Translations under genes and position numbers: made by a program | Notes under the pieces: generated by a model | What the model saw: only the letters and a program-made list of their open reading frames with translations | The model's database searches: none | Told to the model about the DNA's origin: nothing | Sequence record: NC_019408.1 | Strand: one strand, 5' to 3' | DNA: 64,000 bases | Shown here: piece by piece, positions 1 through 64,000 of the stretch | Numbering within the stretch: position 1 is the first letter of the stretch | How the letters are laid out: each line of letters begins with the position of its first letter

Positions 1-2
1 GC

Positions 3-779
3 GCTCTGGGCGAAGTTTTGTGGGACTACTATGACTTGCATTACTTCAAACGGAAGCGCTCCGAGTGGAAGTACCAAAGATTTGCTTTGGTTTATCAACA
101 ACTTGCGGACGCCGCCTCGGACACGTCGATCGCGTCCAAGTTCCAGACCTACCAGCACCTGCCGCACCTGGACCCGAAGGTCCTCAAGGCGCGCATGGAC
201 GCGGGGCATGTTGACGATCGCGGCCGGCCGATCCCGGACCGCAAGGAGCACTTCCGCCGCATCGTGACCTCGGTCGACGCGGCCCAGAAAAAGGGCGCGC
301 GCAACGACTACACGGTCGTCCAGGTGTGGGGCGAGACCCACGATCGCAAGCACTACCTGATCTACCAGGAGCGCAAGAAGGTCGAGATCAACGACCTGAT
401 CGAGATGGTCGAGCGCATCTCCAAGCGCTTCGACGTCGACTCTATCCTGGTCGAGGACAAGGGCAACGGCACCGCCTACATCCAGGCGCGGGGCCAGACC
501 GACAGCCAGCGCCGGCTCGCGCCGGCCCCGATCGAGGCGATCCAGGTCCCCAGCACCTACTCCAAGGAGTTCCGCTTCAACGAGGTCATCCCGATGATCG
601 AGGCGCAAGAGGTCTACCTGCCCGACAAGGCGCCGTGGCTGGACCTGTTCATCCGCGAAGTCGGGCAGTTCCCCGAAGGCGCCCACGATGACCAAGTCGA
701 CGCCATGACGCAGTACCTCCGCTGGGCCAAGTCCAAGCGCTCGCGGTTCGGCGCGCGCAAGGTCGGCTCGATGGGCTGA
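3..779 (+). CDS. terL: Terminase large subunit, C-terminal nuclease domain (5' partial)
   Basis: RNase H-fold terminase motifs SVDAA, LVEDKGNG and HDDQVDA; frame is open from the window start. Confidence 0.92.
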   Translation, partial: ALGEVLWDYYDLHYFKRKRSEWKYQRFALVYQQLADAASDTSIASKFQTYQHLPHLDPKVLKARMDAGHVDDRGRPIPDRKEHFRRIVTSVDAAQKKGARNDYTVVQVWGETHDRKHYLIYQERKKVEINDLIEMVERISKRFDVDSILVEDKGNGTAYIQARGQTDSQRRLAPAPIEAIQVPSTYSKEFRFNEVIPMIEAQEVYLPDKAPWLDLFIREVGQFPEGAHDDQVDAMTQYLRWAKSKRSRFGARKVGSMG

Positions 780-843
780 TTAACCATCTTCGTTCACCCT
801 GTCCGGGCCTGTTAACCTTAACACACCGATGGTTAACAGGCCA

Positions 844-983
844 GGGACCCATCGAAATTAACCCTTGGGGACCCAGGGGAATCGTCAGCCGGGGACCCTG
901 GGAAATTAACCCTTGGGGACCCACCAAAATCAACCTTCGGGGACCCTAGCGAATCGTGGCTCGGGGACCCTGGCAAATCAAGG
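844..983. repeat. Six GGGACCC units at exact 24-bp period
   Basis: GGGACCC starts at 844, 868, 892, 916, 940, 964; spacers carry AAATTAACC, AAATCAACC, AAATCAAGG or GAATCGT. Confidence 0.92.
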
Positions 984-991
984 AGCCGGCG

Positions 992-1225
992 ATGGCCGAA
1001 CTCATGAGCCTGCTGTTCAACATCGCCCCGTTCCTGCTGCTGGCGATCGTCGTCTACCACGTCCTGGAGGCCGTCTGGGCGATCAGCCTGTGGGTCTACG
1101 GCCTGCGCACCCTGTGGAAGCTCCACCGCGACGACGTCAGCGAGGCCCTGACCCTGGAGCGGGCCTTGAGCCCCTTCTCCAGCCCTGGCCGCGACCGCAA
1201 CGGCAATCCCGTCCCGCCGGCCTGA
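992..1225 (+). CDS. Small membrane protein
   Basis: AGGAG RBS at 981; hydrophobic N-terminal half. Confidence 0.7.
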   Translation: MAELMSLLFNIAPFLLLAIVVYHVLEAVWAISLWVYGLRTLWKLHRDDVSEALTLERALSPFSSPGRDRNGNPVPPA

Positions 1226-1233
1226 CGACCTAT

Positions 1234-1257
1234 GTCACGGACTGTAGGTTTCATGAC
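1234..1257. promoter_or_regulatory. GTCAC-N14-ATGAC operator-like palindrome
   Basis: GTCACGGACTGTAGGTTTCATGAC; same geometry as the sites at 32127 and 38047. Confidence 0.5.
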
Positions 1258-1297
1258 AAGGTGGATTATTCCACAACGAAATCAAAGGCTTATCGCC

Positions 1298-1546
1298 ATG
1301 TCGATCCGCACCTTCTTCCACGACCTCGCCGTCCGTTTCGTCGTTTTGGGGTGGATTTTTGCCCAAAAACCCCAGAAATGGGCTCCAAAAGGGCATAATT
1401 TTCAGCCCATCCCGCCGGCCCAGGTCGAGCGGCAGGACCTCCGGGGGCGCGTGCTTCTCCTGAGGAGCTTCGGCGTCCTCGCCGCCGCATGCACAACCAT
1501 GGGCCTGTGTCAATACCTGCTCTGGCGCCGCGCGCCCATGTCATAG
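1298..1546 (+). CDS. Small membrane protein
   Basis: Two hydrophobic segments. Confidence 0.55.
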   Translation: MSIRTFFHDLAVRFVVLGWIFAQKPQKWAPKGHNFQPIPPAQVERQDLRGRVLLLRSFGVLAAACTTMGLCQYLLWRRAPMS

Positions 1547-1593
1547 ACCATCGCTTTCGTGACAGCTTCACGATCCCGTTACCGGACAACCCC

Positions 1594-1692
1594 ATGCCCC
1601 ACCTCGGTTTCTGGCTCTCCGCCGCCTGCATCGCCCTGGCCTGGGCGATCTGGGCGCTACGGCGGCTGATCGCCCCACCACCGCCCGCCTGA
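1594..1692 (+). CDS. Short hydrophobic peptide
   Basis: MPHLGFWLSAACIALAWAIWALRRL: one transmembrane helix. Confidence 0.4.
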   Translation: MPHLGFWLSAACIALAWAIWALRRLIAPPPPA

Positions 1693-1737
1693 CCCCGGCC
1701 GCGCGCGCCCGCGCCGCCGGTATCGCCCGGCCAAAGC

Positions 1738-1955
1738 GTCATATATGAGCCCTTAACCCCTCTAAGGTCGCATATATGAGACCTTACGGCCCTCTTGACG
1801 CCCTCGTGTTCCTCTGAACGCGGGGGCGTTTTGACGTCGGCGCATTTCCAACTCAACGCGCGGCCGTTTTGACGTCCGAGCGTTTTGACGCGAGCGCATT
1901 TTCGATTCGACGGGCGAGCGTTTTGACGTCCGACCGTTTTTCAACTTGACGTCGT
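1738..1955. repeat. CATATATGAG x2 and CGTTTTGACG x4 repeat cluster
   Basis: Direct repeats read from the sequence in a stretch with no convincing ORF. Confidence 0.75.
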
Positions 1956-1974
1956 TTCATTTACCAAGAGCGCC

Positions 1975-2165
1975 TTAAGGTTAACCGCCGAGCCTGGGAA
2001 GGGTTAAGGCCCGTTAACCATGTTTGTTAACCCTCAGGCCGTTAACCTATCACTCGTTAAGGTTAACGCGCCCGCCTCATTAACCCTTAGCGTGTTAAGG
2101 TTAACGCCCCGGCCCAGGCCGTTAAGGTTAACAAACATGGTTAACGGGCCAGACCGGCGTTAACC
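1975..2165. repeat. TTAA/GTTAAC-dense array with a perfect 25-bp inverted repeat
   Basis: 15 TTAA in about 190 bp; GGCCCGTTAACCATGTTTGTTAACC (2008-2032) is the reverse complement of 2126-2150. Confidence 0.88.
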
Positions 2166-2607
2166 CTAACGGCCGGCGCCCAGCCGCGCCCAGGCGCTCG
2201 CCGGCGAGCCCAGGCCCTACCGGGTATGACCTGCCGGCCATACCCGCCAGAGTGCGCCTCACGCGTCCGCGTCGGGCGACGCCGCCGCCCCGTAGTCGTG
2301 ATCATTCCAGAGTATGCCCAGAATTTCGTCAGGCCCGAACGACGGGAGAAGGGTTTGCAGGGCGTCGTATGTCTCGCGGAAGGCGCTCGCGTCGTCGTCC
2401 TGCATCCAGACCGACTCCTTGCCGGTCTTGTCGCGGAACGTGTACGCCGCGCCGTTCCCGTAGCTGTCGAGGGCGAAGCGTTCGCCCTCCGATATCCGAA
2501 GCGGTCCTGAGTACATGGGGCGTTCTCCAAGGGCGCGGGATGCGCCCGACCCGTGCAATCTGACAGCCAATTCTTAACAAAAGGTTACCGTGAGATTTTT
2601 CTTGCCG

Positions 2608-2640
2608 TTTACTTTTTGTTAAGAATTGGGGTCTAGTGTC
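2608..2640 (+). promoter_or_regulatory. CtrA-box early promoter (TTTA-N7-TTAA)
   Basis: Near-consensus CtrA site followed by a CTAG -10-like element. Confidence 0.7.
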
Positions 2641-2689
2641 CCTCTTGTCGGGGCCACCCCCGGCGCTCTTTGACATTGTGAGGCAACCC

Positions 2690-2878
2690 ATGATTCCCCA
2701 AGAAATCCTGAATCCGCGCGAGCACTGGACTCCCGTCGCCTCGCGCGAGGAAGCCGACAAGATCGCCGCGCGCTGCACCGAAGGCGACCCCGTCGGCCGC
2801 TACTATGTCGAGTCCAAGGGCGCCGGCTACGCTGTCGCCTATGACGACGAGACGGGCCAATTCGTCGCCTACCTCTAA
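2690..2878 (+). CDS. Hypothetical LTR protein
   Basis: Directly downstream of a repeated promoter; GC3-rich codon usage. Confidence 0.7.
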   Translation: MIPQEILNPREHWTPVASREEADKIAARCTEGDPVGRYYVESKGAGYAVAYDDETGQFVAYL

Positions 2879-2933
2879 CCCCGCGCCCCGGCCTCGCGCC
2901 GGGGCGCTCCGCCCCTCTTTCGGAGCCTTCCCC

Positions 2934-3326
2934 ATGCCCAGAAATTCCGGCCTCTTGCGCCTTATGGCCACCCATGCCGCCCCCGTCATCAAGGCTTATC
3001 ACGACGATTTCGCCGTGCATGACGCCAAGGTCATTGACGGACTGGAGGCGGGCGACGTGATCTTGTGGGCGCCCGACCCGTGCGGCTCGACTCTCATCGT
3101 CATGGCCCGCGCCGGGCGCCCTAATCACCGCGCCGCCGAACACTTCGAAGCCGCCCAGAGCGCCCGCAAGCCGCCCGCGTGGTTCGTCGCTTCGGTCTAT
3201 GACAACGGGGAGGCGGGCGGCTGGAATTTCGCCCCCGCCCCGGACGCGCCGGCCATTGTCGCGCGCTTCGCCGAACAAGCCGCCCGCGACCCCGCGCCCG
3301 ACCCGGTGCGCGAGCTACACCTTTAA
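2934..3326 (+). CDS. Hypothetical LTR protein
   Basis: GGAG RBS; phage-like codon usage. Confidence 0.7.
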   Translation: MPRNSGLLRLMATHAAPVIKAYHDDFAVHDAKVIDGLEAGDVILWAPDPCGSTLIVMARAGRPNHRAAEHFEAAQSARKPPAWFVASVYDNGEAGGWNFAPAPDAPAIVARFAEQAARDPAPDPVRELHL

Positions 3327-3352
3327 CCTTTTGTTAAGACATGGCCTCTATA
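3323..3352 (+). promoter_or_regulatory. CtrA-box early promoter
   Basis: Perfect TTAA-CCTTTTG-TTAA followed by CTCTATA. Confidence 0.8.
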
Positions 3353-3387
3353 CCGGGGCCATGTCCAACCCCTGGAGGCCCTGCCCC

Positions 3388-3927
3388 ATGTCCGCTATCG
3401 AAACCGCCAACCTCTCGCGCGGCCGTGTTCTCACGGTCGAAATCGACGACTGCGCCCAAGAGCCCTACGCGGGCGACAAGGGCGTGCGAATCGTCGTCCT
3501 GCATCGCCATTGGACGAACCCCGCCGCCGGCCTGCTGGACTCGGTCGCGGACGTTCAAGCCTTCGAGGCGGAGAACGCCGCGCCCGACTCCGAATGGGCG
3601 ATCTTTGAGCTATGGGTGATGGACCATAGCGGCCGGACCTTCAAGGCCGGCGCGCTGGGCGCCGGAAACCCGTTCGGCGCCGGACCCTACGCCCAATGGG
3701 ATAGCGGCCGGGTCGGAGTCATCGCCCTGGCGCGCGCCGAGTGGCCCGCCGCCGACCTCAAGACCGCCCAAGGCGTCGCCGACACCTACGGCGCATGGGC
3801 CGAAGGCGAGGTTTACCAATTCGTCATTTCGAACCGCCGGGGCGACGTGCTCGACTCGTGCGGCGGGTTCTACAGCGTCGCCGAAGCCCTGGCCGCCGGC
3901 CGCGACGCCGCCAAGGTGAAAGCGTGA
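3388..3927 (+). CDS. Hypothetical LTR protein
   Basis: GGAGG RBS; 179 aa. Confidence 0.75.
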   Translation: MSAIETANLSRGRVLTVEIDDCAQEPYAGDKGVRIVVLHRHWTNPAAGLLDSVADVQAFEAENAAPDSEWAIFELWVMDHSGRTFKAGALGAGNPFGAGPYAQWDSGRVGVIALARAEWPAADLKTAQGVADTYGAWAEGEVYQFVISNRRGDVLDSCGGFYSVAEALAAGRDAAKVKA

Positions 3928-4118
3928 GAGTCGCCCGCGAAAGCTTCGCCGTGTTCTGGACCCGCCCCGGCTGGCGCGTCCAGTTTCACGCCGACATGAA
4001 ACGGGCGCTGTACCCGACCGCCAAGGCCGCCGCCGACGCCTTCGCCGCCATGTTCCCGGCTGATCAGGTCAAGAGCGTGCGCGACGGCTCCGGCCGCTTC
4101 CTGGCCTTCAAGCGCTAG
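3924..4118 (+). CDS. Hypothetical LTR protein
   Basis: GTGA start/stop overlap with the upstream gene. Confidence 0.6.
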   Translation: MRVARESFAVFWTRPGWRVQFHADMKRALYPTAKAAADAFAAMFPADQVKSVRDGSGRFLAFKR

Positions 4119-4124
4119 ACCAGA

Positions 4125-4152
4125 CGCCCCGGAAAACTTTTCCGGGGCGTTT
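4125..4152 (+). terminator. Intrinsic terminator-like hairpin
   Basis: ACGCCCCGGAAA/TTTCCGGGGCGT stem followed by T residues. Confidence 0.6.
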
Positions 4153-4180
4153 ACTTTTTGTTAAGGAATGGCGTCTAGTG
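4150..4180 (+). promoter_or_regulatory. CtrA-box early promoter (TTTA-N7-TTAA)
   Basis: Near-identical to the 2608 promoter, including GTCTAGTGTCCCTCTTG. Confidence 0.75.
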
Positions 4181-4226
4181 TCCCTCTTGCCGCCGGGCAA
4201 TCCCGCCCGGCCTTGGAGTTCTTCCC

Positions 4227-4745
4227 ATGCCGGAATTTGTCCTAGATACGTCGGGCCAAGTCGCCCCGCCCGCCGCCGCCAAGCTTTGGCCGCACCCCCT
4301 GGCCTGGAATCAGTTGAGCGATTTTGCTCAAGGCTACATCGAGGCCCTGTTTTTCACCGAGTCGTCGCCGGCCTATGACCGCGCCGAATGGTTCGGCGCC
4401 GAGTGTCAAGAGGCCCTGACCGAAGGCACGGCGGACGGCAACATTCCGGGCGATGTCGGGTTTTCCGACCTCGCGCCCGACACCCTCAACCGCATCTTGA
4501 ACGACTGCGCCAACTTCAAGCGCGAGCACGCCGACACCCTGGCCAAGGCCTATGACCACGGCGGCGCGGCGGGCGACTATGACGAAACCCAAGCCGGCCG
4601 CGATTACTGGTACACCCGCAACGGCCATGGCGTCGGGTTTTGGGATCGCGGACTCGGCGAGATCGGCGAGGCCCTGAGCAAGGCCGCCCGCTACAGCGAG
4701 CAAAACGCCTCTTTCGAAGAGGACGGAAAAGTCTACCTGTTTTAA
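4227..4745 (+). CDS. Hypothetical LTR protein
   Basis: 172 aa; GRDYWYTRNGHGVGFWDRG motif typical of a phage hypothetical family. Confidence 0.8.
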   Translation: MPEFVLDTSGQVAPPAAAKLWPHPLAWNQLSDFAQGYIEALFFTESSPAYDRAEWFGAECQEALTEGTADGNIPGDVGFSDLAPDTLNRILNDCANFKREHADTLAKAYDHGGAAGDYDETQAGRDYWYTRNGHGVGFWDRGLGEIGEALSKAARYSEQNASFEEDGKVYLF

Positions 4746-4771
4746 CCTTTTGTTAAGACTTGGCCTCTAGG
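4742..4771 (+). promoter_or_regulatory. CtrA-box early promoter
   Basis: Perfect TTAA-N7-TTAA followed by CTCTAG. Confidence 0.8.
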
Positions 4772-4837
4772 GTCGAGTTGTCCCGGCGCCGGGGCTGGAA
4801 ACCCCGGCGCGTCCATTCCGTGAAAGGAATCCATACC

Positions 4838-5584
4838 GTGTCTTTTGGTCAATTCTCCGCCGACGCCCGCGCCCCGCTGTCGAAAGCCGCCATGCTGGAC
4901 GCCCTGCCCGCCGCCCGCCGCGACACTCTGGTCAAGGCCAGCAAGCCGGCGCGAAACACCCTCGATTACACGACGTCGGACGGCGTGCGCCGCGTGCGCC
5001 TGCATGACACCGACGTTCTGACCTTCCATGTCAACGGCGCCGTCGAGATCAACACGGGCGGCTGGAATACCCTGACCACGCGCGACCGCATCAACGCCTT
5101 CGCCCCGCCTCACGTGCGCGTCTACAGCGACAAGGGCCGCGCCATGGTCCGCGCCATGCCGGCCGGTAGCGAGGCCGTCACGTGGTCCAGCCCCGCCGCG
5201 TCCAAGCCGTTCGCCAAGCGCGCCACCGTCCACCCGGACGGCCGAATCGAAGTGGACGCCACCGTCAAGGAACTGGAGGCGATTCCTGCCCTCATCCGCC
5301 GCTATCTGGAGGCCTTCAAGGCCGGATTCCCGTTCAACTCGTCGGGCGACCCCTGGATGACGCCCGGCGCCCTCGTCGCCCCTGAAACGGCCCTGGATTG
5401 GCTGGGCGCCGACAGCGGCAAGCCGTACCTGTTCGACTCGATCCTGTTTCACGCCCATGTTGCGGCCGGCCTGACCGAAGAGGGCGCGGCCTATTACATG
5501 CGCGACGCCGCCCGGCGCGGGATCGACAAATTCAACCTTGGCCGCATCCGGCGCTATCTCAAGCGTTGCCTTCGCGAAGCCTAG
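4838..5584 (+). CDS. Hypothetical LTR protein
   Basis: AAGGAA RBS, GTG start; INTGGWNTLTTRDRINAF motif. Confidence 0.75.
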   Translation: MSFGQFSADARAPLSKAAMLDALPAARRDTLVKASKPARNTLDYTTSDGVRRVRLHDTDVLTFHVNGAVEINTGGWNTLTTRDRINAFAPPHVRVYSDKGRAMVRAMPAGSEAVTWSSPAASKPFAKRATVHPDGRIEVDATVKELEAIPALIRRYLEAFKAGFPFNSSGDPWMTPGALVAPETALDWLGADSGKPYLFDSILFHAHVAAGLTEEGAAYYMRDAARRGIDKFNLGRIRRYLKRCLREA

Positions 5585-5593
5585 GACCCTCCG

Positions 5594-5625
5594 GCCGCGC
5601 CTCCCCTGGCGCGGCCTTTCTTTTT
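5594..5625 (+). terminator. Intrinsic terminator
   Basis: GGCCGCGC/GCGCGGCC stem followed by TTTCTTTTT. Confidence 0.75.
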
Positions 5626-5636
5626 CCGTGTACGCG

Positions 5637-5667
5637 TTAACCTGTTGTTAAGACTTTATCCGCTAGT
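5637..5667 (+). promoter_or_regulatory. CtrA-box early promoter
   Basis: Perfect TTAA-CCTGTTG-TTAA followed by GCTAGT. Confidence 0.8.
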
Positions 5668-5714
5668 GTCCCTTTGCCGGCGCACTTCCGCGCCCTCACC
5701 TGGAGATTTTCCCC

Positions 5715-6335
5715 ATGGCCCGCCTGATCAAAGCCAAGACCGCCGCCGAACAAGCCGAAGCCCTCGCCAGCCTGCGCAAGATGATCAAGCCGGGCGACAC
5801 GGTTTATCCCGTGCTCCGCCACGTCTCGACCTCCGGCATGTTGCGGGTCATTGACCTGATTATCCCGGTCACCGTCACCCAAACCGACACCTTGCCGGCC
5901 GATGCGCGCGGCTTCAAGATCGGCGTTCAAGCCTATGCGACCCCGCCGGAGCGCAACGCCCCCCGCGCCTTCTCGACCGGAACCGTAACGGGTTTCGACG
6001 CCGACACCGTGACCATTGCCTATCAGGCCACCGCCGACGGCCGGGGCGACGCGGAGTCGGTGACGTGGCCCCGTGGTCAGGTCAAGTTCTACCGCAAGAG
6101 CACGCGCCCCGGCGTCCGCTCGATCGGCTGGCTTGCCGCGAAGGCCATGGGCGACACCTTCGACGCCGACCGCCAAGGAATCAAGGTCGGCGGGTGCGGT
6201 ATGGATATGGGCTTTCACCTCGTTTACAGCCTGGGCCGCACCCTGTGGCCGAACGGGACGAAAAAGCCCCATGGCTCGCGCAATGGCGAGCCGGACCGTG
6301 ACGGCGGTTATGCGCTGAAACATTCCTGGCTTTAA
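5715..6335 (+). CDS. Hypothetical LTR protein
   Basis: GGAG RBS; RHVSTSGMLRVI and GCGMDMGFHLVY motifs typical of a phage hypothetical family. Confidence 0.8.
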   Translation: MARLIKAKTAAEQAEALASLRKMIKPGDTVYPVLRHVSTSGMLRVIDLIIPVTVTQTDTLPADARGFKIGVQAYATPPERNAPRAFSTGTVTGFDADTVTIAYQATADGRGDAESVTWPRGQVKFYRKSTRPGVRSIGWLAAKAMGDTFDADRQGIKVGGCGMDMGFHLVYSLGRTLWPNGTKKPHGSRNGEPDRDGGYALKHSWL

Positions 6336-6362
6336 CTTTTTGTTAAGAGTTTAGCCGCTAAT
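6332..6362 (+). promoter_or_regulatory. CtrA-box early promoter
   Basis: Perfect TTAA-N7-TTAA followed by GCTAAT. Confidence 0.8.
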
Positions 6363-6412
6363 GTCTCCTTGCGGCCGGGCAATCCCGCCCGGCCGCACTC
6401 GGAACCAAGCCC

Positions 6413-6685
6413 ATGACCCGCGCTCAAGCCCTCGCTGAAATGAACGCCCTCCCCGGTATCATCGCCTCTTTCGAGCGCGAGACGGGCGAATATCGCGTCA
6501 CCCTGCGCTTTGGCCCCCTGCCGGGCGGCCGGGGCGCTCAAGAGTGGATGCACAAGCGCCGCGAAGCCGTCGCCAGCTACAGCGACGACAAGGCCGACGC
6601 CCTGGCCACCGCCCGCGACATGTCGGCCCGCTGGGAAGCCATGACGCCCGCGCAACGTGATCACCTGTACCGCCACCCCGCGTAA
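6413..6685 (+). CDS. Hypothetical LTR protein
   Basis: ORF directly downstream of a promoter. Confidence 0.7.
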   Translation: MTRAQALAEMNALPGIIASFERETGEYRVTLRFGPLPGGRGAQEWMHKRREAVASYSDDKADALATARDMSARWEAMTPAQRDHLYRHPA

Positions 6686-6712
6686 CCCTTCGTTAAGACC
6701 TCGCCGCCTAGA
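6682..6712 (+). promoter_or_regulatory. CtrA-box early promoter (GTAA-N7-TTAA)
   Basis: Same architecture; CCTAGA -10-like element. Confidence 0.7.
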
Positions 6713-6749
6713 GTGGCGGGGTCATCAACCCCCGCAAGGATCGCCCGAC

Positions 6750-7028
6750 ATGCGCAAGCCCCTCACCCAAGAGCAAAAGGCCCGCCGCCGCGCCCAACGC
6801 CGCGCCGCCCGCCTCAACTGGAGCGACGAACGCCGCGCGGCCGAATACGCCCGCCAATCGCGCTTTTTCCTGATGATCGCCGAACGCGCCCAAGCGGCGG
6901 GCGACGCCAAGGAAGCCGCCCGCCTCGCCACCGTCGCCCAACGCAAGGTCACTAACTGGCGCATGGCGCAAGCCTGCGCTCGCATCAACGCCCTTTCCGT
7001 CCACGCCTGGGCCGCTGTCGCGGCCTAA
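6750..7028 (+). CDS. Basic Arg/Ala-rich LTR protein
   Basis: AAGGA RBS. Confidence 0.7.
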   Translation: MRKPLTQEQKARRRAQRRAARLNWSDERRAAEYARQSRFFLMIAERAQAAGDAKEAARLATVAQRKVTNWRMAQACARINALSVHAWAAVAA

Positions 7029-7061
7029 GCCGCCGCGCCCGAACCGAAGGAACCCCGCCCC

Positions 7062-7385
7062 ATGCCCCCGATGACTCACCCTCACGCCCTGGCCTTGATC
7101 GCGCTCGCGGAAAAGGTCCTGCCCCTGACCCGGCTGGACCCGCTGAATCAGCGCGCCGCCGCTGTCGACCTGATCGGCGATCTTTACAGCCTCGCCGACT
7201 CCATCGACGCCACCGCCGGCCATCTGGTCGCCGCTGTCAACGGCGCCTTGCGTGACGGCTGCGAGGGCTACGCGCCCAAGAGCCGCGCCGCCGCCGCTGT
7301 CGCCACCGTCCGCGCCGACGAACTGCGCTCCGCCCTGGAAGCGTACACCGAAGCCGCCGCCCTGGCCCTGCCGAAGGTCGCCTAA
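7062..7385 (+). CDS. Hypothetical LTR protein
   Basis: AAGGA RBS; codon usage. Confidence 0.7.
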   Translation: MPPMTHPHALALIALAEKVLPLTRLDPLNQRAAAVDLIGDLYSLADSIDATAGHLVAAVNGALRDGCEGYAPKSRAAAAVATVRADELRSALEAYTEAAALALPKVA

Positions 7386-7386
7386 C

Positions 7387-7959
7387 ATGACCGTCACCCG
7401 CTACCGCCTCCCCGACATGACCGCTTACGGTAAGGGGCTTTCCGAAACGCTTTATGCGGCGTTCGAAGCCCTGAAAAATCCGCAAGCGCCCTACAAGCCG
7501 GGCGAACGCGCCCGCCTCATCGAGTCGCTGATCACCTACAGCGCCGGCGCCCATACGCCCAAGGCCCCCGACTCGGTCCTCGCAACCCTGCTTTGGGTTG
7601 TCGAAATGGCGCAAGAGCGCGCCACCGACTCCGACTTCAACACGGCGCGCGAGGCGCTGGACGAACACGCCGCCTTAGGGTTCGTCACCGATTGGCTAGA
7701 AGCGCACGGCTTGGACGTGGCCCGCATCCGGGGCGCGGAACTCAGCGCCGAAGCCCGCGCCTCTCTGGTTGAGGAAGCCGACGCCGAACAAGCCAAGCTG
7801 GACGCCCTGGAAGCCGCCCAGACGGGCGAAACGCCCGCCGACGTGATCACCGAAGCCCTCGCCCCGTTCCTGGGCTCCACGGTCGCGGAAAACCACTCTG
7901 ACGACGTGCTGGCGGCGCTGGACGCGGCCGGCTTCACCATCACCCGAAAGGACGCCTGA
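7387..7959 (+). CDS. Hypothetical LTR protein
   Basis: Tightly coupled to its neighbours. Confidence 0.7.
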   Translation: MTVTRYRLPDMTAYGKGLSETLYAAFEALKNPQAPYKPGERARLIESLITYSAGAHTPKAPDSVLATLLWVVEMAQERATDSDFNTAREALDEHAALGFVTDWLEAHGLDVARIRGAELSAEARASLVEEADAEQAKLDALEAAQTGETPADVITEALAPFLGSTVAENHSDDVLAALDAAGFTITRKDA

Positions 7960-7961
7960 GC

Positions 7962-8681
7962 ATGACCGCCCCCGCCCTGACCCGCGCCGCCGCCCTGGAA
8001 GCCCTGGAAATCGCCCGCGCCAACCTCGCCGCCGGCCCCGCCCTGGCCAAGGCCGCCGACGGCGTGACGGATGTGTGTCACTTCGCCCTGACCCGCGCCG
8101 CCATGCTCAAGGCCGCCGACATGATCGCCGCCGCCGCCCCGGCGCTGGACCTGGGCGCCGTCTCGACGGCCGATCTAATCGCCGAACTCTACCGCCGCCC
8201 CGTCGCGCTTTGCGTGTTCGAAGCCGCCGACGTGCTCACCGAAGCGCCCGGCGCTTTCGACGACGCCGACGACGCGGGCCAATGGCTGGCGAGCAAGTCC
8301 AGCTATATCGGCGACGCGATGAGCGGCGCCGGCTGGGACTCGGTGCGCTATCACCTGACCGCCGACGGCCGGGCGACCGATGACGACGAGGAAGGCGAGG
8401 AAGCCGACGACGAGGGCGACGCCCTCCCCGTCGCCGTGACCTTGGAGCAAGGCGACGCCGTCCCCGTGGTCGGGCGCTTCGCCACCGTGTCGGAGGCTGA
8501 AACCTTCCTGGCGTCGCCGATCCGTGATCAAGCCGCCCTCACCGCCGGGCGCTACGGTATCGACGCGCCGCACGGCGTGGCCAGCGACGACGACGCCGTG
8601 ACCCTGGCGCGCCGCCTGGGCTGGGCTGGCGTGGCGAACGCGGCCGAAGCCTTGCGCTTCCTGGCCAAAATCGAGCCTTAA
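7962..8681 (+). CDS. Hypothetical LTR protein with an acidic linker
   Basis: 239 aa; AAGGA RBS. Confidence 0.75.
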   Translation: MTAPALTRAAALEALEIARANLAAGPALAKAADGVTDVCHFALTRAAMLKAADMIAAAAPALDLGAVSTADLIAELYRRPVALCVFEAADVLTEAPGAFDDADDAGQWLASKSSYIGDAMSGAGWDSVRYHLTADGRATDDDEEGEEADDEGDALPVAVTLEQGDAVPVVGRFATVSEAETFLASPIRDQAALTAGRYGIDAPHGVASDDDAVTLARRLGWAGVANAAEALRFLAKIEP

Positions 8682-8691
8682 GCCCGGCTAA

Positions 8692-8715
8692 GTCATCAAA
8701 CCTATCGTCTATGAC
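8692..8715. promoter_or_regulatory. GTCAT-N14-ATGAC operator-like palindrome
   Basis: Same geometry; more TCACG/CGTGAC half-sites lie at 8718-8782. Confidence 0.45.
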
Positions 8716-8872
8716 ATGTCACGGGCTGAATACTTGGCTCGTGACGACTTCCCCTAGTAAAGCTCACGCCTGTTTTCGTGACATAGCGCAAGGAATTGAA
8801 ATCGTTGGAAAAACTCCTAGAGGGTCACAAAGTTCTGGTTTGGCTGCTGCTTCTGGCTTGCCTCTGGCGCTT

Positions 8873-8903
8873 TTAACCCTTTGTTAAGACTTTACCCGCT
8901 AGG
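8873..8903 (+). promoter_or_regulatory. CtrA-box early promoter
   Basis: Perfect TTAA-CCCTTTG-TTAA followed by GCTAGG. Confidence 0.8.
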
Positions 8904-8961
8904 GTGACTTTGCGGCCGGGCAATCCCGCCCCGCCGCCCTTCCTTCTCTGGAGCCGCTACC

Positions 8962-9402
8962 ATGCAAACCGCTTCCGTGATCCTCCCCGCCCAAACCCTG
9001 GCCGGCGCCGACCTTGGCCCCGTGCTGATGGTCTTCGCCCTGGAACTGTCGCAGCACTTCGGCGACGTCACCCAAGCCCCGACCGTCGAGCGCTGGACCG
9101 ATGAGGCCACGGGCGCCGAGTTCGTCGCCGACTGTGTGGCGTTCACGGTGTCGGCGGACTGGACCGCCAAGGGCGGGCGCATGGCGCGCCGCCTGGAGAA
9201 CATGGCCGCCCGCTACGCCGCCCCGTGCGAGGCCCCGGCCCTGACCGTCCAGCACGCCGACGGCTCAACCGTCTACGTCGCCGCCCTGGAGGCGCTGGCG
9301 CGCCCTGCCCCGGTGCAAGGCCCCTCGCGCATCGCAGACCCGGCTTTCCTCCCTCGCCAGCGTGAGGACAAGGCCGCCCGCTTCGAACGCCTGACCGCCT
9401 AG
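8962..9402 (+). CDS. Hypothetical LTR protein
   Basis: GGAG RBS. Confidence 0.7.
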   Translation: MQTASVILPAQTLAGADLGPVLMVFALELSQHFGDVTQAPTVERWTDEATGAEFVADCVAFTVSADWTAKGGRMARRLENMAARYAAPCEAPALTVQHADGSTVYVAALEALARPAPVQGPSRIADPAFLPRQREDKAARFERLTA

Positions 9403-9425
9403 GCCTTGGCCTAGCCTCTCCCCTA

Positions 9426-9458
9426 GCGCACCGCCTCGCAAGCGGTGCGCTTTTCTTT
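9426..9458 (+). terminator. Intrinsic terminator
   Basis: AGCGCACCGC/GCGGTGCGCT stem followed by TTTCTTT. Confidence 0.75.
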
Positions 9459-9463
9459 GCGTA

Positions 9464-9494
9464 TTAACTTGTTGTTAAGAGTTTAGCTGATAGT
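9464..9494 (+). promoter_or_regulatory. CtrA-box early promoter
   Basis: Perfect TTAA-CTTGTTG-TTAA followed by GATAGT. Confidence 0.8.
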
Positions 9495-9546
9495 GTCCCC
9501 TTGTTGGCGACGCATCCCGCGCCGCTCCTCTCTTGGATCGCTCCAC

Positions 9547-9939
9547 ATGGCCCGCCCTTCTGACCTGCTCAACGTCAACGCCGCCCGCGTCCTGGCTTGC
9601 CTGGAAGCCCTGGCCGGCGTCGTTAAGACCGCCCCGGAAACCGATCGCGCCGCCTTCTCCTACCTGCTGGACGCGGCCGAATTCGTCGCTTCCTGGCGCC
9701 GCAACCATACGGAAACCGATCGCCGTCGCGCCTACGGTGCAGCGTGCGCGGCGCAAGCCCTGGCCCTGACCAATGCCTATCAGCCCGCGACCATGCAAGG
9801 CGGGGCGGTGCGCCGCGCTCTGGGCGCCTATGCCGCCGCCCTTAAGCTGCTGCTGGACGGTGAGCCGGTGCAAGCCGTGCGCGCGGCCGAAGGCGCCGCC
9901 CAGAGCGTGCGCGGGCGCTTCGCTAACACCCGCATCTAG
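9547..9939 (+). CDS. Hypothetical Ala-rich LTR protein
   Basis: ORF between two promoters. Confidence 0.7.
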   Translation: MARPSDLLNVNAARVLACLEALAGVVKTAPETDRAAFSYLLDAAEFVASWRRNHTETDRRRAYGAACAAQALALTNAYQPATMQGGAVRRALGAYAAALKLLLDGEPVQAVRAAEGAAQSVRGRFANTRI

Positions 9940-9970
9940 TAACCTTCTGTTAAGACCCCCTGGCCTATAG
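9939..9970 (+). promoter_or_regulatory. CtrA-box early promoter (GTAA-N7-TTAA)
   Basis: Followed by CCTATAGT. Confidence 0.7.
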
Positions 9971-9996
9971 TCGGGGGGTCGCAAGGAGACACCCAC

Positions 9997-10188
9997 ATGA
10001 CCCGCCCCGGCCCCGCCTCGCTCCTCTCGCCCGCCGCCACCTTCTCGGCGCATAACCTGACCCTTCCGGGCGCTCGCCCTATGCCCCTGCCCAAGGCGCA
10101 AGGCCTGACCCTTCGCCAGTGCGTCGCCCTGGGCGCTGGCCTTGGCGCTCTGGCCTATGTCGCGTTGCGCGCGCTGGGCGTGCTCTGA
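9997..10188 (+). CDS. Small membrane protein
   Basis: AAGGAG RBS; C-terminal transmembrane helix. Confidence 0.7.
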   Translation: MTRPGPASLLSPAATFSAHNLTLPGARPMPLPKAQGLTLRQCVALGAGLGALAYVALRALGVL

Positions 10189-10645
10189 CCTGACCCCCGG
10201 CGCCCCCGGTCGCCTCGCGGTAGGGCTGTCCCATATTGAGACGGCCCTACCGGGGTAGTGTTTCTTTTTGGGACGAGGGACCCAAAGGCCCCCTACGTTA
10301 ACCATTTTTGGCGGCGCCCCCCGGCGCCTCAGGATAGCGTTGAACTTTTCGGTTGACATAATCAGACCCTCAGGCGAAGAAGGGCGCGTTCAGGCCGAGC
10401 GGCGCCCCCGACTAACCGCCGGTCCAGGCCCCATCCCTTCTCCCCACGTCCCAGTCCACGGGATGTAGGGACCGGGGGTGGGGCCTTTTTATTTTCCGGT
10501 CGGGGACCCGCCGGGAAGGCGTTTTCAAAACCCAAACGCTAAATCGACCCTCAAAAAATTTCCAAAATCATAAACCCGGTTGACAGAACCAGACTGGCTG
10601 CTAAGTGTTGCTCCACGACACGCCAACGCAAGCCCAGGAGGCTCC

Positions 10646-11386
10646 ATGACCGACACCAACACCACCAACACCACCGCCCGCTTCGCCCCGTTCGACTGGC
10701 GCGGCTTCATCGCCTTCCCGGCGGATGTCGACGTCGCCAAGATCGTCCAGAGCGTCTACGCCCGCAGCCAGCCGCGCGGCCTGGGCATGCTCCACTTCCA
10801 GGCCGGCCCGCTGGAAGCCGACCGCGTCGCCGGCGCCATCGCCCAGGCGGACGAGAAGTTCACCGCCGATCAGGCCGGTCCGACCCTCGACTATTCGGGC
10901 GAGCCCCGCGAGAGCAAGGCCACCTTCTTCGACTTCGACTATGTCGACGGCCGCTGCGTCAAGTTCCGCCTCTACCGCGACCTCAACACCGGCGCCTACT
11001 ACACCGACGTCGAATGGTACGACCACGTCTTCATCGACGTCCTGGCCCTGGTCGCCGACACCTTCGGCGTCAATGATACGCAGGCCTCCCAGATCATCGC
11101 CGACACCGAACTTGCCAAGAAGGCCAAGGCCAAGGACGAGTTCGACGTCAAGGCCGCCAAGGCGATGCCGCTGCTGCGCCAAATCCGCAAGGACGGCCCG
11201 TTGCGTTTCCTGCGCGACAGCGACGAGTTCAAGGCCATCGCCGCCAAGCCGAGCATCGAGTTCGCCTACGACCTCGACGGCGATCCGCTGCTGGCCACCA
11301 AGTACAACTACGACGACAACACCGTCACCTTCAACCTCGACGCCGGCGGCCACAAGCTGCTGGCCGCCGACACCGTCACGGCCTGA
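10646..11386 (+). CDS. Hypothetical protein
   Basis: AGGAGG RBS; upstream TTGACA-N17-TAAGTG promoter at 10580. Confidence 0.8.
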   Translation: MTDTNTTNTTARFAPFDWRGFIAFPADVDVAKIVQSVYARSQPRGLGMLHFQAGPLEADRVAGAIAQADEKFTADQAGPTLDYSGEPRESKATFFDFDYVDGRCVKFRLYRDLNTGAYYTDVEWYDHVFIDVLALVADTFGVNDTQASQIIADTELAKKAKAKDEFDVKAAKAMPLLRQIRKDGPLRFLRDSDEFKAIAAKPSIEFAYDLDGDPLLATKYNYDDNTVTFNLDAGGHKLLAADTVTA

Positions 11387-11394
11387 TCGTCACC

Positions 11395-12141
11395 ATGACC
11401 ACCGCCCCCGCCAACGACATCCTGACGAGCGATCCGAGCGGCTATGCCCTGCTCGCCGCGCGCGAGACCCTGGCCATCGCCCTGTTCAGCCAAAAGCAGT
11501 TGGTCAGCGCGCCGTCGAAGGTCTTCGGCGGCGGGGGCTACGGCCTGTCGACCTGGGCGCAAATCTCGCCTGAGCAGCGCAACGGCTGGCGGGTGGAGGC
11601 CGACAAGTACGTCACCGAGCAGGCCGGCGACGTCACCGCCGTGACCAAGGACCAGAAGCGCAACCTGGAGGAATGGGAGCGCGAGATGATGGCCCTGGCC
11701 GACGGCCACGATCCGGACGGCTATTTCGACGCCAAGGACGACCGCGCTGGCAAGACCATCGCCCAGCACTACCGCCAGGAGGTGCCCTACGCCCACAAGC
11801 TGACCGGCGACGAACTCCTCAAGGCCTGGGAGACCGCCGACAAGCTGGGCCGCCACCTGCCCGCCTTCCCGACCGACTATTTCGACCCGGTCATGGCTGA
11901 GAAGGTCGCCCGCCGGCAGTTGACCGAGTGGGAGGCCGCCATCATGGCCCACAAGGTCGGAGCCTCCATCAGCGCCTGGGCCGACTATCGTTTCGGCGTG
12001 CCGTTCCACTTCCACTTCCCCCTGGACGACATCAAGGTCTTCGAGACCTACATCGTCACGCCGGGCGGCATGGTCGCCTCCGTGCCAGCCATGACCGACG
12101 CCGACAAGGTCCGCTATGCCGGCGCCTGGGGCAAGGTCTGA
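11395..12141 (+). CDS. Hypothetical protein
   Basis: 248 aa; strong codon bias. Confidence 0.8.
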   Translation: MTTAPANDILTSDPSGYALLAARETLAIALFSQKQLVSAPSKVFGGGGYGLSTWAQISPEQRNGWRVEADKYVTEQAGDVTAVTKDQKRNLEEWEREMMALADGHDPDGYFDAKDDRAGKTIAQHYRQEVPYAHKLTGDELLKAWETADKLGRHLPAFPTDYFDPVMAEKVARRQLTEWEAAIMAHKVGASISAWADYRFGVPFHFHFPLDDIKVFETYIVTPGGMVASVPAMTDADKVRYAGAWGKV

Positions 12142-12224
12142 TGGATCGTCTCGACCGCTTCGTCCTCGCCGCCTTCGTCATCACCCTCGGCTGTTTCGCC
12201 GTTCAAGCCTGGATTCTCATCTGA
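12141..12224 (+). CDS. 27-aa membrane peptide
   Basis: Start/stop overlaps on both sides; hydrophobic. Confidence 0.5.
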   Translation: MDRLDRFVLAAFVITLGCFAVQAWILI

Positions 12225-12799
12225 TGAACCGCCGCAATTTCCTGACCGCCATCCTCGCCACGCCCTTCATCAGCGCGATCGCGCCGGGCGCCCTGGCGGC
12301 GGGCCACAAGACCATCGACCTGGGCGGTCAGCCGCTCAGCGTCTCCTTCCTGAAGGAGATCAGCCGCGAGCAGGGCGCGCTCGTGATGAACAAGCGCATG
12401 CGCAACCTCTTGTCGGCGTCGTCGCGCAATCCCGCGACGGAAGGCCAGATGGTCTGGGACAAGAACGAGTTCGGCCAGCGGATCATGAAGCTGGGTGACG
12501 TTCCGATCATCCCCACCGACTACACGGGCGGCCCGGTCGTCCAGCAGGTCATCGACTTCGAAGGCCCCGAGGACGACCTGCGCACGGAAATCCTGGTCCT
12601 GTCGCCCGAAGCGGCCAAGCTGGCACTGTCCTGGGAGACCGATTGGTCCAACCGCGTCGACGCGGCGGGCATGACGGACACCAACGAGGGTCCCTACGAC
12701 TACCGGGGCATGCCGGACGTCGCGGGCATCAACCTGCTCAAGAGCCGCTCCGACGTCCTTGTCCTCAAGGGCGTTCCGAAGAAGGCTCTGGTCGCCTGA
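12224..12799 (+). CDS. Tat-signal protein carrying a segment paralogous to the major capsid protein
   Basis: MNRRNFL...ALAA signal; MNKRMRNLL...WDKNEFG...QQVIDF aligns with the capsid protein's MSKRMRNLL...WDKDEFG...QQVIDF. Confidence 0.8.
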   Translation: MNRRNFLTAILATPFISAIAPGALAAGHKTIDLGGQPLSVSFLKEISREQGALVMNKRMRNLLSASSRNPATEGQMVWDKNEFGQRIMKLGDVPIIPTDYTGGPVVQQVIDFEGPEDDLRTEILVLSPEAAKLALSWETDWSNRVDAAGMTDTNEGPYDYRGMPDVAGINLLKSRSDVLVLKGVPKKALVA

Positions 12800-13077
12800 T
12801 GCGCTTCTTCGGCTTCCTCCTCACCGTGGCCCTGGTCACCCTGCCGTTCGCCCTGGCGGCGTGCGGCGGCCCGATCGAGACCACCGACAACGTCATCGCC
12901 ACCACCAAGGAAGGCTGCGCGGTCCACAAGATCGTCCGCCGCCAGGGCATGCTCTCCGAAGAGGTCTTCACGACCATCTGCCCGAACGGCGCGGCCCGCA
13001 CCGAGTGGGAGACCACGCGCATGATCGGCAAGACGGTGACCACCGAAAAGCACGCTGTCGACACCCCGGCCCGCTGA
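12799..13077 (+). CDS. Lipoprotein
   Basis: Signal peptide with lipobox LAAC. Confidence 0.75.
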   Translation: MRFFGFLLTVALVTLPFALAACGGPIETTDNVIATTKEGCAVHKIVRRQGMLSEEVFTTICPNGAARTEWETTRMIGKTVTTEKHAVDTPAR

Positions 13078-13535
13078 TGCCCAACCTCCCCTCGCGCTAC
13101 GATCACGAGCAGGTCATCGCCCTCTACGAGAGCGGCATGACCTTCATGGAGATCGCCGAAAAGATCGGAGGCCAGCACAACTCGCTGCGCACGATCGTCG
13201 CCAAGAAGGCGCCGCACCTGCTGCGCCCGGCTGGCCCGCGCCCGAAGTTCGACCACGCCGAGGCCGTCAACCTCTACCTGAGCGGCGAGGAGAACTACGA
13301 GACCCTGGCTCAGCGCTACGGCGTGTCGCGCTCGGCGGTCCAGCAGATCGTCAGCGGCAAGGCCAAGGGCCGTCGCCCGTCCAAGCGCCGGCCCTCGCCG
13401 CGCGCCAAGATCAGGATCGACGAACTGCTCGCCCTCAAGGCCAAGGGTCTGCGCAACGCCGATCTGGCGCGTCACTTCGGCTGCTCACCGGCCGCCATCT
13501 CCAACACCTTCAGGAAGCTGGAAGCCAAGACATGA
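13077..13535 (+). CDS. Multi-HTH DNA-binding protein
   Basis: Three HTH-like units: TFMEIAEKIG, YETLAQRYGVSRSAV, NADLARHFGCSPAAI. Confidence 0.8.
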   Translation: MPNLPSRYDHEQVIALYESGMTFMEIAEKIGGQHNSLRTIVAKKAPHLLRPAGPRPKFDHAEAVNLYLSGEENYETLAQRYGVSRSAVQQIVSGKAKGRRPSKRRPSPRAKIRIDELLALKAKGLRNADLARHFGCSPAAISNTFRKLEAKT

Positions 13536-13726
13536 GCAGCGAGTTCGACCGCAGCGCGCAGATCGAGGTCATCGCCATCGGGCTCTACGAGAGCAAGGTG
13601 CGCGCCCTGGGTCCCGACAGCGCCAAATACTGGCCCTCCTGGGAAGGGCAAGTCCCCCTGGAGCGCGCCCGTTGGCGCCAGCAGGCCAAACGCATGATCC
13701 TCGAAAGCCGGGACCAGAAAATCTGA
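13532..13726 (+). CDS. Hypothetical protein
   Basis: ATGA overlap; resembles the next gene (IAIGLYES vs LALGLYES). Confidence 0.65.
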   Translation: MSSEFDRSAQIEVIAIGLYESKVRALGPDSAKYWPSWEGQVPLERARWRQQAKRMILESRDQKI

Positions 13727-13965
13727 TGACCGTCACCTGCCCCGCCTGCCTCGCCCAATGGGACGGCCTGGACGAAGCCGTCTCCGTCGCCGAGGTCGAA
13801 CTCTTGGCGCTCGGGCTCTACGAGAGCCAGCAGCGCATGTTCGGCCCCGGCGTTGACGAGCCCCGCAAGTCCTGGTCCGAAGCGCGCCTGTCCACCCGTC
13901 AGACCTTCCGCGCCATGGCCATGAAGCTGATCGACGAGCACCTGGAAAACCGCGAGCCCGCATGA
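13726..13965 (+). CDS. Hypothetical protein
   Basis: TGATG overlap; CPAC motif. Confidence 0.65.
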   Translation: MTVTCPACLAQWDGLDEAVSVAEVELLALGLYESQQRMFGPGVDEPRKSWSEARLSTRQTFRAMAMKLIDEHLENREPA

Positions 13966-14174
13966 CCGACCACGCCTACTACCTGCCGGCCCTGCGCCGG
14001 ATGCGCAACGCCATCTACGAGATCAGGGATCAGGGGCTGCGCTCCTGGGCCGCCATCCAGTACAAGTTCGTGGAGTCGCGCCTGCGTGATCGGCGCTCCA
14101 CCGAGGCCGACATCGCCGTGCTCGAACTGCACATGACCGATGAGGACCGCGCCCGGCGGCCGTTGGCGGCATGA
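13962..14174 (+). CDS. Hypothetical protein
   Basis: ATGA overlaps. Confidence 0.65.
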   Translation: MTDHAYYLPALRRMRNAIYEIRDQGLRSWAAIQYKFVESRLRDRRSTEADIAVLELHMTDEDRARRPLAA

Positions 14175-14590
14175 ACATTTTCAAGCGCCTCCTTTACCGG
14201 ATCGCCGGCGTCGCGCCGATCAGCGTCCCCAAGACCGCCGCCCTGGTCGCCGCCGTCTGGTGGGCCACGCGTATGGACGTCGACAAGGCCGTCGATCCGG
14301 GCACCAGCGACGAGGAGAAGCTGCTCATCGTCGACACCTTCCAGGACGAGCTTTGCCGGCTGATCGACGGGCGGCTGCGCCGCATCGGCAAGAAGGACTG
14401 GTTCTCGCTTGACTTCGACTATACGCCCGACCCGTTACTGGCCGAGGCCCTGCGCAGGGCCGGCGTCTCCCGCAGCGTCTGGAGCGACTTGTGGCTCAAC
14501 AAAACCCGCATGACCGTCCAGCGCCATCAACTCAGCGTCAAGCCGGGCTACGGCCTGGAGCGCTACACCATCCCGATCGGAGAATCCTGA
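14171..14590 (+). CDS. Hypothetical protein
   Basis: LDFDYTPDPLLAEAL motif typical of phage hypothetical proteins. Confidence 0.7.
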   Translation: MNIFKRLLYRIAGVAPISVPKTAALVAAVWWATRMDVDKAVDPGTSDEEKLLIVDTFQDELCRLIDGRLRRIGKKDWFSLDFDYTPDPLLAEALRRAGVSRSVWSDLWLNKTRMTVQRHQLSVKPGYGLERYTIPIGES

Positions 14591-14592
14591 CC

Positions 14593-14883
14593 ATGGCCCT
14601 CTTCCGCAAGAAGCCCGTCGTCATCGAGGCCATCACCTTCGACGAACTGGTCCAGCACGGCCTTTCCGTCCACGGTGCCCATCTCGTCAACGGCATGCCC
14701 TGGTCGTTCACCTACAAGGGCCAGCCGATCACCCACGAGAATGACGACACCTACCTGATCCCGACCATGGAGGGCACCATGGCCTTCCGTCGCGGCGACA
14801 TGCTGATCACCGGCGTCAAGGGTGAAATCTACCCCTGCGAGAAGACCATCTTCGAGGCGACCTATGAGCAAGTCCAAGCCTGA
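14593..14883 (+). CDS. Conserved phage protein (RKKPVVIEA family)
   Basis: FRKKPVVIEA...IPTMEG...GD.LITGVKGEIYPC...IFEATYE. Confidence 0.85.
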   Translation: MALFRKKPVVIEAITFDELVQHGLSVHGAHLVNGMPWSFTYKGQPITHENDDTYLIPTMEGTMAFRRGDMLITGVKGEIYPCEKTIFEATYEQVQA

Positions 14884-15148
14884 TCTGCTGGCGGTCGGCG
14901 AGCGCCGGCACGAGACCTGCCGCTTTGGTCGCCTGACCGAGCAGTGGGAAGTCGATCCGCGCACCGGCAAGGAGACGCCGGGCACGGCCCCGCTCTGCAC
15001 CTGGGAGCCCGAGGGCGATGTGCCGCCGGCCCACAAGCGGGTCTGGGGCGGGATCATCGAGCTTGACCGCGACTGCGCCGTCTGCTTCGCCTACCGCGAG
15101 TTGCCGGCCGCGCGCTTTGTCCTGCCGCCCAAGGATGCCGCCGCGTGA
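14864..15148 (+). CDS. Cys-containing hypothetical protein
   Basis: ORF in the operon. Confidence 0.6.
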   Translation: MSKSKPDLLAVGERRHETCRFGRLTEQWEVDPRTGKETPGTAPLCTWEPEGDVPPAHKRVWGGIIELDRDCAVCFAYRELPAARFVLPPKDAAA

Positions 15149-15555
15149 CCCACGAAGACGCCGACATGTTCGAGGAGTTCTTCCCGGAGAACCGCCCGCC
15201 GGTCAAGTCGTGGGGCTTCTCCAAGCACCCGCGCTACCGCGCCCAGCGCGTGGGCTCGTCCGGCAGTAGCGCCCCGCCCTTCTTCGACTGGCGCGTCAGC
15301 CGGCGCCTGCCGCTGCCGTGGGTCAACATCTACGTCCCGCTGCGCCTGTGGGTCGTCGACAAGCCGGGCGAGATGCCCGTCAAGCGCTGGGCGCGCTACA
15401 ACACCTCCGAGGGGGCCGAGAAGTTCATCGCCACCAAGCCGGCCTTCTTCCCGAAGAAACCCATCGGCGTCCTCAACGACGTTCTCTACTTCAACGAGCA
15501 GGGCGCGGGCGTGATCCTCGGCGCCGCGAAGGTCCGCAAGGAGCGCCTCTATTGA
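15145..15555 (+). CDS. Hypothetical protein
   Basis: GTGA overlap. Confidence 0.65.
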   Translation: MTHEDADMFEEFFPENRPPVKSWGFSKHPRYRAQRVGSSGSSAPPFFDWRVSRRLPLPWVNIYVPLRLWVVDKPGEMPVKRWARYNTSEGAEKFIATKPAFFPKKPIGVLNDVLYFNEQGAGVILGAAKVRKERLY

Positions 15556-16229
15556 CCCATCTTCGCCTCGGCCAGTTCGACCGCGACTACGCCACTCAGA
15601 AGACCCAGTGGGTCCCGCGCGGCTTCTCCAAGCAGTCCGACCGCTACGTCTATCCCAACACCGGGTGGTCGTGGACCGACTGGGGCGGCGAGGTCAAGGA
15701 CACCTACGACACCCTGGAGCAGGCCAAGTCCGCGATCACCTCCGGCTACCTGAAGGACATGATCAAGGCCCAGGACATCGTCGACATCGTCTTCCTGGAG
15801 GTCAAGGTCGACCGCCAGATCGTCGAGAAGAAGTCGGTCAAGGCCTACACCGGCGCCGGCAAGCTCAAGGCCTTGACCGAGCCGGTCTTCCACGTGGGTC
15901 CTGGCAAGACGGCGCTCACCATGGGCGACTACGTCTTCCTCAACCTGAACGGCCGCAGCGAGCCCGACATCTTTGGCCGCGTGATGGCGATCCACAAGGA
16001 CATCGCCACCGTCTGGATATTGAACGGCGCCTGGACGCTGCTGATGCGCCTGGACGGCCTGGACCTCTTCATCGCGGCGGACGATCGCTCGGGCATGGGT
16101 GGCAAGCCCATCCATCTCCATTACGTCGGCCCGCTGCCCGATCCCACCATCGCCCCCCGCGACTACGAAGGCCAGCTTGAGGCCCTGCGCGGCATGCAGT
16201 CCAACGGCTGTCACTACAACAAGGCCTGA
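15552..16229 (+). CDS. Hypothetical protein
   Basis: TTGA overlap start; codon bias. Confidence 0.65.
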   Translation: MTHLRLGQFDRDYATQKTQWVPRGFSKQSDRYVYPNTGWSWTDWGGEVKDTYDTLEQAKSAITSGYLKDMIKAQDIVDIVFLEVKVDRQIVEKKSVKAYTGAGKLKALTEPVFHVGPGKTALTMGDYVFLNLNGRSEPDIFGRVMAIHKDIATVWILNGAWTLLMRLDGLDLFIAADDRSGMGGKPIHLHYVGPLPDPTIAPRDYEGQLEALRGMQSNGCHYNKA

Positions 16230-16233
16230 TCCC

Positions 16234-17088
16234 ATGACCGACCAACCCCTCGACCCGCTCGACCGCACCATCCTCGACCTCCTCCAGGAGGAAGGCGCCG
16301 AGGTCCTGATCGAGTTCGCCCCGCTCGTCGGCCGGCTGATCAAGGTCGCCTCCAAGGTCAAGCGCTTCGGCAACGGCCGCAATCCGTTCGAGCCCGACGC
16401 CAAGCCCAACTTCGAGCTTCTCCAGGACGAGGTCGGCGACTTCGAGGCCCTGGTCGACATCCTGATCGAGCGTGGCGTCCTGACCCGCGAGGGCATCGAC
16501 GCGCGCAAGGTCTGGAAGCGCGGCATGCTGCGCGAGCACAAGACCCTGCCGGACGCGGCTTTCCTGCCCCCGGTCAGCGTGCCGTCGCCGCTTGACGACT
16601 TCCCGCCCGGCAACCCGGTCGTCCAAGCGGCCAAGGCCGCGCGCAACGGCGGCTATGTCGCCCTGTTTGGCGGGCACGCGCCGTCGGCCTTCCCGGATTA
16701 CGACCTGCCGCCGTTGGAGATACGCCGGGCGGTCCCCGATGAGCCGGGCTTCCACTCGACCACCGACGGGGTCACCGTCGAGCGCTTCGACGTGCGCCCG
16801 CCGAGCCCTGCGGTGACCGGCAAGGACCTCTACGAGGCCTATTACACCAAGGCGCGTGTCGCCGACCATCTGCCCTCCTGGGATGATCTGCCGCCGGACA
16901 ACCAGCGCCTGTGGGATGAAGCGGCCAAGAAGGGGCTGACCAAGCCTGAGTCGCGCGGCAAGGCCCTCTACACCCGCTACTGCGACACCCAGGGCATCCA
17001 CTCCAACCGCTTCCCCGGCTGGAGCGAACTGTCGGCCGAGAACCAGCGCCTGTGGGACGAAGCCGCGAAAGCCGGGGTTAACCTGTGA
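16234..17088 (+). CDS. MazG-like NTP pyrophosphohydrolase domain plus repeated C-terminal module
   Basis: LQEEGAEV...LQDEVGDFEALVDIL (EEXXE/EXXD); two copies of GKxLY...PxWxxL...NQRLWDEAAK. Confidence 0.6.
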   Translation: MTDQPLDPLDRTILDLLQEEGAEVLIEFAPLVGRLIKVASKVKRFGNGRNPFEPDAKPNFELLQDEVGDFEALVDILIERGVLTREGIDARKVWKRGMLREHKTLPDAAFLPPVSVPSPLDDFPPGNPVVQAAKAARNGGYVALFGGHAPSAFPDYDLPPLEIRRAVPDEPGFHSTTDGVTVERFDVRPPSPAVTGKDLYEAYYTKARVADHLPSWDDLPPDNQRLWDEAAKKGLTKPESRGKALYTRYCDTQGIHSNRFPGWSELSAENQRLWDEAAKAGVNL

Positions 17089-17321
17089 TCGAAGAGACCC
17101 TCGTCACCGCGCCGATCGACCCCGTGGATCGCAAGGAGCGCTTCCGCAAGTACGCCAAGGCCCGTCACCTGCACGAGACCGACTTCGGCTGCTCGGCCTG
17201 GAGCCCTGAGGAGCAGGAGCAGTTTCGCGACGGCGTCAAGGCGCGCATCGCCCGGATCGAGGCGTCCGATCCGGACTTCCCGGCCCTGTTCGAGGAGACC
17301 CGGATGCGGAGGGCGTCGTGA
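17085..17321 (+). CDS. Hypothetical protein
   Basis: GTGA overlap. Confidence 0.6.
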   Translation: MIEETLVTAPIDPVDRKERFRKYAKARHLHETDFGCSAWSPEEQEQFRDGVKARIARIEASDPDFPALFEETRMRRAS

Positions 17322-17536
17322 AGCGCGCCCAGTGCAAGGCCGGGCGGCTCCTGCTGGGCTGGACCCAGGCTGAACTTGCCGACGCCGCCGGCTGCGCGGT
17401 CTCCACCGTCGCCGACTACGAGCGCGGCGCCCGGCGCACCGATGAGAGCATCATCCGCCGCTTCGTCGACTCCTTCTCCCGCCGGGGCGTGCGCTTCACC
17501 CGCACCTCCGTCATCCACCCTGAGTTCAAGGCCTGA
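17318..17536 (+). CDS. XRE-family HTH regulator
   Basis: AGRLLLGWTQAELADAAGCAVSTVADYERG. Confidence 0.85.
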   Translation: MKRAQCKAGRLLLGWTQAELADAAGCAVSTVADYERGARRTDESIIRRFVDSFSRRGVRFTRTSVIHPEFKA

Positions 17537-17538
17537 TC

Positions 17539-17697
17539 ATGAGCTATGCTGAGCCCGACCTGGAGAACGACGTCGATCTCCTCCGCCACGTCGCCGAGCG
17601 CCTGATGCACCTCCCACCGGCGGTCATGGGCATGAACGGCTACCACATCGACCGGCTGAACGAGATCGCCAGCAAGCTGGAGAAGGGTGAGGCGTGA
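17539..17697 (+). CDS. Hypothetical protein
   Basis: 52 aa; fills the gap with start/stop overlaps. Confidence 0.55.
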   Translation: MSYAEPDLENDVDLLRHVAERLMHLPPAVMGMNGYHIDRLNEIASKLEKGEA

Positions 17698-17897
17698 CCG
17701 ACATCTACGCCCGCATCATGGCGAGCCCGCCGACCGGGTCCTGCGACATGTGCAAGACCGCGCCGGCGATCCGCTGGTTCGGGCAGTCCTCTGTTGCCCA
17801 CTGCGGCGCCCAGGCCTGCATCGACGCCTGCAACGCCCAGGCGCGGGAGACCCTGGCGCGGATCGAGCGCGAGCAGCAGCCGCAGGAAGAGTCATGA
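17694..17897 (+). CDS. Zn-finger-like protein
   Basis: CxxC...C...C. Confidence 0.6.
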   Translation: MTDIYARIMASPPTGSCDMCKTAPAIRWFGQSSVAHCGAQACIDACNAQARETLARIEREQQPQEES

Positions 17898-18112
17898 TCC
17901 CCTACGAGGTCCGCCAGCAGCACGATGAGTGGGGCAACGCCGGGCATCTACTGTCGGTGATGGACGCGGGCAAGCTGCGCGACAACGACTGGCGGCGGGT
18001 CTCGGGCGATTGCACTTGCGAGACCTGCGGCAAGCTCTACTATGACCATCCGCCCGTCCTGGGCGCCCTTTGGCTCAACCGCATCTGCAACGGCGATCTG
18101 GTGAAATTGTGA
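17894..18112 (+). CDS. Zn-finger-like protein
   Basis: CTCETCGK...C. Confidence 0.65.
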   Translation: MIPYEVRQQHDEWGNAGHLLSVMDAGKLRDNDWRRVSGDCTCETCGKLYYDHPPVLGALWLNRICNGDLVKL

Positions 18113-18393
18113 CTCAAGTCCCTGAACCCGCCCTGCGCGATCTCTTCGTCGCGGTCGAGCGCCAGAAGCTGCGGCTGGCCTTCCTGCCGGACGCCTTCTA
18201 CGACGTGCGCATCAGGGGCCAGGACACCTTCGCGCGCGACGACATCGAGGCGATGTACCAGCGCTTTGCTCGCGATGCCCGCCACTTCCTGAGCGGCTGG
18301 GACGCGGGCGTCCATCACGCCCTCGACTACAACGATGGCGGGTCCGAGACCCAGCGCCTGACCGCGCTGCGCAACGCCCTGGGGGTTCTGTGA
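18109..18393 (+). CDS. Hypothetical protein
   Basis: GTGA overlaps. Confidence 0.6.
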   Translation: MTQVPEPALRDLFVAVERQKLRLAFLPDAFYDVRIRGQDTFARDDIEAMYQRFARDARHFLSGWDAGVHHALDYNDGGSETQRLTALRNALGVL

Positions 18394-18602
18394 CCGATCT
18401 GCGCGAGCGCTACGAATCCTGGGTGATCACCAACACCCTCAAGTCGTGCGAGAAGAAGGGCATGTCCTGGGTCACCGAGGACAGCATCCGCACGTCGATC
18501 CTCATGCGCGCGGCCGAGCGCCCGGAGGAGTACGAGATCAACGACATCCAGGCCGGCTACGTCGGCTTCCTGGCGGGCTATCGCTTGAGGGACGCCGAGT
18601 GA
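18390..18602 (+). CDS. Hypothetical protein
   Basis: GTGA overlaps. Confidence 0.6.
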   Translation: MTDLRERYESWVITNTLKSCEKKGMSWVTEDSIRTSILMRAAERPEEYEINDIQAGYVGFLAGYRLRDAE

Positions 18603-18796
18603 ACCGTGACGGCATCTTGATCAAGACCTGGGAGGTCCACTGCCGGGCCTGCCAGCAGCCCAACCTCGGCATCCGGGGCGACAACACGGCCGCGCAGGTG
18701 CAACTCCGCAAGGAGGGCTGGCGCATCCGGGGCGAGCGCTGGGTCTGTGGGGATTGCGTTGACCACGTGCCAATCGGCCACCGGTGGCCAATTTGA
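18599..18796 (+). CDS. Zn-ribbon protein
   Basis: Two CxxC motifs. Confidence 0.6.
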   Translation: MNRDGILIKTWEVHCRACQQPNLGIRGDNTAAQVQLRKEGWRIRGERWVCGDCVDHVPIGHRWPI

Positions 18797-18845
18797 GGCC
18801 GAATGGCTTACCTATCGTCCATATAGGGCCGATATGCCTTACGTA

Positions 18846-19052
18846 TCAGGCGCCGGCCATGAACCGGCGGACCTGGAGGTAGCGGCCGAGCAGGTCGTGC
18901 AACACCTCGGCCTCCTTGAGCGTGATGATCTGCTCGCCGAGCGACGTGGGGCCTTCCAGGGCGACCAGCACCTGCTCGTCGACCGCGTCCTCGACCGTGA
19001 CCAGGATCGGGTTGCCGAGTTCGTTGATGAAGGCCTTCTGGATCGTGCGCAT
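18846..19052 (-). CDS. Hypothetical protein
   Basis: MRTIQKAFINELGNP; GGAG RBS; co-oriented with the BTLCP gene. Confidence 0.65.
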   Translation of the reverse strand: MRTIQKAFINELGNPILVTVEDAVDEQVLVALEGPTSLGEQIITLKEAEVLHDLLGRYLQVRRFMAGA

Positions 19053-19054
19053 GG

Positions 19055-19795
19055 CTACTCCTTGAGATACCCGGCCTTGATCGCCTCGGCCCGCGTGTCG
19101 GCCTTGCTGAGAATAGTGTCGCCGCCCCGGCGGATTAACTTGACGCCCTCGTAAAGCTGGACCTCCAGCTTGCCGTCCATCTGGATGCGCCCCAGGCGCA
19201 CCGGGCCGCCGGCGTAGGGCTCGGGCGGATCGCCCACGCCGATCTCGATCATGCCCTTGTCGGCCGTCTGCACCAGGAGCGTGGCGTGCCCGCCGATCCA
19301 CACCGGGTTCCAGATTACGAGCCACATCGAGCCTCCGTCAGCGCCCGCGTCGCTCAGCCGGCGCGCCAGGGTCAGCGCGTAGTCCTCGCAGTCGCCGCAG
19401 AAGCCGTTTTCGGCGTAGAAATCGCTCCTCTGGTAGAGGATGTCGTCCGAAACGTAGGTGTAATGGCTCCGAAGGGCCGAATCCTGCGCCGAAACCTCCG
19501 AAAACGTCAATTTTCGGCCGGCTTTTGCCTTGCAGAGCGGATTTTCGGTGAATTTTTGACAGAATTCAGTGATTCCGTCGATCGAGACCTCGACTTTGCC
19601 CCCGTAGTCGCGTTTTTCCTCGCCGCTCGCGGCGATCAGCTTGACTTGAGGACAATGACCGGCGTCGCGGGCCGGCGCGGTGATGATCGGGACATCCTGG
19701 CCGCCGGCGACGACCTGATGGGTGCTCCAGGCGAACCAGCCGAGCGGCAGGAGCAGGCCGAGCGAGAAAAAGACGATCGCGATCCAGCGCCACAT
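19055..19795 (-). CDS. Secreted or membrane-anchored transglutaminase-like cysteine protease (BTLCP, peptidase C93)
   Basis: N-terminal signal or transmembrane helix; GDCEDYALT...GHATLLVQT catalytic Cys/His motifs. Confidence 0.8.
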   Translation of the reverse strand: MWRWIAIVFFSLGLLLPLGWFAWSTHQVVAGGQDVPIITAPARDAGHCPQVKLIAASGEEKRDYGGKVEVSIDGITEFCQKFTENPLCKAKAGRKLTFSEVSAQDSALRSHYTYVSDDILYQRSDFYAENGFCGDCEDYALTLARRLSDAGADGGSMWLVIWNPVWIGGHATLLVQTADKGMIEIGVGDPPEPYAGGPVRLGRIQMDGKLEVQLYEGVKLIRRGGDTILSKADTRAEAIKAGYLKE

Positions 19796-20106
19796 GACGA
19801 CACCCCCGAAATGTCATTAACCATGACACAGGATGTCGTGACGCGCAACATTCTCGCATAAGAAGAGCCCCGCCAGTAAGCCTAGCGGGGCTTGTTGCTG
19901 CTACAGGAGTTCAGGGAAGAAGAGCGGCCTCCTGGGTGTTCGGCCGCCCCACTTCTCGTCAAGGCTACTTCATACCGGTCTCCTTCCATGGTCTGTCGTT
20001 TTCAAGGGCCTACCCTGGCCCTGCTTGAGAGATTTCACGCTAGAGCTAGGCGAAACGGCCGTCAAGGGCAAAGTGTGTTGCCAGACCACTTTTCTACCCG
20101 CCAAAT

Positions 20107-20145
20107 GTCGTGAATCTTGACAACCGCACGTTAACCATGCCATTT
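20107..20145 (+). promoter_or_regulatory. GTCGTGAATC-TTGACA promoter upstream of the portal gene
   Basis: Conserved 16-mer; TTAACCAT in the spacer; -10 element weak. Confidence 0.65.
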
Positions 20146-20230
20146 TCCGGCTCACCTGCCTCATCCGGCGGGCTTCCCACGTCAAACTTCGGGGAGGATT
20201 CGTCCTCCCCGCCTCTTTCTCGGGCGCCGA

Positions 20231-22138
20231 ATGGCCGGTCAGACTCCGAACTCCACGAACATCTCGCGGGTCGCCCGCGCGACCTCGCAGGCGATCTATC
20301 TGGTCACCCATCCCGAGTACCAATACTGGCGCCCGGAGTGGACGAAGCTGCGCGACGTGATGGCGGGGCAGCGCGAGATCAAGCGCAAGGCCGAAGCCTA
20401 CCTGCCGGCCATGAAGGGCGCGGACGGCGACGACTACGCCATCTACCTCCAGCGCGCGACCTTCTTCAACATGCTGGCCCAGACCCGCGACGGCATGACC
20501 GGGATGGTCTTCCGCCGCGACCCGATCGTCAAGAACCTGCCGCCCAAGTTCAAGGACGCCGTGCGGCGCTTCGCCAAGGACGGCTCCTCGCACGCGACGT
20601 TCGCCAAGGCCGTGCTGTCCGAGCAGGCCGGCGTCGGCCGCTTCGGCGTCCTGGTCGACGTGGTCGACAACCCGCGCAAGGGCGCGGTCGCAACCAGCTT
20701 CGCCGTCGGCTACTCGGCCGAGAACATCCTCGACTGGGACGAAGTCGTCGACATGGGCGGCTTCTACGTCCCCAGCCGCGTGCTGCTGCGCGAATTCGTC
20801 CGCGACCTGCGCTGGAAGTCCGACATCGAGCCTCTGACCACCGCCCAGGCCCGCAAGGCGCGCGCGGCGGCCCTGGCCTCGGGTAGCGCCAGCAGCCCGA
20901 TGGTCCGTCAGACCGCCCGCACCCTGGGCGGCTACAGCTACATCACCGTCTACCGCGAACTCAAGCTCGAAGAGATCGAGTGGCCGTCCGGCGAGGTCAA
21001 GCTCGCCTACGTCCAGTACCTCTACGAAGAGGACCCCGAGAGCCGGCCGATCGCCCGCATCGTCCCGACCGTCCGGGGCGAGCCGCTCGACTTCATCCCC
21101 TTCAAGTTCTTCGGCGCCTCGGGCAACACCGCCGACGTCGAAAAGCCGCCGCTGCTCGACATCTGCGATCTGAACCTGTCGCACTACCGCACCTACGCCG
21201 AACTCGAATACGGCCGCCTGTTCACCGCCCTGCCGGTCTACTACGCGCCGGGCACCGACAGCGAGGGCACGGGCGAATACCACATCGGCCCGAACATGGT
21301 CTGGGAAGTCCCGCAGGGCTCCGAGCCGGGCATCCTCGAATACACGGGCCAGGGCCTGAAGGCGCTCGAAACCGCCCTCAACGACAAGGAGCGGCAGATC
21401 GCCGCGATCGGCGGCCGGATGATGCCGGGCGCCTCCAAGTCGGTCTCCGAGAGCAACAACCAGACCGTCCTTCGCGAGGCCAACGAGCAGTCGCTGCTCC
21501 TCAACATCATCCAGGCCTGCGAGTCCGGCATGACCGACGTCGTGCGCTGGTGGCTGATGTGGCGCGACGTGCCGCTGGCCGACACCGAGAACCTGCGCTA
21601 CGAGGTCAACACTGACTTCCTGTCGACGCCGATCGGCGCGCGCGAGATGCGCGCCATCCAGCTTATGGCCAACGACGGTCTGCTGCCCGACCCGGTCTTC
21701 TACGAGTACATGCGCAAGGCCGAGGTCATCTCGTCCGACATGACCTTCGAGGAATTCCAGGCCCTGCGCGCCGACGAGAACTCGTTCATCAACAACCCCG
21801 ACGCCCAGGCCCGCCAGCGCGGTTACACCAACCGTGGCCAGGAACTGGAGCAGTCGCGCATGGCGCGCGAAGCCGACTTCACCCAGCAGAAGATCGACAT
21901 CCAGGAGCGCAGCGTCGCGGTCCAGGAAGGTCACGCCGAGGTGGCGCACGCCGCCGGCTCGACCTCGATCTCCGGCTCGCGCAAGCTGGGCGACCCCGAG
22001 CAGGCCAAGCCCGCCGTGGCCGATCAGGCAACCATCGACAACGCCAAGAAGCAGACGGCGAACGCGGCGAAGGTCGCCGCCCAGCCGCCGGCTCCGGCCG
22101 CGCCGGGCGCTCCGCCCACCAATCGTCGCCCGACCTGA
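20231..22138 (+). CDS. Portal protein
   Basis: HPEY..WRPEW.K.RD, YLP, YL.RA.FFN and PPLLDI..LN.SHYR motifs of DUF4055-type portals; position in the head module. Confidence 0.88.
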   Translation: MAGQTPNSTNISRVARATSQAIYLVTHPEYQYWRPEWTKLRDVMAGQREIKRKAEAYLPAMKGADGDDYAIYLQRATFFNMLAQTRDGMTGMVFRRDPIVKNLPPKFKDAVRRFAKDGSSHATFAKAVLSEQAGVGRFGVLVDVVDNPRKGAVATSFAVGYSAENILDWDEVVDMGGFYVPSRVLLREFVRDLRWKSDIEPLTTAQARKARAAALASGSASSPMVRQTARTLGGYSYITVYRELKLEEIEWPSGEVKLAYVQYLYEEDPESRPIARIVPTVRGEPLDFIPFKFFGASGNTADVEKPPLLDICDLNLSHYRTYAELEYGRLFTALPVYYAPGTDSEGTGEYHIGPNMVWEVPQGSEPGILEYTGQGLKALETALNDKERQIAAIGGRMMPGASKSVSESNNQTVLREANEQSLLLNIIQACESGMTDVVRWWLMWRDVPLADTENLRYEVNTDFLSTPIGAREMRAIQLMANDGLLPDPVFYEYMRKAEVISSDMTFEEFQALRADENSFINNPDAQARQRGYTNRGQELEQSRMAREADFTQQKIDIQERSVAVQEGHAEVAHAAGSTSISGSRKLGDPEQAKPAVADQATIDNAKKQTANAAKVAAQPPAPAAPGAPPTNRRPT

Positions 22139-22164
22139 TGACCATCCAGCAAGCCTGAGTTCAG

Positions 22165-22347
22165 ATGCCGCGTTCCTACGATTCCTTCGAAGACCTGATC
22201 CATGACCTCGACCACGAGGGGATCGTCGACGCTGACGGCATCGCCGAACTGGACGACGAGGACCTGTCCTTGCTCGCCCCGCCGGTGATCCGCAAGGCCC
22301 CCGCCGCCCCGGCCAAGAAGCGCGGGCGCCCGAAGAAAGCGGCCTGA
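22165..22347 (+). CDS. Acidic protein with an AT-hook-like tail
   Basis: C-terminal KKRGRPKK. Confidence 0.65.
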   Translation: MPRSYDSFEDLIHDLDHEGIVDADGIAELDDEDLSLLAPPVIRKAPAAPAKKRGRPKKAA

Positions 22348-22772
22348 TGCGCCACGCCACCGCCTGCTGGAACGTCCTGACCGTCCGCCTGGACGGCATC
22401 GCCCACTGGGTCGACGAGGTCGACGTCTCCATCATCGACCTGGAGACGGGCGAGCACCCGCGCGGCGACGACGGCGTGTTCCTGCCGATCCTGTCGGCCA
22501 CCGAGACGACCATCAACCTCTACGGCGGTCAGACCATCGACGGCCGCTACGAGATCACCTCCAGCCTGCCCGAGGCTTCCATGACCGACCCCGTCCTGAT
22601 CGGCGACCCCGCCGCCGAGCGCACCATCGAAGTCCTGGCCCTGCACCCCGACGAGGCCGCCGAGTTCGTGCCCTCGCCCGAGCAGGCCGCCAAGATCGCG
22701 GCCGGCGACATGATCATCGGCATCATCCGCTACGCCATGCCCGAGGACCTGGAGCAAATCCTCACGTCGTGA
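22347..22772 (+). CDS. Hypothetical protein
   Basis: TGATG overlap. Confidence 0.7.
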   Translation: MRHATACWNVLTVRLDGIAHWVDEVDVSIIDLETGEHPRGDDGVFLPILSATETTINLYGGQTIDGRYEITSSLPEASMTDPVLIGDPAAERTIEVLALHPDEAAEFVPSPEQAAKIAAGDMIIGIIRYAMPEDLEQILTS

Positions 22773-22804
22773 ATCTTGACACCCAGAGTCAGGTGTGATG
22801 ACAT
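22766..22804 (+). promoter_or_regulatory. GTCGTGAATC-TTGACA promoter
   Basis: 16-mer; N17; TGACAT -10; CGTTAACCA downstream. Confidence 0.7.
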
Positions 22805-22832
22805 CGCCCTCGTTAACCACGAGGGCTTTTTC

Positions 22833-23093
22833 ATGACCACCGCCGTCTCCATCACCGCTGCCGGTCACAACCTCATCGTCTACCTGAACGATGCCTACGA
22901 GCCCTCGAACGGCGGCGAACTGGTCGAGACCGAGACCATCGAGTTCGTGACCAAGAGCACCCAGCGCACCTTCCACGTCCACCAGACGCGCGACCTCTAC
23001 GTCACCGAGGTCCGCGATGGCGAGACCGATCTCAACGGCCTGATCGACGCCGGCGACTTCGACGCCGCGCGCGCGTACATCCAGGCCGGCTAA
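22833..23093 (+). CDS. Hypothetical protein
   Basis: Downstream of a promoter. Confidence 0.7.
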   Translation: MTTAVSITAAGHNLIVYLNDAYEPSNGGELVETETIEFVTKSTQRTFHVHQTRDLYVTEVRDGETDLNGLIDAGDFDAARAYIQAG

Positions 23094-23279
23094 AGTTCTA
23101 CGGCGCCCTAATTGCCAGCCGGCGCATACGGACACGGGCTGGATAAATCGGCAGCGATGCGAAGCGCTTGGGGCGAGGGGCCACGGGCGTGAGTCACAGG
23201 AGGGGGCGCCGCTGGGTCACCGGCCCGGTCCTTTCACCTCCCAATCGCCGCAAGTCCGCACCCTTCCAAGAGGCCCTCG

Positions 23280-23918
23280 ATGAGCGACGATTTCGACAAG
23301 CAGTTCGACGACAAGGTCCGCGCGCGTGACGCCGCCGCCGTCGACGAGCAGCTTCGCCTTGCCCTGCCCGAGCCGGGCGTCTCCAGCAAGACGGTGGCGG
23401 AGTTGATTCAGCGCATCGCCCTGGGGCAGAGCGGGGAAGTCATCTTCGAGGTGAACGATCCGCCCTACGAGGCCGAGGTCGAACAGGCCGTGGAGATCGA
23501 GACCGCCCAGCGCCGCGACGGCAAGCCGGACGCGGTCTTCACCGAGCAGGACTACCTCGACCAGTCGGTCGACAAGTGCGCGGCCAAGTTCCTCGACACG
23601 CCGCTGGGCGGCCTGCCGTTCAAGCCGACGCCGGACGGCAAGGGCTACGTCTACGCGCGCGAGTTGGCCGGGCAAGCGGCGCCCAAGATCACGATCTCGG
23701 TCTACCTCAACAACGGCACGGTCCGCGAGTACGACGTCGCCGACGCGGCGACCGCGCGCGAGCATGCCTTCGAGATCATCCAGACCGGCTACCGCAGCGT
23801 CGACCAGGATGCGCCCAACGTGCTCGTCCACTGGCCGCCGCACGAGATCAAGAAGGTCAAGCTGACCGCCAGCGAGCCGCTCAAAACCACCTACTTCGAC
23901 CGCGTCCGGGGGACCTGA
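23280..23918 (+). CDS. Hypothetical protein
   Basis: GAGG RBS; 212 aa. Confidence 0.75.
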   Translation: MSDDFDKQFDDKVRARDAAAVDEQLRLALPEPGVSSKTVAELIQRIALGQSGEVIFEVNDPPYEAEVEQAVEIETAQRRDGKPDAVFTEQDYLDQSVDKCAAKFLDTPLGGLPFKPTPDGKGYVYARELAGQAAPKITISVYLNNGTVREYDVADAATAREHAFEIIQTGYRSVDQDAPNVLVHWPPHEIKKVKLTASEPLKTTYFDRVRGT

Positions 23919-23921
23919 CCC

Positions 23922-24314
23922 ATGCCCACCATCCAATTTGATTCGATCGGCCTCGTGCCGGAAGGCCTTCGTGCATATGCCAAGGTCGCCGGCGACTACG
24001 AAGGTGAAGCCGTCTCGGTCGACGTCGTGCCGGCCGTCAGGATCGACGAATTCCGCGAAGCCAACATCCGCCTGGGCAAGGAGCGCGACGAGCTTGCCGA
24101 GCGCCTCGTCCAGGCTGACCGCCACGCCCAGGCCCTGGCCCAGGAACTCGTCGAGGCCGACGAGCGCATCCAGGTCCTTACCGACGATCTGGCTGCGAGC
24201 ACCCGGCAGACGACGGTCCTGGCGGAATACATCGACGCCAACATCGATCTCGAAGCCGTGCGCAGCCATGTCAACGAGGTGATCATGATCGTCGACACCT
24301 GCGTCGAGGCCTGA
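23922..24314 (+). CDS. Paralog of the scaffold protein N-terminus plus coiled coil
   Basis: VPEGLR...VVPA..IDEFR..NI...KERD.L.ERL is shared with 31200-31991. Confidence 0.8.
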   Translation: MPTIQFDSIGLVPEGLRAYAKVAGDYEGEAVSVDVVPAVRIDEFREANIRLGKERDELAERLVQADRHAQALAQELVEADERIQVLTDDLAASTRQTTVLAEYIDANIDLEAVRSHVNEVIMIVDTCVEA

Positions 24315-24316
24315 TC

Positions 24317-24682
24317 ATGTGCGTCGTCTCCGCCGTTATGGATCACGGCCGCCAGCAGTGGCCTGATCTGATGGAGCCCAAGTTCTGGCCGCTCCCCACC
24401 CCGGTCGTCCCGGCGCATCCGGGCATGAAGCTCTGGCCGCCGCAGGAGCCCAAGCTCCCGACCAAGGCGGAGATCGAAGCGTTCCTGGCGCTCTACAAGG
24501 CCGCCCAGGAATACGACGCCAAGACCGGCCAGCCGCACTGCGAGGACCCCGAGAAGATCAAGCTCCTCGACGCCATCAACCGGCTCGCCGATCGCCTGGA
24601 GGCGATTGAAAAGCGCCTCGGCGCCCAGGACGCGGCAGAGGCCGAGGACGCGGCGGCGATCGCCGCCTCCGTCAAGACGTGA
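24317..24682 (+). CDS. Hypothetical protein
   Basis: MCVVSAVMDH...YDAKTGQPHCEDPEK motifs. Confidence 0.75.
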   Translation: MCVVSAVMDHGRQQWPDLMEPKFWPLPTPVVPAHPGMKLWPPQEPKLPTKAEIEAFLALYKAAQEYDAKTGQPHCEDPEKIKLLDAINRLADRLEAIEKRLGAQDAAEAEDAAAIAASVKT

Positions 24683-24927
24683 GCGTCTTCGACCTGCCGG
24701 CCGACGGCTTTGACCGCCGCAAGCCGCTCTTCCGCGTCTTCGACATCGACGGCGAGACCCAGTGGTGGACGGTGATCGCCGCGCTCAACGCGCCCGGCCG
24801 CCGCTGCACCCCCGAGGAGGAAGCGCGGATCGTCGAGCGCCTCCAGGCCAAGTCCTGGGCCGACAAGTTCTGGACCTGCTACCACCTGAGCGGCAAGGCC
24901 ACCATCTACGAAAGCACCCCGGAATGA
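24679..24927 (+). CDS. Hypothetical protein
   Basis: Start/stop overlaps. Confidence 0.6.
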   Translation: MSVFDLPADGFDRRKPLFRVFDIDGETQWWTVIAALNAPGRRCTPEEEARIVERLQAKSWADKFWTCYHLSGKATIYESTPE

Positions 24928-25208
24928 AGCTGACCATCAGCGGCCAGGACATGAGTGGCGAGGCCACCGTCTATTTGATGCTGGTCCCGCGCGCGGGCGT
25001 GCGCATGCAGAATGACGTGCCCGTCGCCCTCACCTTCGAGGCTCTGCCGGGCGCGGCCGGCGATGTGCGCCTGGACGCCATGACCGAGGTCTCCCTGTCG
25101 GACGCGCCGCCGCCGGGCACGCTCGTCTTCCTGCCGGGGGAGGCCGAGAAGGTCTTCTTCATCAACACCGCCGGCCCGTGGAAGCTCACGTTCCGGGAGA
25201 CGCCGTGA
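24924..25208 (+). CDS. Hypothetical protein
   Basis: Start/stop overlaps. Confidence 0.6.
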   Translation: MKLTISGQDMSGEATVYLMLVPRAGVRMQNDVPVALTFEALPGAAGDVRLDAMTEVSLSDAPPPGTLVFLPGEAEKVFFINTAGPWKLTFRETP

Positions 25209-25444
25209 ACGCCAACCAGCACATGCCCGACAACATGCCGTTCGGCCTCAAGGGGTTCCCCAAGGTCGAGCGGATCGACGGCGTGCGCAACATCGTCTAC
25301 CTGACCTGCGGCGACAGCGTGCCGATCGTCCACTACATGGCGGGCGGCGAGGAGTGCGGCAATCCGCTGCGGGCCGACACCCTGGTCGCCGGCCCCTATC
25401 AGGACAAGTGGCTGGTCCTGCCGATCCCGGACGGCGCCCTGTGA
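25205..25444 (+). CDS. Hypothetical protein
   Basis: Start/stop overlaps. Confidence 0.6.
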   Translation: MNANQHMPDNMPFGLKGFPKVERIDGVRNIVYLTCGDSVPIVHYMAGGEECGNPLRADTLVAGPYQDKWLVLPIPDGAL

Positions 25445-25683
25445 CCCGGCCGCTCAACGCCACCGAGGTCCTCTGCGACGCCTTCCGCGACCTTTTGACC
25501 AAGGGCTTCTACGTCACCGACGAGCACGGCGAGGTTCACGGACCGGGCACCCCGCTGGGCGATGCGGCCCTGGCGGCGACCAAGGCGTGGCGCGGCGACC
25601 TGTGGAAGGCCTTCCGCCCGATCGACGACAGCATGTGCCCGGTGCGGGTTCACGAGCGCGAAGCGGCCAAGCGCGCGGGCTGA
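25441..25683 (+). CDS. Hypothetical protein
   Basis: Start/stop overlaps. Confidence 0.6.
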   Translation: MTRPLNATEVLCDAFRDLLTKGFYVTDEHGEVHGPGTPLGDAALAATKAWRGDLWKAFRPIDDSMCPVRVHEREAAKRAG

Positions 25684-25684
25684 A

Positions 25685-25835
25685 CATGTCCGGATATGTC
25701 CGGATTTGGCCGGCAAATGTCCGGCAAGCACCACCGCTCATTGATTTCATTGAACTTTTAGTCTCGACCGGTGTCCAGCAAATGTCCGGCAATGGCCGGA
25801 TTAAGGTTTGGCCGGATGACCGGATCGCCGGCCGG
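25685..25835. repeat. ATGTCCGG / TGGCCGG short-repeat patch
   Basis: ATGTCCGG x4 and TGGCCGG x3 in an intergenic stretch. Confidence 0.7.
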
Positions 25836-25848
25836 TTTCGAAAGTGGT

Positions 25849-25887
25849 GTCGTGATTCTTGACACCCCATGTCGTCTGTGGTGACAT
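25849..25887 (+). promoter_or_regulatory. GTCGTGATTC-TTGACA promoter
   Basis: Variant that keeps GANTC; TGACAT -10; CGTTAACCA downstream. Confidence 0.7.
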
Positions 25888-25915
25888 CCCCTCGTTAACC
25901 ACGACGGGCTCTCCG

Positions 25916-26257
25916 ATGATCCGCCTGACCCAGACCAAGCACATGAGCAACGAGGCCTCCAGCGACCAGCGTTGGTTCCTCGACCACACCCTGCGGTTCG
26001 AGGTGCATCCGATCCGCAACGAGGCCCAGGTCAAGGCTTGGCCGGGTGCCAGGGCGGCGGTCGTGGTCCACGGCGAAGCCCACTACGTCGACGAGACGCC
26101 CGAGCAGGTCATGTCTCTGCTGAAGGTCGTGCGCCATCCGCACGCCTACCGGCTTCAGGACGAAGCAGGTCACCTGATCGCGCCGGACGATCTGATCTGG
26201 ATCGGCATGGACGGCGAGGGCGTCCTGGAATTCGGTCTGACCGAGATCAAGGGGTAG
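25916..26257 (+). CDS. Hypothetical protein
   Basis: VDETPEQV motif. Confidence 0.65.
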   Translation: MIRLTQTKHMSNEASSDQRWFLDHTLRFEVHPIRNEAQVKAWPGARAAVVVHGEAHYVDETPEQVMSLLKVVRHPHAYRLQDEAGHLIAPDDLIWIGMDGEGVLEFGLTEIKG

Positions 26258-26260
26258 GCC

Positions 26261-26941
26261 ATGACCTTCAATCTCGTCAACCAGCGCGAGTACGAGGCGC
26301 TGACCTACGCCAAGATCGTGGCCGACGGCGGCGTGCTGGCGGAGAGCGAGGTCAGGGTCCTGGCCAACGCCCTGCTGCGCGAGGAAGCGCGCTACGAGGA
26401 CCGGCGCCTTGCCTTCATGCACCCGTCGATCCTCTGCGCGAACGGCGAGTATTACGACTTCACCAACCCGGACGCCTTCTCCTGGGACATCCAGGTGATC
26501 GCCGCCGGCCTGCGCGCGCCGCGCTTCACGGCCCAGACCCGCAGCAAGGGCACCTACTCGATCGCCCAGCACTCGCTTCTGGCCAGCTACATCGTGCCCA
26601 AGGGCTTCGAACTGGAGGCCCTGCTGCATGACGCTCAGGAGAGCGTGCTGGGCGACAAGGCCACGCCGTTCAAAATCCTGCTGCCCGACTACAAGCACTA
26701 CGAGGACATCGCCGAGGCCTCCGTGCGGCGCCGGTACGGCCTGCCGCCGACGATGAGCCCGGAGGTCAAGCACGCCGACCTCGTCATGCTCGCCACCGAG
26801 AAGCGCGACATCATGCCCAACCCCGAGGACGAGTGGGCGATGCTCAAGGGCGTCGAGACCCTGCCCTTCGAGATCGAGGTCTGGGACGTCGAGCGCGCCC
26901 GCGACGCCTTCATCGCCCGCTTCGCCGACCTGACGGCCTGA
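26261..26941 (+). CDS. HD-domain phosphohydrolase (YfbR-like 5'-deoxynucleotidase)
   Basis: RF.AQ...YSIAQHS...ALLHDAQE..LGD...P.K...VKHADLVMLATE.RD. Confidence 0.85.
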   Translation: MTFNLVNQREYEALTYAKIVADGGVLAESEVRVLANALLREEARYEDRRLAFMHPSILCANGEYYDFTNPDAFSWDIQVIAAGLRAPRFTAQTRSKGTYSIAQHSLLASYIVPKGFELEALLHDAQESVLGDKATPFKILLPDYKHYEDIAEASVRRRYGLPPTMSPEVKHADLVMLATEKRDIMPNPEDEWAMLKGVETLPFEIEVWDVERARDAFIARFADLTA

Positions 26942-26973
26942 CGTCCGCTCCTGACGTAGAACGATACGAGAAC

Positions 26974-27315
26974 ATGCCCATGATCCCCGCCCTGACCGAC
27001 CAGCCTGCGATCCTTTCCGCCGAGCAGGCCCGCGAATTGACGGCCGGCATTTCGACCGACCGCCTGATCGAGGCGATCAAGAACGCGGTGATCGCCGCCG
27101 CGACCGCCGGCCTGAGCCGTGCGGTGATCGGCAAGGACGTTGTGCGCGGCGTGCCTGACTGGAACGGCGACGCCGACGACACCGTGATCGGCCGGGCCGC
27201 CAAGCAGGCGCGCGCCGCCGGCTACACGGTCAAGAAAGGCATGGACGGCGACCTCGTCATCGAGTGGAAGGCCGCTTCTCGCCCGACGGGCGGGCTGGGC
27301 TATCTCGACCGCTGA
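26974..27315 (+). CDS. Hypothetical protein
   Basis: Codon bias. Confidence 0.65.
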   Translation: MPMIPALTDQPAILSAEQARELTAGISTDRLIEAIKNAVIAAATAGLSRAVIGKDVVRGVPDWNGDADDTVIGRAAKQARAAGYTVKKGMDGDLVIEWKAASRPTGGLGYLDR

Positions 27316-27319
27316 TCCG

Positions 27320-27523
27320 ATGTCCACCCGCGTCCAGCCCCATGACCTGCGCCTGGAGTCGGCCTTCGCCGACTTCCACGAGCGCAACCTGATGTGTCCG
27401 GAGCCGGATTGCGACTGGGGCGTGATCGACACCGGCGAGACCGACCCCGACACCTGCATCCCCATCACCAAGTCCTGCCCGGTCTGCGACGGCAAGGGCT
27501 TCATGCCTAGGAAGGCCGCCTGA
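27320..27523 (+). CDS. Zn-finger protein (DnaJ-like CxxCxGxG)
   Basis: CPEPDC...CPVCDGKG. Confidence 0.65.
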   Translation: MSTRVQPHDLRLESAFADFHERNLMCPEPDCDWGVIDTGETDPDTCIPITKSCPVCDGKGFMPRKAA

Positions 27524-27963
27524 TGGTGGAGGTGGATCGGGCCTACCTCGCCGGCCTTATTGATGGCGAGGGGTGTATTTCCGTCAGTCGGACGCACTCG
27601 AACGCCTCGGCTAAGGGGTGCCGTCGGGGTTACGCGTACAGGTCGAGTGTCTCGGTAGCGATGACCAACAAGGAGGTTCTGCTCTGGGCGTCTGAGACTA
27701 CGGGCTTTGGTAAGATTTGCCCCAAGAAAACTAAACCGCACCACCGTCCAGCATGGACTTGGACGGTTTGGAGCAAGCAGGCGGCAGAGCTTTTGAAGGC
27801 TCTTCAACCCTACCTCAGGATCAAGGCTGAACAGGCCAAGGCCCTGATCGAGTTCCAGCAAGCTATGCGTCAGCCGGGAAGCAAGGGCCTCTCGGATGAA
27901 GAATGGGAAAATCGGGAGCGCTCTTATGAGGCCTTCCGTCAAATGAACAAGAGAGGCCTATAA
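27523..27963 (+). mobile_element. Free-standing single-motif LAGLIDADG homing endonuclease
   Basis: AYLAGLIDGEGC motif; lower GC and atypical codons. Confidence 0.88.
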
Positions 27964-29012
27964 TGACCGATGCTTACGCCCCCGATCTTTGCCTCTATCA
28001 CGGGTCGTGCGCCGACGGCTTCACCGCCGCCTGGGCGGTTTACCAGCGCTTCGGCGGCCTGACCCAGTACCTGCCGGCGACCTACGGCCGGCCGATCAGC
28101 GACGACGTCGTCCTGGGCCGCCACATCCTGCTGGTCGACTTCTCCTTCAAGAAGGAGGAGTTGAAGCGCATCGCCCGGATCGCCGCCTCGGTGACCATCA
28201 TCGACCACCACAAGTCGGCGGCCGAGGACCTGCGCGAGTTCATCGTCAGCGACGCGCTGATGGACCTGACCCCGAACGAGTACGCCGAACTGAGCCACTT
28301 CGCCGGCAAGCTGCCGATCCGCGCCATGTTCGACATGGACCGCTCGGGCGCGGGCATGGCCTGGGACTTCTTCATGCGCTCCAGCCCGCGCATGAAGATC
28401 ATCAACTACGTCGAGGACCGCGACCTCTGGCGCTTCGACCAGGAAGGCTCGCGCGAGGTCTCGGCCTACATCTTCGCCCACGACTACACGTTCGACAACT
28501 GGAACGCCCTGGCCGGCGAGATCGAGATCGACCTGCCCACGGTGATCTCCGCCGGCGCGGCGATCGAGAAGAAGCACCACAAGGACATCGGCGAGCTTCT
28601 GCGCCAGACCAAGCGCGAGATGATCATCGGCGGCTACCGCGTGCCGGTCGCCAACATGCCCTACACCCTGGCCAGCGACGCGGCCAATAAGATGGCCTCG
28701 ACCCCGAACGAGGACGGCACCATGCCGGCCTTCGCCGCCTGCTACTTCGACAACAACGCCGGCAAGCGGGCCTTCTCGCTGCGGGCGATCGACGGCGGCG
28801 CCGACGTGTCCCAGGTGGCGTCCAGCTACGGCGGCGGCGGCCATGCCAAGGCTGCTGGCTTCTCGGCCCCGCAGGGCTGGGAAGGCGAGGACGGTGACGA
28901 CCACATCACCGCCCAGATCAAGCGCGCCCTGGCCGACCCGCGTCCGGGCATCCCCGCCGCCCAGGTCGAAGCCGAGTTCGCCGCCCGTCGCGCGGGCAAG
29001 ACCAATGCCTGA
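27963..29012 (+). CDS. DHH/DHHA1 phosphoesterase
   Basis: YHGSCADG, LVDFS, IIDHHKS, FDMDRSGA, GGGGHAKAAGF. Confidence 0.9.
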   Translation: MTDAYAPDLCLYHGSCADGFTAAWAVYQRFGGLTQYLPATYGRPISDDVVLGRHILLVDFSFKKEELKRIARIAASVTIIDHHKSAAEDLREFIVSDALMDLTPNEYAELSHFAGKLPIRAMFDMDRSGAGMAWDFFMRSSPRMKIINYVEDRDLWRFDQEGSREVSAYIFAHDYTFDNWNALAGEIEIDLPTVISAGAAIEKKHHKDIGELLRQTKREMIIGGYRVPVANMPYTLASDAANKMASTPNEDGTMPAFAACYFDNNAGKRAFSLRAIDGGADVSQVASSYGGGGHAKAAGFSAPQGWEGEDGDDHITAQIKRALADPRPGIPAAQVEAEFAARRAGKTNA

Positions 29013-29175
29013 CGCCGTCCCCGCGCTCTCGGACGCCTCCAAGGCGGTGCTGGTCCTGGAGGACCGCTATGCCTGCTCCGAGGCCAAGAAGGTGGCGCTG
29101 CGGCAGTTCCGCAGCGCGATCGGCGAACTCGGCCGGGTCGCCAACCAGTTTGAGCAGGAGGTCGGCGGTGGCTGA
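29005..29175 (+). CDS. Hypothetical protein
   Basis: Overlap-coupled. Confidence 0.5.
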   Translation: MPDAVPALSDASKAVLVLEDRYACSEAKKVALRQFRSAIGELGRVANQFEQEVGGG

Positions 29176-29632
29176 CGAAAGCACCCTGCCGGCGCCGCCC
29201 GAGCCGCCGGCCTACGATTTCCGCAAGGACGTCCTCCTGGTCGACCGCGCCCGGATGATCGCCAACGGCCTGCTCTCGGGCCAGCGCATCCTCCACGGGG
29301 ACGAGCACACCCTGGCGCGCGCCTTGATCGTCCTGCTGGAAGATCGCGAAGCGCGCGCCAACCCGCCTTGCACCTTGCTGGTGGTCGAGGGCGTCGTAGA
29401 ACGCGATCGGCTCCAGTGGATGCTCGATCCGACCGCCAGGGCCGTCCACGTCATCACGCCGATGCAGCGCGGACACGCCACGGTCGGCCGGCGCTACGCC
29501 GCGATCTTCGTTCGCTATCCCACCGCCGCGTGGTTCGAGGCCAAGAAGGTCGAGACCCACGAGTTCCAGCAATGGGAACGCGAACACCTCTATCCCCGCC
29601 TGACCAAGGGCGGCCACTTCCAGCACATCTGA
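29168..29632 (+). CDS. Hypothetical protein
   Basis: AGGAGG RBS; GTG start. Confidence 0.65.
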   Translation: MADESTLPAPPEPPAYDFRKDVLLVDRARMIANGLLSGQRILHGDEHTLARALIVLLEDREARANPPCTLLVVEGVVERDRLQWMLDPTARAVHVITPMQRGHATVGRRYAAIFVRYPTAAWFEAKKVETHEFQQWEREHLYPRLTKGGHFQHI

Positions 29633-29638
29633 GGTCCC

Positions 29639-29800
29639 ATGGAACCCGAAGTCTTCACCGTCGACGCCGCCCCGGCTGACATCCCCGCCCCGAAGCCCAA
29701 GCCGCGCGCCCGGCCCTACGAGCCCCAGCGCTTCAACAGCTTCAAGGCTGCGCTGTTCGGCACCTCGTCGCTGGTCCAGATCACCTTCTACGCCGGATGA
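29639..29800 (+). CDS. Hypothetical protein
   Basis: GAGG RBS; 53 aa. Confidence 0.55.
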   Translation: MEPEVFTVDAAPADIPAPKPKPRARPYEPQRFNSFKAALFGTSSLVQITFYAG

Positions 29801-30066
29801 CCCCGTCCCGCCGCAAGGCGCTCCAAGCCCAGATCGAGACGTGCAAGGAGTCGAGCTTGGTGGTCGAGGAGTCCACCAAGCACTGGCGGCGCGACTACGA
29901 GGCCTACCATCACATCATGGTCTCGGGCGAGGTGGGGCGCTATTCCGACGAGGCCCTGAAGGCGATCAGCCTGAGGGCCTCGGCCACCTACGAGGCGCTC
30001 TTGGACGCGCTCCGTGTACACGCCAACAACCTGGACCGCCTGAGGTCCATCAAGGGCTCCTTCTGA
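29797..30066 (+). CDS. Hypothetical protein
   Basis: Start/stop overlaps. Confidence 0.6.
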   Translation: MTPSRRKALQAQIETCKESSLVVEESTKHWRRDYEAYHHIMVSGEVGRYSDEALKAISLRASATYEALLDALRVHANNLDRLRSIKGSF

Positions 30067-30509
30067 TGCGCTACTTCCTGGACACCGAGTTCAACGCGTT
30101 CGGCGGCGACCTGATCTCGCTGGCCCTGGTCCGCGAGGACGGGGCCTACATCTACCTCATCTACCCCAAGCTCGACGAGTACGATCCCTGGGTCGCCGAG
30201 AACGTCCTGCCCAAGCTGCGCCCGACCGGCATCGCCTGCACCGAGGTCGACCAGCAGCAGGGGGCCGTCCACATCGCCGAGTTCCTGAAGGGCGATCCCT
30301 CGCCGATGATCGTCACCGACTGGCCCGACGACATCCGCTACTTCTGCGCCGCGATCATCACCGGCCCTGGGCAGATGGCGCCGATCCCCGGTCTGGCCTT
30401 CCAGATGATCCGCATCGACGCCTACCCGACCAAGCTGGCGGGCGCGACCGAGATGCAGCACAACGCCCTGTGGGATGCGCGCGCCCTGCGCTATCTGCTG
30501 CTGTCGTGA
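30066..30509 (+). CDS. DEDD 3'-5' exonuclease (RNase AS-like)
   Basis: MRYFLDTEF...HNALWDAR. Confidence 0.82.
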   Translation: MRYFLDTEFNAFGGDLISLALVREDGAYIYLIYPKLDEYDPWVAENVLPKLRPTGIACTEVDQQQGAVHIAEFLKGDPSPMIVTDWPDDIRYFCAAIITGPGQMAPIPGLAFQMIRIDAYPTKLAGATEMQHNALWDARALRYLLLS

Positions 30510-30556
30510 GGCCGACCAGCCGGCGGGGGCGCAAGAAGCCCCCGCGCAACTACCGG

Positions 30557-31039
30557 ATGATGGCGGCGACCTCGACGGTCGGGGCGTCCGCCACCCACCG
30601 TACCTATCCGGGCAAGCTGGTCGCGCCCGCGCCGGGCCACTGCCGCTGGTGCAACGCCGGCATCTTCAAGCCGGACGGCACGATCAATCGCCGCAAGACC
30701 TTCTGCTCGCAGGTCTGCGTCTCCCACTACCTCCTGCGGGCCGATCCCTCCGAGATGCGCCGCCACGTCTTCTTCCGCGACCAGGGGGTCTGCGGCATGT
30801 GCGGACAGCGCTGGCTCTACCTGGACGATAAGTGGCAAGCCGACCACATCGAGCCGTTGTTTATGGCCTTCGGGGACATCTCCTACTGGGAGCCCGAGAA
30901 CGTCCAGGTCCTCTGCACCGACCCCTGCCACAAGGAAAAGTCGGCCTCCGACATGCGGAAATACGGCTTCGTCCTGAAGATGACCAAGCCTGCCAAGCAG
31001 GCCCAGCCCCACCGGCACCTAGCCGAAAGGTTGGGGTGA
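30557..31039 (+). CDS. HNH endonuclease
   Basis: CRWC...FCSQVC; RDQGVCGMC...ADHIEP...NVQVLC..CHKEKS. Confidence 0.85.
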   Translation: MMAATSTVGASATHRTYPGKLVAPAPGHCRWCNAGIFKPDGTINRRKTFCSQVCVSHYLLRADPSEMRRHVFFRDQGVCGMCGQRWLYLDDKWQADHIEPLFMAFGDISYWEPENVQVLCTDPCHKEKSASDMRKYGFVLKMTKPAKQAQPHRHLAERLG

Positions 31040-31053
31040 GTCAAGCGCGAAAA

Positions 31054-31092
31054 GTCGTGAATCTTGACATTCCACGAATTTTTTGCTAGAAC
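31054..31092 (+). promoter_or_regulatory. GTCGTGAATC-TTGACA promoter for the scaffold/capsid genes
   Basis: TTGACA-N17-TAGAAC; GCTAGAAC matches the Caulobacter sigma70 -10 consensus GCTANAWC. Confidence 0.8.
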
Positions 31093-31199
31093 TCCCAGCA
31101 TCCCGATTGAGGCTGGCGCCCATCCCCGACAAAGCCAGTCGTCTCGCAACGCGACGGGTCGTCGCCCACTCCACGGGGTCCGTGGAAAGAGAGAAACCT

Positions 31200-31991
31200 A
31201 TGCCTGTTCTTACGTATGATACCCTCGACATGGTCCCCGAGGGCCTGCGCGAGGTGGCGAAGCAAGTCGATGGCAGCGACAAGTTCAGCGTGAACGTCGT
31301 TCCGGCCAAGACGATCGACGAGTTCCGCGACAACAACATCAAGATTTCGAAGGAGCGTGACTCGCTCCTGGAACGGCTGGGCGTTCTGGAGCCCATCGTC
31401 GGGGAAGACCCCGCCGGCTTCCAGGCCAAGCTCGCCGAACTTCAGTCGATCGCCCAACGGGTGGCCGACGGTGACCTGAAGGAAGGCCGCACCCTCGAAG
31501 AAGCGCTTCAGAAGCGCACCGAGGAAATGCGGAAGCAGTACGACGAGCAGCTTCAGAAGACGGGCAAGGACCGCGCCGCGTGGCAGTCCAAGCACGACGA
31601 CCTGGAGCGCCGCTTCAAGCAGTCGCTGGTGTCGAACGCGATCACCGCCGCTGCGATGGCGCAGGGCTCGGGCGTCGATCCGACGGCCATCGGCGACGTG
31701 GTCCGCTCGGGCCTCGACGTCTTCAAGGTCGACGATCAGGGCCGCCTGACCCCCTATGCGGGCGATGCTCCGATCTACGGCGCCGACGGCGTCACGCCGA
31801 TGACCGCCAAGGAGTGGCTGGCCAAGCTGAAGGAGGAGAAGCCCTACTTCTTCCTCAACAGCAGCGGCGGCGGCGCCGGTGGCGACAAGACCAAGACGGT
31901 CCATGGCGTCTCGGCCGAGAAGCTGAAGGGCATGTCGGCGGCCGAACGGCTGGCGATCGCCAACAACGAGAAGTCGGCGCGTCTGCGCTAA
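31200..31991 (+). CDS. Capsid scaffold protein
   Basis: Coiled coil immediately upstream of the capsid gene; KEEKPYFF..SSGGGAGG and MSAAERL C-terminus. Confidence 0.75.
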   Translation: MPVLTYDTLDMVPEGLREVAKQVDGSDKFSVNVVPAKTIDEFRDNNIKISKERDSLLERLGVLEPIVGEDPAGFQAKLAELQSIAQRVADGDLKEGRTLEEALQKRTEEMRKQYDEQLQKTGKDRAAWQSKHDDLERRFKQSLVSNAITAAAMAQGSGVDPTAIGDVVRSGLDVFKVDDQGRLTPYAGDAPIYGADGVTPMTAKEWLAKLKEEKPYFFLNSSGGGAGGDKTKTVHGVSAEKLKGMSAAERLAIANNEKSARLR

Positions 31992-32015
31992 GTCACGAAA
32001 CCCTGGTTTTGTGAG
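31992..32015. promoter_or_regulatory. GTCAC-N14-GTGAG operator-like palindrome
   Basis: GTCACGAAACCCTGGTTTTGTGAG. Confidence 0.7.
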
Positions 32016-32126
32016 ATGCGCCCTTCGGGGCAGGAGTTGCCGGGCTCTCCTAAAAGCCCGGAGCCAATTCGCCTGAACGGGCATCGGAGCTTGAGCGCCT
32101 AGCTGGCGATCGCTCGCACAAGTCAA

Positions 32127-32150
32127 GTCACGAAACCCTGGTTTCGTGAC
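32127..32150. promoter_or_regulatory. GTCAC-N14-GTGAC operator-like palindrome
   Basis: GTCACGAAACC-CT-GGTTTCGTGAC, perfect 11-bp arms. Confidence 0.8.
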
Positions 32151-32249
32151 AAGAGAATTCCCTCGGTGACTGCCGGTCGACCGAGGGACAGACCGAGACG
32201 GGGTCCGTCTCTCAACACGGCCGGCGCGAACACCAAAAGGAGCAAGCCA

Positions 32250-33185
32250 ATGGCTGCTGTGACCCTGCTGCAAGCGTCCGAAATGGCGCTCGGCAACGAC
32301 GAAGTCAAGCGCGCCGCGATCATCGAGCTTTTCGCGACGCCCGACATCCTGCGCGTGATCCCGTTCCTGGACATCCAGGGCGGCGCGTACACCTACCTGC
32401 AAGAAGGCCAGCTCTCGGGCGTCGCCTTCCGGGGCATCAACGAGTCCTACGACACGTCGACCGGCGTGATCAACCCGCAAGTCGAGCGCCTGCGCATCGT
32501 CGGCGGTGACCTGGACGTCGACAAGGCCCTGCTGAAGACCCACGGCGCCAACGTCCGCTCGCAGCAGGAGCGCATGAAGGTCAAGGCTCTGAGCCTGTAC
32601 CTCGCCGGCAAGATCGTCAACGGCGACTCGGAAAACGACCCGCGTGAGTTCGACGGTCTGCGCAAGCGCATCACCGGCTCGCAACTCTTCCCGGCCGGCA
32701 ACACCTCGGGCGGCGACGCCCTGTCGCTGGCCGTCCTGGACGAAGCCATCGACGCGGTCGACGGTGCGACGCACCTGATCATGTCGAAGCGCATGCGTAA
32801 CCTGCTCGCGCAGTCGGCCAACAACCCCAACGTCACCGGCTACGTGACCTGGGACAAGGACGAGTTCGGCATGCGCGTCATGCGCTACGCCGACCTGCCG
32901 ATCCTGGTGACCGACTACGACGACAAGAACCAGCAGGTCATCGACTTCAACGAAGCCAACCCCGGCGGTGGCGCCGCTGTCGGCACCTCGATCTACGTCG
33001 TCAACATCGGCGACGAAGGCGTGGTCGGCCTCCAGAACGGCATCATGGAGATCGAAGACCTCGGCGAGATCGACGCCAAGCCGGTTCTGCGTACCCGCGT
33101 GGAATGGCTGGTTTCGCTGGCCGTCCTGAGCGGCCGTGCTGCCGCTCGCGTCTGGGGCATCAAGAAGGCCGCTGTCACCCGCTAA
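32250..33185 (+). CDS. Major capsid protein (HK97 fold)
   Basis: AAGGAG RBS; FRGINE..., GGDLDVDK, PREFDGL and final R.RVEW motifs; position. Confidence 0.92.
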   Translation: MAAVTLLQASEMALGNDEVKRAAIIELFATPDILRVIPFLDIQGGAYTYLQEGQLSGVAFRGINESYDTSTGVINPQVERLRIVGGDLDVDKALLKTHGANVRSQQERMKVKALSLYLAGKIVNGDSENDPREFDGLRKRITGSQLFPAGNTSGGDALSLAVLDEAIDAVDGATHLIMSKRMRNLLAQSANNPNVTGYVTWDKDEFGMRVMRYADLPILVTDYDDKNQQVIDFNEANPGGGAAVGTSIYVVNIGDEGVVGLQNGIMEIEDLGEIDAKPVLRTRVEWLVSLAVLSGRAAARVWGIKKAAVTR

Positions 33186-33261
33186 GGGTGATGGCTCAGG
33201 GGGCTTCGGCCCCCTGACCTTCCTGGACCTCGTCAACCCCATCTAAGCAGGAACTCCCCAG

Positions 33262-33708
33262 ATGGAATCCAAGATTCGTCACCAGTACGACGCGCTCCTG
33301 GCGCTTCAGCCGGTCGGCACCGCTGCGGTCACCGCTGACGGTTCGTCCGTGAATTCGGTCGACCTGTACCGCATCGCCAACGGTCGCGGCGACATCGCCG
33401 GCCGCTACGGCATCGGTTCGTTCGACATCGTCTTCAACTTCAAGGCGATCACCACCGGCGGCACCGTCGCTGAGACCTACTCGGTCTCGGTCGTGACCAC
33501 CGACGCGGCCGGCGCCAACCCGGTTGTCCAGCACACCTTCACGGTGGACGCTGGTCTGATCGGCGACCCCTACGTCCTGGCCTTCCACCCGGCTTCGCTG
33601 AAGCTGAAGGATGCCGACGCGGCCAAGGTGAAGCTGACCATCGACGTCGCGGGCACCGCCCCGTCGCTCGACTTCTTCGCCTTCGTGGCTCCGCACTCGC
33701 ACCAGTAA
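33262..33708 (+). CDS. Minor capsid / decoration protein
   Basis: Beta-rich 148 aa directly after the capsid gene. Confidence 0.6.
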   Translation: MESKIRHQYDALLALQPVGTAAVTADGSSVNSVDLYRIANGRGDIAGRYGIGSFDIVFNFKAITTGGTVAETYSVSVVTTDAAGANPVVQHTFTVDAGLIGDPYVLAFHPASLKLKDADAAKVKLTIDVAGTAPSLDFFAFVAPHSHQ

Positions 33709-33743
33709 TGGGCGAGCCGGACCACCGGCAAGTCGACCAAGTC

Positions 33744-33777
33744 AAACCCCGGACCTCGCGGTCCGGGGTTTTTCTTT
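33744..33777 (+). terminator. Intrinsic terminator
   Basis: AAACCCCGGACC-TCGC-GGTCCGGGGTTT followed by TTCTTT. Confidence 0.85.
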
Positions 33778-33804
33778 GGACCCAGCCCGGAAGCTCTCCG
33801 GACT

Positions 33805-33843
33805 GTCGTGAATCTTGACACAAGGCCCGTTTCATGCCAGAAG
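33805..33843 (+). promoter_or_regulatory. GTCGTGAATC-TTGACA promoter
   Basis: 16-mer immediately after the terminator. Confidence 0.7.
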
Positions 33844-33907
33844 TCAAGGTCTCTTTTGCGCGCGTCTTTTTAGGCGCGCCGGCCTTCCCCGAAACGGATA
33901 TTTCCCC

Positions 33908-34267
33908 ATGAGCAACAAGAACCTCGTCGAAGTCTTCTCGCCCGAAGGCAAGCGCGAACTGCACTCCCGCCTGAACGCCAACGATCTGGTCAACGGCGCC
34001 GGCTGGACCTGGAAGAAGAACGCCAGCCCGGACGTCACGCCGGCCGCGCACGCGCCCTACCGCTCGACCGCCAAGAACGGTCCCGAGCCGGCCCAGGCCG
34101 TCCTCGACATGGCGGGTCACCGCAACGATCGCACGATCGAAGAAGTCACCGGCGCCGCCGACGCTGACGACACCGAAGTCGAGGACGAAGTCGTCGAGCC
34201 GGCCGCCGAGGAAGAAGCCCCGGCCGCTGCTCCGGCGCGCGGTCGCGGTCGCAAGGCGGGCGCCTAA
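33908..34267 (+). CDS. Hypothetical protein, acidic with a basic RGRGRK tail
   Basis: Codon bias. Confidence 0.7.
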   Translation: MSNKNLVEVFSPEGKRELHSRLNANDLVNGAGWTWKKNASPDVTPAAHAPYRSTAKNGPEPAQAVLDMAGHRNDRTIEEVTGAADADDTEVEDEVVEPAAEEEAPAAAPARGRGRKAGA

Positions 34268-34270
34268 GCC

Positions 34271-34552
34271 ATGCTGGAACTCGGCTACTTCGCAAAGACC
34301 TGGGTGCTCGACGTGACGTCGGCCTCGGACGCGTTCGACAATCCGGGCAACGGCCAGACGTTCGTCGTCCGCGCCGACCGCAAGGTGCATCTGGCGCGCT
34401 CGAACGATGCGGGGGCCGAGGCGACCACGGACGATTGTCCGCTGCTGGAAAACGAAGCCGCGCGCTTTGCGATGGAGGCTGGCGGCTCGCTGGCCTTCAT
34501 CCTGGCGGACGGCGAGACCGACGGCAAAATCTACATCACCCAGGTGAACTAA
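34271..34552 (+). CDS. Putative virion protein
   Basis: Beta-rich; in the structural operon. Confidence 0.6.
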   Translation: MLELGYFAKTWVLDVTSASDAFDNPGNGQTFVVRADRKVHLARSNDAGAEATTDDCPLLENEAARFAMEAGGSLAFILADGETDGKIYITQVN

Positions 34553-34555
34553 CCC

Positions 34556-34948
34556 GTGGCCAACCAGTCCTACAAGCTCCACGACGTCATCATCGCCTAC
34601 GTCAAGGCCGGCAACCCGGAACTCGGGTTGCTGACCGCTGCCCCTAACCCGGACGGCACTGGCGTGGTCGAGCCCAACAGCGTCTTCGGCTATGGACGCC
34701 AAGCCATCTCCTTCGGCTCGACCGTCCGCATGACGGGCGTCGACGCCGGCAAGTCCTCGATCTCCAACACCGTGCCGATCGTCTTCGGCCCGACCGTCAC
34801 CGATGGCTGGCCCACCGTCACCCACTGGGGCGTGTTCAACGAAGACGGCGACCTGCTCGATTACGGCCCGCTGCCGGCCACCCGCACCCTGCCGGTCGGG
34901 GACTCGATCTCGTTCGGCGTGGGCGCGGTGCAACTGCGCTACGCCTAA
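34556..34948 (+). CDS. Putative fibre-associated structural protein
   Basis: GYGRQAI...IVFGPT...WPTVTHWGVF...GDLL..GPL family motif. Confidence 0.65.
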   Translation: MANQSYKLHDVIIAYVKAGNPELGLLTAAPNPDGTGVVEPNSVFGYGRQAISFGSTVRMTGVDAGKSSISNTVPIVFGPTVTDGWPTVTHWGVFNEDGDLLDYGPLPATRTLPVGDSISFGVGAVQLRYA

Positions 34949-34951
34949 CCC

Positions 34952-36895
34952 ATGGCTCGCGTCTGGACTGCACGCGCCGGCGCCGTTGTCCGCTCCGAAG
35001 CGGTCATGGTGTCGAACATCGAGCAGGCGACTTCGTTCGTCGGCGAGATCGCGTTCGAGTCCACGCTCAAGCCGCTGGCGGGCCAGACCGCCGCTTTCGT
35101 CGCCGAGTTCGGCATCGACGGCGACTCGGTCTGGTGGCCCGGCTACCCGGTCGCCTTTGATCCGCCGTTCCGGATCATCGGCGAGTTCGGGCTTAGCCTG
35201 TCCAAGAGCGGCGGCTCGATCTTCCCGTTCGAGTTCGACCGGGGCATCGACGACAAGGACGCCCTGGTCCAGGCCCTCAACGACGCGGGCTATGAGGGCG
35301 GAGGCGGCGGCACCCCGTTCGACGACAGCTTCGACATCGTCCTGAGCGACGGCGACGAGGATGTCTCGCAAGGGGCCATTGATCTGACGGGGCTGTCGGT
35401 CGGCGAGTCGATCGTCAACCTCGACGTCCTCCTGGGCAAGCTGATCCCGCCGCAGCCGCCGGCCTTCCCGAACGGCACGCTCTCGATCAGCAACGTCTCG
35501 GGCAACGACCCGCGACTGGCGATCGGGTTCACCGACAACACCGCCTCGGGCCTGACGGCGGGGACTTCGGTCTCCCGGATCACGGCCTCGGGGGTTTCGA
35601 CCTTCACGTTCAACGACATCGGTCCGGGCAAGGAAGGCACGCTCGCCGCGCTCCTCAACGGCGCCGAGGCCGCCAGCCGGGTCCTGACGGGCACGGACGA
35701 GGGCACCTACTCGGGTCTGGTCATCGCCGACCAGAAGGACTACCCGGCCGATCGCCCCGGCTTCTGGAAGTCGATGGACGTCAGCCTGAACCTCCTGGCG
35801 GTCCCGGTCGGCGTCAACAAGATCAAGCTGACCCATTCGGCGGCGGGGCAGACCAACGAAGCGGTGTTCATCCGCGACACCCTGACGGCGGTCCCGACGG
35901 TCTCGGCCGGCAGCGTCGTCCAGGAAGTCGCCGGTGCCCTGGCCTACTCGTCGAGCGTCCCACACTACGGCACGGGCGCCTCGCTGACGGTGGGGATGTC
36001 CTACAACAACCTCGCGGGCGAGACCTACTATGGCGGGTCGGACCCGGTGACGATCTCGGGCTCCAACTCGATCATCGCCGCCAAGTCCCTGAGCTACGGC
36101 TCGATCGGCTTCGTCACGCCGTTCGCGCGTAACACCACCGCCGCCCAGGCGATCAGCGCTCAGTCGATCGCCATCGACGGGACCAACGTCCACACCTCGG
36201 GCGTCATCCAGGGCGTGGCGCGTAACGTCAACGGCGCATCCGCCACGGTCACCCTGTCGTCGACCATCATCCTGGTCAAGCGCGGGACCGCGACGGGCAA
36301 GATCGACGAGCTTTCGGTGCCGGTCACCGGCATGGGCTCGACCCCCAACGGCCTCAACGCCCTGCGCGTGGGCCTGGGGGCGGGCGACACGCCGGCGGGC
36401 ACGCCCCAGTCCTGGGATCAGACGGCGGCTCTGGCGACCCATGAAGCGGCCTGCGTCGCCGGCATCATGGGGCACAACCAGAACAACTACGCCACCGGCT
36501 ATCTGCCCCAGGGGCCGAACCTGTCGGTGGGGCGCTCGGGCGCCCAGTACGTCACCCTGTCGTTCAAGCGCGCGGCGCGCTCGACCTTCAGGATCGCCAT
36601 CACCGGCTCCTACGCCGGCTGCTGGGTCAAGCTGCCGGGCGTCTCCACCGCCCAGCCCAACGCCCCGAACGGCTGGTGGAACGGTTTCCAGGCCTACGAC
36701 GGCGCCGGTATTCCGGGCGAGGCCGGGGACCCCAACGCCGGCTGCGCCCTGGGCGCGGTCATGAACGGGACCTCCGGGACCTTCCAGATCACCTTCGGCA
36801 CGGAGTCGTCGACCAACGCGACCAACAACGAAATCCTGGTCCGCCTGAAGTTCGTCGCCGGGCAGACGCTCACGGCGCTGAGCTTCACGAACTAA
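34952..36895 (+). CDS. Large putative virion structural protein
   Basis: 647 aa; Ser/Thr/Gly-rich beta composition. Confidence 0.75.
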   Translation: MARVWTARAGAVVRSEAVMVSNIEQATSFVGEIAFESTLKPLAGQTAAFVAEFGIDGDSVWWPGYPVAFDPPFRIIGEFGLSLSKSGGSIFPFEFDRGIDDKDALVQALNDAGYEGGGGGTPFDDSFDIVLSDGDEDVSQGAIDLTGLSVGESIVNLDVLLGKLIPPQPPAFPNGTLSISNVSGNDPRLAIGFTDNTASGLTAGTSVSRITASGVSTFTFNDIGPGKEGTLAALLNGAEAASRVLTGTDEGTYSGLVIADQKDYPADRPGFWKSMDVSLNLLAVPVGVNKIKLTHSAAGQTNEAVFIRDTLTAVPTVSAGSVVQEVAGALAYSSSVPHYGTGASLTVGMSYNNLAGETYYGGSDPVTISGSNSIIAAKSLSYGSIGFVTPFARNTTAAQAISAQSIAIDGTNVHTSGVIQGVARNVNGASATVTLSSTIILVKRGTATGKIDELSVPVTGMGSTPNGLNALRVGLGAGDTPAGTPQSWDQTAALATHEAACVAGIMGHNQNNYATGYLPQGPNLSVGRSGAQYVTLSFKRAARSTFRIAITGSYAGCWVKLPGVSTAQPNAPNGWWNGFQAYDGAGIPGEAGDPNAGCALGAVMNGTSGTFQITFGTESSTNATNNEILVRLKFVAGQTLTALSFTN

Positions 36896-36905
36896 GGGGG
36901 CGGCC

Positions 36906-37604
36906 ATGGCGATCAATAGCACTGAACTCGTCGACCGCCTGATCAAGCTGGTCGCCTTCGGGGTCACCAAGACCGGCAAGGCGTCCGACAAGAGCGGCTC
37001 GAACGAATCGATCCCCTCTCCGTCCGTGGTGTTCCCCGAGAACATCTGGAACGAGAAGGGCCTCCTGCCGGCGCTGCCGCCGACCAGCGACAGCGCCCAG
37101 GTCAAGGTCTACTCGGGCGCCACGCGCATCCGGGCGACCGCCGATCCCACGGCCCAGCCCAACGAGACGTGGCTGGCCACCTCGACCTTCGGAACGCCGT
37201 CGACGCGGCTGACCAATTTCATCGCCCCCTCGGTGGGTGGCTCGGGCTACGCCGCCCGCGTCTTCATCGGGGACCCCAACACCGGCCCGGCCGCCCGCAT
37301 CTTTCCCGACACCACCGGGGAAGAGTGGACCTTCGACTACATGGCCGGCGTCCTCAACTTCCCGACCGCCGTGCCGGGAGCCAAGACCGCAACCATCGGC
37401 TCCGGCTCCGTCAGCATCGCGGCCAACGGCATCTATCTCGAACTCTACCGCTACATCGGCGCGACCGGCGGCGGCGGAGGCGGGGTCGACCCCGACAGCC
37501 TGGGCACCATGGCGTACCAGGATGCCGATGACGTCGACATCACCGGCGGAGCGATCCGCAACGTCGTCTTCACCAACGTCACCATCGACGGCGGTACGTT
37601 CTAA
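36906..37604 (+). CDS. Putative virion protein
   Basis: WTFDYMAGVLNF; LGTMAYQDADDVDITGG fibre-type motif. Confidence 0.7.
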   Translation: MAINSTELVDRLIKLVAFGVTKTGKASDKSGSNESIPSPSVVFPENIWNEKGLLPALPPTSDSAQVKVYSGATRIRATADPTAQPNETWLATSTFGTPSTRLTNFIAPSVGGSGYAARVFIGDPNTGPAARIFPDTTGEEWTFDYMAGVLNFPTAVPGAKTATIGSGSVSIAANGIYLELYRYIGATGGGGGGVDPDSLGTMAYQDADDVDITGGAIRNVVFTNVTIDGGTF

Positions 37605-37622
37605 CCCTCAGGAGCCCCAACC

Positions 37623-38039
37623 ATGGCCTCGCTCGTCTACAACTCCATGCTGCACGATCTGGTCAATGGCGACATCGCCTTTGACACCGACACCTTCAAG
37701 GTCATGCTGGTGACCTCGGCCTACACGCCGAACAAGGACACCCACACCCGCAAGAACCAAGTCACCAACGAAGTGACCGGCGCGGGCTACACCGCCGGCG
37801 GTCAGGCCTCGGCCGTGACCATCACGCCCGACACCGCCAACGACCGCGAGGACCTGTCGTTCGCGACCGTGACCTGGACCAGCGCCACCATCACCGCCCG
37901 CGCGGCCGTGATCTACAAGGACACCGGCACGGCCTCGACCTCGCCGCTGGTCGCCTACGTCGACTTCGGCACGGACGTGTCGTCGACCAACGCGAACTTC
38001 GCCGTGTCGTTCTCGTCGCCGCTGCGCTTCCAGAACTAA
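37623..38039 (+). CDS. Putative fibre-associated structural protein
   Basis: DTDTFKVMLVTSAYTP...EVTGAGYTAGG...PLVAYVDFG family motif. Confidence 0.7.
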   Translation: MASLVYNSMLHDLVNGDIAFDTDTFKVMLVTSAYTPNKDTHTRKNQVTNEVTGAGYTAGGQASAVTITPDTANDREDLSFATVTWTSATITARAAVIYKDTGTASTSPLVAYVDFGTDVSSTNANFAVSFSSPLRFQN

Positions 38040-38046
38040 TCCCTAG

Positions 38047-38070
38047 GTCACGAAACCAGGGTTTTGTGAC
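38047..38070. promoter_or_regulatory. GTCAC-N14-GTGAC operator-like palindrome
   Basis: CTAG-GTCACGAAACCAGGGTTTTGTGAC-CTAG. Confidence 0.8.
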
Positions 38071-38110
38071 CTAGCCCTCCCGTCCATCCTCCCGTCAAAG
38101 GTCTCCCGCG

Positions 38111-41100
38111 TTGGTCGATCTCGTCGCCGGCACGCCCGCTTCCGTTGCCTATTCCGGCAGCGCGGTGGAGTATGTCGTCAAGGCTGCGGGTCAGGTCGAC
38201 ATCTACCTGTGGGGTGGCGCGGGCTCGGGCGGCTACTATGCCAACGGTTCGGGCAACGCCAACAAGTTCGGCGGCGCGGGCGGCTACACCAATGCCCGCT
38301 TCATGGTCGATGTCGGCGACATCATCACCGTCGAGGTGGGCCAGGGCGGGCGCGTCCCGACCGGCTCGGGCACCACCGCGTCTGCCGGTGGCCTGGGCGG
38401 CTGGCCTGATGGCGGCTTCGGGGCGATCAACTCTGGCGCGGCTTGGGTTGCTCCTGGCGGCGGCGGCGGTTCGACCCGCATCTATAAGAACGGCGATCTG
38501 GTCGCCGTCGCGGGCGGCGGCGGCGGCGCCACGGGCTTCTACAGCGGCGGCAACGGCGGCGGCGCGCTCGGCATGGCGTCGACCGACGCCTCGTCCGGCG
38601 CGGGCGGCACGCAGCTTGCCGGCGGCGTGGCCGGCTCGGGCACGCTGGCTGTCCAGTCCGGCGGCTACTTCCGGGGCGGTCAAGCCAGCACCGCCGCGAA
38701 CGTCTCCAACGCCTACACGGGCGGCGGCGGCGGCGGCGGCTTCTATGGCGGCGCGTCCAACGGCGGCGGCTCGGGCGCGCACGGCTCGGGCGGCGGCGGC
38801 TCGGGCTGGCTGTCCCAGGCCACCGACGTCGCGGGCGCGTGCCGTGTTGCGCCGCAGGACGGCACGGGCGCTCCGATCAACCCGGCGGGCATCACCATTC
38901 CGGCCGGCACCGCGCAAGGCGGGGTCGGCCCCACGGTCGCAAGCACGGGCTGGGCCTCGATCACGCCGGGCGGCAACGGCTTTGCCTACCTCGCCCTGAC
39001 CGACATCGGGGCCACGGCCTCGGCCCTGCCGTCGGGCAGTAGCACGCTCAGCTATACCGGAACCCGGCAGGTCTACGAGGTCACCGACATCTGCTCGGTC
39101 GACTTCGAGATGTGGGGCGGCGGCGGCGGCGGCGGCTTCTATACCTCTGGCGGCAACGCCGCGCGCTTCGGCGGCGCGGCCGGCTACACCAAGCTCACCC
39201 GCATCCTCTATCCGGGCGACATCGTCGAGGTCGAGGTCGCCCAGGGCGGTCAGGCCCCGAGCGGCGTCAGCCAGACCGGCGGCGCGGGCGGCTGGCCCAA
39301 TGGGGGCTCCGGCGGACGCCCGGCGGCGGCGGCGCCCAACTTTGGTGGCGGCGGCGGCTCGACCAACGTCTGGGTCAACGGACGTCTGCTGGCGATCGCG
39401 GCCGGCGGCGGCGGCTCGACCGGCTTCTACTACGGCGGTGTGGGCGGCGGGCGCTTTGGCCTCCAGTCGACCGACCAGACGACCAACAACGGCACCGGCG
39501 GCACCTGGGGCGGCGTCAACGCGGTCAGCAGCCAGGGTCGCGGCTATTTCCTGCAAGGCGGCCACGGCTCGCCGATCGAATCCCCGACCGTCGCGATCGC
39601 CACGGCTGGCGCGGGCGGCGGCGGCGGCTATTACGGCGGCGGGGGCGCCAAGGGCGGCTCGGGCACGCACGGCTCGGGCGGCGGCGGCTGCGGCTACACC
39701 TCGGGCGATAACACCTACAACCGCGTTATGCAGGCGGGGACGCCTGCCACCGGCGCGCCCTACGATCCGGGCACCAAGCCGGCTGGCGTGGGCGTGGGCG
39801 GAACGGGCGGCTCGTCGGCTGGCACCACCGGCCCTGGCGGCGACGGTGCGATCAACCTGACCGTCACCCCCCTGACGAGTCTGCCGACCCTGCCGACTGG
39901 CAAGACGGTCTTCAGCTTCACCAACGCGGCTGAGCATTACGTCGCCGGAACCACGGGCCTGATGGCCCTGAAGGTCTGGGGCGCGGGCGGTGGCGGCTGC
40001 ACGCGCTCGTCTGGCACGCTGCGGCGCGGCGGCGGCGGCGGCTTCTTCAAGGTCGACATCGTCAAGATCAACCAGGGTGACATCGTCACCTTCGTGGTCG
40101 GCGAGGGCGGCAAGGGCATGCCCGGCCCGAACCTGGGCGGACGCGGTGGCTTCCCGAACGGCGAATACGGCAACGCCGGCGACGCCACGGGTGGCAACGC
40201 CGGCGGCGGCGGCTCCTCCCACGTCTACATCAACGGCAAGCTTGTTGGGGTCGCGGGTGGCGGTGGCGGTGGCGCGATCTCGTTCGACGGCGGCACGGCG
40301 GGTCTGGCGTCCTATCCGCCCAGCGGCGACGGCTTTGGCCCCTCCGGCTCGTCCCTCTTCTATGGCGGCTTCTCGCCCCAGCGCGGCGCGGAAGGCAACA
40401 ACCGTGGCGTCTTTATGCTGGCCGGCATCGGTCAGATTGACGGCGGCACGATCGACACGCCCAACAACCTCGCGGGCGGCGGCGGTGGCGGCGGCTACTG
40501 GGGCGGCGCCGGCTCGGCGCCCAACAACTCCCGCTTCCAGCCCGGCGGCCCTGGCTCCACCTACATCACCGCCAACTATGTGGGCACCCAGCAGGCGGGC
40601 ACCACCAGCGGCACCAACCTGTCCGATCCCGATTGGGGGTCCTCGGCCAGCGTGGGTGGCCAGGGCTCTAACACGCCCGGCAACTCCGTCACCAATGGTG
40701 GGCACGGGCGCATCGTCTGCTCGTTCGACATCCCGACTCTGCTGAACGAAAGCGTCAGCGCCAACGTCCCCGTGGCCTCGGCGGTCCAGACCTTCATGGT
40801 CGGCAACGACGGCACCATCACGCTCAAGGCCTGGGGCGCGGGCGGCGGCGGCTCGATGATGACCGCCAACAGCGGCTCGGAACTGGCCGGCGGCGGCGGC
40901 TATGCGGCGGCGACGCTCGACCTCAAGAAGGGCCAAATCCTGCGCGTCTATAACGGCGCGGGCGGCAATGGCGCGGTCTATACCAGCGGCGTCTCTGGGG
41001 CCTTCGTTGGCACCGGCGGTCCCGGCGGCTGGCCCGATGGTGGTCAGGGCGGCATGCACGTCTCGGGCATCTTCGGCGGCGGCGGCGGCTCCTCGCGCGT

Positions 41101-44100
41101 CTATGTCGACGACATCCTGCTTCTGGTCGCGGGCGGCGGCGGCGGCGGCGGCATCCATACGGCCACGACCACCGCCGGCGGCGGCGGTGGCACGACGGGC
41201 GGCAACTCCGACACCGTCACGGTCTTCAACACCGGCGGCCAGACCTATCGCGGCGGCTGGAACACCGGCCGCACGACCGACGCGACCACCTCGGGCAGCG
41301 GTTTCAAGGGCGGCGCGGGCTATCTGGCAGGCAGCACGGCCTCGACCAGCAACATCGCCCATGGTGGCGGTGGCGGCGGCGGCCTCTATGGCGGTTCGGG
41401 CTCCGGTTCCACCAACGCCTCCTCGACCGGCTGGCTGGGCGGCGCCGGCGGCTCGGGCTTCGTCGCGGACGGCTGGGACGTCACCGAGTACGACTACCTG
41501 CGCGACTACGTGGTCTTGCAGTATAGCTTCGACACGCCCAGCGGCGTGGCCGACGATGCGCGCAAGCTGAACACCCTGCTGCTCGATACGGCCCCGACGA
41601 CGACGACCTCCGGCCCGAAGTTCGGCACCACCTGCCTGACCATGTCTGCCGGCCACTTGACGACGGACATCCCGGCGATCGGCCAGCAGGACTTCACCCT
41701 GGAAGGTTGGTTCAACCCCGCGTCCTTGACGACCGGGGTCATGATGATCATCGGGGACCAGAGCATCAACGGCCTGTCCCTGCACTACTACCCCTCGGCC
41801 ACGGTCCTGGGCCTGCGGTACAACAACGCCGATCCCTCGGGCGCCACGCTCGACACCAAGTACACCGACTCTGCGCGCGCCGCCAACGTCTGGGCGCACT
41901 ATGCGATCTCGCGCGACATCAACGGCACGCGCGTCTACAAGGACGGCATCCTCGTCTCGACGACGACCGGCTCGCCGTTCTCGATCACCGCCACCACCCT
42001 GACCCTGGGCAACTACCGGTCGATCGCGGGGGCCAGCACGCGCTTCGTCGGCAAGATCGACGAGGTGCGCCTGACGGTGGGTGTCGCCCGCTACCGCCAG
42101 AACTTCAAGCCCCAGCAGTTCCGCAACAAGCGCACCCTGGGCCTGACGGGTGCGAGCACGGTCCAGGCCGGCAGCAGCGGCAACGGCCTGCCGGCCTCCA
42201 CGGGCGTCTCGGGCTATGCCGCCGGTCGCGGTGTCGGCGCGGCCGTCAAGACCACGCCCGCCAATGGCAACCCTGGCGGCGACGGGCAGATCAACTATTT
42301 CCTGGCGACCTCGACGGTCGCGGCGACGGGTCCGATCGGCACCGTCCAGGTCGGTGGACTGATCACGGCCGCCGCCGGCGCCTTCTATCCGCTGCCGGCG
42401 GCCGGCACCACCGTCGTCCATCCCTATACCGGCTCGCGCTACAACTACTCGGTCGACGATCCGGGTGGGGCGCGCATCAAGGTCGAGATGTGGGGCGCGG
42501 GCGGCGGCGGCTGCTCGGCGACCAACTCCAGCACCTCGACGGGTGGCGGCGGCGGCGGCTATACCGTCTACGAGATGGACCTTGTCCAGGGTGACAAGAT
42601 CACGCTCCAGACGCCGTCCGGGGGCTTCGGCTCCAACACCGCCGGCGGCAGCGACGCCTCGGGCATCAATGCCGGCGGCTATCCCGACGGTGGCAACGGC
42701 TATCGCCCCGCCTTCACCGCGTTCAACGGCGGCGGCGGCGGCTCTGCGCGCATGTGGGCGGGCGGCGATCTGGCGGCCGTGGCGGGCGGCGGCGGCGGCG
42801 GCGCCTATGGCTCGGTCGCCTATGACTTCGCGGGCGGCCCCGGTGGCGGTTCGTCGGGCGGCTCGGGTGGCTACGACGGCGTCAACGCGACCTTCCCCAA
42901 CACCGGCGGCACCCAAAGCGTCGGTGGCACGGGCACGCCCAACGGTGTCTCGGGCTCGTTCATGCAAGGCGGCGTGGGCGGCACCACGATCAGCGTCGCC
43001 AACAACGGCCCCGGCGGCGGCGGTGGCTATTACGGCGGCGGCGGCGGCGGCGCCTACAAGGCGGCCGGCGGCGGCTCGGGCTACATCAACACCACCCTGA
43101 GCGGCTATCGCACCGGCTCGACCTCGGGCGGCTCGGGCAACCTGCCGGGCGGCATGGGCTCGCCCAACTACGCCTCGGGCATCGGGGTCGGTTCGAACGG
43201 CAAGGCGGGCGTTCGCGACGGCGGCAACGGCCGGATCGTCCTGACGGTCATCACGCCCACGCCCGGCAACGCCGCCGGTCTGATCGGCACCGTCAACGTC
43301 TCGGGCCTGAACACCTTCGGCACCCTGGTCGGCACCCCGACCGGCGCGATCGGCACGGTCAATGTCGTCGTCCCGGTCGGCACGTCCGGTCAGCCGGCCT
43401 TTGCGTCGGGCGTCCTGCCGGTCATCGGGCTGGGTCCGCCCGAGACGATCCCGCAGGCCCAGGCGATCGTCATCGTTCCGATCAACGACCAGACCTCGCT
43501 CCTGGTCAGCCCGCCCGATCACGCGCCGTTCGCCATCGACGCCGAGGGCACGGGTGATCTGGGCACGATCACCGTCACGTCGTTCAACTCGACCCAGACG
43601 GCCGCCGCCAACGCCACCCCCGCCCTGCCGACGGTCACGCTCACCGCGCCCGAGGCTGACGCGGTCGAAATCCCGCCGGTCCTGGCGTCGGGCGCGCTCG
43701 TCACCATCCCGGTCACCGCGCCCGAGGCGTCCACCCAGGTCATCCCCCCGGTCGAGACCAGCGGCGACATCGGCACGATCACGCTCGTCACGCTCAACGG
43801 CGACGCCTCGACCAACAACAACGTCGCCACCTCGGGCGACATCGGCACGATCACGCTCACCGCGCTGGATGGCAGCGCCCAGGGTGATGATCTGGCCGAG
43901 GGCCTGATCGGTACGATCACGGTCACCGTCCCCACGGCGGTCGTTCAGCAGAGCGCCGAGGCGACCGGCGACATTGGCACCATCTCGGTCTACGCGATCG
44001 AAGGGGGTCAACCGGCTGACGCCAGCGGCGACATCGGCACGATCCAGATCGTCCCGCTGGGCGTCTCGGTCAACGCCAGCAGCGGCGACGACGTCAACCT

Positions 44101-46528
44101 CTACGTCGATCCGGGCCTGATCTATGTCGTGGCCCCGTTCGGCCAGGGCTTCTGGATTTCCGAGGACAACTTCGTCCACGCCCTGCCCGATCCGCTGGTC
44201 GTGTCGGTCACCACGCCGACCGGCAGCGCGCGCGGCGACGTGCGCATGGTCGGCTCGTTCGCGCCGATCATCCTGTCCAAGCTGGATGGATCGGCTGGCG
44301 GCGACGGCCTCGCCGAGCCCTATACGGGCGACTGGATCATCCTGGTCTCGCCGCCGGTTCCGCAAACGGAACTGAACGCCAACGTCAACGTGGCGATGCC
44401 GCCGCCGATCGTCATCAACGGCAACGACGCGGAAGCCTCGCTCGACATCACCGTGCCGTTCAGCGACACGGCGGTGTTCATCACCGGCCCCGAGGCGTTG
44501 GGTCTGGGCTTCCACGGCGGGCAACTGGGTCCGCCGATCCTGGTCACGCCCCCGGCGGGCGGCCCGGAGATCAGCGCCAACGGCATCGGCCAGATCGGCA
44601 CGATCGGCGTTGAGCCGCCGCGCTTCCACTACATCCCGCCGATCACCGTCATCCCGCCCGAAGGCGTGGCGCTGGACGCCAAGTCGGCCCAGGCCTCCGG
44701 CTCGCTGGGCACGATCACCATCGGCGTGCCGACGGGCGGCTATCAGGCCGCTGTCGCCATCAACCTGCCGCTGCCGACGATCTTCGTCACCACGCCGCAG
44801 GCCATGGTCTTCGCCTCGGTCGCCATCAGCGGCGCCCTGAGCACGATCACGCTCACCCCGCCCGTCGCCAGCCTGACGGCCGGCGCGAACGCGTCCTTCA
44901 CTCTGCCCGGTCCCATCGTCCTGACCTCGCCCGAGGCGACGGCGACGGCCGGCACGGCGGCCTCGACCTCCGGCGCACTGACCACCATCACCCTGACGGC
45001 GCCGACTGGTTCGGTCGCGACCGGCAGCGCCGCCTCGGCCACCGGCTCGATCGGCACGATCACGGTCACGCCGTTCGACGGCAGCGTCTTCATCTCCTAC
45101 CCCGGTTTTGCCACGGGCGCGATCGGCACGATCACCCTGACGCCGCCGGCCGCGACCGTCAGCAACGGCCGTAACCTCTCGCTCGCTTTCCCCGGCCCGA
45201 TCGTCGTCACCTCGCCGGTCGCCGTACCGCGCGGCTCGGTCGCCATCACCGGCACCATCGGCACGATCACGCTCACCGCGCCCATCGGCACGGCGACCGG
45301 CGACACCATCTTCGGCACCGGCGACATCGGCACGATCACCGTCACGGGGATCAATGGCGCGGCGACCGGGCGCGGCCTGGGCACGGGCGCGATCGGCACG
45401 ATCGTCGTCACCCCGCCGGCCGCGACGCTCACCACCGGCGCCAACAAGTCCGTCGCCCTGCCCGGCCCGATCGTCGTCACCGCCCCGACGGGCGTGGGCC
45501 GCGTGCCCAGCGCTACCTCGGGCGCGCTCGGCACGATCACGATCACCAGCACGCCCGAGGCTACGGTCTCGGCCGGGCAGGGTCTGTCGGGTCAGATCGG
45601 CACGATCACGATCACCCCGCCCGAGGCGCAAGGCCAGGGCGCGGTCTTCATCCAGGCGACCGACGAACTCGTCGTTCAGACCCTGCCGCCGCAGGCGATC
45701 CTCTTCCAGGAAGCCACGGTCATCGTCGGCTTCCCGACGATCTACCTTGTCGCGCCCGAGGCGATCACCTACTCGCTGGCCGAGTTCGCCTCGATCACCC
45801 TGCTGCCGCCGGACGCCTATGTGACCGTGCCGCTGCCGCTGGGCAAGAACCGCATCCGCTATCGCCGCAACAACACGGCGGGACATGCGCCCGCGAGCCT
45901 GCTGCCCCACGAGATCGCGCTGAACGAGACCGACGGCCTGCTGTTCACCCGCGACGGCGCGGGCGCGGTCAAGTCCACGCCGCTGGGCTTCATGCACGGC
46001 GAAGGCCTTCCGCCGCCGGCCACCGACGATGGCAAGGTGCTGTCGGGCGGGATGTCCTGGGAGACGCCGTTCACCCAGTACCTGCTCCCGGTCCGCAACG
46101 CCCCGCCGGCCGGCGCGCGCATCGCCCTGGCCGAGGGCGTGGTCGGCACCACGACCTTCACGCCGACGCTCGACGTCACCTACACCCGTCCGTTCTTCGT
46201 GGCCAAGACCATCGACATCCAGGCGCTGTCGATCGAGGTCGTGGGCACCGCCGTCTCGACGGCCGAACTGGGCCTGATCGGCTGGTCGCTCACCGGCACG
46301 CCGGGCGCGGCGATCGTCACCGGCACGGTCAGCACCAGCACGGCGGGCGTCAAGTCCGCCGCCGGCACGGCCACGGTCTTGACGCCGGGCTGGTACGCCG
46401 CCACCTTCAAGGTCACCGGCGCGGCGGGGGCTTCGTTCCGGGCTCCCACCACCCCGACGGCGATCGCGCCGGACTTCACCACCGCGCCGGGCGCGCCCGC
46501 GCCGGTCATGGCGACCCTGGAGACCTAA
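38111..46528 (+). CDS. Giant glycine-rich fibre protein with a LamG/ConA-like domain and Thr-rich repeats
   Basis: Repeated WGAGGGG / GGWPDGG / VAGGGGG modules; FTLEGWF...WAHYAI.R...GKIDEVR LamG; (I)GTIT(L/V)T repeats. Confidence 0.85.
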   Translation: MVDLVAGTPASVAYSGSAVEYVVKAAGQVDIYLWGGAGSGGYYANGSGNANKFGGAGGYTNARFMVDVGDIITVEVGQGGRVPTGSGTTASAGGLGGWPDGGFGAINSGAAWVAPGGGGGSTRIYKNGDLVAVAGGGGGATGFYSGGNGGGALGMASTDASSGAGGTQLAGGVAGSGTLAVQSGGYFRGGQASTAANVSNAYTGGGGGGGFYGGASNGGGSGAHGSGGGGSGWLSQATDVAGACRVAPQDGTGAPINPAGITIPAGTAQGGVGPTVASTGWASITPGGNGFAYLALTDIGATASALPSGSSTLSYTGTRQVYEVTDICSVDFEMWGGGGGGGFYTSGGNAARFGGAAGYTKLTRILYPGDIVEVEVAQGGQAPSGVSQTGGAGGWPNGGSGGRPAAAAPNFGGGGGSTNVWVNGRLLAIAAGGGGSTGFYYGGVGGGRFGLQSTDQTTNNGTGGTWGGVNAVSSQGRGYFLQGGHGSPIESPTVAIATAGAGGGGGYYGGGGAKGGSGTHGSGGGGCGYTSGDNTYNRVMQAGTPATGAPYDPGTKPAGVGVGGTGGSSAGTTGPGGDGAINLTVTPLTSLPTLPTGKTVFSFTNAAEHYVAGTTGLMALKVWGAGGGGCTRSSGTLRRGGGGGFFKVDIVKINQGDIVTFVVGEGGKGMPGPNLGGRGGFPNGEYGNAGDATGGNAGGGGSSHVYINGKLVGVAGGGGGGAISFDGGTAGLASYPPSGDGFGPSGSSLFYGGFSPQRGAEGNNRGVFMLAGIGQIDGGTIDTPNNLAGGGGGGGYWGGAGSAPNNSRFQPGGPGSTYITANYVGTQQAGTTSGTNLSDPDWGSSASVGGQGSNTPGNSVTNGGHGRIVCSFDIPTLLNESVSANVPVASAVQTFMVGNDGTITLKAWGAGGGGSMMTANSGSELAGGGGYAAATLDLKKGQILRVYNGAGGNGAVYTSGVSGAFVGTGGPGGWPDGGQGGMHVSGIFGGGGGSSRVYVDDILLLVAGGGGGGGIHTATTTAGGGGGTTGGNSDTVTVFNTGGQTYRGGWNTGRTTDATTSGSGFKGGAGYLAGSTASTSNIAHGGGGGGGLYGGSGSGSTNASSTGWLGGAGGSGFVADGWDVTEYDYLRDYVVLQYSFDTPSGVADDARKLNTLLLDTAPTTTTSGPKFGTTCLTMSAGHLTTDIPAIGQQDFTLEGWFNPASLTTGVMMIIGDQSINGLSLHYYPSATVLGLRYNNADPSGATLDTKYTDSARAANVWAHYAISRDINGTRVYKDGILVSTTTGSPFSITATTLTLGNYRSIAGASTRFVGKIDEVRLTVGVARYRQNFKPQQFRNKRTLGLTGASTVQAGSSGNGLPASTGVSGYAAGRGVGAAVKTTPANGNPGGDGQINYFLATSTVAATGPIGTVQVGGLITAAAGAFYPLPAAGTTVVHPYTGSRYNYSVDDPGGARIKVEMWGAGGGGCSATNSSTSTGGGGGGYTVYEMDLVQGDKITLQTPSGGFGSNTAGGSDASGINAGGYPDGGNGYRPAFTAFNGGGGGSARMWAGGDLAAVAGGGGGGAYGSVAYDFAGGPGGGSSGGSGGYDGVNATFPNTGGTQSVGGTGTPNGVSGSFMQGGVGGTTISVANNGPGGGGGYYGGGGGGAYKAAGGGSGYINTTLSGYRTGSTSGGSGNLPGGMGSPNYASGIGVGSNGKAGVRDGGNGRIVLTVITPTPGNAAGLIGTVNVSGLNTFGTLVGTPTGAIGTVNVVVPVGTSGQPAFASGVLPVIGLGPPETIPQAQAIVIVPINDQTSLLVSPPDHAPFAIDAEGTGDLGTITVTSFNSTQTAAANATPALPTVTLTAPEADAVEIPPVLASGALVTIPVTAPEASTQVIPPVETSGDIGTITLVTLNGDASTNNNVATSGDIGTITLTALDGSAQGDDLAEGLIGTITVTVPTAVVQQSAEATGDIGTISVYAIEGGQPADASGDIGTIQIVPLGVSVNASSGDDVNLYVDPGLIYVVAPFGQGFWISEDNFVHALPDPLVVSVTTPTGSARGDVRMVGSFAPIILSKLDGSAGGDGLAEPYTGDWIILVSPPVPQTELNANVNVAMPPPIVINGNDAEASLDITVPFSDTAVFITGPEALGLGFHGGQLGPPILVTPPAGGPEISANGIGQIGTIGVEPPRFHYIPPITVIPPEGVALDAKSAQASGSLGTITIGVPTGGYQAAVAINLPLPTIFVTTPQAMVFASVAISGALSTITLTPPVASLTAGANASFTLPGPIVLTSPEATATAGTAASTSGALTTITLTAPTGSVATGSAASATGSIGTITVTPFDGSVFISYPGFATGAIGTITLTPPAATVSNGRNLSLAFPGPIVVTSPVAVPRGSVAITGTIGTITLTAPIGTATGDTIFGTGDIGTITVTGINGAATGRGLGTGAIGTIVVTPPAATLTTGANKSVALPGPIVVTAPTGVGRVPSATSGALGTITITSTPEATVSAGQGLSGQIGTITITPPEAQGQGAVFIQATDELVVQTLPPQAILFQEATVIVGFPTIYLVAPEAITYSLAEFASITLLPPDAYVTVPLPLGKNRIRYRRNNTAGHAPASLLPHEIALNETDGLLFTRDGAGAVKSTPLGFMHGEGLPPPATDDGKVLSGGMSWETPFTQYLLPVRNAPPAGARIALAEGVVGTTTFTPTLDVTYTRPFFVAKTIDIQALSIEVVGTAVSTAELGLIGWSLTGTPGAAIVTGTVSTSTAGVKSAAGTATVLTPGWYAATFKVTGAAGASFRAPTTPTAIAPDFTTAPGAPAPVMATLET

Positions 46529-46531
46529 GGC

Positions 46532-47200
46532 ATGTCGACCGACATCACCATGCCGCCTGACACGACGATCTTCGCGGACGTCAAGCTCAATGGCGGCGCC
46601 GGCGCGCCCGTCGATCTGGCCGATGGCGAACTCTACATCGACGAGGCTGGACGCAAGCTCTATGTCGAGACCGTGGTCGGCGTCCAGCCGATCCCGCTCG
46701 ACGTCGGCTACATCCCGCGCCGGCCCAGCGGCACGCCGCTCGACCACGTGGTCACCAAGACCGCCACCGGCTCCGAGTGGGGGCCGCTCCAGGGCGGCGC
46801 GGGCGGCTCTCCGTTCGACGCGGCTGAGTTCCGCGTGCCGGGCATCGCGCCCACGGGCCTGGACACGGTCGTTCTGCCGGGCGCGTCCGGTGGCATGGCT
46901 CTCTTCGAGATGCCGCTCCAGGACGTCCTCCTGAGCGTGCGTGTACACGCCTCCGCCGGCGTCGGCGCGGTAACCCTGGGACTCTACCCGTTCAACGGCT
47001 CCCTGGGCTCGGAAATCTTCGCCCAGACCCTGACGTTCACCGCGCCCGAGACCCAACTGGTGCCCGTCTCCCTGGCCTTGACGCCGGGGGTGTACGCCTG
47101 GGTGTGGACGGGGGCGTCCTCCGTGACTCTGGACGCGGTCAAGGGCTCCCTGCCCTGGGCGACGAGCGAGCAGGTCCACCCCGTGGCGATGAAGTTCTAA
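46532..47200 (+). CDS. Fibre-associated protein
   Basis: LADGELYIDEAGRKLYV resembles the C-terminal module of the giant protein. Confidence 0.7.
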   Translation: MSTDITMPPDTTIFADVKLNGGAGAPVDLADGELYIDEAGRKLYVETVVGVQPIPLDVGYIPRRPSGTPLDHVVTKTATGSEWGPLQGGAGGSPFDAAEFRVPGIAPTGLDTVVLPGASGGMALFEMPLQDVLLSVRVHASAGVGAVTLGLYPFNGSLGSEIFAQTLTFTAPETQLVPVSLALTPGVYAWVWTGASSVTLDAVKGSLPWATSEQVHPVAMKF

Positions 47201-47976
47201 TGGCTATCCAGAACCCCCACTCCACCACGCCGGGCGTCATGCCCCACCTGACGCCGGGCGAGATCGGCGTCAACAAGGCCGATGACATCCTCTGGTTCCG
47301 GTCCGAGGGCCGCCGCGTGCCGATCATCCTGAGCGATCTGGATCGGGCGCCGCCGCTCGACGGCCTGACCGGCGCGCCGCTGACCCTGGAAGGTGGCCAG
47401 CCGATCTGGAACGCGCATCTGGCCCCGTCCTCCGTGGTCAATGGGCAGGTCAAGGTCGATCTGCCGCCGGCGACGGGCCTGCACGCCATGCCCAGCGTCC
47501 TGCTGCAAGGCCTGGGAGCCGATCGCGCCCTGGCGGCCAACGATCTGGACCTCTCGCCCTTCTACGTCCGGTCCGACTCCATCACCCTGACCCAGTTGGC
47601 GTTCAGCGTCCGCTCGGCGGGCGCGCCGGCCATGCGGGTGGGGATCGTCGACAGCTTCGGCGTGGTCCAGGCCGACATTCTGGTCGCCGCGCCCGTGGTG
47701 GGCGCCAACGTGGTCAACCTCTCGCCGGTGCTGACGCTCCAGCGCGGCGTCTACCGCACGATCCTGGCAACCACCGGCGCGGTGACGATCGGGGTGGTCA
47801 CGGGCGCGCGCATGGAGCAGGGCTGGGACATCATCGGGGACACGCCCTCCTTCATCCACGGCTACAGCGGCTCGAAGAACACCGGCGGGGGGATCGGCAG
47901 TTTGCCGGGCCTGACCGCGCGGCGCTCGGGCGTGCCGGGTCAGGATCATTCGGTCCTGATGCGCTGGACGGCGTAG
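47200..47976 (+). CDS. Fibre-associated protein
   Basis: TTPGVMPHLTPGEIGVNKADDILWF, same module. Confidence 0.7.
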   Translation: MAIQNPHSTTPGVMPHLTPGEIGVNKADDILWFRSEGRRVPIILSDLDRAPPLDGLTGAPLTLEGGQPIWNAHLAPSSVVNGQVKVDLPPATGLHAMPSVLLQGLGADRALAANDLDLSPFYVRSDSITLTQLAFSVRSAGAPAMRVGIVDSFGVVQADILVAAPVVGANVVNLSPVLTLQRGVYRTILATTGAVTIGVVTGARMEQGWDIIGDTPSFIHGYSGSKNTGGGIGSLPGLTARRSGVPGQDHSVLMRWTA

Positions 47977-48081
47977 TGGGGAGAGCCGGGTGGGGCTTTG
48001 TATCGCTGGGGGAGCGAGGGACGGGCCGCTCCCCGGCGGCCCACCCGCTCTTTATAGACGGCCCTTTCCCGGCCCGCAAGA

Positions 48082-48118
48082 CGTGAATCTTGACATGGTG
48101 GAAGATCGGGGTTAACCT
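48082..48118 (+). promoter_or_regulatory. CGTGAATC-TTGACA promoter
   Basis: TTGACA-N17-TAACCT. Confidence 0.75.
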
Positions 48119-48148
48119 GCGCGCTCATCTGGAGTTTCGAGCGCCACC

Positions 48149-48412
48149 ATGGCTGAGCTTGTCCGCATCTATCACCCTGAGACGAACGAGCCGTTCGACG
48201 TGATCCCGTCGACCGCCGAACGTCTGCGCCTGGGTGATGGTCCCGACGGGCTGGTCTGGCTCTCGCAGCCCTTCGAGCGCGTCGCTGTCGAAGCCGCGCC
48301 GGAAGCCCCCAAGGGGCGAGGTCGTAAGCGCGTCAGCGCGCCCGTCTCGGAAGAAGCCGAAGACGACGGGTGGCGTGACGTGCCGACCGAGGAAGATCGC
48401 GAAGCCGCGTAA
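48149..48412 (+). CDS. Hypothetical protein
   Basis: 87 aa; codon bias. Confidence 0.65.
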   Translation: MAELVRIYHPETNEPFDVIPSTAERLRLGDGPDGLVWLSQPFERVAVEAAPEAPKGRGRKRVSAPVSEEAEDDGWRDVPTEEDREAA

Positions 48413-48465
48413 GCCGCGTAAGGCGCTTCGTCTTCCACTCTGCTGAAATTCGGTCTCAGTCCCAT

Positions 48466-48541
48466 GTCGGTCTAGCTCATGGGGTAGAGCGGCGGTCTCC
48501 AAAACCGCGCGTGGCAGGTTCGAGTCCTGCGTCCGGCGCCA
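48466..48541 (+). tRNA. tRNA-Trp(CCA)
   Basis: GCGGT-CTCCAAA-ACCGC arm; TTCGA T-loop; encoded CCA. Confidence 0.9.
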
Positions 48542-48546
48542 TTTCG

Positions 48547-48620
48547 CATCCGTAGTATATAGGTGATTACAGCGCGTTGCCAACGCGTAGAGTCGGGTTC
48601 GAGTCCCGACGGATGCTCCA
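48547..48620 (+). tRNA. tRNA-Gly(GCC)
   Basis: GCGCG-TTGCCAA-CGCGT. Confidence 0.9.
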
Positions 48621-48624
48621 TTTC

Positions 48625-48698
48625 GCGGGTATAGCTCAAAGGGAGAGTTGCTGCCTTCCAAGCAGAAGATGCGAGTTCGAGCCTCGCTATCCGCTCCA
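48625..48698 (+). tRNA. tRNA-Gly(TCC)
   Basis: CTGC-CTTCCAA-GCAG. Confidence 0.9.
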
Positions 48699-49006
48699 AC
48701 CTCGTGGTGAGGTGAGAACGCCCTCCTCATGCACCGCTTCGGCGGTAAAGTAGGCTCCAGCCGAAGAGATGCGGGACCAGGGGACCCCGCCACCACGAAC
48801 GAAGTGCGCCCCAGGTACGCCTCTGACCGAGAAAGCCCGCTGGCCGTGGGTGAAGTGTATGGTCAAGCGTCTGGGTCCCCGTCCGCCAGGACCGGCGAAG
48901 GCCATATGCGCCGAATTCCTGGACCGGATCGTAGGAGGGGAGCGTTGGCGCCGGCCCAGCAGGGAAGGGTGAAGAGCCCAGCCGGCAATTTTCTTCAACA
49001 ACAAGC

Positions 49007-49035
49007 TTGACAGCCGTCGAGTTTCGTGAGAGCCT
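49007..49035 (+). promoter_or_regulatory. Sigma70-type promoter P1
   Basis: TTGACA..CGTCG....GTGAGAGC, nearly the same as P2. Confidence 0.7.
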
Positions 49036-49045
49036 CCTCAACATT

Positions 49046-49108
49046 ATGACGCACCTCCTCACCCGTTACGAACGCGAGGCCACCGGCCTCGATACCACCA
49101 CCGCCTAA
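49046..49108 (+). CDS. Candidate leader peptide MTHLLTRYEREATGLDTTTA
   Basis: Near-leaderless ATG after P1; stop codon lies in a hairpin loop; upstream of tRNA-Glu and tRNA-Asp. Confidence 0.5.
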   Translation: MTHLLTRYEREATGLDTTTA

Positions 49109-49140
49109 AAGCGGTTTTGGTCCGAGGCCTCTTGTGATGT

Positions 49141-49218
49141 GGCCCGGTCGTCTAGCGGTTTGCAGGATTCCTGACTTTCAATCAGGAGAGCGGAGTTCGA
49201 GTCTCCGTCGGGCTTCCA
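49141..49218 (+). tRNA. tRNA-Glu(TTC)
   Basis: CCTGA-CTTTCAA-TCAGG. Confidence 0.9.
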
Positions 49219-49243
49219 CACCCCCAACTCATCTCTGAGCTTT

Positions 49244-49318
49244 GGTGCCGTCGTATATGGGTTATTATCACCGGCTGTCTCCCGGTGGAAACGGGTTCGA
49301 GTCCCGTCGGCATCGCCA
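49244..49318 (+). tRNA. tRNA-Asp(GTC)
   Basis: ACCGG-CTGTCTC-CCGGT. Confidence 0.9.
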
Positions 49319-49381
49319 GCCCTCGCAGCAAATCCAGGTTCCAGCGCGGCTGTTCCGCGCGCCTGCATGCACGAGGCTACC

Positions 49382-49603
49382 ATGTTTTTCGATCCCTCCT
49401 CGCAGTCGAGCGACGCGCTCCTGCGCCACGTCTCCACCCAATCTCCGTATGCGGAAGCGGCTCGCACCGAGTTGCTGTCCCGAGGCCTCGTTCCGCTCCT
49501 GACGCGGTTCAACGGCTGGCGCCTCGCCCCGAGCGCGCCGTTTCCGCAGCACCTCATCCCGCGCCCCGATCCGCTCGCGAAGTACACGTGGCGGGCGGGA
49601 TGA
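49382..49603 (+). CDS. Hypothetical protein
   Basis: GAGG RBS; 73 aa. Confidence 0.5.
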   Translation: MFFDPSSQSSDALLRHVSTQSPYAEAARTELLSRGLVPLLTRFNGWRLAPSAPFPQHLIPRPDPLAKYTWRAG

Positions 49604-49622
49604 AAAATATTCACCACGACGC

Positions 49623-49651
49623 TTGACATCCGTCGGGAGTTGTGAGAGCTT
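49623..49651 (+). promoter_or_regulatory. Sigma70-type promoter P2
   Basis: TTGACATCCGTCGGGAGTTGTGAGAGCTT. Confidence 0.7.
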
Positions 49652-49744
49652 ATGGACTGTCACGGATCACGACACTCCTCGGAGTGCAAAAGCGTGATCC
49701 TTCGTTTTTCACGGCCGCCAGCGGGTGGCCAGTCGAGAGTTGTC

Positions 49745-49882
49745 ATGTTCGCCTTGTCGCATCTCAGCCTGAGCACGAAAGCCGCCTCCCCGGCGACGCT
49801 TTCGCTTGCCCTGCTGGCGACGGCCGCGAAGCCCTCGACCAAGCCGACCACCTCGGCCTCGCACTCGACGGAGACCCACTAG
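49745..49882 (+). CDS. Leader peptide of tRNA array A (45 aa)
   Basis: 42 of 44 codons after Met encode P/T/K/L/H/A/S, the amino acids of the 14 downstream tRNAs. Confidence 0.8.
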   Translation: MFALSHLSLSTKAASPATLSLALLATAAKPSTKPTTSASHSTETH

Positions 49883-49946
49883 GGCTCTCGTCTCGGGTGC
49901 AGGCCTTGGAGCCGCACCCGCTACCTACATCCTGTAGACCTAGCGC

Positions 49947-49985
49947 AAGGCGGCTCCTCACCAGGGAGACCGCCTTTTCTTTTTC
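49947..49985 (+). terminator. Attenuator terminator before array A
   Basis: AAGGCGGCTCC/GGAGACCGCCTT stem followed by TTCTTTTT. Confidence 0.85.
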
Positions 49986-49996
49986 GCGTTGATCAT

Positions 49997-50072
49997 CGGG
50001 GTGTAGCTCAGTCGGTAGAGCGCTCGGTTCGGGACCGAGAGGCCGTGGGTTCGAGTCCCGCCACCCAGACCA
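49997..50072 (+). tRNA. tRNA-Pro(CGG)
   Basis: CTCGG-TTCGGGA-CCGAG. Confidence 0.9.
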
Positions 50073-50079
50073 ACGCCAT

Positions 50080-50156
50080 CGGGATGTAGCTCAGTTTGGG
50101 AGAGCGCGCGGCTGGGGGCCGCGAGGCCGCAGGTTCAAGTCCTGCCACCCCGACCA
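50080..50156 (+). tRNA. tRNA-Pro(GGG)
   Basis: CGCGG-CTGGGGG-CCGCG. Confidence 0.9.
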
Positions 50157-50161
50157 ACAAC

Positions 50162-50234
50162 GCTGTTGCGCGTGGCTTCGCGCCCACCCCTTGGTATGGG
50201 GCGGTAGAAGGTTCAATTCCTTCCAGCAGCACCA
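50162..50234 (+). tRNA. tRNA-Thr(GGT), reduced D-arm
   Basis: CCCC-TTGGTAT-GGGG; GCTGTTG/CAGCAGC acceptor. Confidence 0.75.
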
Positions 50235-50239
50235 ACAAC

Positions 50240-50309
50240 GCCGATGCCTCTGGGAGGACGCGCCTTTCGTAAGGGTGCGAGGTGGGTTCAATCCCCACTT
50301 TCGGCTCCA
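50240..50309 (+). tRNA. tRNA-Thr(CGT), compact
   Basis: CGCGCCT-TTCGTAA-GGGTGCG; 3-nt D-loop. Confidence 0.72.
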
Positions 50310-50364
50310 TCAAACAGCCTGCGGGCTATATCGGAGATCAAGTTTCATAGCCTCCAGGCTATAT

Positions 50365-50451
50365 GGATGTGTCACCTCAGTGGCGAGAGGAACGGGCTCT
50401 TAATCCGTCAGCGCAAGCTCACCGTGGGTTCGAGTCCCACCACATCCTCCA
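50365..50451 (+). tRNA. tRNA-Lys(CTT), long variable arm
   Basis: ACGGG-CTCTTAA-TCCGT. Confidence 0.85.
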
Positions 50452-50456
50452 ACAAT

Positions 50457-50546
50457 GCACAAGTGACCCGAGCGGCGAAGGGCGTCGACTTTTAATCGAC
50501 TAGGCGTCCAGCCTCACCGAGGGTTCGAGTCCCTCCTTGTGCTCCA
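50457..50546 (+). tRNA. tRNA-Lys(TTT), long variable arm
   Basis: GTCGA-CTTTTAA-TCGAC. Confidence 0.85.
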
Positions 50547-50549
50547 TGT

Positions 50550-50636
50550 GCGAATGTGGCGGAACTGGTAGACGCGCCGGCCTCAGGTGCCGGTGCCCTT
50601 CGGGGCGTGTGGGTTCGAGTCCCACCTTTCGTACCA
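50550..50636 (+). tRNA. tRNA-Leu(CAG)
   Basis: CCGGC-CTCAGGT-GCCGG. Confidence 0.9.
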
Positions 50637-50643
50637 ACGACAT

Positions 50644-50731
50644 GCCTTGCTGGCGGAAGTGGTAGACGCACTGTTCTCAAAAAGCAGGCCGGGCGACCGG
50701 GCTCTGGGTTCGATCCCCAGGTGAGGCACCA
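50644..50731 (+). tRNA. tRNA-Leu(CAA)
   Basis: CTGTT-CTCAAAA-AGCAG. Confidence 0.9.
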
Positions 50732-50738
50732 AGACTGA

Positions 50739-50826
50739 TGCGAAGTGGCGGAAACTGGTAGACGCACCGGCATGAGAGGCCGGCGCCCTTCGGGGCGTGA
50801 GGGTTCGAGTCCCTTCTTCGCGACCA
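50739..50826 (+). tRNA. tRNA-Leu(GAG)
   Basis: CCGGC-ATGAGAG-GCCGG. Confidence 0.88.
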
Positions 50827-50906
50827 ATGTCCCGATCGGGAAGATTCCAGGCGGCGCGGCGCTCGCGACACCCGGATTTTCCCGATCGGGAAGACGACGA
50901 GATTAT

Positions 50907-50977
50907 GCTGATCGCCGCTGGGCGGGGAGCGGGTTGTGTCCCCGCTAGGCACGGTTCGATCCCGTGGGTCAGTACCA
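50907..50977 (+). tRNA. tRNA-His(GTG), compact, no G-1, A73
   Basis: AGCGGG-TTGTGTC-CCCGCT; absence of G-1 matches the Caulobacter-type tRNA-His. Confidence 0.75.
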
Positions 50978-50982
50978 GATAC

Positions 50983-51053
50983 GGGGTATGCGCAGGGCGC
51001 AGGCATCCTTTGCAAGGAAGTCGGGGTGGGTTCGAGTCCCACATACTCCACCA
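50983..51053 (+). tRNA. tRNA-Ala(TGC), compact D-arm
   Basis: CATCC-TTTGCAA-GGAAG; GGGGTAT/ATACTCC acceptor includes G3-U70. Confidence 0.75.
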
Positions 51054-51057
51054 ACAT

Positions 51058-51147
51058 GGAAGGTCAACCGGACAGGCGCGCCGGGACTGCCTCGAAAGCA
51101 GATCGCACTCTCCGGGGTGTGGGGATCGAGACCTCGGCCTTCCTCCA
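51058..51147 (+). tRNA. tRNA-Ser(CGA)
   Basis: CTGC-CTCGAAA-GCAG; long variable arm. Confidence 0.88.
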
Positions 51148-51151
51148 ATAT

Positions 51152-51241
51152 GGTGAGCGAACGGGACAGGCGTGCCCGGTCCGCCTGGAAAGCGCGACGC
51201 ACTCTCCGGGGTGTGGGATTCGAGTTCTCCGCTCACCGCCA
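51152..51241 (+). tRNA. tRNA-Ser(GGA)
   Basis: CGC-CTGGAAA-GCG; long variable arm. Confidence 0.88.
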
Positions 51242-51245
51242 ACAG

Positions 51246-51336
51246 GGTAGGCGAACCGGACAGGCGCGCCGGCGCCGTTTGCTAAACGAGCGGCACTCTC
51301 CGGGGGTGTGGGATTCAAGCTCTCCGCCTACCGCCA
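51246..51336 (+). tRNA. tRNA-Ser(GCT)
   Basis: CGT-TTGCTAA-ACG; long variable arm. Confidence 0.88.
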
Positions 51337-51612
51337 TTTTGATGTTGACGCCGGCCAGCACCGATGTCATACGTCACGACAGAGCCAACGCCCTCGGCCG
51401 GGTTGGTGGATGTGCCGGTTGCATCGCGCCCCGTCGAGCCCTAGTAGCTCTTGCCGTGGAGTTTTCCGCCTCCCTCCCAGACAAGGAGGCGGACCCCTAC
51501 ATCGCGATCCAGTGATCGTCGGCGACGGGCGCCGTCAGAGCCCCTTGCGCGCGGGAACGCTGCGGAGGGGATCGTCCCGACCACATTTTTCGACCCACGT
51601 TAACTTTTCTTC

Positions 51613-51641
51613 TTGACCTTCCCGAAAACGTAGTGTAGCTT
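51613..51641 (+). promoter_or_regulatory. Sigma70-type promoter P3
   Basis: TTGACC-N17-TAGCTT; predicted start site about 51648, so the ATG is leaderless. Confidence 0.75.
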
Positions 51642-51648
51642 TCCCGTC

Positions 51649-51744
51649 ATGAGCAAGTCGTACCGTCAATTCGTGCAGATTCAGGTCGTCCGGAATTTCC
51701 GGGCGGGCCGTTCGCGCATGGATGATGGCGGGACCTTTATCTAG
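51649..51744 (+). CDS. Leader peptide of tRNA array B (31 aa)
   Basis: Codons 5-18 (YRQFVQIQVVRNFR) are all read by tRNAs of the downstream array. Confidence 0.8.
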   Translation: MSKSYRQFVQIQVVRNFRAGRSRMDDGGTFI

Positions 51745-51770
51745 GTCCAGACACCTCAACCCAATTCGCG

Positions 51771-51810
51771 AAAGGCCCGCCTGGACACCCAGGCGGGCCT
51801 TTTTCTTTTT
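51771..51810 (+). terminator. Attenuator terminator before array B
   Basis: AAAGGCCCGCCTGG-ACAC-CCAGGCGGGCCTTT followed by TTCTTTTT. Confidence 0.9.
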
Positions 51811-51867
51811 CCGTTTCGCTGATCCGCAGGAGATCGCAGATGAACAACGGGGGCTAGTCCTCCACAT

Positions 51868-51952
51868 GGATGCTTAAAGCTGGAGGGCTCCAGCCGGGGG
51901 CTGTAAACCCCCTCTCTTCGGAGGAGTGGTTCGATCCCACAAGCATCCACCA
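51868..51952 (+). tRNA. tRNA-Tyr(GTA)
   Basis: GGGGG-CTGTAAA-CCCCC; long variable arm. Confidence 0.88.
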
Positions 51953-51957
51953 ATCAT

Positions 51958-52033
51958 GGACTCGTAGCTCAGCAGGTAGAGCGCCGGCTTGAAACCCCGG
52001 AGGTCGGAGGTTCGATTCCTCCCGTTTCCACCA
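51958..52033 (+). tRNA. tRNA-Phe(GAA)
   Basis: Canonical spacing gives loop TTGAAAC; C31-C39 mismatch. Confidence 0.85.
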
Positions 52034-52038
52034 ACAAC

Positions 52039-52114
52039 GCCCGATGAGCCAGATGGGAAGGCACCGCTTTGACATGGCGGCATTGAGAAGGTTCGATTCC
52101 TTCATCAGGCACCA
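52039..52114 (+). tRNA. tRNA-Val(GAC)
   Basis: CCGCT-TTGACAT-GGCGG. Confidence 0.88.
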
Positions 52115-52119
52115 ACCAC

Positions 52120-52195
52120 GCAAGTGTAGCTCAGTTGGTAGAGCAGCGGACCGATAATCCGCCCGTCCCTGGTTCGAGTCCAGGCATTTGCACCA
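52120..52195 (+). tRNA. tRNA-Ile(GAT)
   Basis: GCGGA-CCGATAA-TCCGC (C33). Confidence 0.88.
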
Positions 52196-52202
52196 TTTCT
52201 GA

Positions 52203-52278
52203 TGTGGCATAGCTCAGGGGTCAGAGCGCGCGCTTGATAAGCGTGAGGTCGGTGGTTCGAGACCACCTGTCACTACCA
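52203..52278 (+). tRNA. tRNA-Ile(GAT)
   Basis: CGCGC-TTGATAA-GCGTG. Confidence 0.88.
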
Positions 52279-52312
52279 ATTCCCAGGCCCGGTGGAGATG
52301 CGCCGGTTCTGT

Positions 52313-52386
52313 AGGCGATTAGCTCAATGGTAGAGCAGGGGTGCCACATACCTCGGTCGTAGGTTCGATTCCTACATCGCCCACCA
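52313..52386 (+). tRNA. tRNA-Val(CAC), atypical G32/C33
   Basis: GGGGT-GCCACAT-ACCTC. Confidence 0.78.
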
Positions 52387-52392
52387 ACATGT

Positions 52393-52466
52393 TGAGGGTT
52401 CGTCTAACGGTAGGACGCCTGGGTCTGGTCCAGGTAATCTAGGTTCGAGTCCTAGCCCCTCATCCA
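52393..52466 (+). tRNA. tRNA-Gln(CTG)
   Basis: CCTGG-GTCTGGT-CCAGG. Confidence 0.88.
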
Positions 52467-52472
52467 AGTTGT

Positions 52473-52547
52473 TCTCGGGTCGTCTAATGGTAAGACATCT
52501 GGTTTTGGTCCAGAGGATTGGGGTTCGATTCCTTGGCCGAGAGCCAA
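52473..52547 (+). tRNA. tRNA-Gln(TTG)
   Basis: TCTGG-TTTTGGT-CCAGA. Confidence 0.88.
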
Positions 52548-52563
52548 CTGCTTTAGAGTTCAT

Positions 52564-52637
52564 TCCAGTCAATGCACAAGGTGTGCAGCGGCACTGTTAA
52601 TGCCTGTGAGCCCGGTTCGATTCCGGGGTCTGGAGCC
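52564..52637 (+). tRNA. tRNA-Asn(GTT)
   Basis: GGCA-CTGTTAA-TGCC. Confidence 0.88.
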
Positions 52638-52663
52638 AACACGCCGGCCAAGGCCGGTCATGC

Positions 52664-52746
52664 GCCCTGGTAACCGAGGGGGATTACGAATCCCTTAGTC
52701 GTAGCAGGAGTTGAAAAGGGTGGTTCGAATCCACTCCAGGGTGCCA
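52664..52746 (+). tRNA. tRNA-Arg(ACG)-like, no D-arm, long variable region
   Basis: GCCCTGG/CCAGGGT acceptor; GGGA-TTACGAA-TCCC; intact T-arm and CCA. Confidence 0.6.
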
Positions 52747-52753
52747 AATCTAT

Positions 52754-52836
52754 AGCGCGCAGGCCGATCAGGATCATCGTCAGGCGTCGCCCTCCGAAGG
52801 CGAAGAGGCCCGGTTCGAGTCCGGGGCGCGCTGCCA
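52754..52836 (+). tRNA. tRNA-Arg(CCG), enlarged D-loop
   Basis: TCGCC-CTCCGAA-GGCGA. Confidence 0.8.
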
Positions 52837-52839
52837 ACT

Positions 52840-52917
52840 GCGCGGGTAGCTCAACGGAACCAGAGCAGCCGTCTTCTACACGGTGGGTTGGGGGTTCGAG
52901 TCCCTCCCCGTGCGCCA
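52840..52917 (+). tRNA. tRNA-Arg(TCT)
   Basis: GCCGT-CTTCTAC-ACGGT. Confidence 0.88.
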
Positions 52918-53254
52918 AAACTTGACGGGCAATGCCGAATCGCCCAACTTCGACCCTGGCTCTCGGTGGGCCACGATTGCACGCCGTCGGTGCCCTGGCC
53001 GTACACCCAGGGAGCAGCCCGGCGGCGTTCCAACACGGTTTCTGGACGATCTTCGAACGCGGCTTGCCGTGGAGGGGTGCTGGATAGGGCCGAGGTAGGA
53101 GGAACCATCGAGCATCTCCTAATCCCGGCCTGGGCCTCCTGGGGGCTCCGCTGGGTCGATCAGGGCCTGACCCGACCCCGGAGATGCGCCGACCTAGATC
53201 ACCCAGGATCGCTGGGTCGGTTGAAAGGGTCTGAAATTTTCTGGCTCCTATGTG

Positions 53255-53285
53255 TTGACACGCATTTCGGAGCCGGCTACAACCC
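53255..53285 (+). promoter_or_regulatory. Sigma70 promoter with no downstream ORF
   Basis: TTGACA-N17-TACAAC (GCTACAAC). Confidence 0.7.
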
Positions 53286-53424
53286 TCCTCGTAGAGCGGC
53301 GCTGGGGCCTGAAGGCCCCAATCGTTGAGCCTCTGCGTTGTCGTCAGAAACGGCCCGCCGGCATCCCGCCGCGCGGGCCGTTTCGTCATGGGCGTCATGC
53401 GACCTTGAGTCCACCGTGGGTAGT

Positions 53425-53463
53425 GTCGTGAATCTTGACTTTCGACCACCTTTCCGGTAGCTT
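53425..53463 (+). promoter_or_regulatory. GTCGTGAATC-TTGACT promoter
   Basis: N17 then TAGCTT. Confidence 0.75.
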
Positions 53464-53508
53464 CCCCTTCATCACCAACGCTCATAAGTCGGGGACTAGA
53501 GAGCCGAT

Positions 53509-53907
53509 ATGTCGCAAGACCACACCGGCTCCGCAACGCAGAGCCAAGAACACATCTTTCGTAAGCTGGATGAGCTTGGCGCAATGCACATGCGTACCCG
53601 CGAGGACATGGCCGAAGTCAAGGAGAAGGTGAAGACCATCGCCTCCTCTCAGGAGCGCTTTGAGCGCGACGTTTGGCGCGAGATGGACATTCGCCACGCC
53701 GAGACCAAGGAGCAACTGGCCGCCATCAAGAATCAAACCGCCGATCGGATCGACGAGATCGAGGCCAAGGTGAACACCATTCGCGAGGAGCGGATCGCCG
53801 AAAAAGCCCAGTGGCGTGGCCCCGAGAAGGTCATTGCCGGCATCGTCGCCCTGGCGGGCGGCGTCACCGCGATCGGCGTTCTCTGGAGCATCTTCAAACC
53901 CCACTAA
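53509..53907 (+). CDS. Coiled-coil protein with a C-terminal transmembrane helix
   Basis: Helical body; IAGIVALAGGVTAIGVLWSIF. Confidence 0.7.
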   Translation: MSQDHTGSATQSQEHIFRKLDELGAMHMRTREDMAEVKEKVKTIASSQERFERDVWREMDIRHAETKEQLAAIKNQTADRIDEIEAKVNTIREERIAEKAQWRGPEKVIAGIVALAGGVTAIGVLWSIFKPH

Positions 53908-53941
53908 GCCTACAGTCAAGCTTGTTCGCCTGCGGCCAGAA

Positions 53942-53982
53942 GTCGCGGTTCTTGACACCCCCCAGCGGCCCGAGCTAACCAT
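53942..53982 (+). promoter_or_regulatory. Variant promoter GTCGCGGTTC-TTGACA
   Basis: GCTAACCAT -10; GANTC absent. Confidence 0.55.
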
Positions 53983-54012
53983 AGGGTCATCTGTTCCTGG
54001 GGAGTTTCCTAG

Positions 54013-54234
54013 ATGGCTGCTGCGCTTACCCTCGTCTCCTGCGAGACGAACTTTTCGACCACCACGGACACCGATCCGGACGCGGCGCACGAGCGCCTCA
54101 TTCTGGTCCTCAACACCGCCTCAGAAGCGGGCCTTGGTGAAATGACGTTGGAAGTCAAAGAAGAGATCGAGGCCCTGCTCAAGCAGGCGTCTATCGAACT
54201 CTCGAACTGCCGGATCGTGGGGGGAGTTCCTTAA
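54013..54234 (+). CDS. Hypothetical protein
   Basis: GGAG RBS. Confidence 0.6.
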   Translation: MAAALTLVSCETNFSTTTDTDPDAAHERLILVLNTASEAGLGEMTLEVKEEIEALLKQASIELSNCRIVGGVP

Positions 54235-54256
54235 TCGCCATCCCAGAGGGAGCGAC

Positions 54257-55123
54257 GTGTCCGAGTCTTCCGAATTCAACCCGCTCGACCAATCCCAGTT
54301 CCCTCCTCGCCTCACCAAGGCTGCTGCGCGTCAGGCGCGGCGCCAGGAGCGCAGCCAGAAAAAGGACCCCACGGCGAACAAGCCCAACTACAAGGCGCTC
54401 GAAGCCAAGACTGAACGCCAGAAGCGCTACATCCAGGCGCTGAAGGCCGGCGAGAGCGCCATCGCCATCGGCGGGGCCGGCACGGGGAAGACCTACATCC
54501 CGTCCCGGCTCTTCGCCAAGAAGCTGATCGAAGGCAAGACCGAACGCCTGATCATCGCCCGCGTCACCGCCTCGCGGGCCAAGCACGCCCTGGGCTTCCT
54601 GCCCGGCAAGCTCGAAGCCAAGCTGGCCCCGTGGCTGGTGCCGGTGATCGAGGGCGTCAAGGCGGAAATGAACGCCCAGACCTATACGCAGTTGCAGGAG
54701 GCCGGCAAGATCGAGTTCGCCTCCTTCGAGCACATGCGCGGCCGGACCTTCGGCGAGTGCTGCGTCCTGCTGGACGAGGCCCAGAACGCCGACTACAAGG
54801 ACCTGAAGATGGTCCTGACCCGTTGGGGTGAGAACGCCCAGTACGCGGTCACCGGCGACGTCGACCAGATCGACGTGGACGACTCCGGGCTGGACACGGT
54901 CATCGACATCGTCGAGGCCAACGACATCCCCATCCACGTCATCGAGTTCACCGACGAAGACGTCGTGCGCTCGCCCATGGCCAAGGCCTGGGTCAAGGCC
55001 TTCTCCGCCCACGAGGGCAAGGACGGCCGGCCCCGGCGCTTCCACCGCCCGGCTGTCAGGAATCTTGACGCTTTGCCGGCGTTCATCGATAATGGCCATG
55101 TCACGAAACCCGTGGCATCGTGA
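54257..55123 (+). CDS. phoH: PhoH-family ATPase
   Basis: GGAGTGKT Walker A; LGFLPG.L..KL.PW; MRGRTF; LLDEAQN; LTRWGE; GDVDQID. Confidence 0.93.
   Translation: MSESSEFNPLDQSQFPPRLTKAAARQARRQERSQKKDPTANKPNYKALEAKTERQKRYIQALKAGESAIAIGGAGTGKTYIPSRLFAKKLIEGKTERLIIARVTASRAKHALGFLPGKLEAKLAPWLVPVIEGVKAEMNAQTYTQLQEAGKIEFASFEHMRGRTFGECCVLLDEAQNADYKDLKMVLTRWGENAQYAVTGDVDQIDVDDSGLDTVIDIVEANDIPIHVIEFTDEDVVRSPMAKAWVKAFSAHEGKDGRPRRFHRPAVRNLDALPAFIDNGHVTKPVAS
55055..55093 (+). promoter_or_regulatory. GTCAGGAATC-TTGACG promoter inside the phoH 3' end
   Basis: N17 then GATAAT. Confidence 0.6.
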
Positions 55124-55124
55124 C
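55100..55124. promoter_or_regulatory. GTCAC-N15-GTGAC operator-like palindrome
   Basis: GTCACGAAACCCGTGGCATCGTGAC. Confidence 0.55.
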
Positions 55125-55140
55125 AAAGACGTAGAGCACC

Positions 55141-55662
55141 ATGGCCTTCACCTTCGTTGTTGAGACCGGCGCCGGCGACCCGGCCGCGAACTCGTACTGC
55201 GACGTGCAGTTCGCGGACGACTACATCTACGCCAACGTCTACTCGAACACCGCCTGGGCCGCCTTGGAGGACGAGGACAAGGAACGCTTCCTGGTCCGCG
55301 CCTCCAAGTACCTGGACCGGACGGTGCAATGGGCGGGGGAGAAGATCGAGGAGGACTCCGGCCTGCGCTGGCCGCGCGCCGGGGTCTATGACGTCGACGG
55401 CTTCCTGATCCCCAGCGACGCCATCCCGCAGCAGTTGATGGAGGCCACCGCCGAAATGGCGGCGGCGCTCCTCAACAACGACTGGACCTCGCCGCAGACC
55501 ACGCGCGGCATGAAGGAAATCCAGGTCGACGTCATCGAACTGAAGTTCGACACCGAGGTCCAGCGCGGCTCGATGCCGGACATCGTCATGCAAATCCTGG
55601 AGGGCCTGGGCGTGGTCAAGACCGGCCAGCGCCCGGCCTTCAAGAAGATCATCCGGCACTAA
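55141..55662 (+). CDS. Head-tail connector/adaptor protein
   Basis: VETGAG..AANSY..V..AD.Y...A..YLD...W.G.......L.WPR.G family motif. Confidence 0.75.
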   Translation: MAFTFVVETGAGDPAANSYCDVQFADDYIYANVYSNTAWAALEDEDKERFLVRASKYLDRTVQWAGEKIEEDSGLRWPRAGVYDVDGFLIPSDAIPQQLMEATAEMAAALLNNDWTSPQTTRGMKEIQVDVIELKFDTEVQRGSMPDIVMQILEGLGVVKTGQRPAFKKIIRH

Positions 55663-56054
55663 TGGCGCTCGAAGCGTTCATCCAGTCGCAGGTCCTGGTT
55701 GCCTTCAACCAGCTTGACGACCTCTGCAAGCGCTGGACCTATGTCCAGCGTTCGGGGACTGGCGTGCGCGACGTCGAGAGCGGCAAGACCGTCTACCCCA
55801 CGACCGAGATCGACATCCCCAAGGCCGTGCGGGTGCGCTTCAAGAAGGACGAGAAGGACAAGACCGGGCAGGTCCTGGTCGGCGAGAAGCTCCTCTTCCC
55901 GCGCGTCTACCTGCCCAAGGGCTTCGAGACCAAGACGTCCGACTACCTCATCGACGAGGCGGACGTGATCTGGGAGATCATGAGCGACCTGTCGGACCCG
56001 GCCAAGGCCGTGGCGATCCTCCAGGTGCGCACCTCCCGGATCGTGACGCCGTGA
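55662..56054 (+). CDS. Putative head closure protein
   Basis: Position and size. Confidence 0.55.
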   Translation: MALEAFIQSQVLVAFNQLDDLCKRWTYVQRSGTGVRDVESGKTVYPTTEIDIPKAVRVRFKKDEKDKTGQVLVGEKLLFPRVYLPKGFETKTSDYLIDEADVIWEIMSDLSDPAKAVAILQVRTSRIVTP

Positions 56055-56524
56055 AGGTAGGCGGCGCCAAGCTCAACTTCTACACCGACGGGAACCTGGA
56101 GGCGGCGTTCAAGCGCTTCTTCGCCACCGCCGAGAAGCGTTACGACGAGCGCGCCGACCGGTTGCTGATCCGGCTGAACGAACTGATCCTCTCGCGCACC
56201 CCGGTGTGGGAGGGCGACACGATCCACAACTGGCGCTGGTCGACCCGCGCGCCGGACATGCGTCACGAAGACCCGATCGGCGGCGTCGACCCTGGCCGCA
56301 CCAACGACATGCCCCTGGGCGTGGAGCCCCGGCGCCGCGCCAACGAGGCCCGCCCCCGCCAGTCGCTGGCCGGCGCGCTGCGGGCCAAGGAGCCGATCGA
56401 CATCTACCTGACCAACACCGCCGAGAGCGCGGTCGATCTCGAATACGGGCTGCTGCCGACCAAGGCCCAGAGCCGTAACAGCATGGGGATGGTCCGAATC
56501 TCGGTTAAAGAGGTGTTCGGGTGA
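56051..56524 (+). CDS. Putative neck/tail completion protein
   Basis: RTPVWEG....NW; IYLTN...AVDLEYG (HK97 gp10-like). Confidence 0.65.
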   Translation: MKVGGAKLNFYTDGNLEAAFKRFFATAEKRYDERADRLLIRLNELILSRTPVWEGDTIHNWRWSTRAPDMRHEDPIGGVDPGRTNDMPLGVEPRRRANEARPRQSLAGALRAKEPIDIYLTNTAESAVDLEYGLLPTKAQSRNSMGMVRISVKEVFG

Positions 56525-56595
56525 TCCCCGCGTTCATCATTCTGCCGCGCGTCTATCTCGCGGCGTGGGTTTCGTTCTGGCTCGGGGAGGACTAG

Positions 56596-57051
56596 ATGCT
56601 CGAACACGACATGCTCCGTCAAGTCCTGGAACAGCAGGCGCTCGCCGCCGCCGTCCTGGCCAACCTCGACCTGAAGTTCGACAACTCCCAGTTCGTCCAG
56701 CCGACCGACGGACGCCACTGGGCGGAGTTCTGGCACAAGACCGGCGCGACCAAGGCCTGCGAGGTCGCTGGGCCGAAGGGCTATGAGAAGACCGCTGGGC
56801 TGCTGCAATTCACCCTCAAGGCCCCCGAGGAGGAAGGCAACGGCGCGATCATCCGCGCCGGCGGTCTCGTCAAGCGGGCGCTGAACCGCAAGCAGTTGGT
56901 GATCCCGCCCGACGGCTGGGTCACGCTCGATCCGATCTCGGTCGACATGCACGGCAAGCCGATCGACGGCTTCTTCAACGTCATCGTCTGGGCGACGTTC
57001 GACTTCTACCACCGCGATCCCGACGCGCCCGATCACTGGCTCCGGGGTTGA
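56596..57051 (+). CDS. Putative tail terminator
   Basis: Precedes the tail tube gene; GLLQFTLKAP..EG motif. Confidence 0.65.
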   Translation: MLEHDMLRQVLEQQALAAAVLANLDLKFDNSQFVQPTDGRHWAEFWHKTGATKACEVAGPKGYEKTAGLLQFTLKAPEEEGNGAIIRAGGLVKRALNRKQLVIPPDGWVTLDPISVDMHGKPIDGFFNVIVWATFDFYHRDPDAPDHWLRG

Positions 57052-57075
57052 CGGCGGAGCTTCACGGCTGCTATA

Positions 57076-57114
57076 GTCGTGAATCTTGACATTCCGCGAA
57101 GTCTAGGGTAGGTT
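57076..57114 (+). promoter_or_regulatory. GTCGTGAATC-TTGACA promoter for the tail tube gene
   Basis: N17 then TAGGTT. Confidence 0.78.
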
Positions 57115-57166
57115 CACCACACTTGCGATGCAGGGCCGGGTCGGCGCGCTCGCTACCCTTCCTTTT

Positions 57167-57190
57167 GTCACAAAACCCTGGATTGGTGAC
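57167..57190. promoter_or_regulatory. GTCAC-N14-GTGAC operator-like palindrome
   Basis: GTCACAAAACCCTGGATTGGTGAC, just before the ATG. Confidence 0.7.
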
Positions 57191-57196
57191 CTGCAC

Positions 57197-59029
57197 ATGG
57201 CTGCATCGTTCTTCGCCGACTCCAACCGCGCGCGGATGCGCTACATCAAGGAAAACAACGTCATCTGGGGTGTCACCCCGGCGACGGGCGTTTCCCGCGA
57301 ACTGCGGTACACCGGCTCCACCGTCAACGCCCAGAAGGACACGACCCTCTCGGAAGAAATCCGTGCTGACCGCATGGTGTCCGAGATCGTCGAGGTCGCT
57401 GCGCGCACCACTGGCGAAATCAACGTCGAATTCTCGGCTGGCTCGCACGACGACCTGCTCGAAGCCTTCATGTACGGCGCGTGGACGCGCCCGATGACCT
57501 TCGACTCGGTCCAGGGCGTCTCGCTCGAATGGTCCGACACCGACACCCTGTACGTCAAGGGCAAGGACGTCACCCCCTACTTCTTCGCGGGCCGCCGCGT
57601 CCGCACGCAGGGCTTCATCAACGTCGCGAACAACGGCTACTGGCAGATCGCCACGATCACGTTCAACGCCGGCGCCAACCGCACCGAGATCAACATGTCC
57701 GCGTCGACGGCTGTCGCCGAGCGCGGCACCGCCTACTCGGCGATGTATGACGCCAACGACGTCATCGTCCTGAACAACGTCGCGATCCGCGCGGGCACCT
57801 CGGGCGAAGCTGCGTTCGACTCCAACGGCACCAACGCCTTCGCCGCCGCGATCGCTGCCGGCCAACTGCTGGTCGGTCAGAAGATTTTCGTCGAGGGCCT
57901 GGGCTTCGAGACGGGCACCGTCACCCTGGCTGATCTGCCGGCGGCTGGCGCGCGCGTCAAGATCGCCGACGGCGCCAAGGACGTCACCTTCCAATTCGGC
58001 GGCAGCGCCTCCCAGCCGATCGTCGTCGTGCCCCTGGGCACCGACGAAATCGACACCGCCCAGAACCTCGCTGACGCCATCAACAAGCTGCGCGTCCGCA
58101 AGCAACTGGAAGTGGGGGCCTCGGCCGCTGCCGGCGTCGTGACGCTGCGCAACCTGCTGGTGACGGGCGGCTCGGTCACCGAGACCGTCGCCGACGCCAA
58201 CGTGACCGTCGCCAACTTCTCGGGCGGCAACGCCACGGTGCGCGGCATCTTCACCATCGAGTCGCTGACCGATGACAAGATCGGCGTCAACCCGGCTCCG
58301 ACCACGCTGAACAACTCGACGGCCAAGGTCAACATCAAGGCCTCGACCCTGCGCAACCCGTCCGACCCGGACGTCATCACCGCGCAGTCGTTCACCTTCG
58401 AGACCGGCTTCGAAGACGTCGACCAATACTACCTCGCCGACGGCATGCGGATCGGTACGATCGGCCTGAACATCGCGGCCAACTCGATCCTGACGGGCTC
58501 CTACGGCCTGCAAGGTCGCGCCTCGACCCGCCAGAACGAGACCAAGCTGGGCGCTTCGCCCTACGTTGCGCTCCAGACGACCGCGACCCCGGTGGCCAAC
58601 GCCACGGTCAACGTCGGCAAGATCGCGATGAACGGCGAGGAACTCTCGACGGCCGTCCAGTCGATCGCCATCAACGGCACGAACAACCTGCGCGACCAGA
58701 TGGCCGTGGGCTACAAGTTCCCCGCCGGCATCGGCGCGGGCCGGATGGAAATCTCGGGCTCGCTGGTCGCCTACTTCGCTGATGGCAACCTGTGGGACAA
58801 GTTCATCAACCACGAGACCGTCTCGGTGAGCTTCCCGCTGACCGACGTGCTGGGCAACCACTACGAGTTCACGATCCCGGCGGCGAACTTCTCGACCGAC
58901 ACCGTGAACCCGGCCGGCGGCAACCAGGACATCATGGAGAACCTGGAGTACACCGCCAAGCGCGACCCGGTCACCGACTGCCAGTTCCAGATCGACCGCT
59001 ACTCCTCGATCTTCGCGAACACGAACTAA
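57197..59029 (+). CDS. Major tail tube protein with an inserted domain
   Basis: SEEIRADRMVS...GEINVEFS; GRMEISGSLVAYFAD..LWDKFIN; GN.YEFTIPA. Confidence 0.88.
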   Translation: MAASFFADSNRARMRYIKENNVIWGVTPATGVSRELRYTGSTVNAQKDTTLSEEIRADRMVSEIVEVAARTTGEINVEFSAGSHDDLLEAFMYGAWTRPMTFDSVQGVSLEWSDTDTLYVKGKDVTPYFFAGRRVRTQGFINVANNGYWQIATITFNAGANRTEINMSASTAVAERGTAYSAMYDANDVIVLNNVAIRAGTSGEAAFDSNGTNAFAAAIAAGQLLVGQKIFVEGLGFETGTVTLADLPAAGARVKIADGAKDVTFQFGGSASQPIVVVPLGTDEIDTAQNLADAINKLRVRKQLEVGASAAAGVVTLRNLLVTGGSVTETVADANVTVANFSGGNATVRGIFTIESLTDDKIGVNPAPTTLNNSTAKVNIKASTLRNPSDPDVITAQSFTFETGFEDVDQYYLADGMRIGTIGLNIAANSILTGSYGLQGRASTRQNETKLGASPYVALQTTATPVANATVNVGKIAMNGEELSTAVQSIAINGTNNLRDQMAVGYKFPAGIGAGRMEISGSLVAYFADGNLWDKFINHETVSVSFPLTDVLGNHYEFTIPAANFSTDTVNPAGGNQDIMENLEYTAKRDPVTDCQFQIDRYSSIFANTN

Positions 59030-59036
59030 GGGCTAT

Positions 59037-59060
59037 GTCACGATTCCCCCGGATCGTGAC
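59037..59060. promoter_or_regulatory. GTCAC-N14-GTGAC operator-like palindrome
   Basis: GTCACGATTCCCCCGGATCGTGAC. Confidence 0.7.
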
Positions 59061-59183
59061 AGCCCCCTCCAGCTTCCCCCGATAGACGAACGTCCACAGG
59101 ACAGTTGTCTCAGCGCTGAGCACGGGCCGCCCGGAAATCGGGGCCGGGCGGCCCACCCTCCCCGATACATGGACTCCCCGAAA

Positions 59184-59612
59184 ATGACCGACAAGATCAA
59201 GATCGACATGCTGGACCTCTTCTCGACCGACCGCGAGTCGGAAGAAGCCGGCACCTGGATTTTCCTGGACGAGGCCGAGGAAGTCGGCTTCAAGATTCGC
59301 GCTCTGGGCGCCAAGGCCGTCCTGGACCTGCGCGACGACCTGACCAAGAAGTACCAGTCCCTGCTCCGGGCCGGCGGCAAGCTGCCCGACGAGAAGGTCG
59401 AAGAAATCAACCTGAAGGTCATCGCCGGCGGCGTGCTGGCGGACTGGAAGGGCATCGTGGTCGGTGGGGAGGAAGTTCCCTACAGCCCCGACAACGCCTA
59501 TGCGGTCCTGAGCAACCCGAAGCTGGGCAAGATGGCCGGCTTCATCGCCCAGCACTCGACGGACGCCCAGAACTATCGTGACGGCACCCGCGAGGACGCC
59601 GCAAAAAACTAA
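59184..59612 (+). CDS. Tail assembly chaperone (G)
   Basis: Between tail tube and tape measure; VLADWKGI...VPYSPDNA. Confidence 0.82.
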   Translation: MTDKIKIDMLDLFSTDRESEEAGTWIFLDEAEEVGFKIRALGAKAVLDLRDDLTKKYQSLLRAGGKLPDEKVEEINLKVIAGGVLADWKGIVVGGEEVPYSPDNAYAVLSNPKLGKMAGFIAQHSTDAQNYRDGTREDAAKN

Positions 59613-60064
59613 CGGCGGCTCTTGAGTTCGCGCTGAACCAGAAGCAGGGCGGGAGCGGCCGAGTCAAATCGGCCGCCAAGTCCAACGAGTCCACCGACGA
59701 TTGGCTCGCCCGCTTCAAGCAGCAGAAGGCTTCGGTCCCTGACCCCGAGGATGAAGCCGAGGACTCCGAGCCGCAGGGGGTCCAGCCCTATCCCGACCTG
59801 ATGTGGGTCTGGGACGGCTTCTGGCGCCTCTCCAACAAACGCCCTCAAGGCATGGCCGGCCCGGCGCGGATTCCCACCTCGGAGATCGAGGCTTTCACCC
59901 GCATCCGCCGCTGGGGCTACGCCAAAAGCAACGAGTTCCTCTACTTCGTTGACCTGATGGATGAGGTCTACATGGCCTACGTCGCAAAGGTCCTCGAAGA
60001 GCAGGAGCGGCAACGAGAAACCGCCAGCCAGAAGCCCCAGACCCATAGACGGGGCCGCCGATAG
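59603..60064 (+). CDS. -1 frameshift extension of the chaperone (G-T)
   Basis: Slippery A AAA AAC at 59603-59609; -1 frame open to 60064; WVWDGFWRLS..R...IP.SEI motif. Confidence 0.82.
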   Translation, partial: KKLTAALEFALNQKQGGSGRVKSAAKSNESTDDWLARFKQQKASVPDPEDEAEDSEPQGVQPYPDLMWVWDGFWRLSNKRPQGMAGPARIPTSEIEAFTRIRRWGYAKSNEFLYFVDLMDEVYMAYVAKVLEEQERQRETASQKPQTHRRGRR

Positions 60065-60069
60065 GATCA

Positions 60070-63000
60070 ATGGACAGCGAAGCCCTCAAGCTTAAGATCG
60101 ACTCTTCGCAGGCGCGCCAGGACCTGGATGCGCTTGCGCGGAGCCTCGACCGTGCTTCCAAGGCCGCCGGCTCCATGCAGTCGAACCTCGCCAAGGGGGT
60201 CGACAAGTCCAACGACGCGCTGGTGCGCGGCGCCAAGAACATCGAGAAGTTCGCCCGCGTCACCGCCGAACTCTCGAAGGTCAAGCTCTCGGGCGATCCC
60301 GCCAAGCAGTTGACCGAATTCGCCAACGCCGTCTCGGCCGTGGCGCGCGCGCGGGAAATCTCCGCCGCCAAGCTGACCGGCCTGTCGAAGTTTGTCCAGG
60401 TCGGCGCCCAAATCTCCAAGCTCAAGTTCAGCGCCGAGTCGTTCTCGGGGCTGCGCGCCTTCACCCAGGCGATGGACGAGGCCGGCCGCGCGCGCGCCGT
60501 CTCGGGCGCCAAGCTGAAGGCCTGGGTCGATTTCATCGACGTCTCGGCGCGCGCCTCGCGCCTGCGCTTCCCCTCTCAGACCACCTCGTCGATCAAGGCG
60601 CTGGCCGAGGCCATGGACGCCATCGCCAAGGTGCGCACGCTCAGCCCCTCGCGGCTGGCCTCGATCAAGGAAATGTTCACCGTCCTGGCTTCGGCCAAGG
60701 GCATCAACGGCGCCAACGGCATCGCTCGGGACCTCGACGCCATCGCCGGCGCGGCGACGCGCGCGGCCAAGGCGATGAACGAACTGAAGGGCGCGCGCTC
60801 GGGCATGGGCGGCGCGCGCGGCTCGGGTGGTGGAAGTGGCGGGATCAGCGCCGGCTCGGCCGCGACCGTCAAGCGCTTCAACGAAGAGGTCGCCAAGACC
60901 TCCCAGCACACCGCCACCGCCAAGAAGGGCCTCACGGGTCTGGGCGAGGGCCTGACGGGTCTGTCGGGCCGGTTCAACCTCGCCTATCAGGCCGGGACGC
61001 TGTTCAGCGCCATGTTCTCCTCGTTCACCTTCGGCGGGCTGATCAAGGGCATCTACGACACCTCGGTCTCGTTCCAGAAGCTGAACAAGGCCATGCTGTT
61101 CGTCACCGGCACCTATGACGGCGCCAAGAAGGCGTCGCAGGACTTCATCGACATCTCGGTGCAACTGGGCGCATCCGTCGAGGACAACGCCGACGCCTAC
61201 TCGCGCTTCGCCATCTCGTCGGCCGCCGCCGGCCTGAAGCTGAACGACGTCAACAAGATTTACAAGTCGACCCAACTCGCCCTGACCGCCGTCGGCGCGA
61301 ATAGCGAACAGGTCGGCTACGCCTTCTACGGCCTGTCGCAAGCCATGGCCAAGGGCAAGATTTCGTCCGAAGAGTTCAACCGCCAGATCGGCGAGCAAAT
61401 CCCCGGCAACGCCCAGGCGGGTGCGCGCGCCCTGTCGAAGCTGACGGGCCAGCAGAAGTCGGTCGCCGACCTCTTCGACGAGATGCGCAAGGGCACGCTC
61501 CAGTCCGCGCCGTTCCTGAAGGCCTGGGCCGATGAAGTCAGCCGCATGTTCGCGCCGCTGCTGCCGGAAGCTGAGAAGCGCCCCGACTTCCAACTGAACA
61601 AGGTCAAGACCGCCTTCTCCCTGTGGAAGAAGGAAGTGGGCCAGTCGCAGTTCATCGGCGCCCTCACCACGCAGTTCAAGCGCCTGTCGGACATGCTCAT
61701 CGTGGTCAAGGGCGACCACTACGTCCTGACCGATCGCGGCAAGAAGCTGGCTGACTCGTTCGGCAAGGGTCTGGCCCAGGCCGTCAACATCCTGGGCAAC
61801 GCCCTGGCGTGGCTGGCGGACAACATGGACAAGGTCGTGTCGGTGATCAAGGTCATCGGCGCCCTGGCGATCGGCAATGAGTTCGCCAAGTGGGGCTCCC
61901 AGGTCGCCAAGTTCGCCGACAACATGCTGGGCGTGAAGAAGGCGATCGAGGAAGTCTCGGCCGCTGAGTCGACCGCCCAGGCCAAGCGCGCCGTCGTCAA
62001 CAAGTCCGGCGCGGTCAACACCGCCGCGTCGCTGGCGACCGATCGCATGGCGATGGCGACCAACCGCAGCCGTGACGCCGTCATGGGCGGCACCTTCGTG
62101 GGCTCGGCCGCCGCGCCGGCCGTGCGTCAGGCTCCGGCCTTCTCGCAACTGTCCTACCTGACCGGCGCTCCGACGGAGGCTGCGCGCGGACGCGCGACCT
62201 TCGGCCAGCGCCAGCCCTTCACCGGCAACTCCACCTTCGACGCGCGCCCGGCCGCGCGCGGTAACATGCTGGGCGGCCTGATGGGCGCGGCAAGCGCCGG
62301 CGCTGCCACGGCGGCGACCACCGCGTTCAGCGGCCTGCGTAAGGTCATCAACCTCCTGCCCGGCGTTGCGCTGACGGCGGCCGTTGCCCTGGCGATCTTC
62401 GGCAACAGCATGACCAAGCTGAACGACAAGGCCGTCTCCTACAACAACATCGCCGCCGGCGCCCTGGGCACGGCAGGCGATCAGGTTGGCATGGGCCTGA
62501 CCGGGCTGTTCAACGGCATCCGGGGCCTGCTGGGCGCCCAGCAGAAGGCCGCCGGCACCGGCGACTGGCTGGTCGACATCTCCGCCTCGCTGATCGTCTT
62601 CGGCAAGACCATCTTCACCCTGGCCTCGACCCTGGGCAAAATCCTCGGCACGATGATGTCCAACATCATCATCCCCTGGATCGACCTGGGTCAGAAGCTG
62701 TCCTCGGGCGACCTGAAGGGCGCTGCGGCGGCCTCGGGTGAAATCCTGCTGGGTCAGTTCGGCAAGGAGAGCCGCAAGCGCTGGGGTGACCTGGGCAAGG
62801 AACTGGGTCAGGACTGGGGCAAGGCCCTGGACTACGCGGGCACGCGCAAGTCGATCGTCGACGGCGCCCTGAAGTCGGCCGCCGGCGACACGGCCGCCAC
62901 GCAAGGCGCCAACGCCGCCCAGAAGATGACGGAAGCGGCCCTCGCCCAGATGAAGGCCGCCGACGATCAGGCCCTGGCTGCGGCTGACCTGAAGGACGCC

Positions 63001-64000
63001 ACGGCGAACTTCAAGAAGGACCTCGCGCCGCTCAACTTCAACGACCTCTTCAAGCGCGCCCAGGCCCTGGCCGACGGCACCTTCCAGCGCACGGCCGCCG
63101 CCTCCAAGCCGGGCAGCGCGCTGATGGCTCCGTCGCCGGCGCAGACCCAGGCCAATGCCGCTGCCGTCAAGGCGACCATCGCCTCGATGGGCGATCGCGT
63201 GTACGCGACGGCTGGCCAGCACATGGGGCAGACCGCCGCCAAGGACGGCGCCTCGCTGCAAGCCTACTTCAAGGCCAACGGCGTCACCATCGACCCCAAG
63301 AAGTTGTCCTGGTGCGCGGCCTTCGTCAACGCGGTCCTGGCTCAAAACGGTCTCTCGGGCACGGGCTCGCTCGCGGCGTCGTCGTTCAAGGACTACGGCT
63401 CGGAAGTCAGCCGCGCCGACGCCAAGAAGGGCGACATCGTCGTCCTCAAGCCGCAGGACAAGCTCAAGCGCACGACGGGTCACGTTGGCTTCCTGGACGG
63501 CTTCAACAGCGACGGCAGCGTCCGCCTGCTGGGCGGTAACCAGGGCGGCGGCGTCAAGGTCTCGAACTTCAAGGCCGATCAGGTCGTCTCCTTCCGCCGC
63601 ACCGGCACGGGCGGTGCTTCGGGCGCTGATCCCAGCTTCCTGGGCGGCGCGATCAAGGACGGCCAGGGCGAAGAGGGAGGCTCGCGCTACGAGCGCCGCA
63701 TGAACGCCTTCAAGGCCCTGGGCACCATCACCGGCCAATCCTCGCCGGCCGCCGACGCCCTGTCCGACTACCAGGGCAACCTCGAAAAGCTGCGCGACAT
63801 CATCGTCTCGGAAGAGAAGCTGATGACCGACGTCGGCTCCGACGGGCAGTCGTTCTTCAACAAGACCAACCTCGAAGCCCTGGCGGCCACCCAGAAGAAG
63901 TGGAACCGCTCGATCGTCGAGGCGCTGAACCCGATCGCCAAGGAAGCGCGTCTGCTGTCGGAAGGCAACGACGTGCTGGAACTGCGCGCCAAGGGTCTGT
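60070..64000 (+). CDS. Tape measure protein (3' partial) with an embedded CHAP/NlpC-P60-like domain
   Basis: MDSEALKLKIDSSQAR start; GKISSEEFNRQIGEQIPG tape-measure motif; SWCAAFVN...GHVGF at 63307-63495; missing from the ORF track because there is no stop in the window. Confidence 0.9.
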   Translation, partial: MDSEALKLKIDSSQARQDLDALARSLDRASKAAGSMQSNLAKGVDKSNDALVRGAKNIEKFARVTAELSKVKLSGDPAKQLTEFANAVSAVARAREISAAKLTGLSKFVQVGAQISKLKFSAESFSGLRAFTQAMDEAGRARAVSGAKLKAWVDFIDVSARASRLRFPSQTTSSIKALAEAMDAIAKVRTLSPSRLASIKEMFTVLASAKGINGANGIARDLDAIAGAATRAAKAMNELKGARSGMGGARGSGGGSGGISAGSAATVKRFNEEVAKTSQHTATAKKGLTGLGEGLTGLSGRFNLAYQAGTLFSAMFSSFTFGGLIKGIYDTSVSFQKLNKAMLFVTGTYDGAKKASQDFIDISVQLGASVEDNADAYSRFAISSAAAGLKLNDVNKIYKSTQLALTAVGANSEQVGYAFYGLSQAMAKGKISSEEFNRQIGEQIPGNAQAGARALSKLTGQQKSVADLFDEMRKGTLQSAPFLKAWADEVSRMFAPLLPEAEKRPDFQLNKVKTAFSLWKKEVGQSQFIGALTTQFKRLSDMLIVVKGDHYVLTDRGKKLADSFGKGLAQAVNILGNALAWLADNMDKVVSVIKVIGALAIGNEFAKWGSQVAKFADNMLGVKKAIEEVSAAESTAQAKRAVVNKSGAVNTAASLATDRMAMATNRSRDAVMGGTFVGSAAAPAVRQAPAFSQLSYLTGAPTEAARGRATFGQRQPFTGNSTFDARPAARGNMLGGLMGAASAGAATAATTAFSGLRKVINLLPGVALTAAVALAIFGNSMTKLNDKAVSYNNIAAGALGTAGDQVGMGLTGLFNGIRGLLGAQQKAAGTGDWLVDISASLIVFGKTIFTLASTLGKILGTMMSNIIIPWIDLGQKLSSGDLKGAAAASGEILLGQFGKESRKRWGDLGKELGQDWGKALDYAGTRKSIVDGALKSAAGDTAATQGANAAQKMTEAALAQMKAADDQALAAADLKDATANFKKDLAPLNFNDLFKRAQALADGTFQRTAAASKPGSALMAPSPAQTQANAAAVKATIASMGDRVYATAGQHMGQTAAKDGASLQAYFKANGVTIDPKKLSWCAAFVNAVLAQNGLSGTGSLAASSFKDYGSEVSRADAKKGDIVVLKPQDKLKRTTGHVGFLDGFNSDGSVRLLGGNQGGGVKVSNFKADQVVSFRRTGTGGASGADPSFLGGAIKDGQGEEGGSRYERRMNAFKALGTITGQSSPAADALSDYQGNLEKLRDIIVSEEKLMTDVGSDGQSFFNKTNLEALAATQKKWNRSIVEALNPIAKEARLLSEGNDVLELRAKGL

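Follow-up and report, generated by a model that had tools for sequence, protein, structure and literature searches.

A repeated pseudo-palindromic block joined to the -35 box of about 24 predicted promoters in Caulobacter phage CcrRogue

The genome of Caulobacter phage CcrRogue appears to carry about 24 promoters for host RNA polymerase bearing the housekeeping sigma factor (RpoD/sigma73), in which a 17-bp pseudo-palindrome that includes the -35 box may serve as the operator for a phage-encoded dimeric regulator. Judged from sequence, we give this reading a probability of roughly 0.45. The GANTC pentamer inside the site, which a first-pass annotation had taken as the point where CcrM methylation and GcrA act, is less likely to be a GcrA/CcrM switch than an incidental part of a longer control site specific to the phage.

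The window analyzed is the first 64,000 bases (1-64000) of CcrRogue. A search of both its strands for the 16-mer GTCGTGAATCTTGACA, allowing up to three mismatches, found 11 matches where 0.24 were expected, a number reached in none of 100 shuffled controls. Ten lie on the + strand (Table 1). The eleventh, at 49658 on the - strand, lacks TTGAC and is probably a chance match. The repetition noted in the first-pass annotation is thus real, and its positions hold except that 48082 becomes 48080; it was also right that the GATTC variant at 25849 still reads GANTC and that the site at 53942 has none. Placement upstream of portal, scaffold/capsid, tRNA, head and tail genes agrees with the annotation of gp046, gp069, gp081, gp345 and gp341. 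The whole genome contains 24 motif sites, every one co-oriented with the next gene; the 14 additional sites, beyond the range first described, lie at 66.5-118 kb and 206-208 kb, and the block from 118 to 206 kb has no class motif. GANTC is present in 21 of the 24 sites (nine of ten in the window) and TTGAC in 23.

Table 1. Predicted promoters of the class and related elements in the window, with one candidate regulator gene outside it.
Feature	Coordinates	Strand	Match to 16-mer	Remarks
Predicted promoter, portal gp046 downstream	20107..20145	+	exact	block plus -35, 20107-20122; -10 region, 20138-20145
Predicted promoter, gp049 downstream	22766..22804	+	exact	overlaps last codons of gp048
Predicted promoter, gp057 operon downstream	25849..25887	+	one mismatch	GATTC variant, GANTC kept; operon encodes dNMP phosphatase, HNH, DHH phosphoesterase, RNase H
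Predicted promoter, scaffold gp069 and major head protein downstream	31054..31092	+	exact	
Predicted promoter, gp072 through gp078 downstream	33805..33843	+	exact	gp078 has 2805 aa, lectin-like
Predicted promoter, gp081 and tRNA cluster downstream	48080..48118	+	one mismatch	first bases GAC (GACGTG variant); -10 overlaps GTTAACC
Predicted promoter, gp348 downstream	53425..53463	+	one mismatch	ends in TTGACT
Predicted promoter variant, gp347 and PhoH downstream	53942..53980	+	three mismatches	GGTTC, no GANTC (GTCGCGGTTC)
Predicted promoter variant, head-tail adaptor gp345 downstream	55055..55093	+	three mismatches	GTCAGGAATC, GANTC kept; TTGACG; -10 GATAAT
Predicted promoter, tail gene gp341 downstream	57076..57114	+	exact	
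Related elements, peptidase-portal intergenic region	19813..19850	.		17-bp palindrome 19813-19829; GTCGTGA half-site 19835
gp326, CI/C2-like HTH protein	81030-81821			outside window

A -10-like element stands 17 nt past TTGACA, as previously claimed, with A in the second position in 17 of the 24 sites and T in the last in 15. Counted from the -35 7-mer, the 24 sites show the pattern G-(C/G)-(T/C)-A-N-N-W-(T/C) at a distance of 14 bp, and both boxes meet the Caulobacter RpoD pattern (TTGaCgS and GCtANAWC, 10-19 bp apart); the -10 of the 31054 promoter, GCTAGAAC, is an exact copy of that consensus. An E. coli-type promoter scan found only one of the ten window sites, missing the other nine because their -10 boxes follow the Caulobacter pattern. 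Identity between CcrRogue and phiCbK is 98% over the 16-mer, 85% over the -10, 74% over the spacer, and 45% over the 40 nt upstream, and the replication modules of Karma and BL10 carry the same sites. The -35 box, the spacing to the -10, the co-orientation and this phylogenetic footprint together indicate that the sites are very probably promoters. They share the -35, the -10 and the 14-bp separation with Caulobacter housekeeping promoters, but add an invariant 10-bp upstream block. T4 middle promoters (MotA/AsiA) are a phage-specific class with an extra element near -35. The CcrRogue class resembles them as a phage-wide family, read by host polymerase, with a conserved element at or next to -35, but it keeps the consensus -35 rather than replacing it, and no counterpart of MotA or AsiA was identified.

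The added block is partly symmetric with the -35 box. Its G+C-rich outer part, GTCG, is conserved across the 24 sites as strongly as the -35 itself (1.2-2.1 bits per position), and the symmetry takes in position 0, a T in 16 of 24 sites, and position 16, an A in 19 of 24. The promoter sites match in six of eight symmetric pairs, with the right arm constrained by -35 function regardless; by a binomial estimate, the chance of five of seven mirrored bases is about 0.013. The arms also recur apart from the motif: GTCGT-N5-ACGAC occurs six times against 1.0 expected, with 0-3 occurrences at other spacings, and the full palindrome with at most one mismatch occurs twice against 0.1 expected. The fuller conserved palindromes accompany promoter-like regions other than those of the class, placed in the spacer, at the start, or a short way upstream; those at 98219, 98241, and 140630 are inside such regions or immediately upstream of them. 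Nearly all arm bases of these three are kept in Rogue, phiCbK, and BL57 (one BL57 base differs, at 98241), while the center of the 98241 palindrome varies among the three phages and the 140630 palindrome has no GANTC. In the peptidase-portal intergenic region, the palindrome, whose center is TTAACCAT, and the neighboring half-site are both kept in phiCbK. Several palindromes lie 16-18 nt 5' of start codons, where they could act as RNA hairpins instead.

Among relatives, the upstream block follows phage lineage, not host. GTCGTG is found in Rogue, phiCbK, and BL57, which infect Caulobacter, and in Bajun, which infects Brevundimonas; Colossus and CcrPW have GCCAG, and CcrSC has G(A/C)CGC, these last three phages sharing a single host strain, CB15. 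Relatives with other blocks retain the architecture, mostly without GANTC. Bajun retains ACGTCG in 14 sites and GANTC in only seven of those. Weak symmetry is seen in the upstream block of CcrSC and Gurke.

Under the operator reading, host polymerase with RpoD/sigma73 would read some 24 strong promoters that head most replication/nucleotide-metabolism, head, tail, tRNA, lysis, and terminase units of CcrRogue and its relatives, using TTGACA as the -35 and a GCtANAWC-like -10 located 14 bp past the 7-base -35 consensus. The ten upstream bases and the -35 would form the pseudo-palindrome T-GTCGT-GAATC-TTGAC-A, a putative operator whose outer arms would be contacted by a phage-encoded dimeric helix-turn-helix regulator; its A/T-rich center, spelling GANTC by chance, would make no specific contact. 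Binding would compete with sigma region 4 and gate, by repression, the whole replication and morphogenesis programme. Competition is the simplest mode, given that the -35 box doubles as the right arm; the regulator might, alternatively, activate. Operator-promoter overlaps of lambdoid phages (CI/C2/Cro) likewise place a pseudo-symmetric site of about 17 bp over the -35 of strong promoters, and CcrRogue, too, encodes a CI/C2-like HTH protein whose C-terminal part resembles LexA. The CcrRogue sites differ in being 24 dispersed copies, placed in front of nearly every replication and morphogenesis unit and not gathered in a single immunity region, in a phage described as lytic or pseudolysogenic with no superinfection immunity reported.

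That protein, gp326, is by phyletic pattern and fold family the best candidate for the dimeric regulator. Its profile hits the repressors C2 of P22, Cro/CI of 434, and CI of lambda, with a further, weak hit to the C-terminal domain of LexA. It occurs in all 49 of 49 Dolichocephalovirinae records, in synteny and always after the dUTPase gene; the class motif was not found in the region upstream of gp326. Rogue has close relatives that are maintained as episomal pseudolysogens, a state that would need silencing of the kind proposed for gp326, but the pseudolysogen study reports no immunity to superinfection, an argument against a classical repressor. The matrix for XRE/TgrL regulation (McLaughlin 2023; S2 Table, core C-A-A-C/G-C), compared by eye, fits neither strand of the motif.

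The first-pass annotation proposed methylation of GANTC by host CcrM and activation by host GcrA, so that late genes would follow the host cell cycle. Its identification of promoters is supported, as are the capacity of CcrM to methylate 21 of the 24 sites and the presence of a GcrA homologue in phiCbK-like phages (gp204 in CcrRogue; Pfam GcrA, E=8e-21); the late class, the GcrA reading, and the cascade are not. In favor of a host switch, GcrA is a sigma70 cofactor at methylated promoters, GANTC is under-represented in the genome (272 against 408 expected), and about 21 of 22 genomic TGAATCT contexts fall in the motif. That context (TGAATCT = AGATTCA), however, ranks 32nd of 32 NGANTCN contexts, and AGATTCA was used by Haakonsen et al. 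to abolish GcrA binding. The -10 occupies motif positions 34-39, which puts the predicted start near position 46 and the GANTC center near -38, outside the windows in which GcrA boxes are known (-20+/-1, -30+/-2 or +5 to +30), a limit attributed by the authors to linker length. Only the 25849 variant (TGATTCT) fits the GcrA-favored YGAKTCK/G context; A occupies the N position in 20 of 24 sites, although T there would yield a box like the GcrA consensus. Nor is the class specifically late, since its motif also stands before ribonucleotide reductase, helicase, exonuclease, methyltransferase, and terminase units; phiCbK expresses its replication genes early and its structural and lysis genes in the middle or late phase. 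A cascade running from CtrA early to GcrA late is at odds with SciP/CtrA-type boxes inside half of the same promoters. No CcrM-type enzyme is recognizable among the phage proteins (gp311 is a C5-cytosine methylase; gp308 was not assigned a type). Murray et al. write that ccrM::Tn relieves the resistance to phiCbK seen in a gcrA deletion and that plaques form, so the phage can grow with both host factors missing, and Mascolo et al. report no positional signal for GcrA sites in phiCbK-like phages. We consider the host switch very improbable. Set beside the GcrA/CcrM sigma70 promoters of Caulobacter crescentus (Haakonsen 2015; Wu 2023), the class has GANTC in common, and the phage a GcrA homologue, but the context is the worst ranked, the center is near -38, N and ten more bases are conserved, and homologous promoters of relatives lack GANTC.

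The phage homologue might itself be the reader: gp204, tethered to sigma domain 2 as host GcrA is, would be retargeted to the extended box GTCGTGAATC abutting the -35 and activate the class, whether sensitive to adenine methylation or not. Both GcrA domains are present, aligning to the solved DNA-binding and sigma-interacting domains, and the location of the gene in the motif-free 118-206 kb block is compatible with earlier expression. GcrA binds a GAATC box in a cryo-EM complex and stimulates open-complex formation, and the -10 boxes are weak when judged as E. coli promoters. Only the clade with GTCGTG plus AATC has GcrA-like genes (Rogue, phiCbK, and BL57, and Bajun by a weak match), while Colossus, CcrPW, CcrSC, and the Brevundimonas jumbo phages have none and differ in their blocks. 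That co-occurrence, however, amounts to a single evolutionary event, and the homologous class in GcrA-less relatives means that GcrA is not needed for the architecture. The loss of GANTC from half of the Bajun sites and the conservation of arm palindromes without it also count against gp204, as does the footprint of a GcrA monomer, about 7 bp, which leaves the conserved GTCG and T0 unexplained. A center at -38 is upstream of every documented GcrA box, and the Rogue and phiCbK proteins are just 63% identical while the motif is identical. We regard gp204 as an unlikely reader. A narrower version, in which the methylation state of GANTC at the -35, differing between DNA as injected and copies made in a CcrM-lacking swarmer cell, would let gp204 at GTCGTGAATC tune the replication and morphogenesis programme, is more doubtful still; if true, gp204 would be a virus-encoded sigma cofactor, with an epigenetic mark read at a new promoter position. 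It is also unlikely that no dedicated factor is involved, the block being an extended -35 or proximal UP-like element whose only effect is to make the promoters very strong for host RNA polymerase, with timing left to SciP/CtrA boxes, -10 quality, and terminators. Consistent with this, WWTC immediately precedes a perfect TTGACA in all lineages, Gurke shows little else, the motif does not separate temporal classes, and half of the promoters have separate SciP/CtrA-type boxes. Against it, GTCG is conserved like the -35, the block differs among phages of one host strain and is common to phages of different host genera, and arm palindromes away from -35 boxes are conserved.

TTAAC boxes are found in 12 of the 24 promoters, with 27 matches against 1.7 expected. 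All 13 TTAACCAY boxes beyond the first 10.3 kb adjoin a GTCGTGA-type element, and full TTAA-N7-TTAA dyads occur only at 3.3-9.5 kb. The putative boxes fit the SciP consensus (G/A)TTAACCAT(A/G), which contains half a CtrA dyad, and are a likelier link to the cell cycle than GANTC. The 12 class promoters thus share SciP-consensus boxes with the CtrA/SciP promoters of phiCbK-like phages (Mascolo 2022; Fumeaux 2014); in contrast to the published CtrA sites, which are full dyads grouped within the terminal repeat, the class boxes are half-sites over the spacer, the -10, or the start.

Further local features were seen at individual window sites. The spacer of the 20107 promoter contains a GTTAACCATG box (20130-20139), and a terminator-like hairpin with TTAACCA in its loop (22806-22826) lies at the predicted start site of the 22766 promoter. 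A strong terminator (33744-33771) precedes the 33805 promoter. The GATTC of the 25849 site is kept in phiCbK and BL57, and the phiCbK orthologue of the 53942 site likewise has no GANTC. The 55055 site sits in the 3' end of PhoH and has a Colossus-like upstream block.

The window matches bases 1-64000 of the CcrRogue genome (NC_019408.1 / JX100814.1; 223,720 bp; Dolichocephalovirinae) at 100% identity with coordinates unchanged, and genome-wide counts were obtained after joining to it the rest of CcrRogue from the public record. A search for the 16-mer that comprises the repeated upstream block and the -35 hexamer TTGACA, allowing up to three mismatches, found 11 matches in the window against 0.24 expected, ten of them on the + strand. 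The repetition reported by the first-pass annotation is borne out, as are its variants (GATTC at 25849; GGTTC, lacking GANTC, at 53942; GTCAGGAATC at 55055), and it extends through the whole genome, which holds 24 sites, each followed by a co-oriented gene. In the annotation, every window site is followed on its own strand by a gene or operon. Class sites are absent from the first 20 kb and from 88 kb of small genes at 118-206 kb. The open literature searched yielded no prior description of the motif and none of phiCbK-type phage promoters, and a search of it for the exact motif string gave unrelated papers, none of them on Caulobacter phages.

Coordinates of features in the CcrRogue genome (L002 and L003 are genome pieces beyond the window)
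Feature	Position	Strand	Remark
Class sites, window	20107, 22766, 25849, 31054, 33805, 48080, 53425, 53942, 55055, 57076	+	16-mer match, up to three mismatches
Class sites beyond window	66582, 72724, 78560, 80663, 103513, 115226, 118008, 206094, 207927	+	
Class sites beyond window	87046, 88001, 94208, 101429, 109201	-	
Predicted SciP/CtrA-type boxes, window	20130-20139, 22812-22821, 25894-25903, 48112-48118, 19817-19824		TTAACCAY, often GTTAACCATG
Predicted SciP/CtrA-type boxes beyond window	66637, 87017, 88027, 98206, 101414, 109161, 109230, 207908, 207965		TTAACCAY, often GTTAACCATG
Palindrome	98219		in spacer of - strand TTGACG box, 5' of C5-methylase gene
Palindrome	98241		just upstream of - strand TTGACG box, 5' of C5-methylase gene
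Palindrome	140630		just past - strand TTGACA / -10-like pair, 5' of RtcB gene
GTCGT/ACGAC-arm palindromes	98219-98255 (L002 34219-34255); 140630 (L003 26630-26644); 134210 (L003 20210-20224)		
Palindrome, TGTCAT/ATGACA arms	19813-19829		
tRNA Thr(ggt)	50159-50234		ARAGORN, unannotated
tRNA His(gtg)	50907-50977		ARAGORN, unannotated
tRNA Ala(tgc)	50983-51053		ARAGORN, unannotated
tRNA Ile(aat)	52564-52638		ARAGORN, unannotated

RpoD promoters bearing a phage-specific operator-like element are the best reading of the sites. An alignment of all 24 on the motif shows high information content over positions 0-17 (16 of 24 have T at position 0) and a second rise at positions 32-39, where the conserved block reads G-(C/G)-(T/C)-A-N-N-W-(T/C), as in GCTAGAAC at 31054 and GCTATCTT at 87046. 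Separated by 14 bp, the two elements fit the published Caulobacter RpoD consensus, in which a -35 of TTGaCgS and a -10 of GCtANAWC stand 10-19 bp apart. An E. coli-type promoter scan detected only one of the ten window sites, and the -10 boxes are therefore weak by E. coli rules. Across ten orthologous sites, CcrRogue and phiCbK are 98% identical in the motif, 85% in the -10 element, 74% in the spacer, 73% downstream, and 45% in the 40 nt upstream, a footprint sharp enough to place the start of the functional unit at the left edge of the motif. Some 24 transcription-unit starts are thereby probably mapped genome-wide.

Several local features came to light beside these promoters. As annotated, gp295 (L003 1160-1519, genome 115160-115519) contains the 115226 promoter within its 5' end, and its annotated start is therefore probably too far upstream. 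The annotated ORF gp045 (19970-20164, - strand) runs opposite the portal promoter and its upstream region, overlapping both, and is probably not a gene. After the lysis cassette, an orphan class promoter at 80663, a variant without GANTC, would drive some 330 nt in which no gene is annotated (L002 16663-16996, genome 80663-80996); this unit closes with a strong terminator hairpin, is convergent with the 3' end of gp326, and matched no Rfam family above threshold. The promoters at 22766 and 25849 each have, at the predicted start site, a hairpin with TTAACCA in the loop (22806-22826 and ~25888-25908), the former hairpin followed by a T-run and having a phiCbK homologue annotated as a terminator; both would end the upstream operon and spare transcripts begun inside them.

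The first-pass annotation had regarded the class as late, a description that does not survive the genome-wide census. The motif heads the portal, scaffold/capsid, head-completion, tail, lysis, and terminase units, and it equally heads the ribonucleotide reductase unit (87046), gp320 (88001), a Pol III-like exonuclease (94208), the methyltransferase gp308 (101429), a helicase (109201), and, in the window, the gp057 operon of nucleotide-metabolism enzymes. Karma and BL10 carry exact copies of the motif at matching positions in their replication modules. In the published account of phiCbK, expression of the replication genes comes early, and that of the structural and lysis genes in the middle or late period. 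The motif is found on both kinds of unit, and therefore does not alone determine timing.

The element itself, T-GTCGT-GAATC-TTGAC-A, is a 17-bp pseudo-palindrome with six of eight pairs symmetric. The fuller palindrome GTCGTGANTCACGAC, with at most one mismatch, occurs twice in the genome against 0.1 expected, and GTCGT-N5-ACGAC occurs six times against 1.0 expected, other spacings giving 0-3. Palindromes lie 16-18 nt 5' of - strand start codons of the peptidase, C5 methylase, gp271, and RtcB genes, and these start-codon-proximal copies could act either on DNA, as operators, or in RNA, as 5' hairpins. Among the sites checked in phiCbK, the 98219, 98241, and 140630 palindromes are kept, as is that at 19813; BL57 keeps 98219 and 98241, except for one arm base at 98241. 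The centre varies at 98241, and the 140630 copy has no GANTC. Conserved arms around a free centre are as predicted for a dimer that reads the arms, and not as for a reader of GANTC.

Relatives were compared by counting promoter-class sites that contain GANTC. Bajun, a Brevundimonas phage whose portal protein is 68% identical, keeps ACGTCG ahead of its -35 boxes and has GANTC in 7/14 sites. Colossus and CcrPW share (t)GCCAG(G/A/T)WWTC-TTGACA, with GANTC in 2/7 and 2/5, respectively; CcrSC has G(A/C)CGCATTTC-TTGACA, with GANTC in none of six; Gurke has mainly WWWTC-TTGACA, with GANTC in one of four; and the BL57 sites resemble those of CcrRogue. What all share is therefore a core of WWTC and a perfect -35, and the outer block is lineage-specific. 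That block varies among phages of a single host strain (CB15) and is common to phages that infect different host genera, a pattern pointing to a reader encoded by the phage. An IMG/VR scan with the 15-mer found several copies only in Rogue, BL10, and Karma, with lone chance matches elsewhere, and a scan of bacterial genomes with the 16-mer gave lone chance matches among the matches listed. The 16-mer also occurs in an Opitutaceae MAG (JBDSSU01; contigs L145, L156, and L202) as part of a longer repeat (AAGGGGTCAT plus the motif) present in at least eight copies, close variants included, on the three contigs; one copy is directly 5' of a 340-aa ORF that by eye resembles a REP-associated tyrosine transposase. 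These contigs show no similarity to the phage, and the match is probably a coincidence.

The pentamer in the element had been taken as a sign that host GcrA and CcrM control the class, but the presence of GANTC in a Caulobacter phage promoter should not be equated with GcrA/CcrM control. The 7-mer TGAATCT in the motif is the reverse complement of AGATTCA, which ranks 32nd of 32 contexts for GcrA in Haakonsen et al. and there cut GcrA affinity to the level seen without methylation. In the spacer, GcrA boxes sit at -20+/-1 and -30+/-2, and otherwise at +5 to +30; linker length in GcrA has been given as the reason for their absence further out. With the -10 hexamer set as -12 to -7, TTGACA occupies -35 to -30 and GANTC -40 to -36, centred at -38 from the predicted start as against those known positions. 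Twenty of 24 sites have A as the N (1.7 bits), a position as conserved as its neighbours; a single A-to-T change would give TGATTCT, which fits YGAKTCK and is present at 25849 alone, where phiCbK and BL57 also keep the T. No CcrM-type enzyme is recognisable in the phage: gp311 is a C5-cytosine methylase, and gp308, a methylase of unknown type, was rejected for the role, having no match in Pfam or the PDB and, in PHROG, just a generic one to "DNA methyltransferase". As described in the text of Murray et al., a gcrA deletion confers resistance to phiCbK, an effect put down to low pilin, and ccrM::Tn weakens this resistance; this text-level, spot-test result implies that the phage can finish its cycle without host GcrA and CcrM. 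Given the worst-ranked context, the position at -38, an N held at A, and growth without both host factors, a cascade run by the host proteins is not supported. Most probably GANTC arises incidentally where an outer block that ends in G meets the AATC ahead of the -35.

A GcrA/CcrM-type cascade acting through a phage homologue is a minority possibility. The GcrA-like protein gp204, with both domains of GcrA and a linker rich in lysine, is a possible reader. Such genes are confined to the Rogue, phiCbK, and BL57 clade (Bajun has a weak match, 27.5% identity), so that GANTC retention and the GcrA-like gene co-occur, as one evolutionary event. The other candidate is the XRE-type HTH protein gp326 (81030-81821, - strand); its family profile matches the repressors P22 C2, 434 Cro/CI, and lambda CI, with a weak match to the C-terminal domain of LexA. 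It is present in 49 of 49 Dolichocephalovirinae records, always preceded by a dUTPase gene, and its putative recognition helix varies from lineage to lineage. The region upstream of gp326 (L002 17822-18008, genome 81822-82008) is a control region distinct from the class motif, which it lacks: Rogue, Karma, and the distant Bajun share a block of about 20 nt without change, and in the first two a hairpin comes after it. Two further proteins were rejected as readers, the small HTH protein gp036 of the window because it is missing from the phiCbK group, whose motif is identical, and the XRE protein TgrL because its published matrix does not fit the motif.

Predicted SciP/CtrA-type boxes would offer a better link to the cell cycle than GANTC does. 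TTAAC boxes occur in 12 of the 24 class promoters (27 matches against 1.7 expected), and beyond the first 10.3 kb all 13 TTAACCAY boxes adjoin a GTCGTGA-type element. Several boxes, reading GTTAACCATG, fit the SciP consensus (G/A)TTAACCAT(A/G), which has half a CtrA box inside. They overlap the spacer, the -10 element, or the predicted start site, a placement that suggests possible repression in swarmer cells. Full TTAA-N7-TTAA CtrA dyads number six in the genome, all at 3323-9478 in the terminal-repeat early region, in agreement with published CtrA clusters in terminal repeats; 51 of 98 TTAAC/GTTAA positions fall within the first 10 kb. Phages of the phiCbK type are standard tools in the Caulobacter cell-cycle field, for which the analysis maps some 24 probable starts of transcription units, delimits a putative 17-bp control element, and names two candidate readers. 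The element, the candidate readers, and the SciP/CtrA-type boxes could explain how replication and morphogenesis are restrained ("lytic deferment", episomal pseudolysogeny).

ARAGORN called 24 tRNA genes in the window against 20 annotated in the RefSeq record, and assigned Asp(gtc) to the gene at 49244-49318, labelled tRNA-OTHER in that record.

Follow-up and report, generated by a model that had tools for sequence, protein, structure and literature searches.

Candidate leader-peptide attenuators upstream of the tRNA arrays of a giant Caulobacter phage

Leader-peptide attenuation couples the progress of a ribosome over a short reading frame to the fate of a nearby transcription terminator. In the textbook case, the trp operon, four RNA segments pair in alternative ways, an upstream segment mimics the 3' arm of the terminator, and the terminator is thermodynamically stronger than the antiterminator, so that folding kinetics decide the outcome (the general mechanism is summarised in PMC1183508). 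The enterobacterial ilvGMEDA, ilvBN and thr leaders typically extend this scheme to codons for two or three amino acids at once, while the pheST attenuator of E. coli, with its pheM leader, applies it to a gene of the translation apparatus, an aminoacyl-tRNA synthetase. Other systems reach the terminator by different routes: T-box riboswitches bind uncharged tRNA directly and need no reading frame, and the pyrBI attenuator of E. coli probably senses UTP through polymerase pausing. The arrangement described here, in which short reading frames written largely in the codons of particular tRNAs precede the genes for those same tRNAs, was found in the window, the first 64 kb of Caulobacter phage CcrRogue (JX100814), and no prior description of it was found.

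The tRNA genes of the window lie on the + strand in blocks sorted by amino acid. A Trp-Gly-Gly block occupies 48466-48698 and is followed by array C at 49141-49318, which consists of tRNA-Glu(UUC) and tRNA-Asp(GUC). Array A, at 49997-51336, contains 14 genes (Pro CGG, Pro GGG, Thr GGU, Thr CGU, Lys CUU, Lys UUU, Leu CAG, Leu CAA, Leu GAG, His GUG, Ala UGC, Ser CGA, Ser GGA and Ser GCU), four of which appear only with relaxed ARAGORN settings. Array B, at about 51868-52917, contains 12 genes (Tyr GUA, Phe GAA, Val GAC, two Ile GAU, Val CAC, Gln CUG, Gln UUG, Asn GUU, Arg ACG, Arg CCG and Arg UCU). Within it, tRNA-Tyr was read by eye and by homology, and a gene called as Ile-aat is Asn-GTT by homology, both by reference to the genes called in Bajun, Kikimora and Colossus. 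An earlier note, made from the sequence alone, had recognised control units upstream of arrays A and B; that observation is confirmed and is stronger than described, and a third unit lies upstream of array C. Each of the three has a conserved TTGACA-type promoter-like box, a short ORF, mutually exclusive RNA pairings and a hairpin, all on the + strand.

Unit A begins with a promoter-like box at 49623-49651 (TTGACA, 17 nt, TGn + GAGCTT), the sequence and spacing of which are conserved in all lineages. The presumed 5' UTR, 49658-49744, has two conserved hairpins and a weak purine-rich Shine-Dalgarno-like motif, its start being inferred from the box. Leader A, at 49745-49882, is a 45-codon ORF annotated as the hypothetical protein gp083 (phrog_12742, unknown function). 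Near and beyond its end lie segment a (49855-49867, codons 38-41), which pairs with segment b; a hairpin at 49867-49893 that carries the stop codon in its loop and covaries between Rogue and phiCbK; segment b (49894-49905), which pairs with a or with c; and segment c (49908-49919), whose 3' half pairs with b and whose 5' half is a near-copy of the terminator 3' arm and pairs with f to make the antiterminator. Terminator A (49947-49984; dG -19.5) is a bulged hairpin at 49947-49976, with f (49950-49957) as its 5' arm core and g (49965-49974) as its 3' arm core, followed by a U tract at 49975-49984 that ends 12 nt before tRNA-Pro, leaving no room for a promoter between them.

Unit B has a box at 51613-51641 (TTGACC, 17 nt, TAGCTT) followed by 7 nt to the A of the ATG, and the distance from box to ATG is 36 nt in 18 of 20 phages and 37 nt in 2, which suggests a leaderless mRNA. 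Leader B is an unannotated ORF of 31 codons at 51649-51744. Region 1 (51684-51694, codons 12-16) lies inside the ORF and pairs with region 2 (51698-51709), a near-copy of terminator region 4 that can instead pair with region 3 to form the antiterminator. Terminator B (51770-51813; dG -29.3) comprises a 15-bp hairpin at 51770-51803, with region 3 at 51774-51784 and region 4 at 51789-51799, and a U tract; no promoter was detected after it.

Unit C, which the earlier note had not included, starts with a box at 49007-49035 (TTGACA, a 17-nt spacer and a weak -10-like hexamer preceded by TGn) that is conserved in all lineages with 6-10 nt between hexamer and ATG; this unit also looks leaderless. Leader C, at 49046-49108, has 20 codons, including two Glu codons and one Asp codon (GAU). 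The ORF is present upstream of tRNA-Glu in all 10 lineage representatives, and at least one Glu codon and the GAU codon are kept in every one. The hairpin, at 49085-49129 with a U-poor tail reaching 49136, takes its 5' arm from leader codons 14-20 and holds the stop codon in its loop, and its stems covary across lineages; an upstream heptamer at 49075-49081 is an exact copy of the base of the 3' arm (49123-49129). That said, the -10 elements are weak, and a simple consensus scan called none of the three promoters nor terminator A, which rest instead on conservation and on TransTermHP features in the phiCbK, Swift and Karma records, where the sites corresponding to terminator A and to the unit C hairpin are annotated as terminators. 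The final hairpin of unit A lacks a clean U tract in Colossus, PW and Bertelyvirus, and the tail of unit C is U-poor in most lineages.

The composition of the leaders is more than chance. In leader A, 42 of 44 residues belong to the seven amino acids of array A (P, T, K, L, H, A, S), the single best of 63,113 stop-free 44-aa windows in six frames (mean 19.5; best elsewhere 39), and in all 11 phages tested every tRNA of array A has a cognate codon in leader A. Codons 5-18 of leader B form a run of 14 made only of the seven amino acids of array B (Y, F, V, I, Q, N, R), the longest such run in six frames, the next being 10. The earlier note had each leader written in the codons of its own array, but leader B matches only in this core, with 18 of 30 residues overall, and it has no AGA or AGG codon for the array's Arg-UCU. 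Nor is the match of leader A perfect: six of its 10 Ala codons are GCC, which the array's only Ala tRNA (UGC) does not read under strict wobble rules, Phe2, Asn7 (in some phages) and Glu/Asp43 lie outside the set, and, given the peptide, covering all 14 isoacceptors is not significant at the synonymous level (P = 0.18).

The units recur across related phages. All three leaders sit immediately upstream of their own arrays in Poindextervirus, Shapirovirus, Colossusvirus, Bertelyvirus and three groups of Brevundimonas phages, and leader A does so in three uncultured contigs as well; in every lineage of Dolichocephalovirinae examined the leaders stay with their arrays, even where arrays A and B are 4-7 kb apart. 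In 19 leader A sequences, 26-30 of the first 30 codons after Met are in the set, and 10 of 11 distinct leader B sequences have a 14-15-codon run containing all seven amino acids. Selection acts on codon class, not on the peptide: among seven close phages there are 10 non-synonymous variants, all within the set, against 4.8 expected (P about 1e-4), and only one synonymous variant. Leader content also tracks array content in two cases. An AAA codon is present once in all 12 leaders A whose array has a Lys-UUU gene, at three non-homologous positions, and is absent from all 8 leaders without that gene, where the gaps in the arrays are not hidden tRNAs. An internal TGG occurs only in Bertelyvirus, where tRNA-Trp sits at the end of array A.

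Structural comparisons point the same way. Both the unit A and unit B leader RNAs fold better than all 200 shuffles (z = -6.6 and -4.5). The pairings of unit B are kept in 90.9% (1:2), 98.4% (2:3) and 99.5% (3:4) of cells, with 3, 3 and 4 pairs, respectively, showing changes on both sides, while partner-shift controls give 26-61%. In unit A, the a:b, b:c, c:f and f:g chain is found with different sequences at the same positions in six lineages, and segment a is the best partner of b within the ORF in 4 of 6. Folding does not, however, settle the switch. In equilibrium folding of the full-length RNAs the terminators win, except that masking a ribosome at codons 10-13 of leader B switches the ensemble to the antiterminator; sensor codons outside that window (Tyr, Arg, Phe, Asn) are not explained by the simple model. 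The unit A antiterminator c:f (8 bp) is weaker than f:g, so there the model depends on folding kinetics.

Taken as a whole, the comparative evidence supports the interpretation of the earlier note, that the ORFs are leader peptides of ribosome-mediated attenuators, each gating transcription of the tRNA array that follows it, and this is the likely explanation, although with no expression, transcript-end or ribosome-profiling data for these sites the start sites, translation of the leaders and direction of regulation are inferred. Transcription would start at the promoter-like box, probably at the A of the ATG in units B and C; leaderless and Shine-Dalgarno-less mRNAs are translated efficiently in Caulobacter (PMC4117421). 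A ribosome would then translate the leader while RNA polymerase moves towards a terminator that lies 12 to 55 nt before the first tRNA in units A and B. In the model for unit B, a ribosome held on region 1 at hungry Val, Gln or Ile codons frees region 2, so the antiterminator forms and the array is transcribed. In the model for unit A, a ribosome that reaches the end of the ORF in time covers segment a, b pairs with c and the terminator f:g forms, whereas delay at any of the about 35 sensor codons lets a pair with b and c capture f, and polymerase reads through. For unit C the direction cannot be derived. Each array would thus be under negative feedback from the decoding speed of its own codons, so that the phage tops up the tRNA sets that are limiting. 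The earlier note suggested host anticodon nucleases or starvation as triggers, which remain speculation; making more tRNA does not relieve amino-acid starvation, so the logic fits only a shortage of tRNA.

Other readings are possible but unlikely. The best of them is that the attenuators report the general state of translation or of transcription-translation coupling (ribosome availability, host shut-off or the stage of infection), the codon content being a side effect. In the unit A model any delay, or no translation at all, gives read-through, in unit C coupling alone could decide the outcome, and isoacceptor coverage at the synonymous level is not significant. Yet a general sensor has no reason to restrict each leader to the amino acids of its own array, to keep replacements within that set, or to gain AAA with Lys-UUU or TGG with a relocated tRNA-Trp. 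It is more doubtful that the elements have the opposite sign, with fluent translation promoting read-through and stalling promoting termination, as positive feedback or as a timer that switches the arrays on once translation of phage codons is running well. A ribosome anywhere in the second half of the unit C ORF covers the terminator's 5' arm, while a stall at the first Glu codon leaves the terminator free, and stalls at codons 15-25 of leader B cover region 2 and favour the terminator. But unit B has the full 1:2, 2:3 and 3:4 layout with the sensor codons on and just before region 1, an arrangement that in known attenuators means stalling gives read-through, a ribosome that arrives on time in unit A favours the terminator, and positive feedback on a scarce tRNA would be self-defeating. 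Least likely is that the ORFs encode small functional peptides of low complexity and the hairpins are constitutive partial terminators or RNA-processing signals, for although leader A forms a PHROG family, other Ala/Thr/Pro-rich stretches in the window reach 39 of 44 residues in the set and tRNA arrays need processing signals anyway, codon class is conserved where peptide sequence is not, the unannotated leader B has a run matching array B exactly, no Pfam family matches, and a plain terminator has no need for upstream near-copies of its 3' arm that covary with it.

Among the closest described systems, the ilvGMEDA, ilvBN and thr leaders have a short ORF rich in codons for several amino acids spread over more than 12 codons, an intrinsic terminator with a competing antiterminator, and an outcome decided by ribosome position; unit B has the same 1:2, 2:3, 3:4 logic. 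Here, however, the genes controlled are tRNA genes rather than those of biosynthetic enzymes, so the product of the operon itself decodes the sensor, seven amino acids are sensed rather than two or three, the mRNA is probably leaderless and the elements are encoded by a phage, and there is no sequence or covariance-model match to any Rfam leader family. In trp, no translation gives termination; in unit A an extra segment inside the ORF end reverses this in the model, so that a late or absent ribosome gives read-through, which lets a 45-codon ORF sense delays anywhere along it. The pheST leader likewise uses regulatory codons for the cognate amino acid, but it controls a synthetase rather than a tRNA gene and senses one amino acid. 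T-boxes also couple read-through to the state of a particular tRNA, but they control synthetase, biosynthesis and transport genes, no T-box match was found here, and the sensors here are translated codons. Finally, in unit C the leader ORF runs into the terminator hairpin in the manner of pyrBI, so that a ribosome close behind the polymerase would physically block the hairpin, but unit C keeps conserved Glu and Asp codons next to and inside the 5' arm, and it precedes the Glu and Asp tRNA genes.

The tRNA genes of Caulobacter phage CcrRogue (JX100814, whose coordinates are identical to those used here) are more numerous than the annotation suggests. ARAGORN at default settings finds 24 tRNA genes on the + strand, and relaxed settings together with homology add seven more (Thr-CGU, three Ser genes, Tyr-GUA and two Arg genes, at 50239-50308, 51058-51336, 51868-51955 and 52664-52836), all of which are absent from the GenBank record. 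In addition, the gene at 52564-52638, called 'Ile-aat' by default ARAGORN and likewise absent from the record, is Asn-GUU by homology. The published statements that Rogue lacks Ser, and that no phiCbK-like phage has Thr or Tyr tRNAs, look outdated. The genes form four blocks sorted by amino acid: Trp-Gly-Gly, Glu-Asp, array A with 14 genes for Pro, Thr, Lys, Leu, His, Ala and Ser, and array B with 12 genes for Tyr, Phe, Val, Ile, Gln, Asn and Arg. Both tRNA-Lys genes of array A (CUU and UUU; 50365-50546, + strand) are 87-90 nt long with a long variable arm, a shape that is usual for Leu, Ser and Tyr tRNAs but not for Lys, while Kikimora-type phages carry a 75-nt Lys-UUU instead. The last tRNA of array B (52840-52917) has anticodon UCC (Gly) in phiCbK (L004:5221-5298; L numbers denote retrieved sequences), where all relatives have UCU (Arg), a one-base change of anticodon identity. 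Palindromic TCCCGATCGGGA-type hairpin repeats also sit between tRNA genes in several lineages (window 50830-50895; L011:3429-3509; L126:1971-2046; L012:2802-2888; L013:3184-3263) and may be processing sites or small mobile repeats.

The observation in the earlier note of two tRNA arrays each preceded by a promoter, a short ORF, alternative pairings and a terminator is confirmed and extended: there are three such units. Upstream of Glu-Asp (unit C), of array A (unit A) and of array B (unit B) lies the same kind of module, consisting of a TTGACA-type box with a 17-nt spacer and a weak -10-like hexamer, a short ORF, and a hairpin. In units A and B the hairpin is a GC-rich stem with a long U tract, ending 12 nt before the first tRNA in unit A and 55 nt before it in unit B. 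A simple consensus scan for promoters and terminators called only terminator B, and the remaining signals were therefore judged on conservation; however, the phiCbK, Swift and Karma records carry TransTermHP terminators at all three homologous sites. Both leader RNAs fold far better than shuffled controls, with z = -6.6 for B and -4.5 for A. A longer 76-codon ORF starting at 49652 was rejected as the unit A leader because its start is not conserved in relatives.

The surroundings of the modules offer further detail. No leader was found for the Trp-Gly-Gly block, where gp081 ends 54 nt upstream with no terminator. Directly after tRNA-Gly(UCC), at 48702-48798 (+), a skipping-rope RNA (RF02924) scores 45.8 bits against a gathering score of 36.7; the 2012 genome paper reported no Rfam RNAs other than tRNAs. 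Between tRNA-Gly and the unit C promoter, a non-coding element of about 150 nt and unknown function (48840-48990, + strand; L009:3075-3233; L015:1932-2036) is shared with Colossus (117 of 165 aligned positions identical) and partly with Bambus, is absent from phiCbK-type phages, and has no Rfam match. Between tRNA-Asp and the unit A promoter lies gp082, a conserved 73-aa ORF of unknown function (phrog_14978; 49382-49603, + strand). A promoter-like TTGACG box lies right after the last Ser tRNA of array A (51345, + strand), and three TTGACA boxes elsewhere (20117, 22776 and 31064, + strand) share the same upstream decamer, suggesting a phage promoter family.

The composition of the leaders is extreme. 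Leader A (49745-49882, annotated gp083) has 42 of 44 residues from the seven amino acids of array A, the single best of 63,113 stop-free windows in six frames, where the mean is 19.5 and the best elsewhere is 39. Leader B (51649-51744, unannotated) has a 14-codon run, codons 5-18, made only of the seven amino acids of array B and using all seven; it is the longest such run in six frames, the next being 10 residues and Arg-rich. Every one of the 14 tRNAs of array A has a cognate codon in leader A. That said, resampling of synonymous codons showed that, given the peptide, this coverage is not significant (P = 0.18), so no significance is claimed for synonymous choice alone. There are also exceptions to the match: leader A includes six GCC codons that Ala-UGC does not strictly read, plus Phe2 and Glu43, and leader B has no codon for Arg-UCU.

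To examine conservation, the region was retrieved from 21 relatives belonging to Poindextervirus, Shapirovirus, Colossusvirus, Bertelyvirus and three groups of Brevundimonas phages, and a profile search with leader A then found three uncultured contigs. All three leaders are present everywhere, each directly upstream of its own array, even where arrays A and B are separated by 4-7 kb of genes and where other genes are inserted upstream. In 19 leader A sequences, 26-30 of the first 30 codons after Met are in the set, while the last ten or so codons are free and form an RNA segment (segment a, below) and the stop-codon hairpin. In 10 of 11 distinct leader B sequences, the run is 14-15 codons long and holds all seven amino acids. 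Pattern scans extended the distribution no further: a scan of IMG/VR returned only the known isolates, and a scan of metagenomes gave 94 hits, none next to a tRNA array, which are chance GC-rich terminators.

Selection on leader A acts on codon class. Among seven close phages, codons 2-40 show 10 non-synonymous variants, several of which need two or three base changes, and all 10 stay within the set, against 4.8 expected from one-base neighbours (P about 1e-4). There is only one synonymous variant, a pattern that is the opposite of a protein under purifying selection.

Leader content also tracks array content in two cases. AAA is a rare Lys codon (about 10% of Lys codons), yet it occurs exactly once in leader A in all 12 phages whose array has a Lys-UUU gene, at codon 12, 31 or 27 in three lineages, which are non-homologous positions, and it is absent from all 8 phages that lack that gene. 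In the phages without it, the space after Lys-CUU holds palindromic hairpins rather than a hidden tRNA, and Colossus has a second Lys-CUU-like gene instead. Similarly, an internal TGG (codon 24) occurs only in Bertelyvirus, where tRNA-Trp has moved to the end of array A, though Bambus and one uncultured contig have a TGG two or three codons before the stop, in the unconstrained tail. Other associations, namely TCA with Ser-UGA, CCA with Pro-UGG and CAG with Gln-CUG, show no consistent tracking. The association of AAA with Lys-UUU is the only codon-level signal retained.

In unit B, the distance from the TTGACA box to the ATG is 36 nt in 18 of 20 phages and 37 nt in 2, while the sequence between them varies, which places the likely start of transcription at the A of the ATG. 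Caulobacter has 375 leaderless mRNAs, translated as well as leadered ones (PMC4117421). Region 1 (51684-51694) lies inside the ORF and pairs with region 2 (51698-51709), a near-copy of region 4 that can pair with region 1 or with region 3, while region 3 (51774-51784) and region 4 (51789-51799) are the 5' and 3' arms of the terminator. Pairs were counted with a custom script in a 17-phage alignment. Helix 1:2 is paired in 90.9% of cells, with changes on both sides at 3 of 11 pairs; helix 2:3 in 98.4%, with 3 of 11; and helix 3:4 in 99.5%, with 4 of 11. Partner-shift controls give 26-61%. Automated terminator picking with partition-function scoring across lineages chose the wrong helices and was discarded. 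Masking a ribosome with its A site at codons 10-13 (Gln, Ile, Gln, Val) switches the ensemble to the antiterminator, but at other positions the terminator wins at equilibrium. In equilibrium folding of truncated unit B transcripts, by contrast, the antiterminator forms in almost every case, which shows that equilibrium models cannot settle the switch. The loop codons of hairpin 1:2 are under no structural constraint, yet they always encode amino acids of array B, suggesting that more codons matter than the simple model captures.

Unit A has a long ORF, and its terminator lies 65-100 nt beyond the stop. Five segments form a chain: a (49855-49867), which comprises codons 38-41 of the ORF; b (49894-49905), which pairs with a or c; c (49908-49919), whose 5' half mimics the 3' arm of the terminator; f (49950-57), the core of the terminator 5' arm; and g (49965-74), the core of the 3' arm. 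With no ribosome on a, a transcript cut in the terminator loop folds as a:b plus c:f, the antiterminator, whereas with the ORF end masked it folds as b:c plus the terminator f:g. The chain is found in six lineages, existing with different sequences at the same positions in Bajun, Kikimora, Bambus and two uncultured contigs, and segment a is the best partner of b within the whole ORF in 4 of 6 lineages. The model is therefore a race, in which a ribosome that reaches the ORF end on time gives termination and a ribosome delayed at any sensor codon gives read-through. This would explain how one leader can sample seven amino acids, but it is an inference that depends on a kinetic argument, as f:g beats c:f at equilibrium, and in Colossus, PW and Bertelyvirus the last hairpin lacks a clean U tract.

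Unit C is weaker as a terminator, and the direction of its regulation could not be derived. Its 20-21-codon ORF keeps at least one Glu codon and a GAU codon in every lineage, and its last seven codons form the 5' arm of a covarying hairpin, with the stop codon in the loop in all 10 lineage representatives. An upstream heptamer is an exact copy of the base of the 3' arm, though the tail is U-poor in most lineages.

Taken on sequence evidence alone, composition, conservation, substitution pattern, codon tracking and covariation support the interpretation put forward in the earlier note, that leader peptides sense the supply of the tRNAs encoded downstream and gate their transcription, although translation of the leaders, regulated read-through and its trigger are inferred. 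Annotated 'hypothetical proteins' of the gp083 type (phrog_12742) are probably leader peptides, and two further leaders are missing from the CcrRogue record. Phage tRNA genes are common, but how their expression is controlled is almost unknown, and they are usually treated as constitutive cargo. It is somewhat more likely than not that these are the first natural tRNA genes found to be autoregulated by ribosome-mediated attenuation, with each array gated by a leader that samples the decoding speed of its own codons and leader A acting as a multiplex speed gauge for seven amino acids and 14-15 isoacceptors. Such an arrangement would let the phage restore exactly the tRNA sets that run short in the infected cell, including after attack by host tRNA-cleaving defences. 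It would represent the most multiplexed natural attenuator described, a compact natural design for sensing the supply of many tRNA species at once, and a concrete, testable handle on the idea that phage tRNAs compensate for tRNA loss during infection.

No earlier description of such a system was found. Full-text literature searches gave no description of leader peptides upstream of phage tRNA genes, the phiCbK genome paper does not mention leaders or attenuation, and the phiCbK RNA-seq paper (PMC10688885) does not mention these sites. A permissive Rfam scan of 46000-56000 (E up to 1) returned tRNAs, skipping-rope RNA and weak chance hits, with no leader family (His, Thr, Leu, Trp, Phe leaders and similar) and no T-box. 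Pfam gave no hits, and in PHROGs leader A is phrog_12742, of unknown function.

The inferred mechanism class is ribosome-mediated attenuation. Unit B is closest to the multivalent ilv and thr leaders, with all three helices kept and supported by compensatory changes. In unit A, as in the trp attenuator, the terminator is favoured over the antiterminator at equilibrium. The layout of unit C, unlike that of units A and B, recalls the pyrBI attenuator in that the leader ORF extends into the terminator hairpin. The defining difference is the target. In all described attenuators of this class known to us, the regulated genes are for amino-acid biosynthesis, transport or synthetases, whereas here the downstream genes are tRNA arrays only, which is the point of novelty rather than a reason to doubt the mechanism. 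The products of each operon would thus decode the operon's own sensor, forming a feedback loop that would be a new target class for the oldest known RNA-based control mechanism.

Follow-up and report, generated by a model that had tools for sequence, protein, structure and literature searches.

A 45-codon open reading frame in Caulobacter phage CcrRogue, annotated only as hypothetical protein gp349, and the RNA structures behind it probably form a ribosome-mediated transcription attenuator, which senses tRNA supply and controls a downstream array of 14 tRNA genes (array A). We put the probability of this reading at about 80%. Judged from the sequence, it is most likely that the phage restricts synthesis of array A tRNAs to times when its ribosomes lack them. 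An earlier note on this DNA had proposed a leader-peptide attenuator for array A, and those of its predictions that can be tested at the sequence level all hold. The window, that is, the whole 64,000-nt stretch analysed, was assigned by sequence identity to bases 1–64000 of CcrRogue (NC_019408/JX100814).

Leader ORF A and tRNA array A

Leader ORF A (49745–49882, + strand; translation MFALSHLSLSTKAASPATLSLALLATAAKPSTKPTTSASHSTETH) lies between a promoter-like site at 49623–51 and the tRNA-Pro gene at 49997, all on the same strand. Re-translation gave the same peptide as the earlier note, with 42 of the 44 codons after Met specifying Pro, Thr, Lys, Leu, His, Ala or Ser (set A) and with F2 and E43 as the exceptions. 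An in-frame ATG at 49652, which would open a 76-aa ORF, was discarded as the start of leader A because of its overlap with the putative −10 element and its lack of conservation in the phiCbK group.

Array A (49997–51336, + strand) comprises two Pro, two Thr, two Lys, three Leu, one His, one Ala and three Ser genes, of which ARAGORN called 11 at default settings and all 14 at a relaxed threshold. The anticodons at that threshold are Pro CGG/GGG, Thr GGT/CGT, Lys CTT/TTT, Leu CAG/CAA/GAG, His GTG, Ala TGC and Ser CGA/GGA/GCT, and the amino acids served are exactly the seven that dominate leader ORF A. The three Ser genes are 94-nt tandem copies. Several array tRNAs are non-canonical and score under the tRNA threshold of Rfam; the function of such tRNAs may be doubtful, and we count this against the attenuator reading.

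The match between leader and array extends in part to single codons. Exact Watson–Crick cognate codons are found in the leader for 13 of the 14 array A tRNAs, so the claim that nearly every anticodon is sampled is literally true, and the list of cognate codons drawn up earlier is reproduced, including Ala as GCG or GCC and with GCA missing from the ORF. AAA and TTG, described as uncommon, account for 8% of Lys codons and 9% of Leu codons, respectively. However, the sampling of anticodons barely exceeds what the amino acid match already brings (P = 0.05, below). Moreover, seven of the ten Ala codons are GCC, which lies outside the standard wobble range of the sole Ala tRNA of array A (UGC), and this also counts against the attenuator reading.

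Composition against chance

The earlier note took the composition of the leader to be biased beyond that of random frames, and this was borne out. Among 63,113 stop-free 44-codon windows in the six frames of the 64-kb window, the leader A locus ranks first at 42/44 in-set residues, ahead of a runner-up locus at 39/44; set A makes up 44.9% of residues in the putative genes of the window, which gives a binomial P of 7e-13 for leader A. Coverage of 13 of the 14 cognate codons is reached at just one other locus in the window. When synonymous codons were resampled for Rogue leader A, conditional on its set-A-only composition, at least 13 of 14 exact cognates were obtained with P = 0.05. The corresponding values for three leaders of the metagenomic relative L122 (see below) were 0.05 (PMTK), 0.59 (Leu) and 0.78 (HAS). 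Sampling of individual anticodons, beyond amino acids, is therefore only marginally significant and no more than suggestive.

Chance alone, in which an ORF in a GC-rich off-frame abounds by accident in common amino acids, and GC-rich RNA always finds alternative pairings, is the least probable of the explanations we weighed. It gains from the breadth of set A, which covers 45% of residues and takes in all codons whose second base is C, and from the frequency of alternative helices at 63% GC, where the complements outside the 8-bp match of Rogue are individually non-significant. It does not account for the top rank among all frames compared, for a frame open in 10 lineages, for a leader without Arg and Gly, both common in off-frames, or for array-specific matches that repeat in sister units and in L122.

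Conservation and selection across relatives

In all 10 Dolichocephalovirinae lineages examined, the leader A frame is the sole frame that stays open. An ORF of like composition is kept ahead of tRNA-Pro in ten lineages of this subfamily, several of them unalignable as DNA, and a sensitive blastn search with the Rogue leader DNA gave no match beyond Shapirovirus and Poindextervirus phages. In-set residues make up 84–95% of the pre-tRNA-Pro ORFs of Colossus, Bajun, Kikimora, Bambus, CcrSC/BL9 and contig L022, and the distance between the leader A stop codon and the tRNA is 112–119 nt in the isolates measured. In IMG/VR, a search with the neighbouring PhoH gene returned mainly unrelated phages, L022 alone being informative, and 27 pattern matches were mostly due to chance, with L122, L115 and L126 real; contig L023, which carries different arrays, is without such leaders.

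Among nine close variants, leader A differs by 17 non-synonymous and 2 synonymous codon changes. Sixteen of the 17 non-synonymous changes stay in the set, compared with a null expectation of 0.47 (P = 6e-5), and a 9-nt in-frame indel inserts in-set codons. The variants indicate that selection on leader A keeps composition and not sequence. Covariation of Trp codons with Trp tRNAs speaks weakly for leader matching. Bertelyviruses, whose array A ends with tRNA-Trp, have a Trp codon in leader A; CcrSC and CcrBL9 count as one data point because their leaders are identical, and Bambus has a near-stop Trp codon without a Trp tRNA in the array.

The codon variants also bear on gp349 as a protein gene, and almost all genomes do have it annotated as a CDS. 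Its product might be a small protein of low complexity, for instance disordered or secreted, that has a function of its own; its place ahead of the tRNA genes would then be incidental and the hairpin would end this gene, and low-complexity Ser/Thr/Ala/Pro stretches are indeed present in other frames of the genome (up to 39/44 in set). Nevertheless, the excess of non-synonymous changes reveals no purifying selection on the sequence, residues exchange freely within the set, and such a protein predicts neither two further mini-ORFs that match two arrays nor a leader that splits when its array splits. We consider this explanation very unlikely, if slightly less so than chance.

RNA structures around the leader

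The promoter-like site P_A (49623–49651, + strand) consists of TTGACA at 49623–28, a 17-nt spacer and GAGCTT at 49646–51, and includes the conserved element TGTGAGAG. TTGAC-N13-YGTGAGA has exactly two occurrences in the 64 kb, one at P_A and one at 49007 ahead of tRNA-Glu, and this motif is also found upstream of leader A in Colossus and Bajun. P_A was not called by a generic sigma-70 scan, and its promoter function is putative.

Between P_A and leader ORF A, a 5′-proximal hairpin (GGATCACG...CGTGATCC) is followed by the U-rich tract TTCGTTTTTC (49664–49710, + strand). The hairpin is kept in the phiCbK group, where Ccr10 shows a single compensatory change, and Bajun and CcrSC have a small hairpin with a U-rich tract at the matching position. 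A terminator-like structure between the putative promoter and the ORF counts against the attenuator reading.

Behind the ORF stand an intrinsic terminator and mutually exclusive helices. Helix 1:2 (49855–49905, + strand) is a predicted fold of the last nine codons of ORF A with post-stop sequence and has the UAG in its apical loop; the same design is made from other sequences in phiCbK, Bajun, Kikimora and CcrSC. Helix 2:3, the predicted anti-antiterminator (49895–49919, + strand; GGGUGC/GCACCC plus GGC/GCC), sequesters five of the eight nucleotides of the antiterminator strand, and CGGGUGC...GCACCCG is found again in CcrSC. In helix 3:4, the antiterminator (49908–49957, + strand), GGAGCCGC at 49908–15 pairs with GCGGCUCC at 49950–57 and a small hairpin (49920–49944) is enclosed. 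Dinucleotide shuffles yield an 8-bp stretch in the 64-nt spacer that is perfectly complementary to the 5′ arm of the terminator in 1.6% of cases (P = 0.016). Brevundimonas phages carry complements to their own terminator arms at stop+21 to stop+31, which are individually non-significant (P = 0.12–0.20). The three pairings read by eye in the earlier note are all present in the sequence, at the positions given there: GCACTCGA (49861–68) with TCGGGTGC (49893–900), CGGGTGC with GCACCCG (49914–20), and the same 49908–15 segment with the terminator 5′ arm GCGGCTCC (49950–57).

The terminator T_A (49947–49985, + strand) is a 12-bp bulged hairpin at 49947–49976 (−19.5 kcal/mol) followed by TTTTCTTTT, and its hairpin and T-tract lie 65–94 nt past the leader A stop. 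A simple terminator scan missed T_A because the hairpin is bulged, and its homologue is an annotated rho-independent terminator (TransTermHP) in phiCbK, Swift and Karma.

The hairpins behind leader A of Colossus and CcrSC have no clear U-tract. This would suit a post-transcriptional action, in which the leaders are translated and tRNA-matched and ribosome position controls how the tRNA precursor is processed, how stable it is, or whether Rho gains access; the conserved stop codon in the hairpin loop could likewise serve another purpose. Set against it are the canonical hairpin and U-tract that most lineages have behind leaders A and B, and the overlapping complementary segment upstream of each leader A/B terminator, which make post-transcriptional control improbable.

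Folding of the putative leader A switch

With region 1 available for pairing, MFE and centroid structures alike consist of hairpin 1:2 and the antiterminator 49908–15:49950–57 (z = −5.2). Removal of region 1, which mimics a ribosome at the stop codon, changes both to helix 2:3 and the terminator (z = −4.2). With a ribosome mask sliding along leader A, the terminator probability is low at codons 1–17 and at least 0.9 when the A-site codon is 34 or later, in folds that are near iso-energetic and sensitive to boundaries: as long as region 1 is free, the antiterminated and terminated folds are ~1 kcal/mol apart, and moving the 5′ boundary slightly is enough to flip the MFE. Without a ribosome, the terminator probability is 0.41 in Rogue and 0.01 in phiCbK. 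The earlier note expected a stop-bound ribosome to favour termination and an early stall to free the antiterminator; masking of region 1 does flip the fold of Rogue leader A, whereas the polarity itself is our interpretation. The folding with ribosome constraints that it suggested gave this flip in Rogue, but noisy and inconsistent equilibrium profiles in Bajun, Kikimora and Bambus, with no clean switch.

When the fold was truncated before the terminator 3′ arm, as in co-transcriptional folding, the antiterminator was favoured at every ribosome position. Discrimination of ribosome position would therefore need kinetics, and the near equality of the two folds likewise implies a kinetic switch in leader A. 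Because of the noisy masks and the truncated-fold result, thermodynamics alone cannot fix the polarity of leader A. The post-ORF alignment across genera (MAFFT) had 62% column identity with helices out of register, too poor for pair-by-pair covariation counts, and the helices were hence compared lineage by lineage.

These folds leave some room for an opposite polarity, or for general sensing of translation capacity, in which the leader reports overall ribosome activity and not a specific tRNA shortage, and either efficient leader translation gives readthrough or any loss of translation turns the array on. Ribosome-free leader A is predicted to adopt 1:2 and 3:4, which means readthrough, and region 2 of Bajun begins so near the stop that part of it would be covered by a terminating ribosome, to the benefit of the antiterminator. 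A general sensor, on the other hand, has no need for a leader limited to the amino acids that the downstream tRNAs carry, or for three leaders per phage whose compositions do not overlap, and leader B, described next, folds in a way that argues against the opposite polarity. We regard this alternative, in either form, as improbable, to about the same degree as post-transcriptional control.

Sister units and a split array

The window contains two further units of this kind. In the Glu/Asp unit (49007–49108, + strand), a promoter-like TTGACA-N13-CGTGAGA (49007–31) precedes a 20-codon ORF (49046–49108; MTHLLTRYEREATGLDTTTA), which has its stop codon in a hairpin loop and lies directly ahead of tRNA-Glu and tRNA-Asp (49141–49318). 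Its core, E-R/S-E...D-T, is kept in most lineages, and in L022, where tRNA-Cys follows Glu-Asp, the leader has gained three Cys codons.

In the leader B unit (51613–51815, + strand), a promoter-like TTGACC-N17-TAGCTT (51613–41) is followed by the near-leaderless ORF B (51649–51744) with the run YRQFVQIQVVRNFR. Array B (51868–52917, + strand) comprises Tyr-like, Phe, Val, Ile (two), Val, Gln (two), Asn, Arg ACG, Arg CCG and Arg TCT genes, of which Tyr, Asn, Arg ACG and Arg CCG were identified by eye from their anticodon loops and have annotated homologues in Bajun, Kikimora, Colossus and CcrPW. A run of 14–15 residues of only Y/F/V/I/Q/N/R is present in leader B of 8/8 lineages, the next such run in the window being 10, and the amino acid sets A and B do not overlap. 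An antiterminator (~51698–51716 with 51767–51785) and a terminator (51770–51803 plus T-tract) are predicted on the + strand, and predicted folding gives the classical 1:2/2:3/3:4 logic of a four-region attenuator. The terminator forms if leader B is untranslated and the antiterminator only when the regulatory codon run is masked, so the modelled polarity of leader B is the classical one in which a stall gives readthrough.

In L122, array A is divided into three units, each with its own predicted promoter, leader, and hairpin with T-run. The first leader carries ITKTTTPMTMKPTKP ahead of Pro (three), Met, Thr (three) and Lys genes (14/15 in set, next locus 9/15), the second carries LLLL (TTA TTG CTA CTT) ahead of five Leu genes, and in the third 25 of 33 residues are H/A/S ahead of His, Ala (three) and Ser (four) genes (next locus 15/33). 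Each of these leaders matches solely the tRNAs of its own unit. No leader was found for the Trp-Gly-Gly block, only the conserved 87-aa gp081 with its own promoter, and no terminator stands ahead of tRNA-Trp.

Discussion

According to our model, transcription would start at P_A, and a ribosome coupled to the RNA polymerase would translate the 45-codon leader, a task demanding almost only the seven amino acids of array A. If any of these aminoacyl-tRNAs, from host or phage, were scarce, the ribosome would stall within about codons 2–32. Helix 1:2 (49855–49905) would then form ahead of it, region 3 would be free to pair with the terminator 5′ arm (49908–15 with 49950–57), and the RNA polymerase would read through, so that tRNAs are made. 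With good supply, the ribosome would advance over the final dozen codons to the stop and thereby cover region 1; 2:3 would pair, the terminator (49947–49976 plus U-tract) would form, and transcription would stop short of array A. Since the product relieves the stall, the loop would be a negative feedback, a homeostat of tRNA supply. Each transcription unit (Glu/Asp, A and B) would have its own leader to monitor its own tRNAs.

A wider version of this model is possible, although we hold it only tentatively. Every tRNA unit might be gated by a leader that samples its own codons isoacceptor by isoacceptor, with arrays silent while the host pool is intact and selectively induced when phage demand, host shut-off or tRNA-cleaving defence nucleases deplete it. 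Such a modular homeostat would be an inducible counter-defence and a natural set of codon-specific translation-speed sensors.

Why and when phages need tRNA genes has been debated for decades, with codon compensation on one side and replacement of degraded or cleaved host tRNAs on the other. If the leaders work as we suggest, the phage itself reports that arrays are made on demand, at stalls that lack exactly those tRNAs. The system can be easily tested in C. crescentus, a laboratory host that poses no hazard, and modular leaders (PMTK, Leu, HAS, ED, YFVIQNR) could become codon- or tRNA-specific reporters of translation speed. Annotation also gains three mini-ORFs that are conserved, two of which (leader B and the Glu/Asp leader of Rogue) are unannotated in most or all records seen, and tRNA genes for about ten further anticodons that are absent from the CcrRogue record. 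Phage tRNA arrays have been explained by codon compensation or by the need to counter defences that target tRNAs, and Gill et al. described the tRNA sets of phiCbK-like phages and matched them to frequent phage codons; array regulation is not described in these papers (PMC3556154; PMC10264068).

Leader A resembles the attenuators of enterobacteria in having a short codon-biased ORF between promoter and genes, followed by an intrinsic terminator, and in a predicted antiterminator that overlaps the terminator 5′ arm; in our model, ribosome position would likewise make the choice. Enterobacterial leaders of this kind include ilvL of ilvGMEDA (Ile/Val/Leu), thrL (Thr/Ile), hisL, leuL, trpL and pheL, some of them multivalent. 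Leader B repeats the four-region logic of trp, and the four consecutive Leu codons of the L122 Leu leader resemble leuL. In contrast to these systems, leader A is phage-encoded, has five interacting segments, places its stop codon inside the helix 1:2 loop, and would regulate tRNAs and not biosynthetic enzymes, so that the product acts directly on the sensor as the very molecule that the stalled ribosome awaits. To our knowledge, seven amino acids in 42 codons far exceeds any classical leader, and the classical members that we know of always regulate genes for amino acid biosynthesis, transport or a synthetase, where leader A has 14 tRNAs. In E. coli, the pheM leader attenuator controls pheST, the operon for phenylalanyl-tRNA synthetase, and it too uses leader-peptide attenuation to tie a component of the translation apparatus to aminoacyl-tRNA supply; unlike leader A, it is chromosomal, senses one amino acid and controls a synthetase gene and no tRNA gene.

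T-box riboswitches (RF00230) would share with leader A the coupling of the status of specific tRNAs to transcription antitermination. They need no translation and make direct contact with uncharged tRNA by way of a specifier codon and the T-box sequence, whereas leader A has an ORF and would need a ribosome; neither the gathering threshold nor a limit of E <= 1 gave an RF00230 match in 48000–53600, and Rfam placed no cis-regulatory family at any of the leaders. Ribosome-dependent attenuation does operate in the Alphaproteobacteria, the class of the phage host, as trpL of Sinorhizobium meliloti demonstrates, although that leader senses a single amino acid and controls a biosynthetic operon (PMC6614838, PMC7298713). 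Our search of the literature found no description of leader-peptide control of tRNA genes. If our reading is true, leader A would be, as far as the searchable literature shows, the first case of leader-peptide attenuation of tRNA genes, a direct feedback in which the product is the molecule awaited by the sensor, and, with seven amino acids monitored, the most multivalent leader known.

Composition of the leader ORF

Leader A, the ORF at 49745-49882 (translation MFALSHLSLSTKAASPATLSLALLATAAKPSTKPTTSASHSTETH), precedes array A, a cluster of tRNA genes at 49997-51336, and gp349, a hypothetical protein, is its sole annotation in the CcrRogue record. The surrounding 5.5 kb showed 100% identity to CcrRogue (NC_019408/JX100814) with unchanged coordinates; this phage belongs to Poindextervirus (Dolichocephalovirinae), among the phiCbK-like prolate siphophages. 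ARAGORN at default settings found 11 tRNAs within 49997-51053, and a relaxed threshold added Thr-CGT and three Ser tRNAs. This brings array A to 14 genes, which together serve exactly seven amino acids: Pro (CGG/GGG), Thr (GGT/CGT), Lys (CTT/TTT), Leu (CAG/CAA/GAG), His (GTG), Ala (TGC) and Ser (CGA/GGA/GCT).

These seven (P/T/K/L/H/A/S, set A) account for 42 of the 44 codons after Met in leader A, in agreement with the count of the earlier note. When compared with random frames of the window, as that note had proposed, leader A exceeded all and ranked first, being the single maximum among the 63,113 windows of 44 codons without a stop that the six frames of the 64 kb contain; the runner-up locus (39/44) was an off-frame Ser/Thr/Pro stretch. 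Across 31 putative genes from the window, set A makes up 44.9% of residues, which gives a binomial P of 7e-13. The amino-acid match of leader A to array A is overwhelming. Nearly every anticodon was also said to be sampled, and exact cognate codons were indeed found for 13/14 tRNAs, including AAA and TTG, which are as uncommon as claimed (8% of Lys and 9% of Leu codons, respectively). However, at least 13/14 cognate codons arise with P = 0.05 once composition is restricted to set A, so that the anticodon-by-anticodon match is only suggestive.

Conservation and covariation of leaders with their arrays

The leader A ORF is present in all Shapirovirus and Poindextervirus genomes, usually with 138 nt; in Ccr10 (147 nt) an in-frame 9-nt insertion contributes in-set codons. 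Nine distinct sequences from these close relatives carried 17 non-synonymous and 2 synonymous core codon variants, and 16/17 of the non-synonymous variants stayed within the set, several through two or three base changes (e.g. ACG to CTG, ACC to CAC). Single-base non-synonymous changes are expected to stay in the set with a probability of 0.47, giving P = 6e-5. These exchanges indicate that leader A is under selection for composition and not for peptide sequence, which fits the prediction for a sensing leader and not that for a folded protein.

Sensitive blastn with the Rogue leader DNA gave no match beyond Shapirovirus and Poindextervirus, and in every other lineage examined a mini-ORF of like composition precedes the first tRNA-Pro. 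In-set residues were 35/38 in Colossus, 38/41 in Bajun, 39/44 in Kikimora, 37/43 in Bambus, 32/38 in CcrSC (= CcrBL9) and 33/36 in the metagenomic contig L022. The leader A frame alone among six is open in all ten lineages, and stop codons lie 112-119 nt upstream of the tRNA in the isolates measured. Out-of-set residues are concentrated at the 3′ end of the ORF, in the helix 1 sequence.

Leaders also changed together with their arrays. In Bertelyviruses array A ends with tRNA-Trp and leader A carries a mid-ORF TGG, a single data point that hints at covariation. L022 has Glu-Asp-Cys instead of the Glu-Asp pair, and in its leader an insertion specific to this lineage supplies three Cys codons and one Asp codon. 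In a further, divergent phage contig (L122; IMG/VR IMGVR_UViG_3300001199_000001, 279 kb, 54.6% GC), found via the DNA pattern of the Glu/Asp leader, array A is divided into three units (6400-11540): Pro-Met-Thr-Lys, Leu and His-Ala-Ser. Each has a separate TTGACA-N17-TAxxxx promoter-like sequence and a separate leader, and a hairpin with a T-run follows the first and third leaders. Leader 1 (MITKTTTPMTMKPTKP...), before Pro x3, Met, Thr x3 and Lys, has 14/15 residues in set (next best locus 9/15) and 8/8 exact cognate codons; leader 2 (...TLLLLS...), before five Leu tRNAs, has four consecutive different Leu codons (TTA TTG CTA CTT); leader 3 (MIKTATHSSAHSSAASAASSTAARAVSASASSLS), before His, Ala x3 and Ser x4, has 25/33 in set (next best locus 15/33). 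The array split is accompanied by a matching leader split, and we regard this comparison as the decisive sign that the composition of a leader follows which tRNAs lie downstream of it.

Sister units

Array B (51868-52917; Tyr-like, Phe, Val x2, Ile x2, Gln x2, Asn and Arg x3 by relaxed ARAGORN and reading by eye) follows leader B, an ORF of 31 codons (51649-51744) that carries no annotation. Its residues 5-18, YRQFVQIQVVRNFR, comprise all seven array-B amino acids and no others, while the second-longest run of this set in six frames of the window has 10 residues and only 3 amino acids. The run keeps 14-15 residues in 8/8 lineages with residues shuffled inside the set (e.g. YRNNVRQIRVRQFN, YRQNVQNIRVVRFNR), and the ORF was found in 45 phage records, where annotation is almost always missing. 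In this unit (51613-51815) the ORF starts 7 nt past a promoter-like TTGACC-N17-TAGCTT and is thus near-leaderless. According to model folds (every z-score -5 or below), leader B RNA is a textbook four-region attenuator: the untranslated RNA is predicted to form 1:2 and the terminator, masking the regulatory codons allows an 18-bp antiterminator (about 51698-716 with 51767-785) to displace the terminator, and a ribosome further along or at the stop restores it (51770-51803, 15 bp, with T-tract).

TTGAC-N13-YGTGAGA, a putative promoter motif, has exactly two occurrences in the window, at 49623 before leader A and at 49007. Downstream of the latter, in a third unit (49007-49140), a 20-codon ORF (49046-49108, MTHLLTRYEREATGLDTTTA) precedes tRNA-Glu/tRNA-Asp (49141-49318). 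Its stop codon lies within a hairpin loop, the core E-R/S-E...D-T is kept in most lineages, and the internal hairpin retains pairing while its sequence varies among lineages. A skipping-rope RNA (Rfam RF02924, 48702-48798; 45.8 bits, gathering score 36.7) is located directly 3′ of tRNA-Gly-TCC and upstream of the putative Glu/Asp promoter. No Rfam elements other than tRNAs were reported in the 2012 genome paper (Gill et al. 2012). For the Trp-Gly-Gly block we found no mini-leader within 48090-48465 and saw no terminator ahead of tRNA-Trp. This block is preceded by the conserved 87-aa protein gp081 (motif YHPETNEPF), which has its own promoter-like site (TTGACA-N17-TAACCT) and is also present in L122.

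Predicted RNA switch of leader A

The four pairings that the earlier note had read by eye are all present, position for position. A perfect 8-bp complement to the 5′ arm of the predicted terminator (49947-49985) arises within the 64-nt spacer in 1.6% of dinucleotide shuffles. When the fold leaves region 1 free (49855-49985), MFE and centroid both contain helix 1:2 (49855-49905), whose apical loop holds the stop codon, and the antiterminator 49908-15:49950-57 (z-score -5.2). When the fold begins at 49893, where the front of a ribosome would lie if the stop occupied its A site, MFE and centroid instead contain the terminator 49947-49976 together with helix 2:3 at 49895-49919 (z-score -4.2). Under a sliding ribosome mask, terminator probability is low at codons 1-17 and 32-33, intermediate in between, and at least 0.9 once the A site is at codon 34 or beyond. 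A stop codon in a long-hairpin loop is also seen in phiCbK, Bajun, Kikimora and CcrSC, with different sequences.

With region 1 free, terminated and antiterminated folds are only ~1 kcal/mol apart, and the MFE flips upon an 8-nt move of the 5′ boundary; before the terminator 3′ arm is transcribed, the antiterminator is always preferred at equilibrium. Because of these near-equal energies, the unclean sliding-mask profiles of Bajun and Kikimora, and the absence of a U-tract after the hairpin in Colossus and CcrSC, the folds show only that a complete set of mutually exclusive predicted helices exists in leader A. Its kinetic operation and polarity we infer from leader B and classical attenuators.

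A conserved hairpin, GGATCACG...CGTGATCC (inner stem CACTCC/GGAGTG), followed by TTCGTTTTTC, lies at 49664-49710 between the promoter-like site (49623-51) and the ORF, and Bajun and CcrSC have a hairpin with a U-rich tract at the matching position. It could stabilise the 5′ end, act as a pause site or be a first terminator.

Other features of the tRNA arrays

Several tRNA-like genes are absent from the CcrRogue record or miscalled: Thr-CGT, His-GTG, Ala-TGC, Ser-CGA/GGA/GCT, a Tyr-GTA-like gene whose D arm is aberrant, Asn-GTT (called Ile-AAT by default ARAGORN), Arg-ACG and Arg-CCG, located at 50239-50308, 50907-51336, 51868-51953 and 52551-52836. They bring coverage to 18 amino acids, Met and Cys excepted. 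The Rfam tRNA model did not detect Thr-CGT, His-GTG, the three Ser, Tyr-like, Asn and Arg-CCG genes, and scored Ala-TGC and Arg-ACG below threshold. By the account of Gill et al. (2012), Thr and Tyr tRNAs are absent from all of these phages, and Ser and Asp tRNAs from Rogue. Both tRNA-Lys genes (CTT, 50365-50451; TTT, 50457-50546; 87 and 90 nt) resemble class II tRNAs (Ser/Leu/Tyr) in their long variable arm, which is unusual for tRNA-Lys and conserved across phiCbK-like phages. Moreover, the tRNA-Leu-GAG/tRNA-His spacer has two exact copies, 50 nt apart, of the palindromic 15-mer TCCCGATCGGGAAGA (50830-50894), and the spacer 50313-50364 contains GGCTATAT twice.

Proposed mechanism and relation to known systems

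The attenuator interpretation of leader A put forward in the earlier note gains support from strong comparative evidence. According to this model, transcription would initiate at the promoter-like site and a ribosome would translate leader A. Scarcity of any set-A aminoacyl-tRNA would stall it between codons 2 and about 32, helices 1:2 and 3:4 would form, and polymerase would go on to transcribe the 14 tRNA genes. If supply were ample, the ribosome would cover region 1, helices 2:3 and 4:5 would form, and transcription would stop at about 49985. Since the tRNA product would relieve the stall, the system may act as a homeostat by negative feedback, each tRNA transcription unit having its own module, and would turn arrays on once host tRNAs run limiting in infection.

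Leader A had no Rfam match to the T-box, and this identity was therefore rejected. These tRNAs were listed by Gill et al. (2012), who mention neither leaders nor attenuation. Full-text searches of one literature library turned up no account of tRNA genes, phage or cellular, under the control of a leader peptide, an absence that is not proof of novelty. We propose that leader A acts in the manner of multivalent leader-peptide attenuators (ilvL, thrL, hisL, leuL and trpL), and its mode of action can be likened to that of pheM-pheST. At the sequence level it has the features of this class, but its proposed targets are not of the usual type: leader A would differ from known leader-peptide attenuators in regulating tRNA genes.
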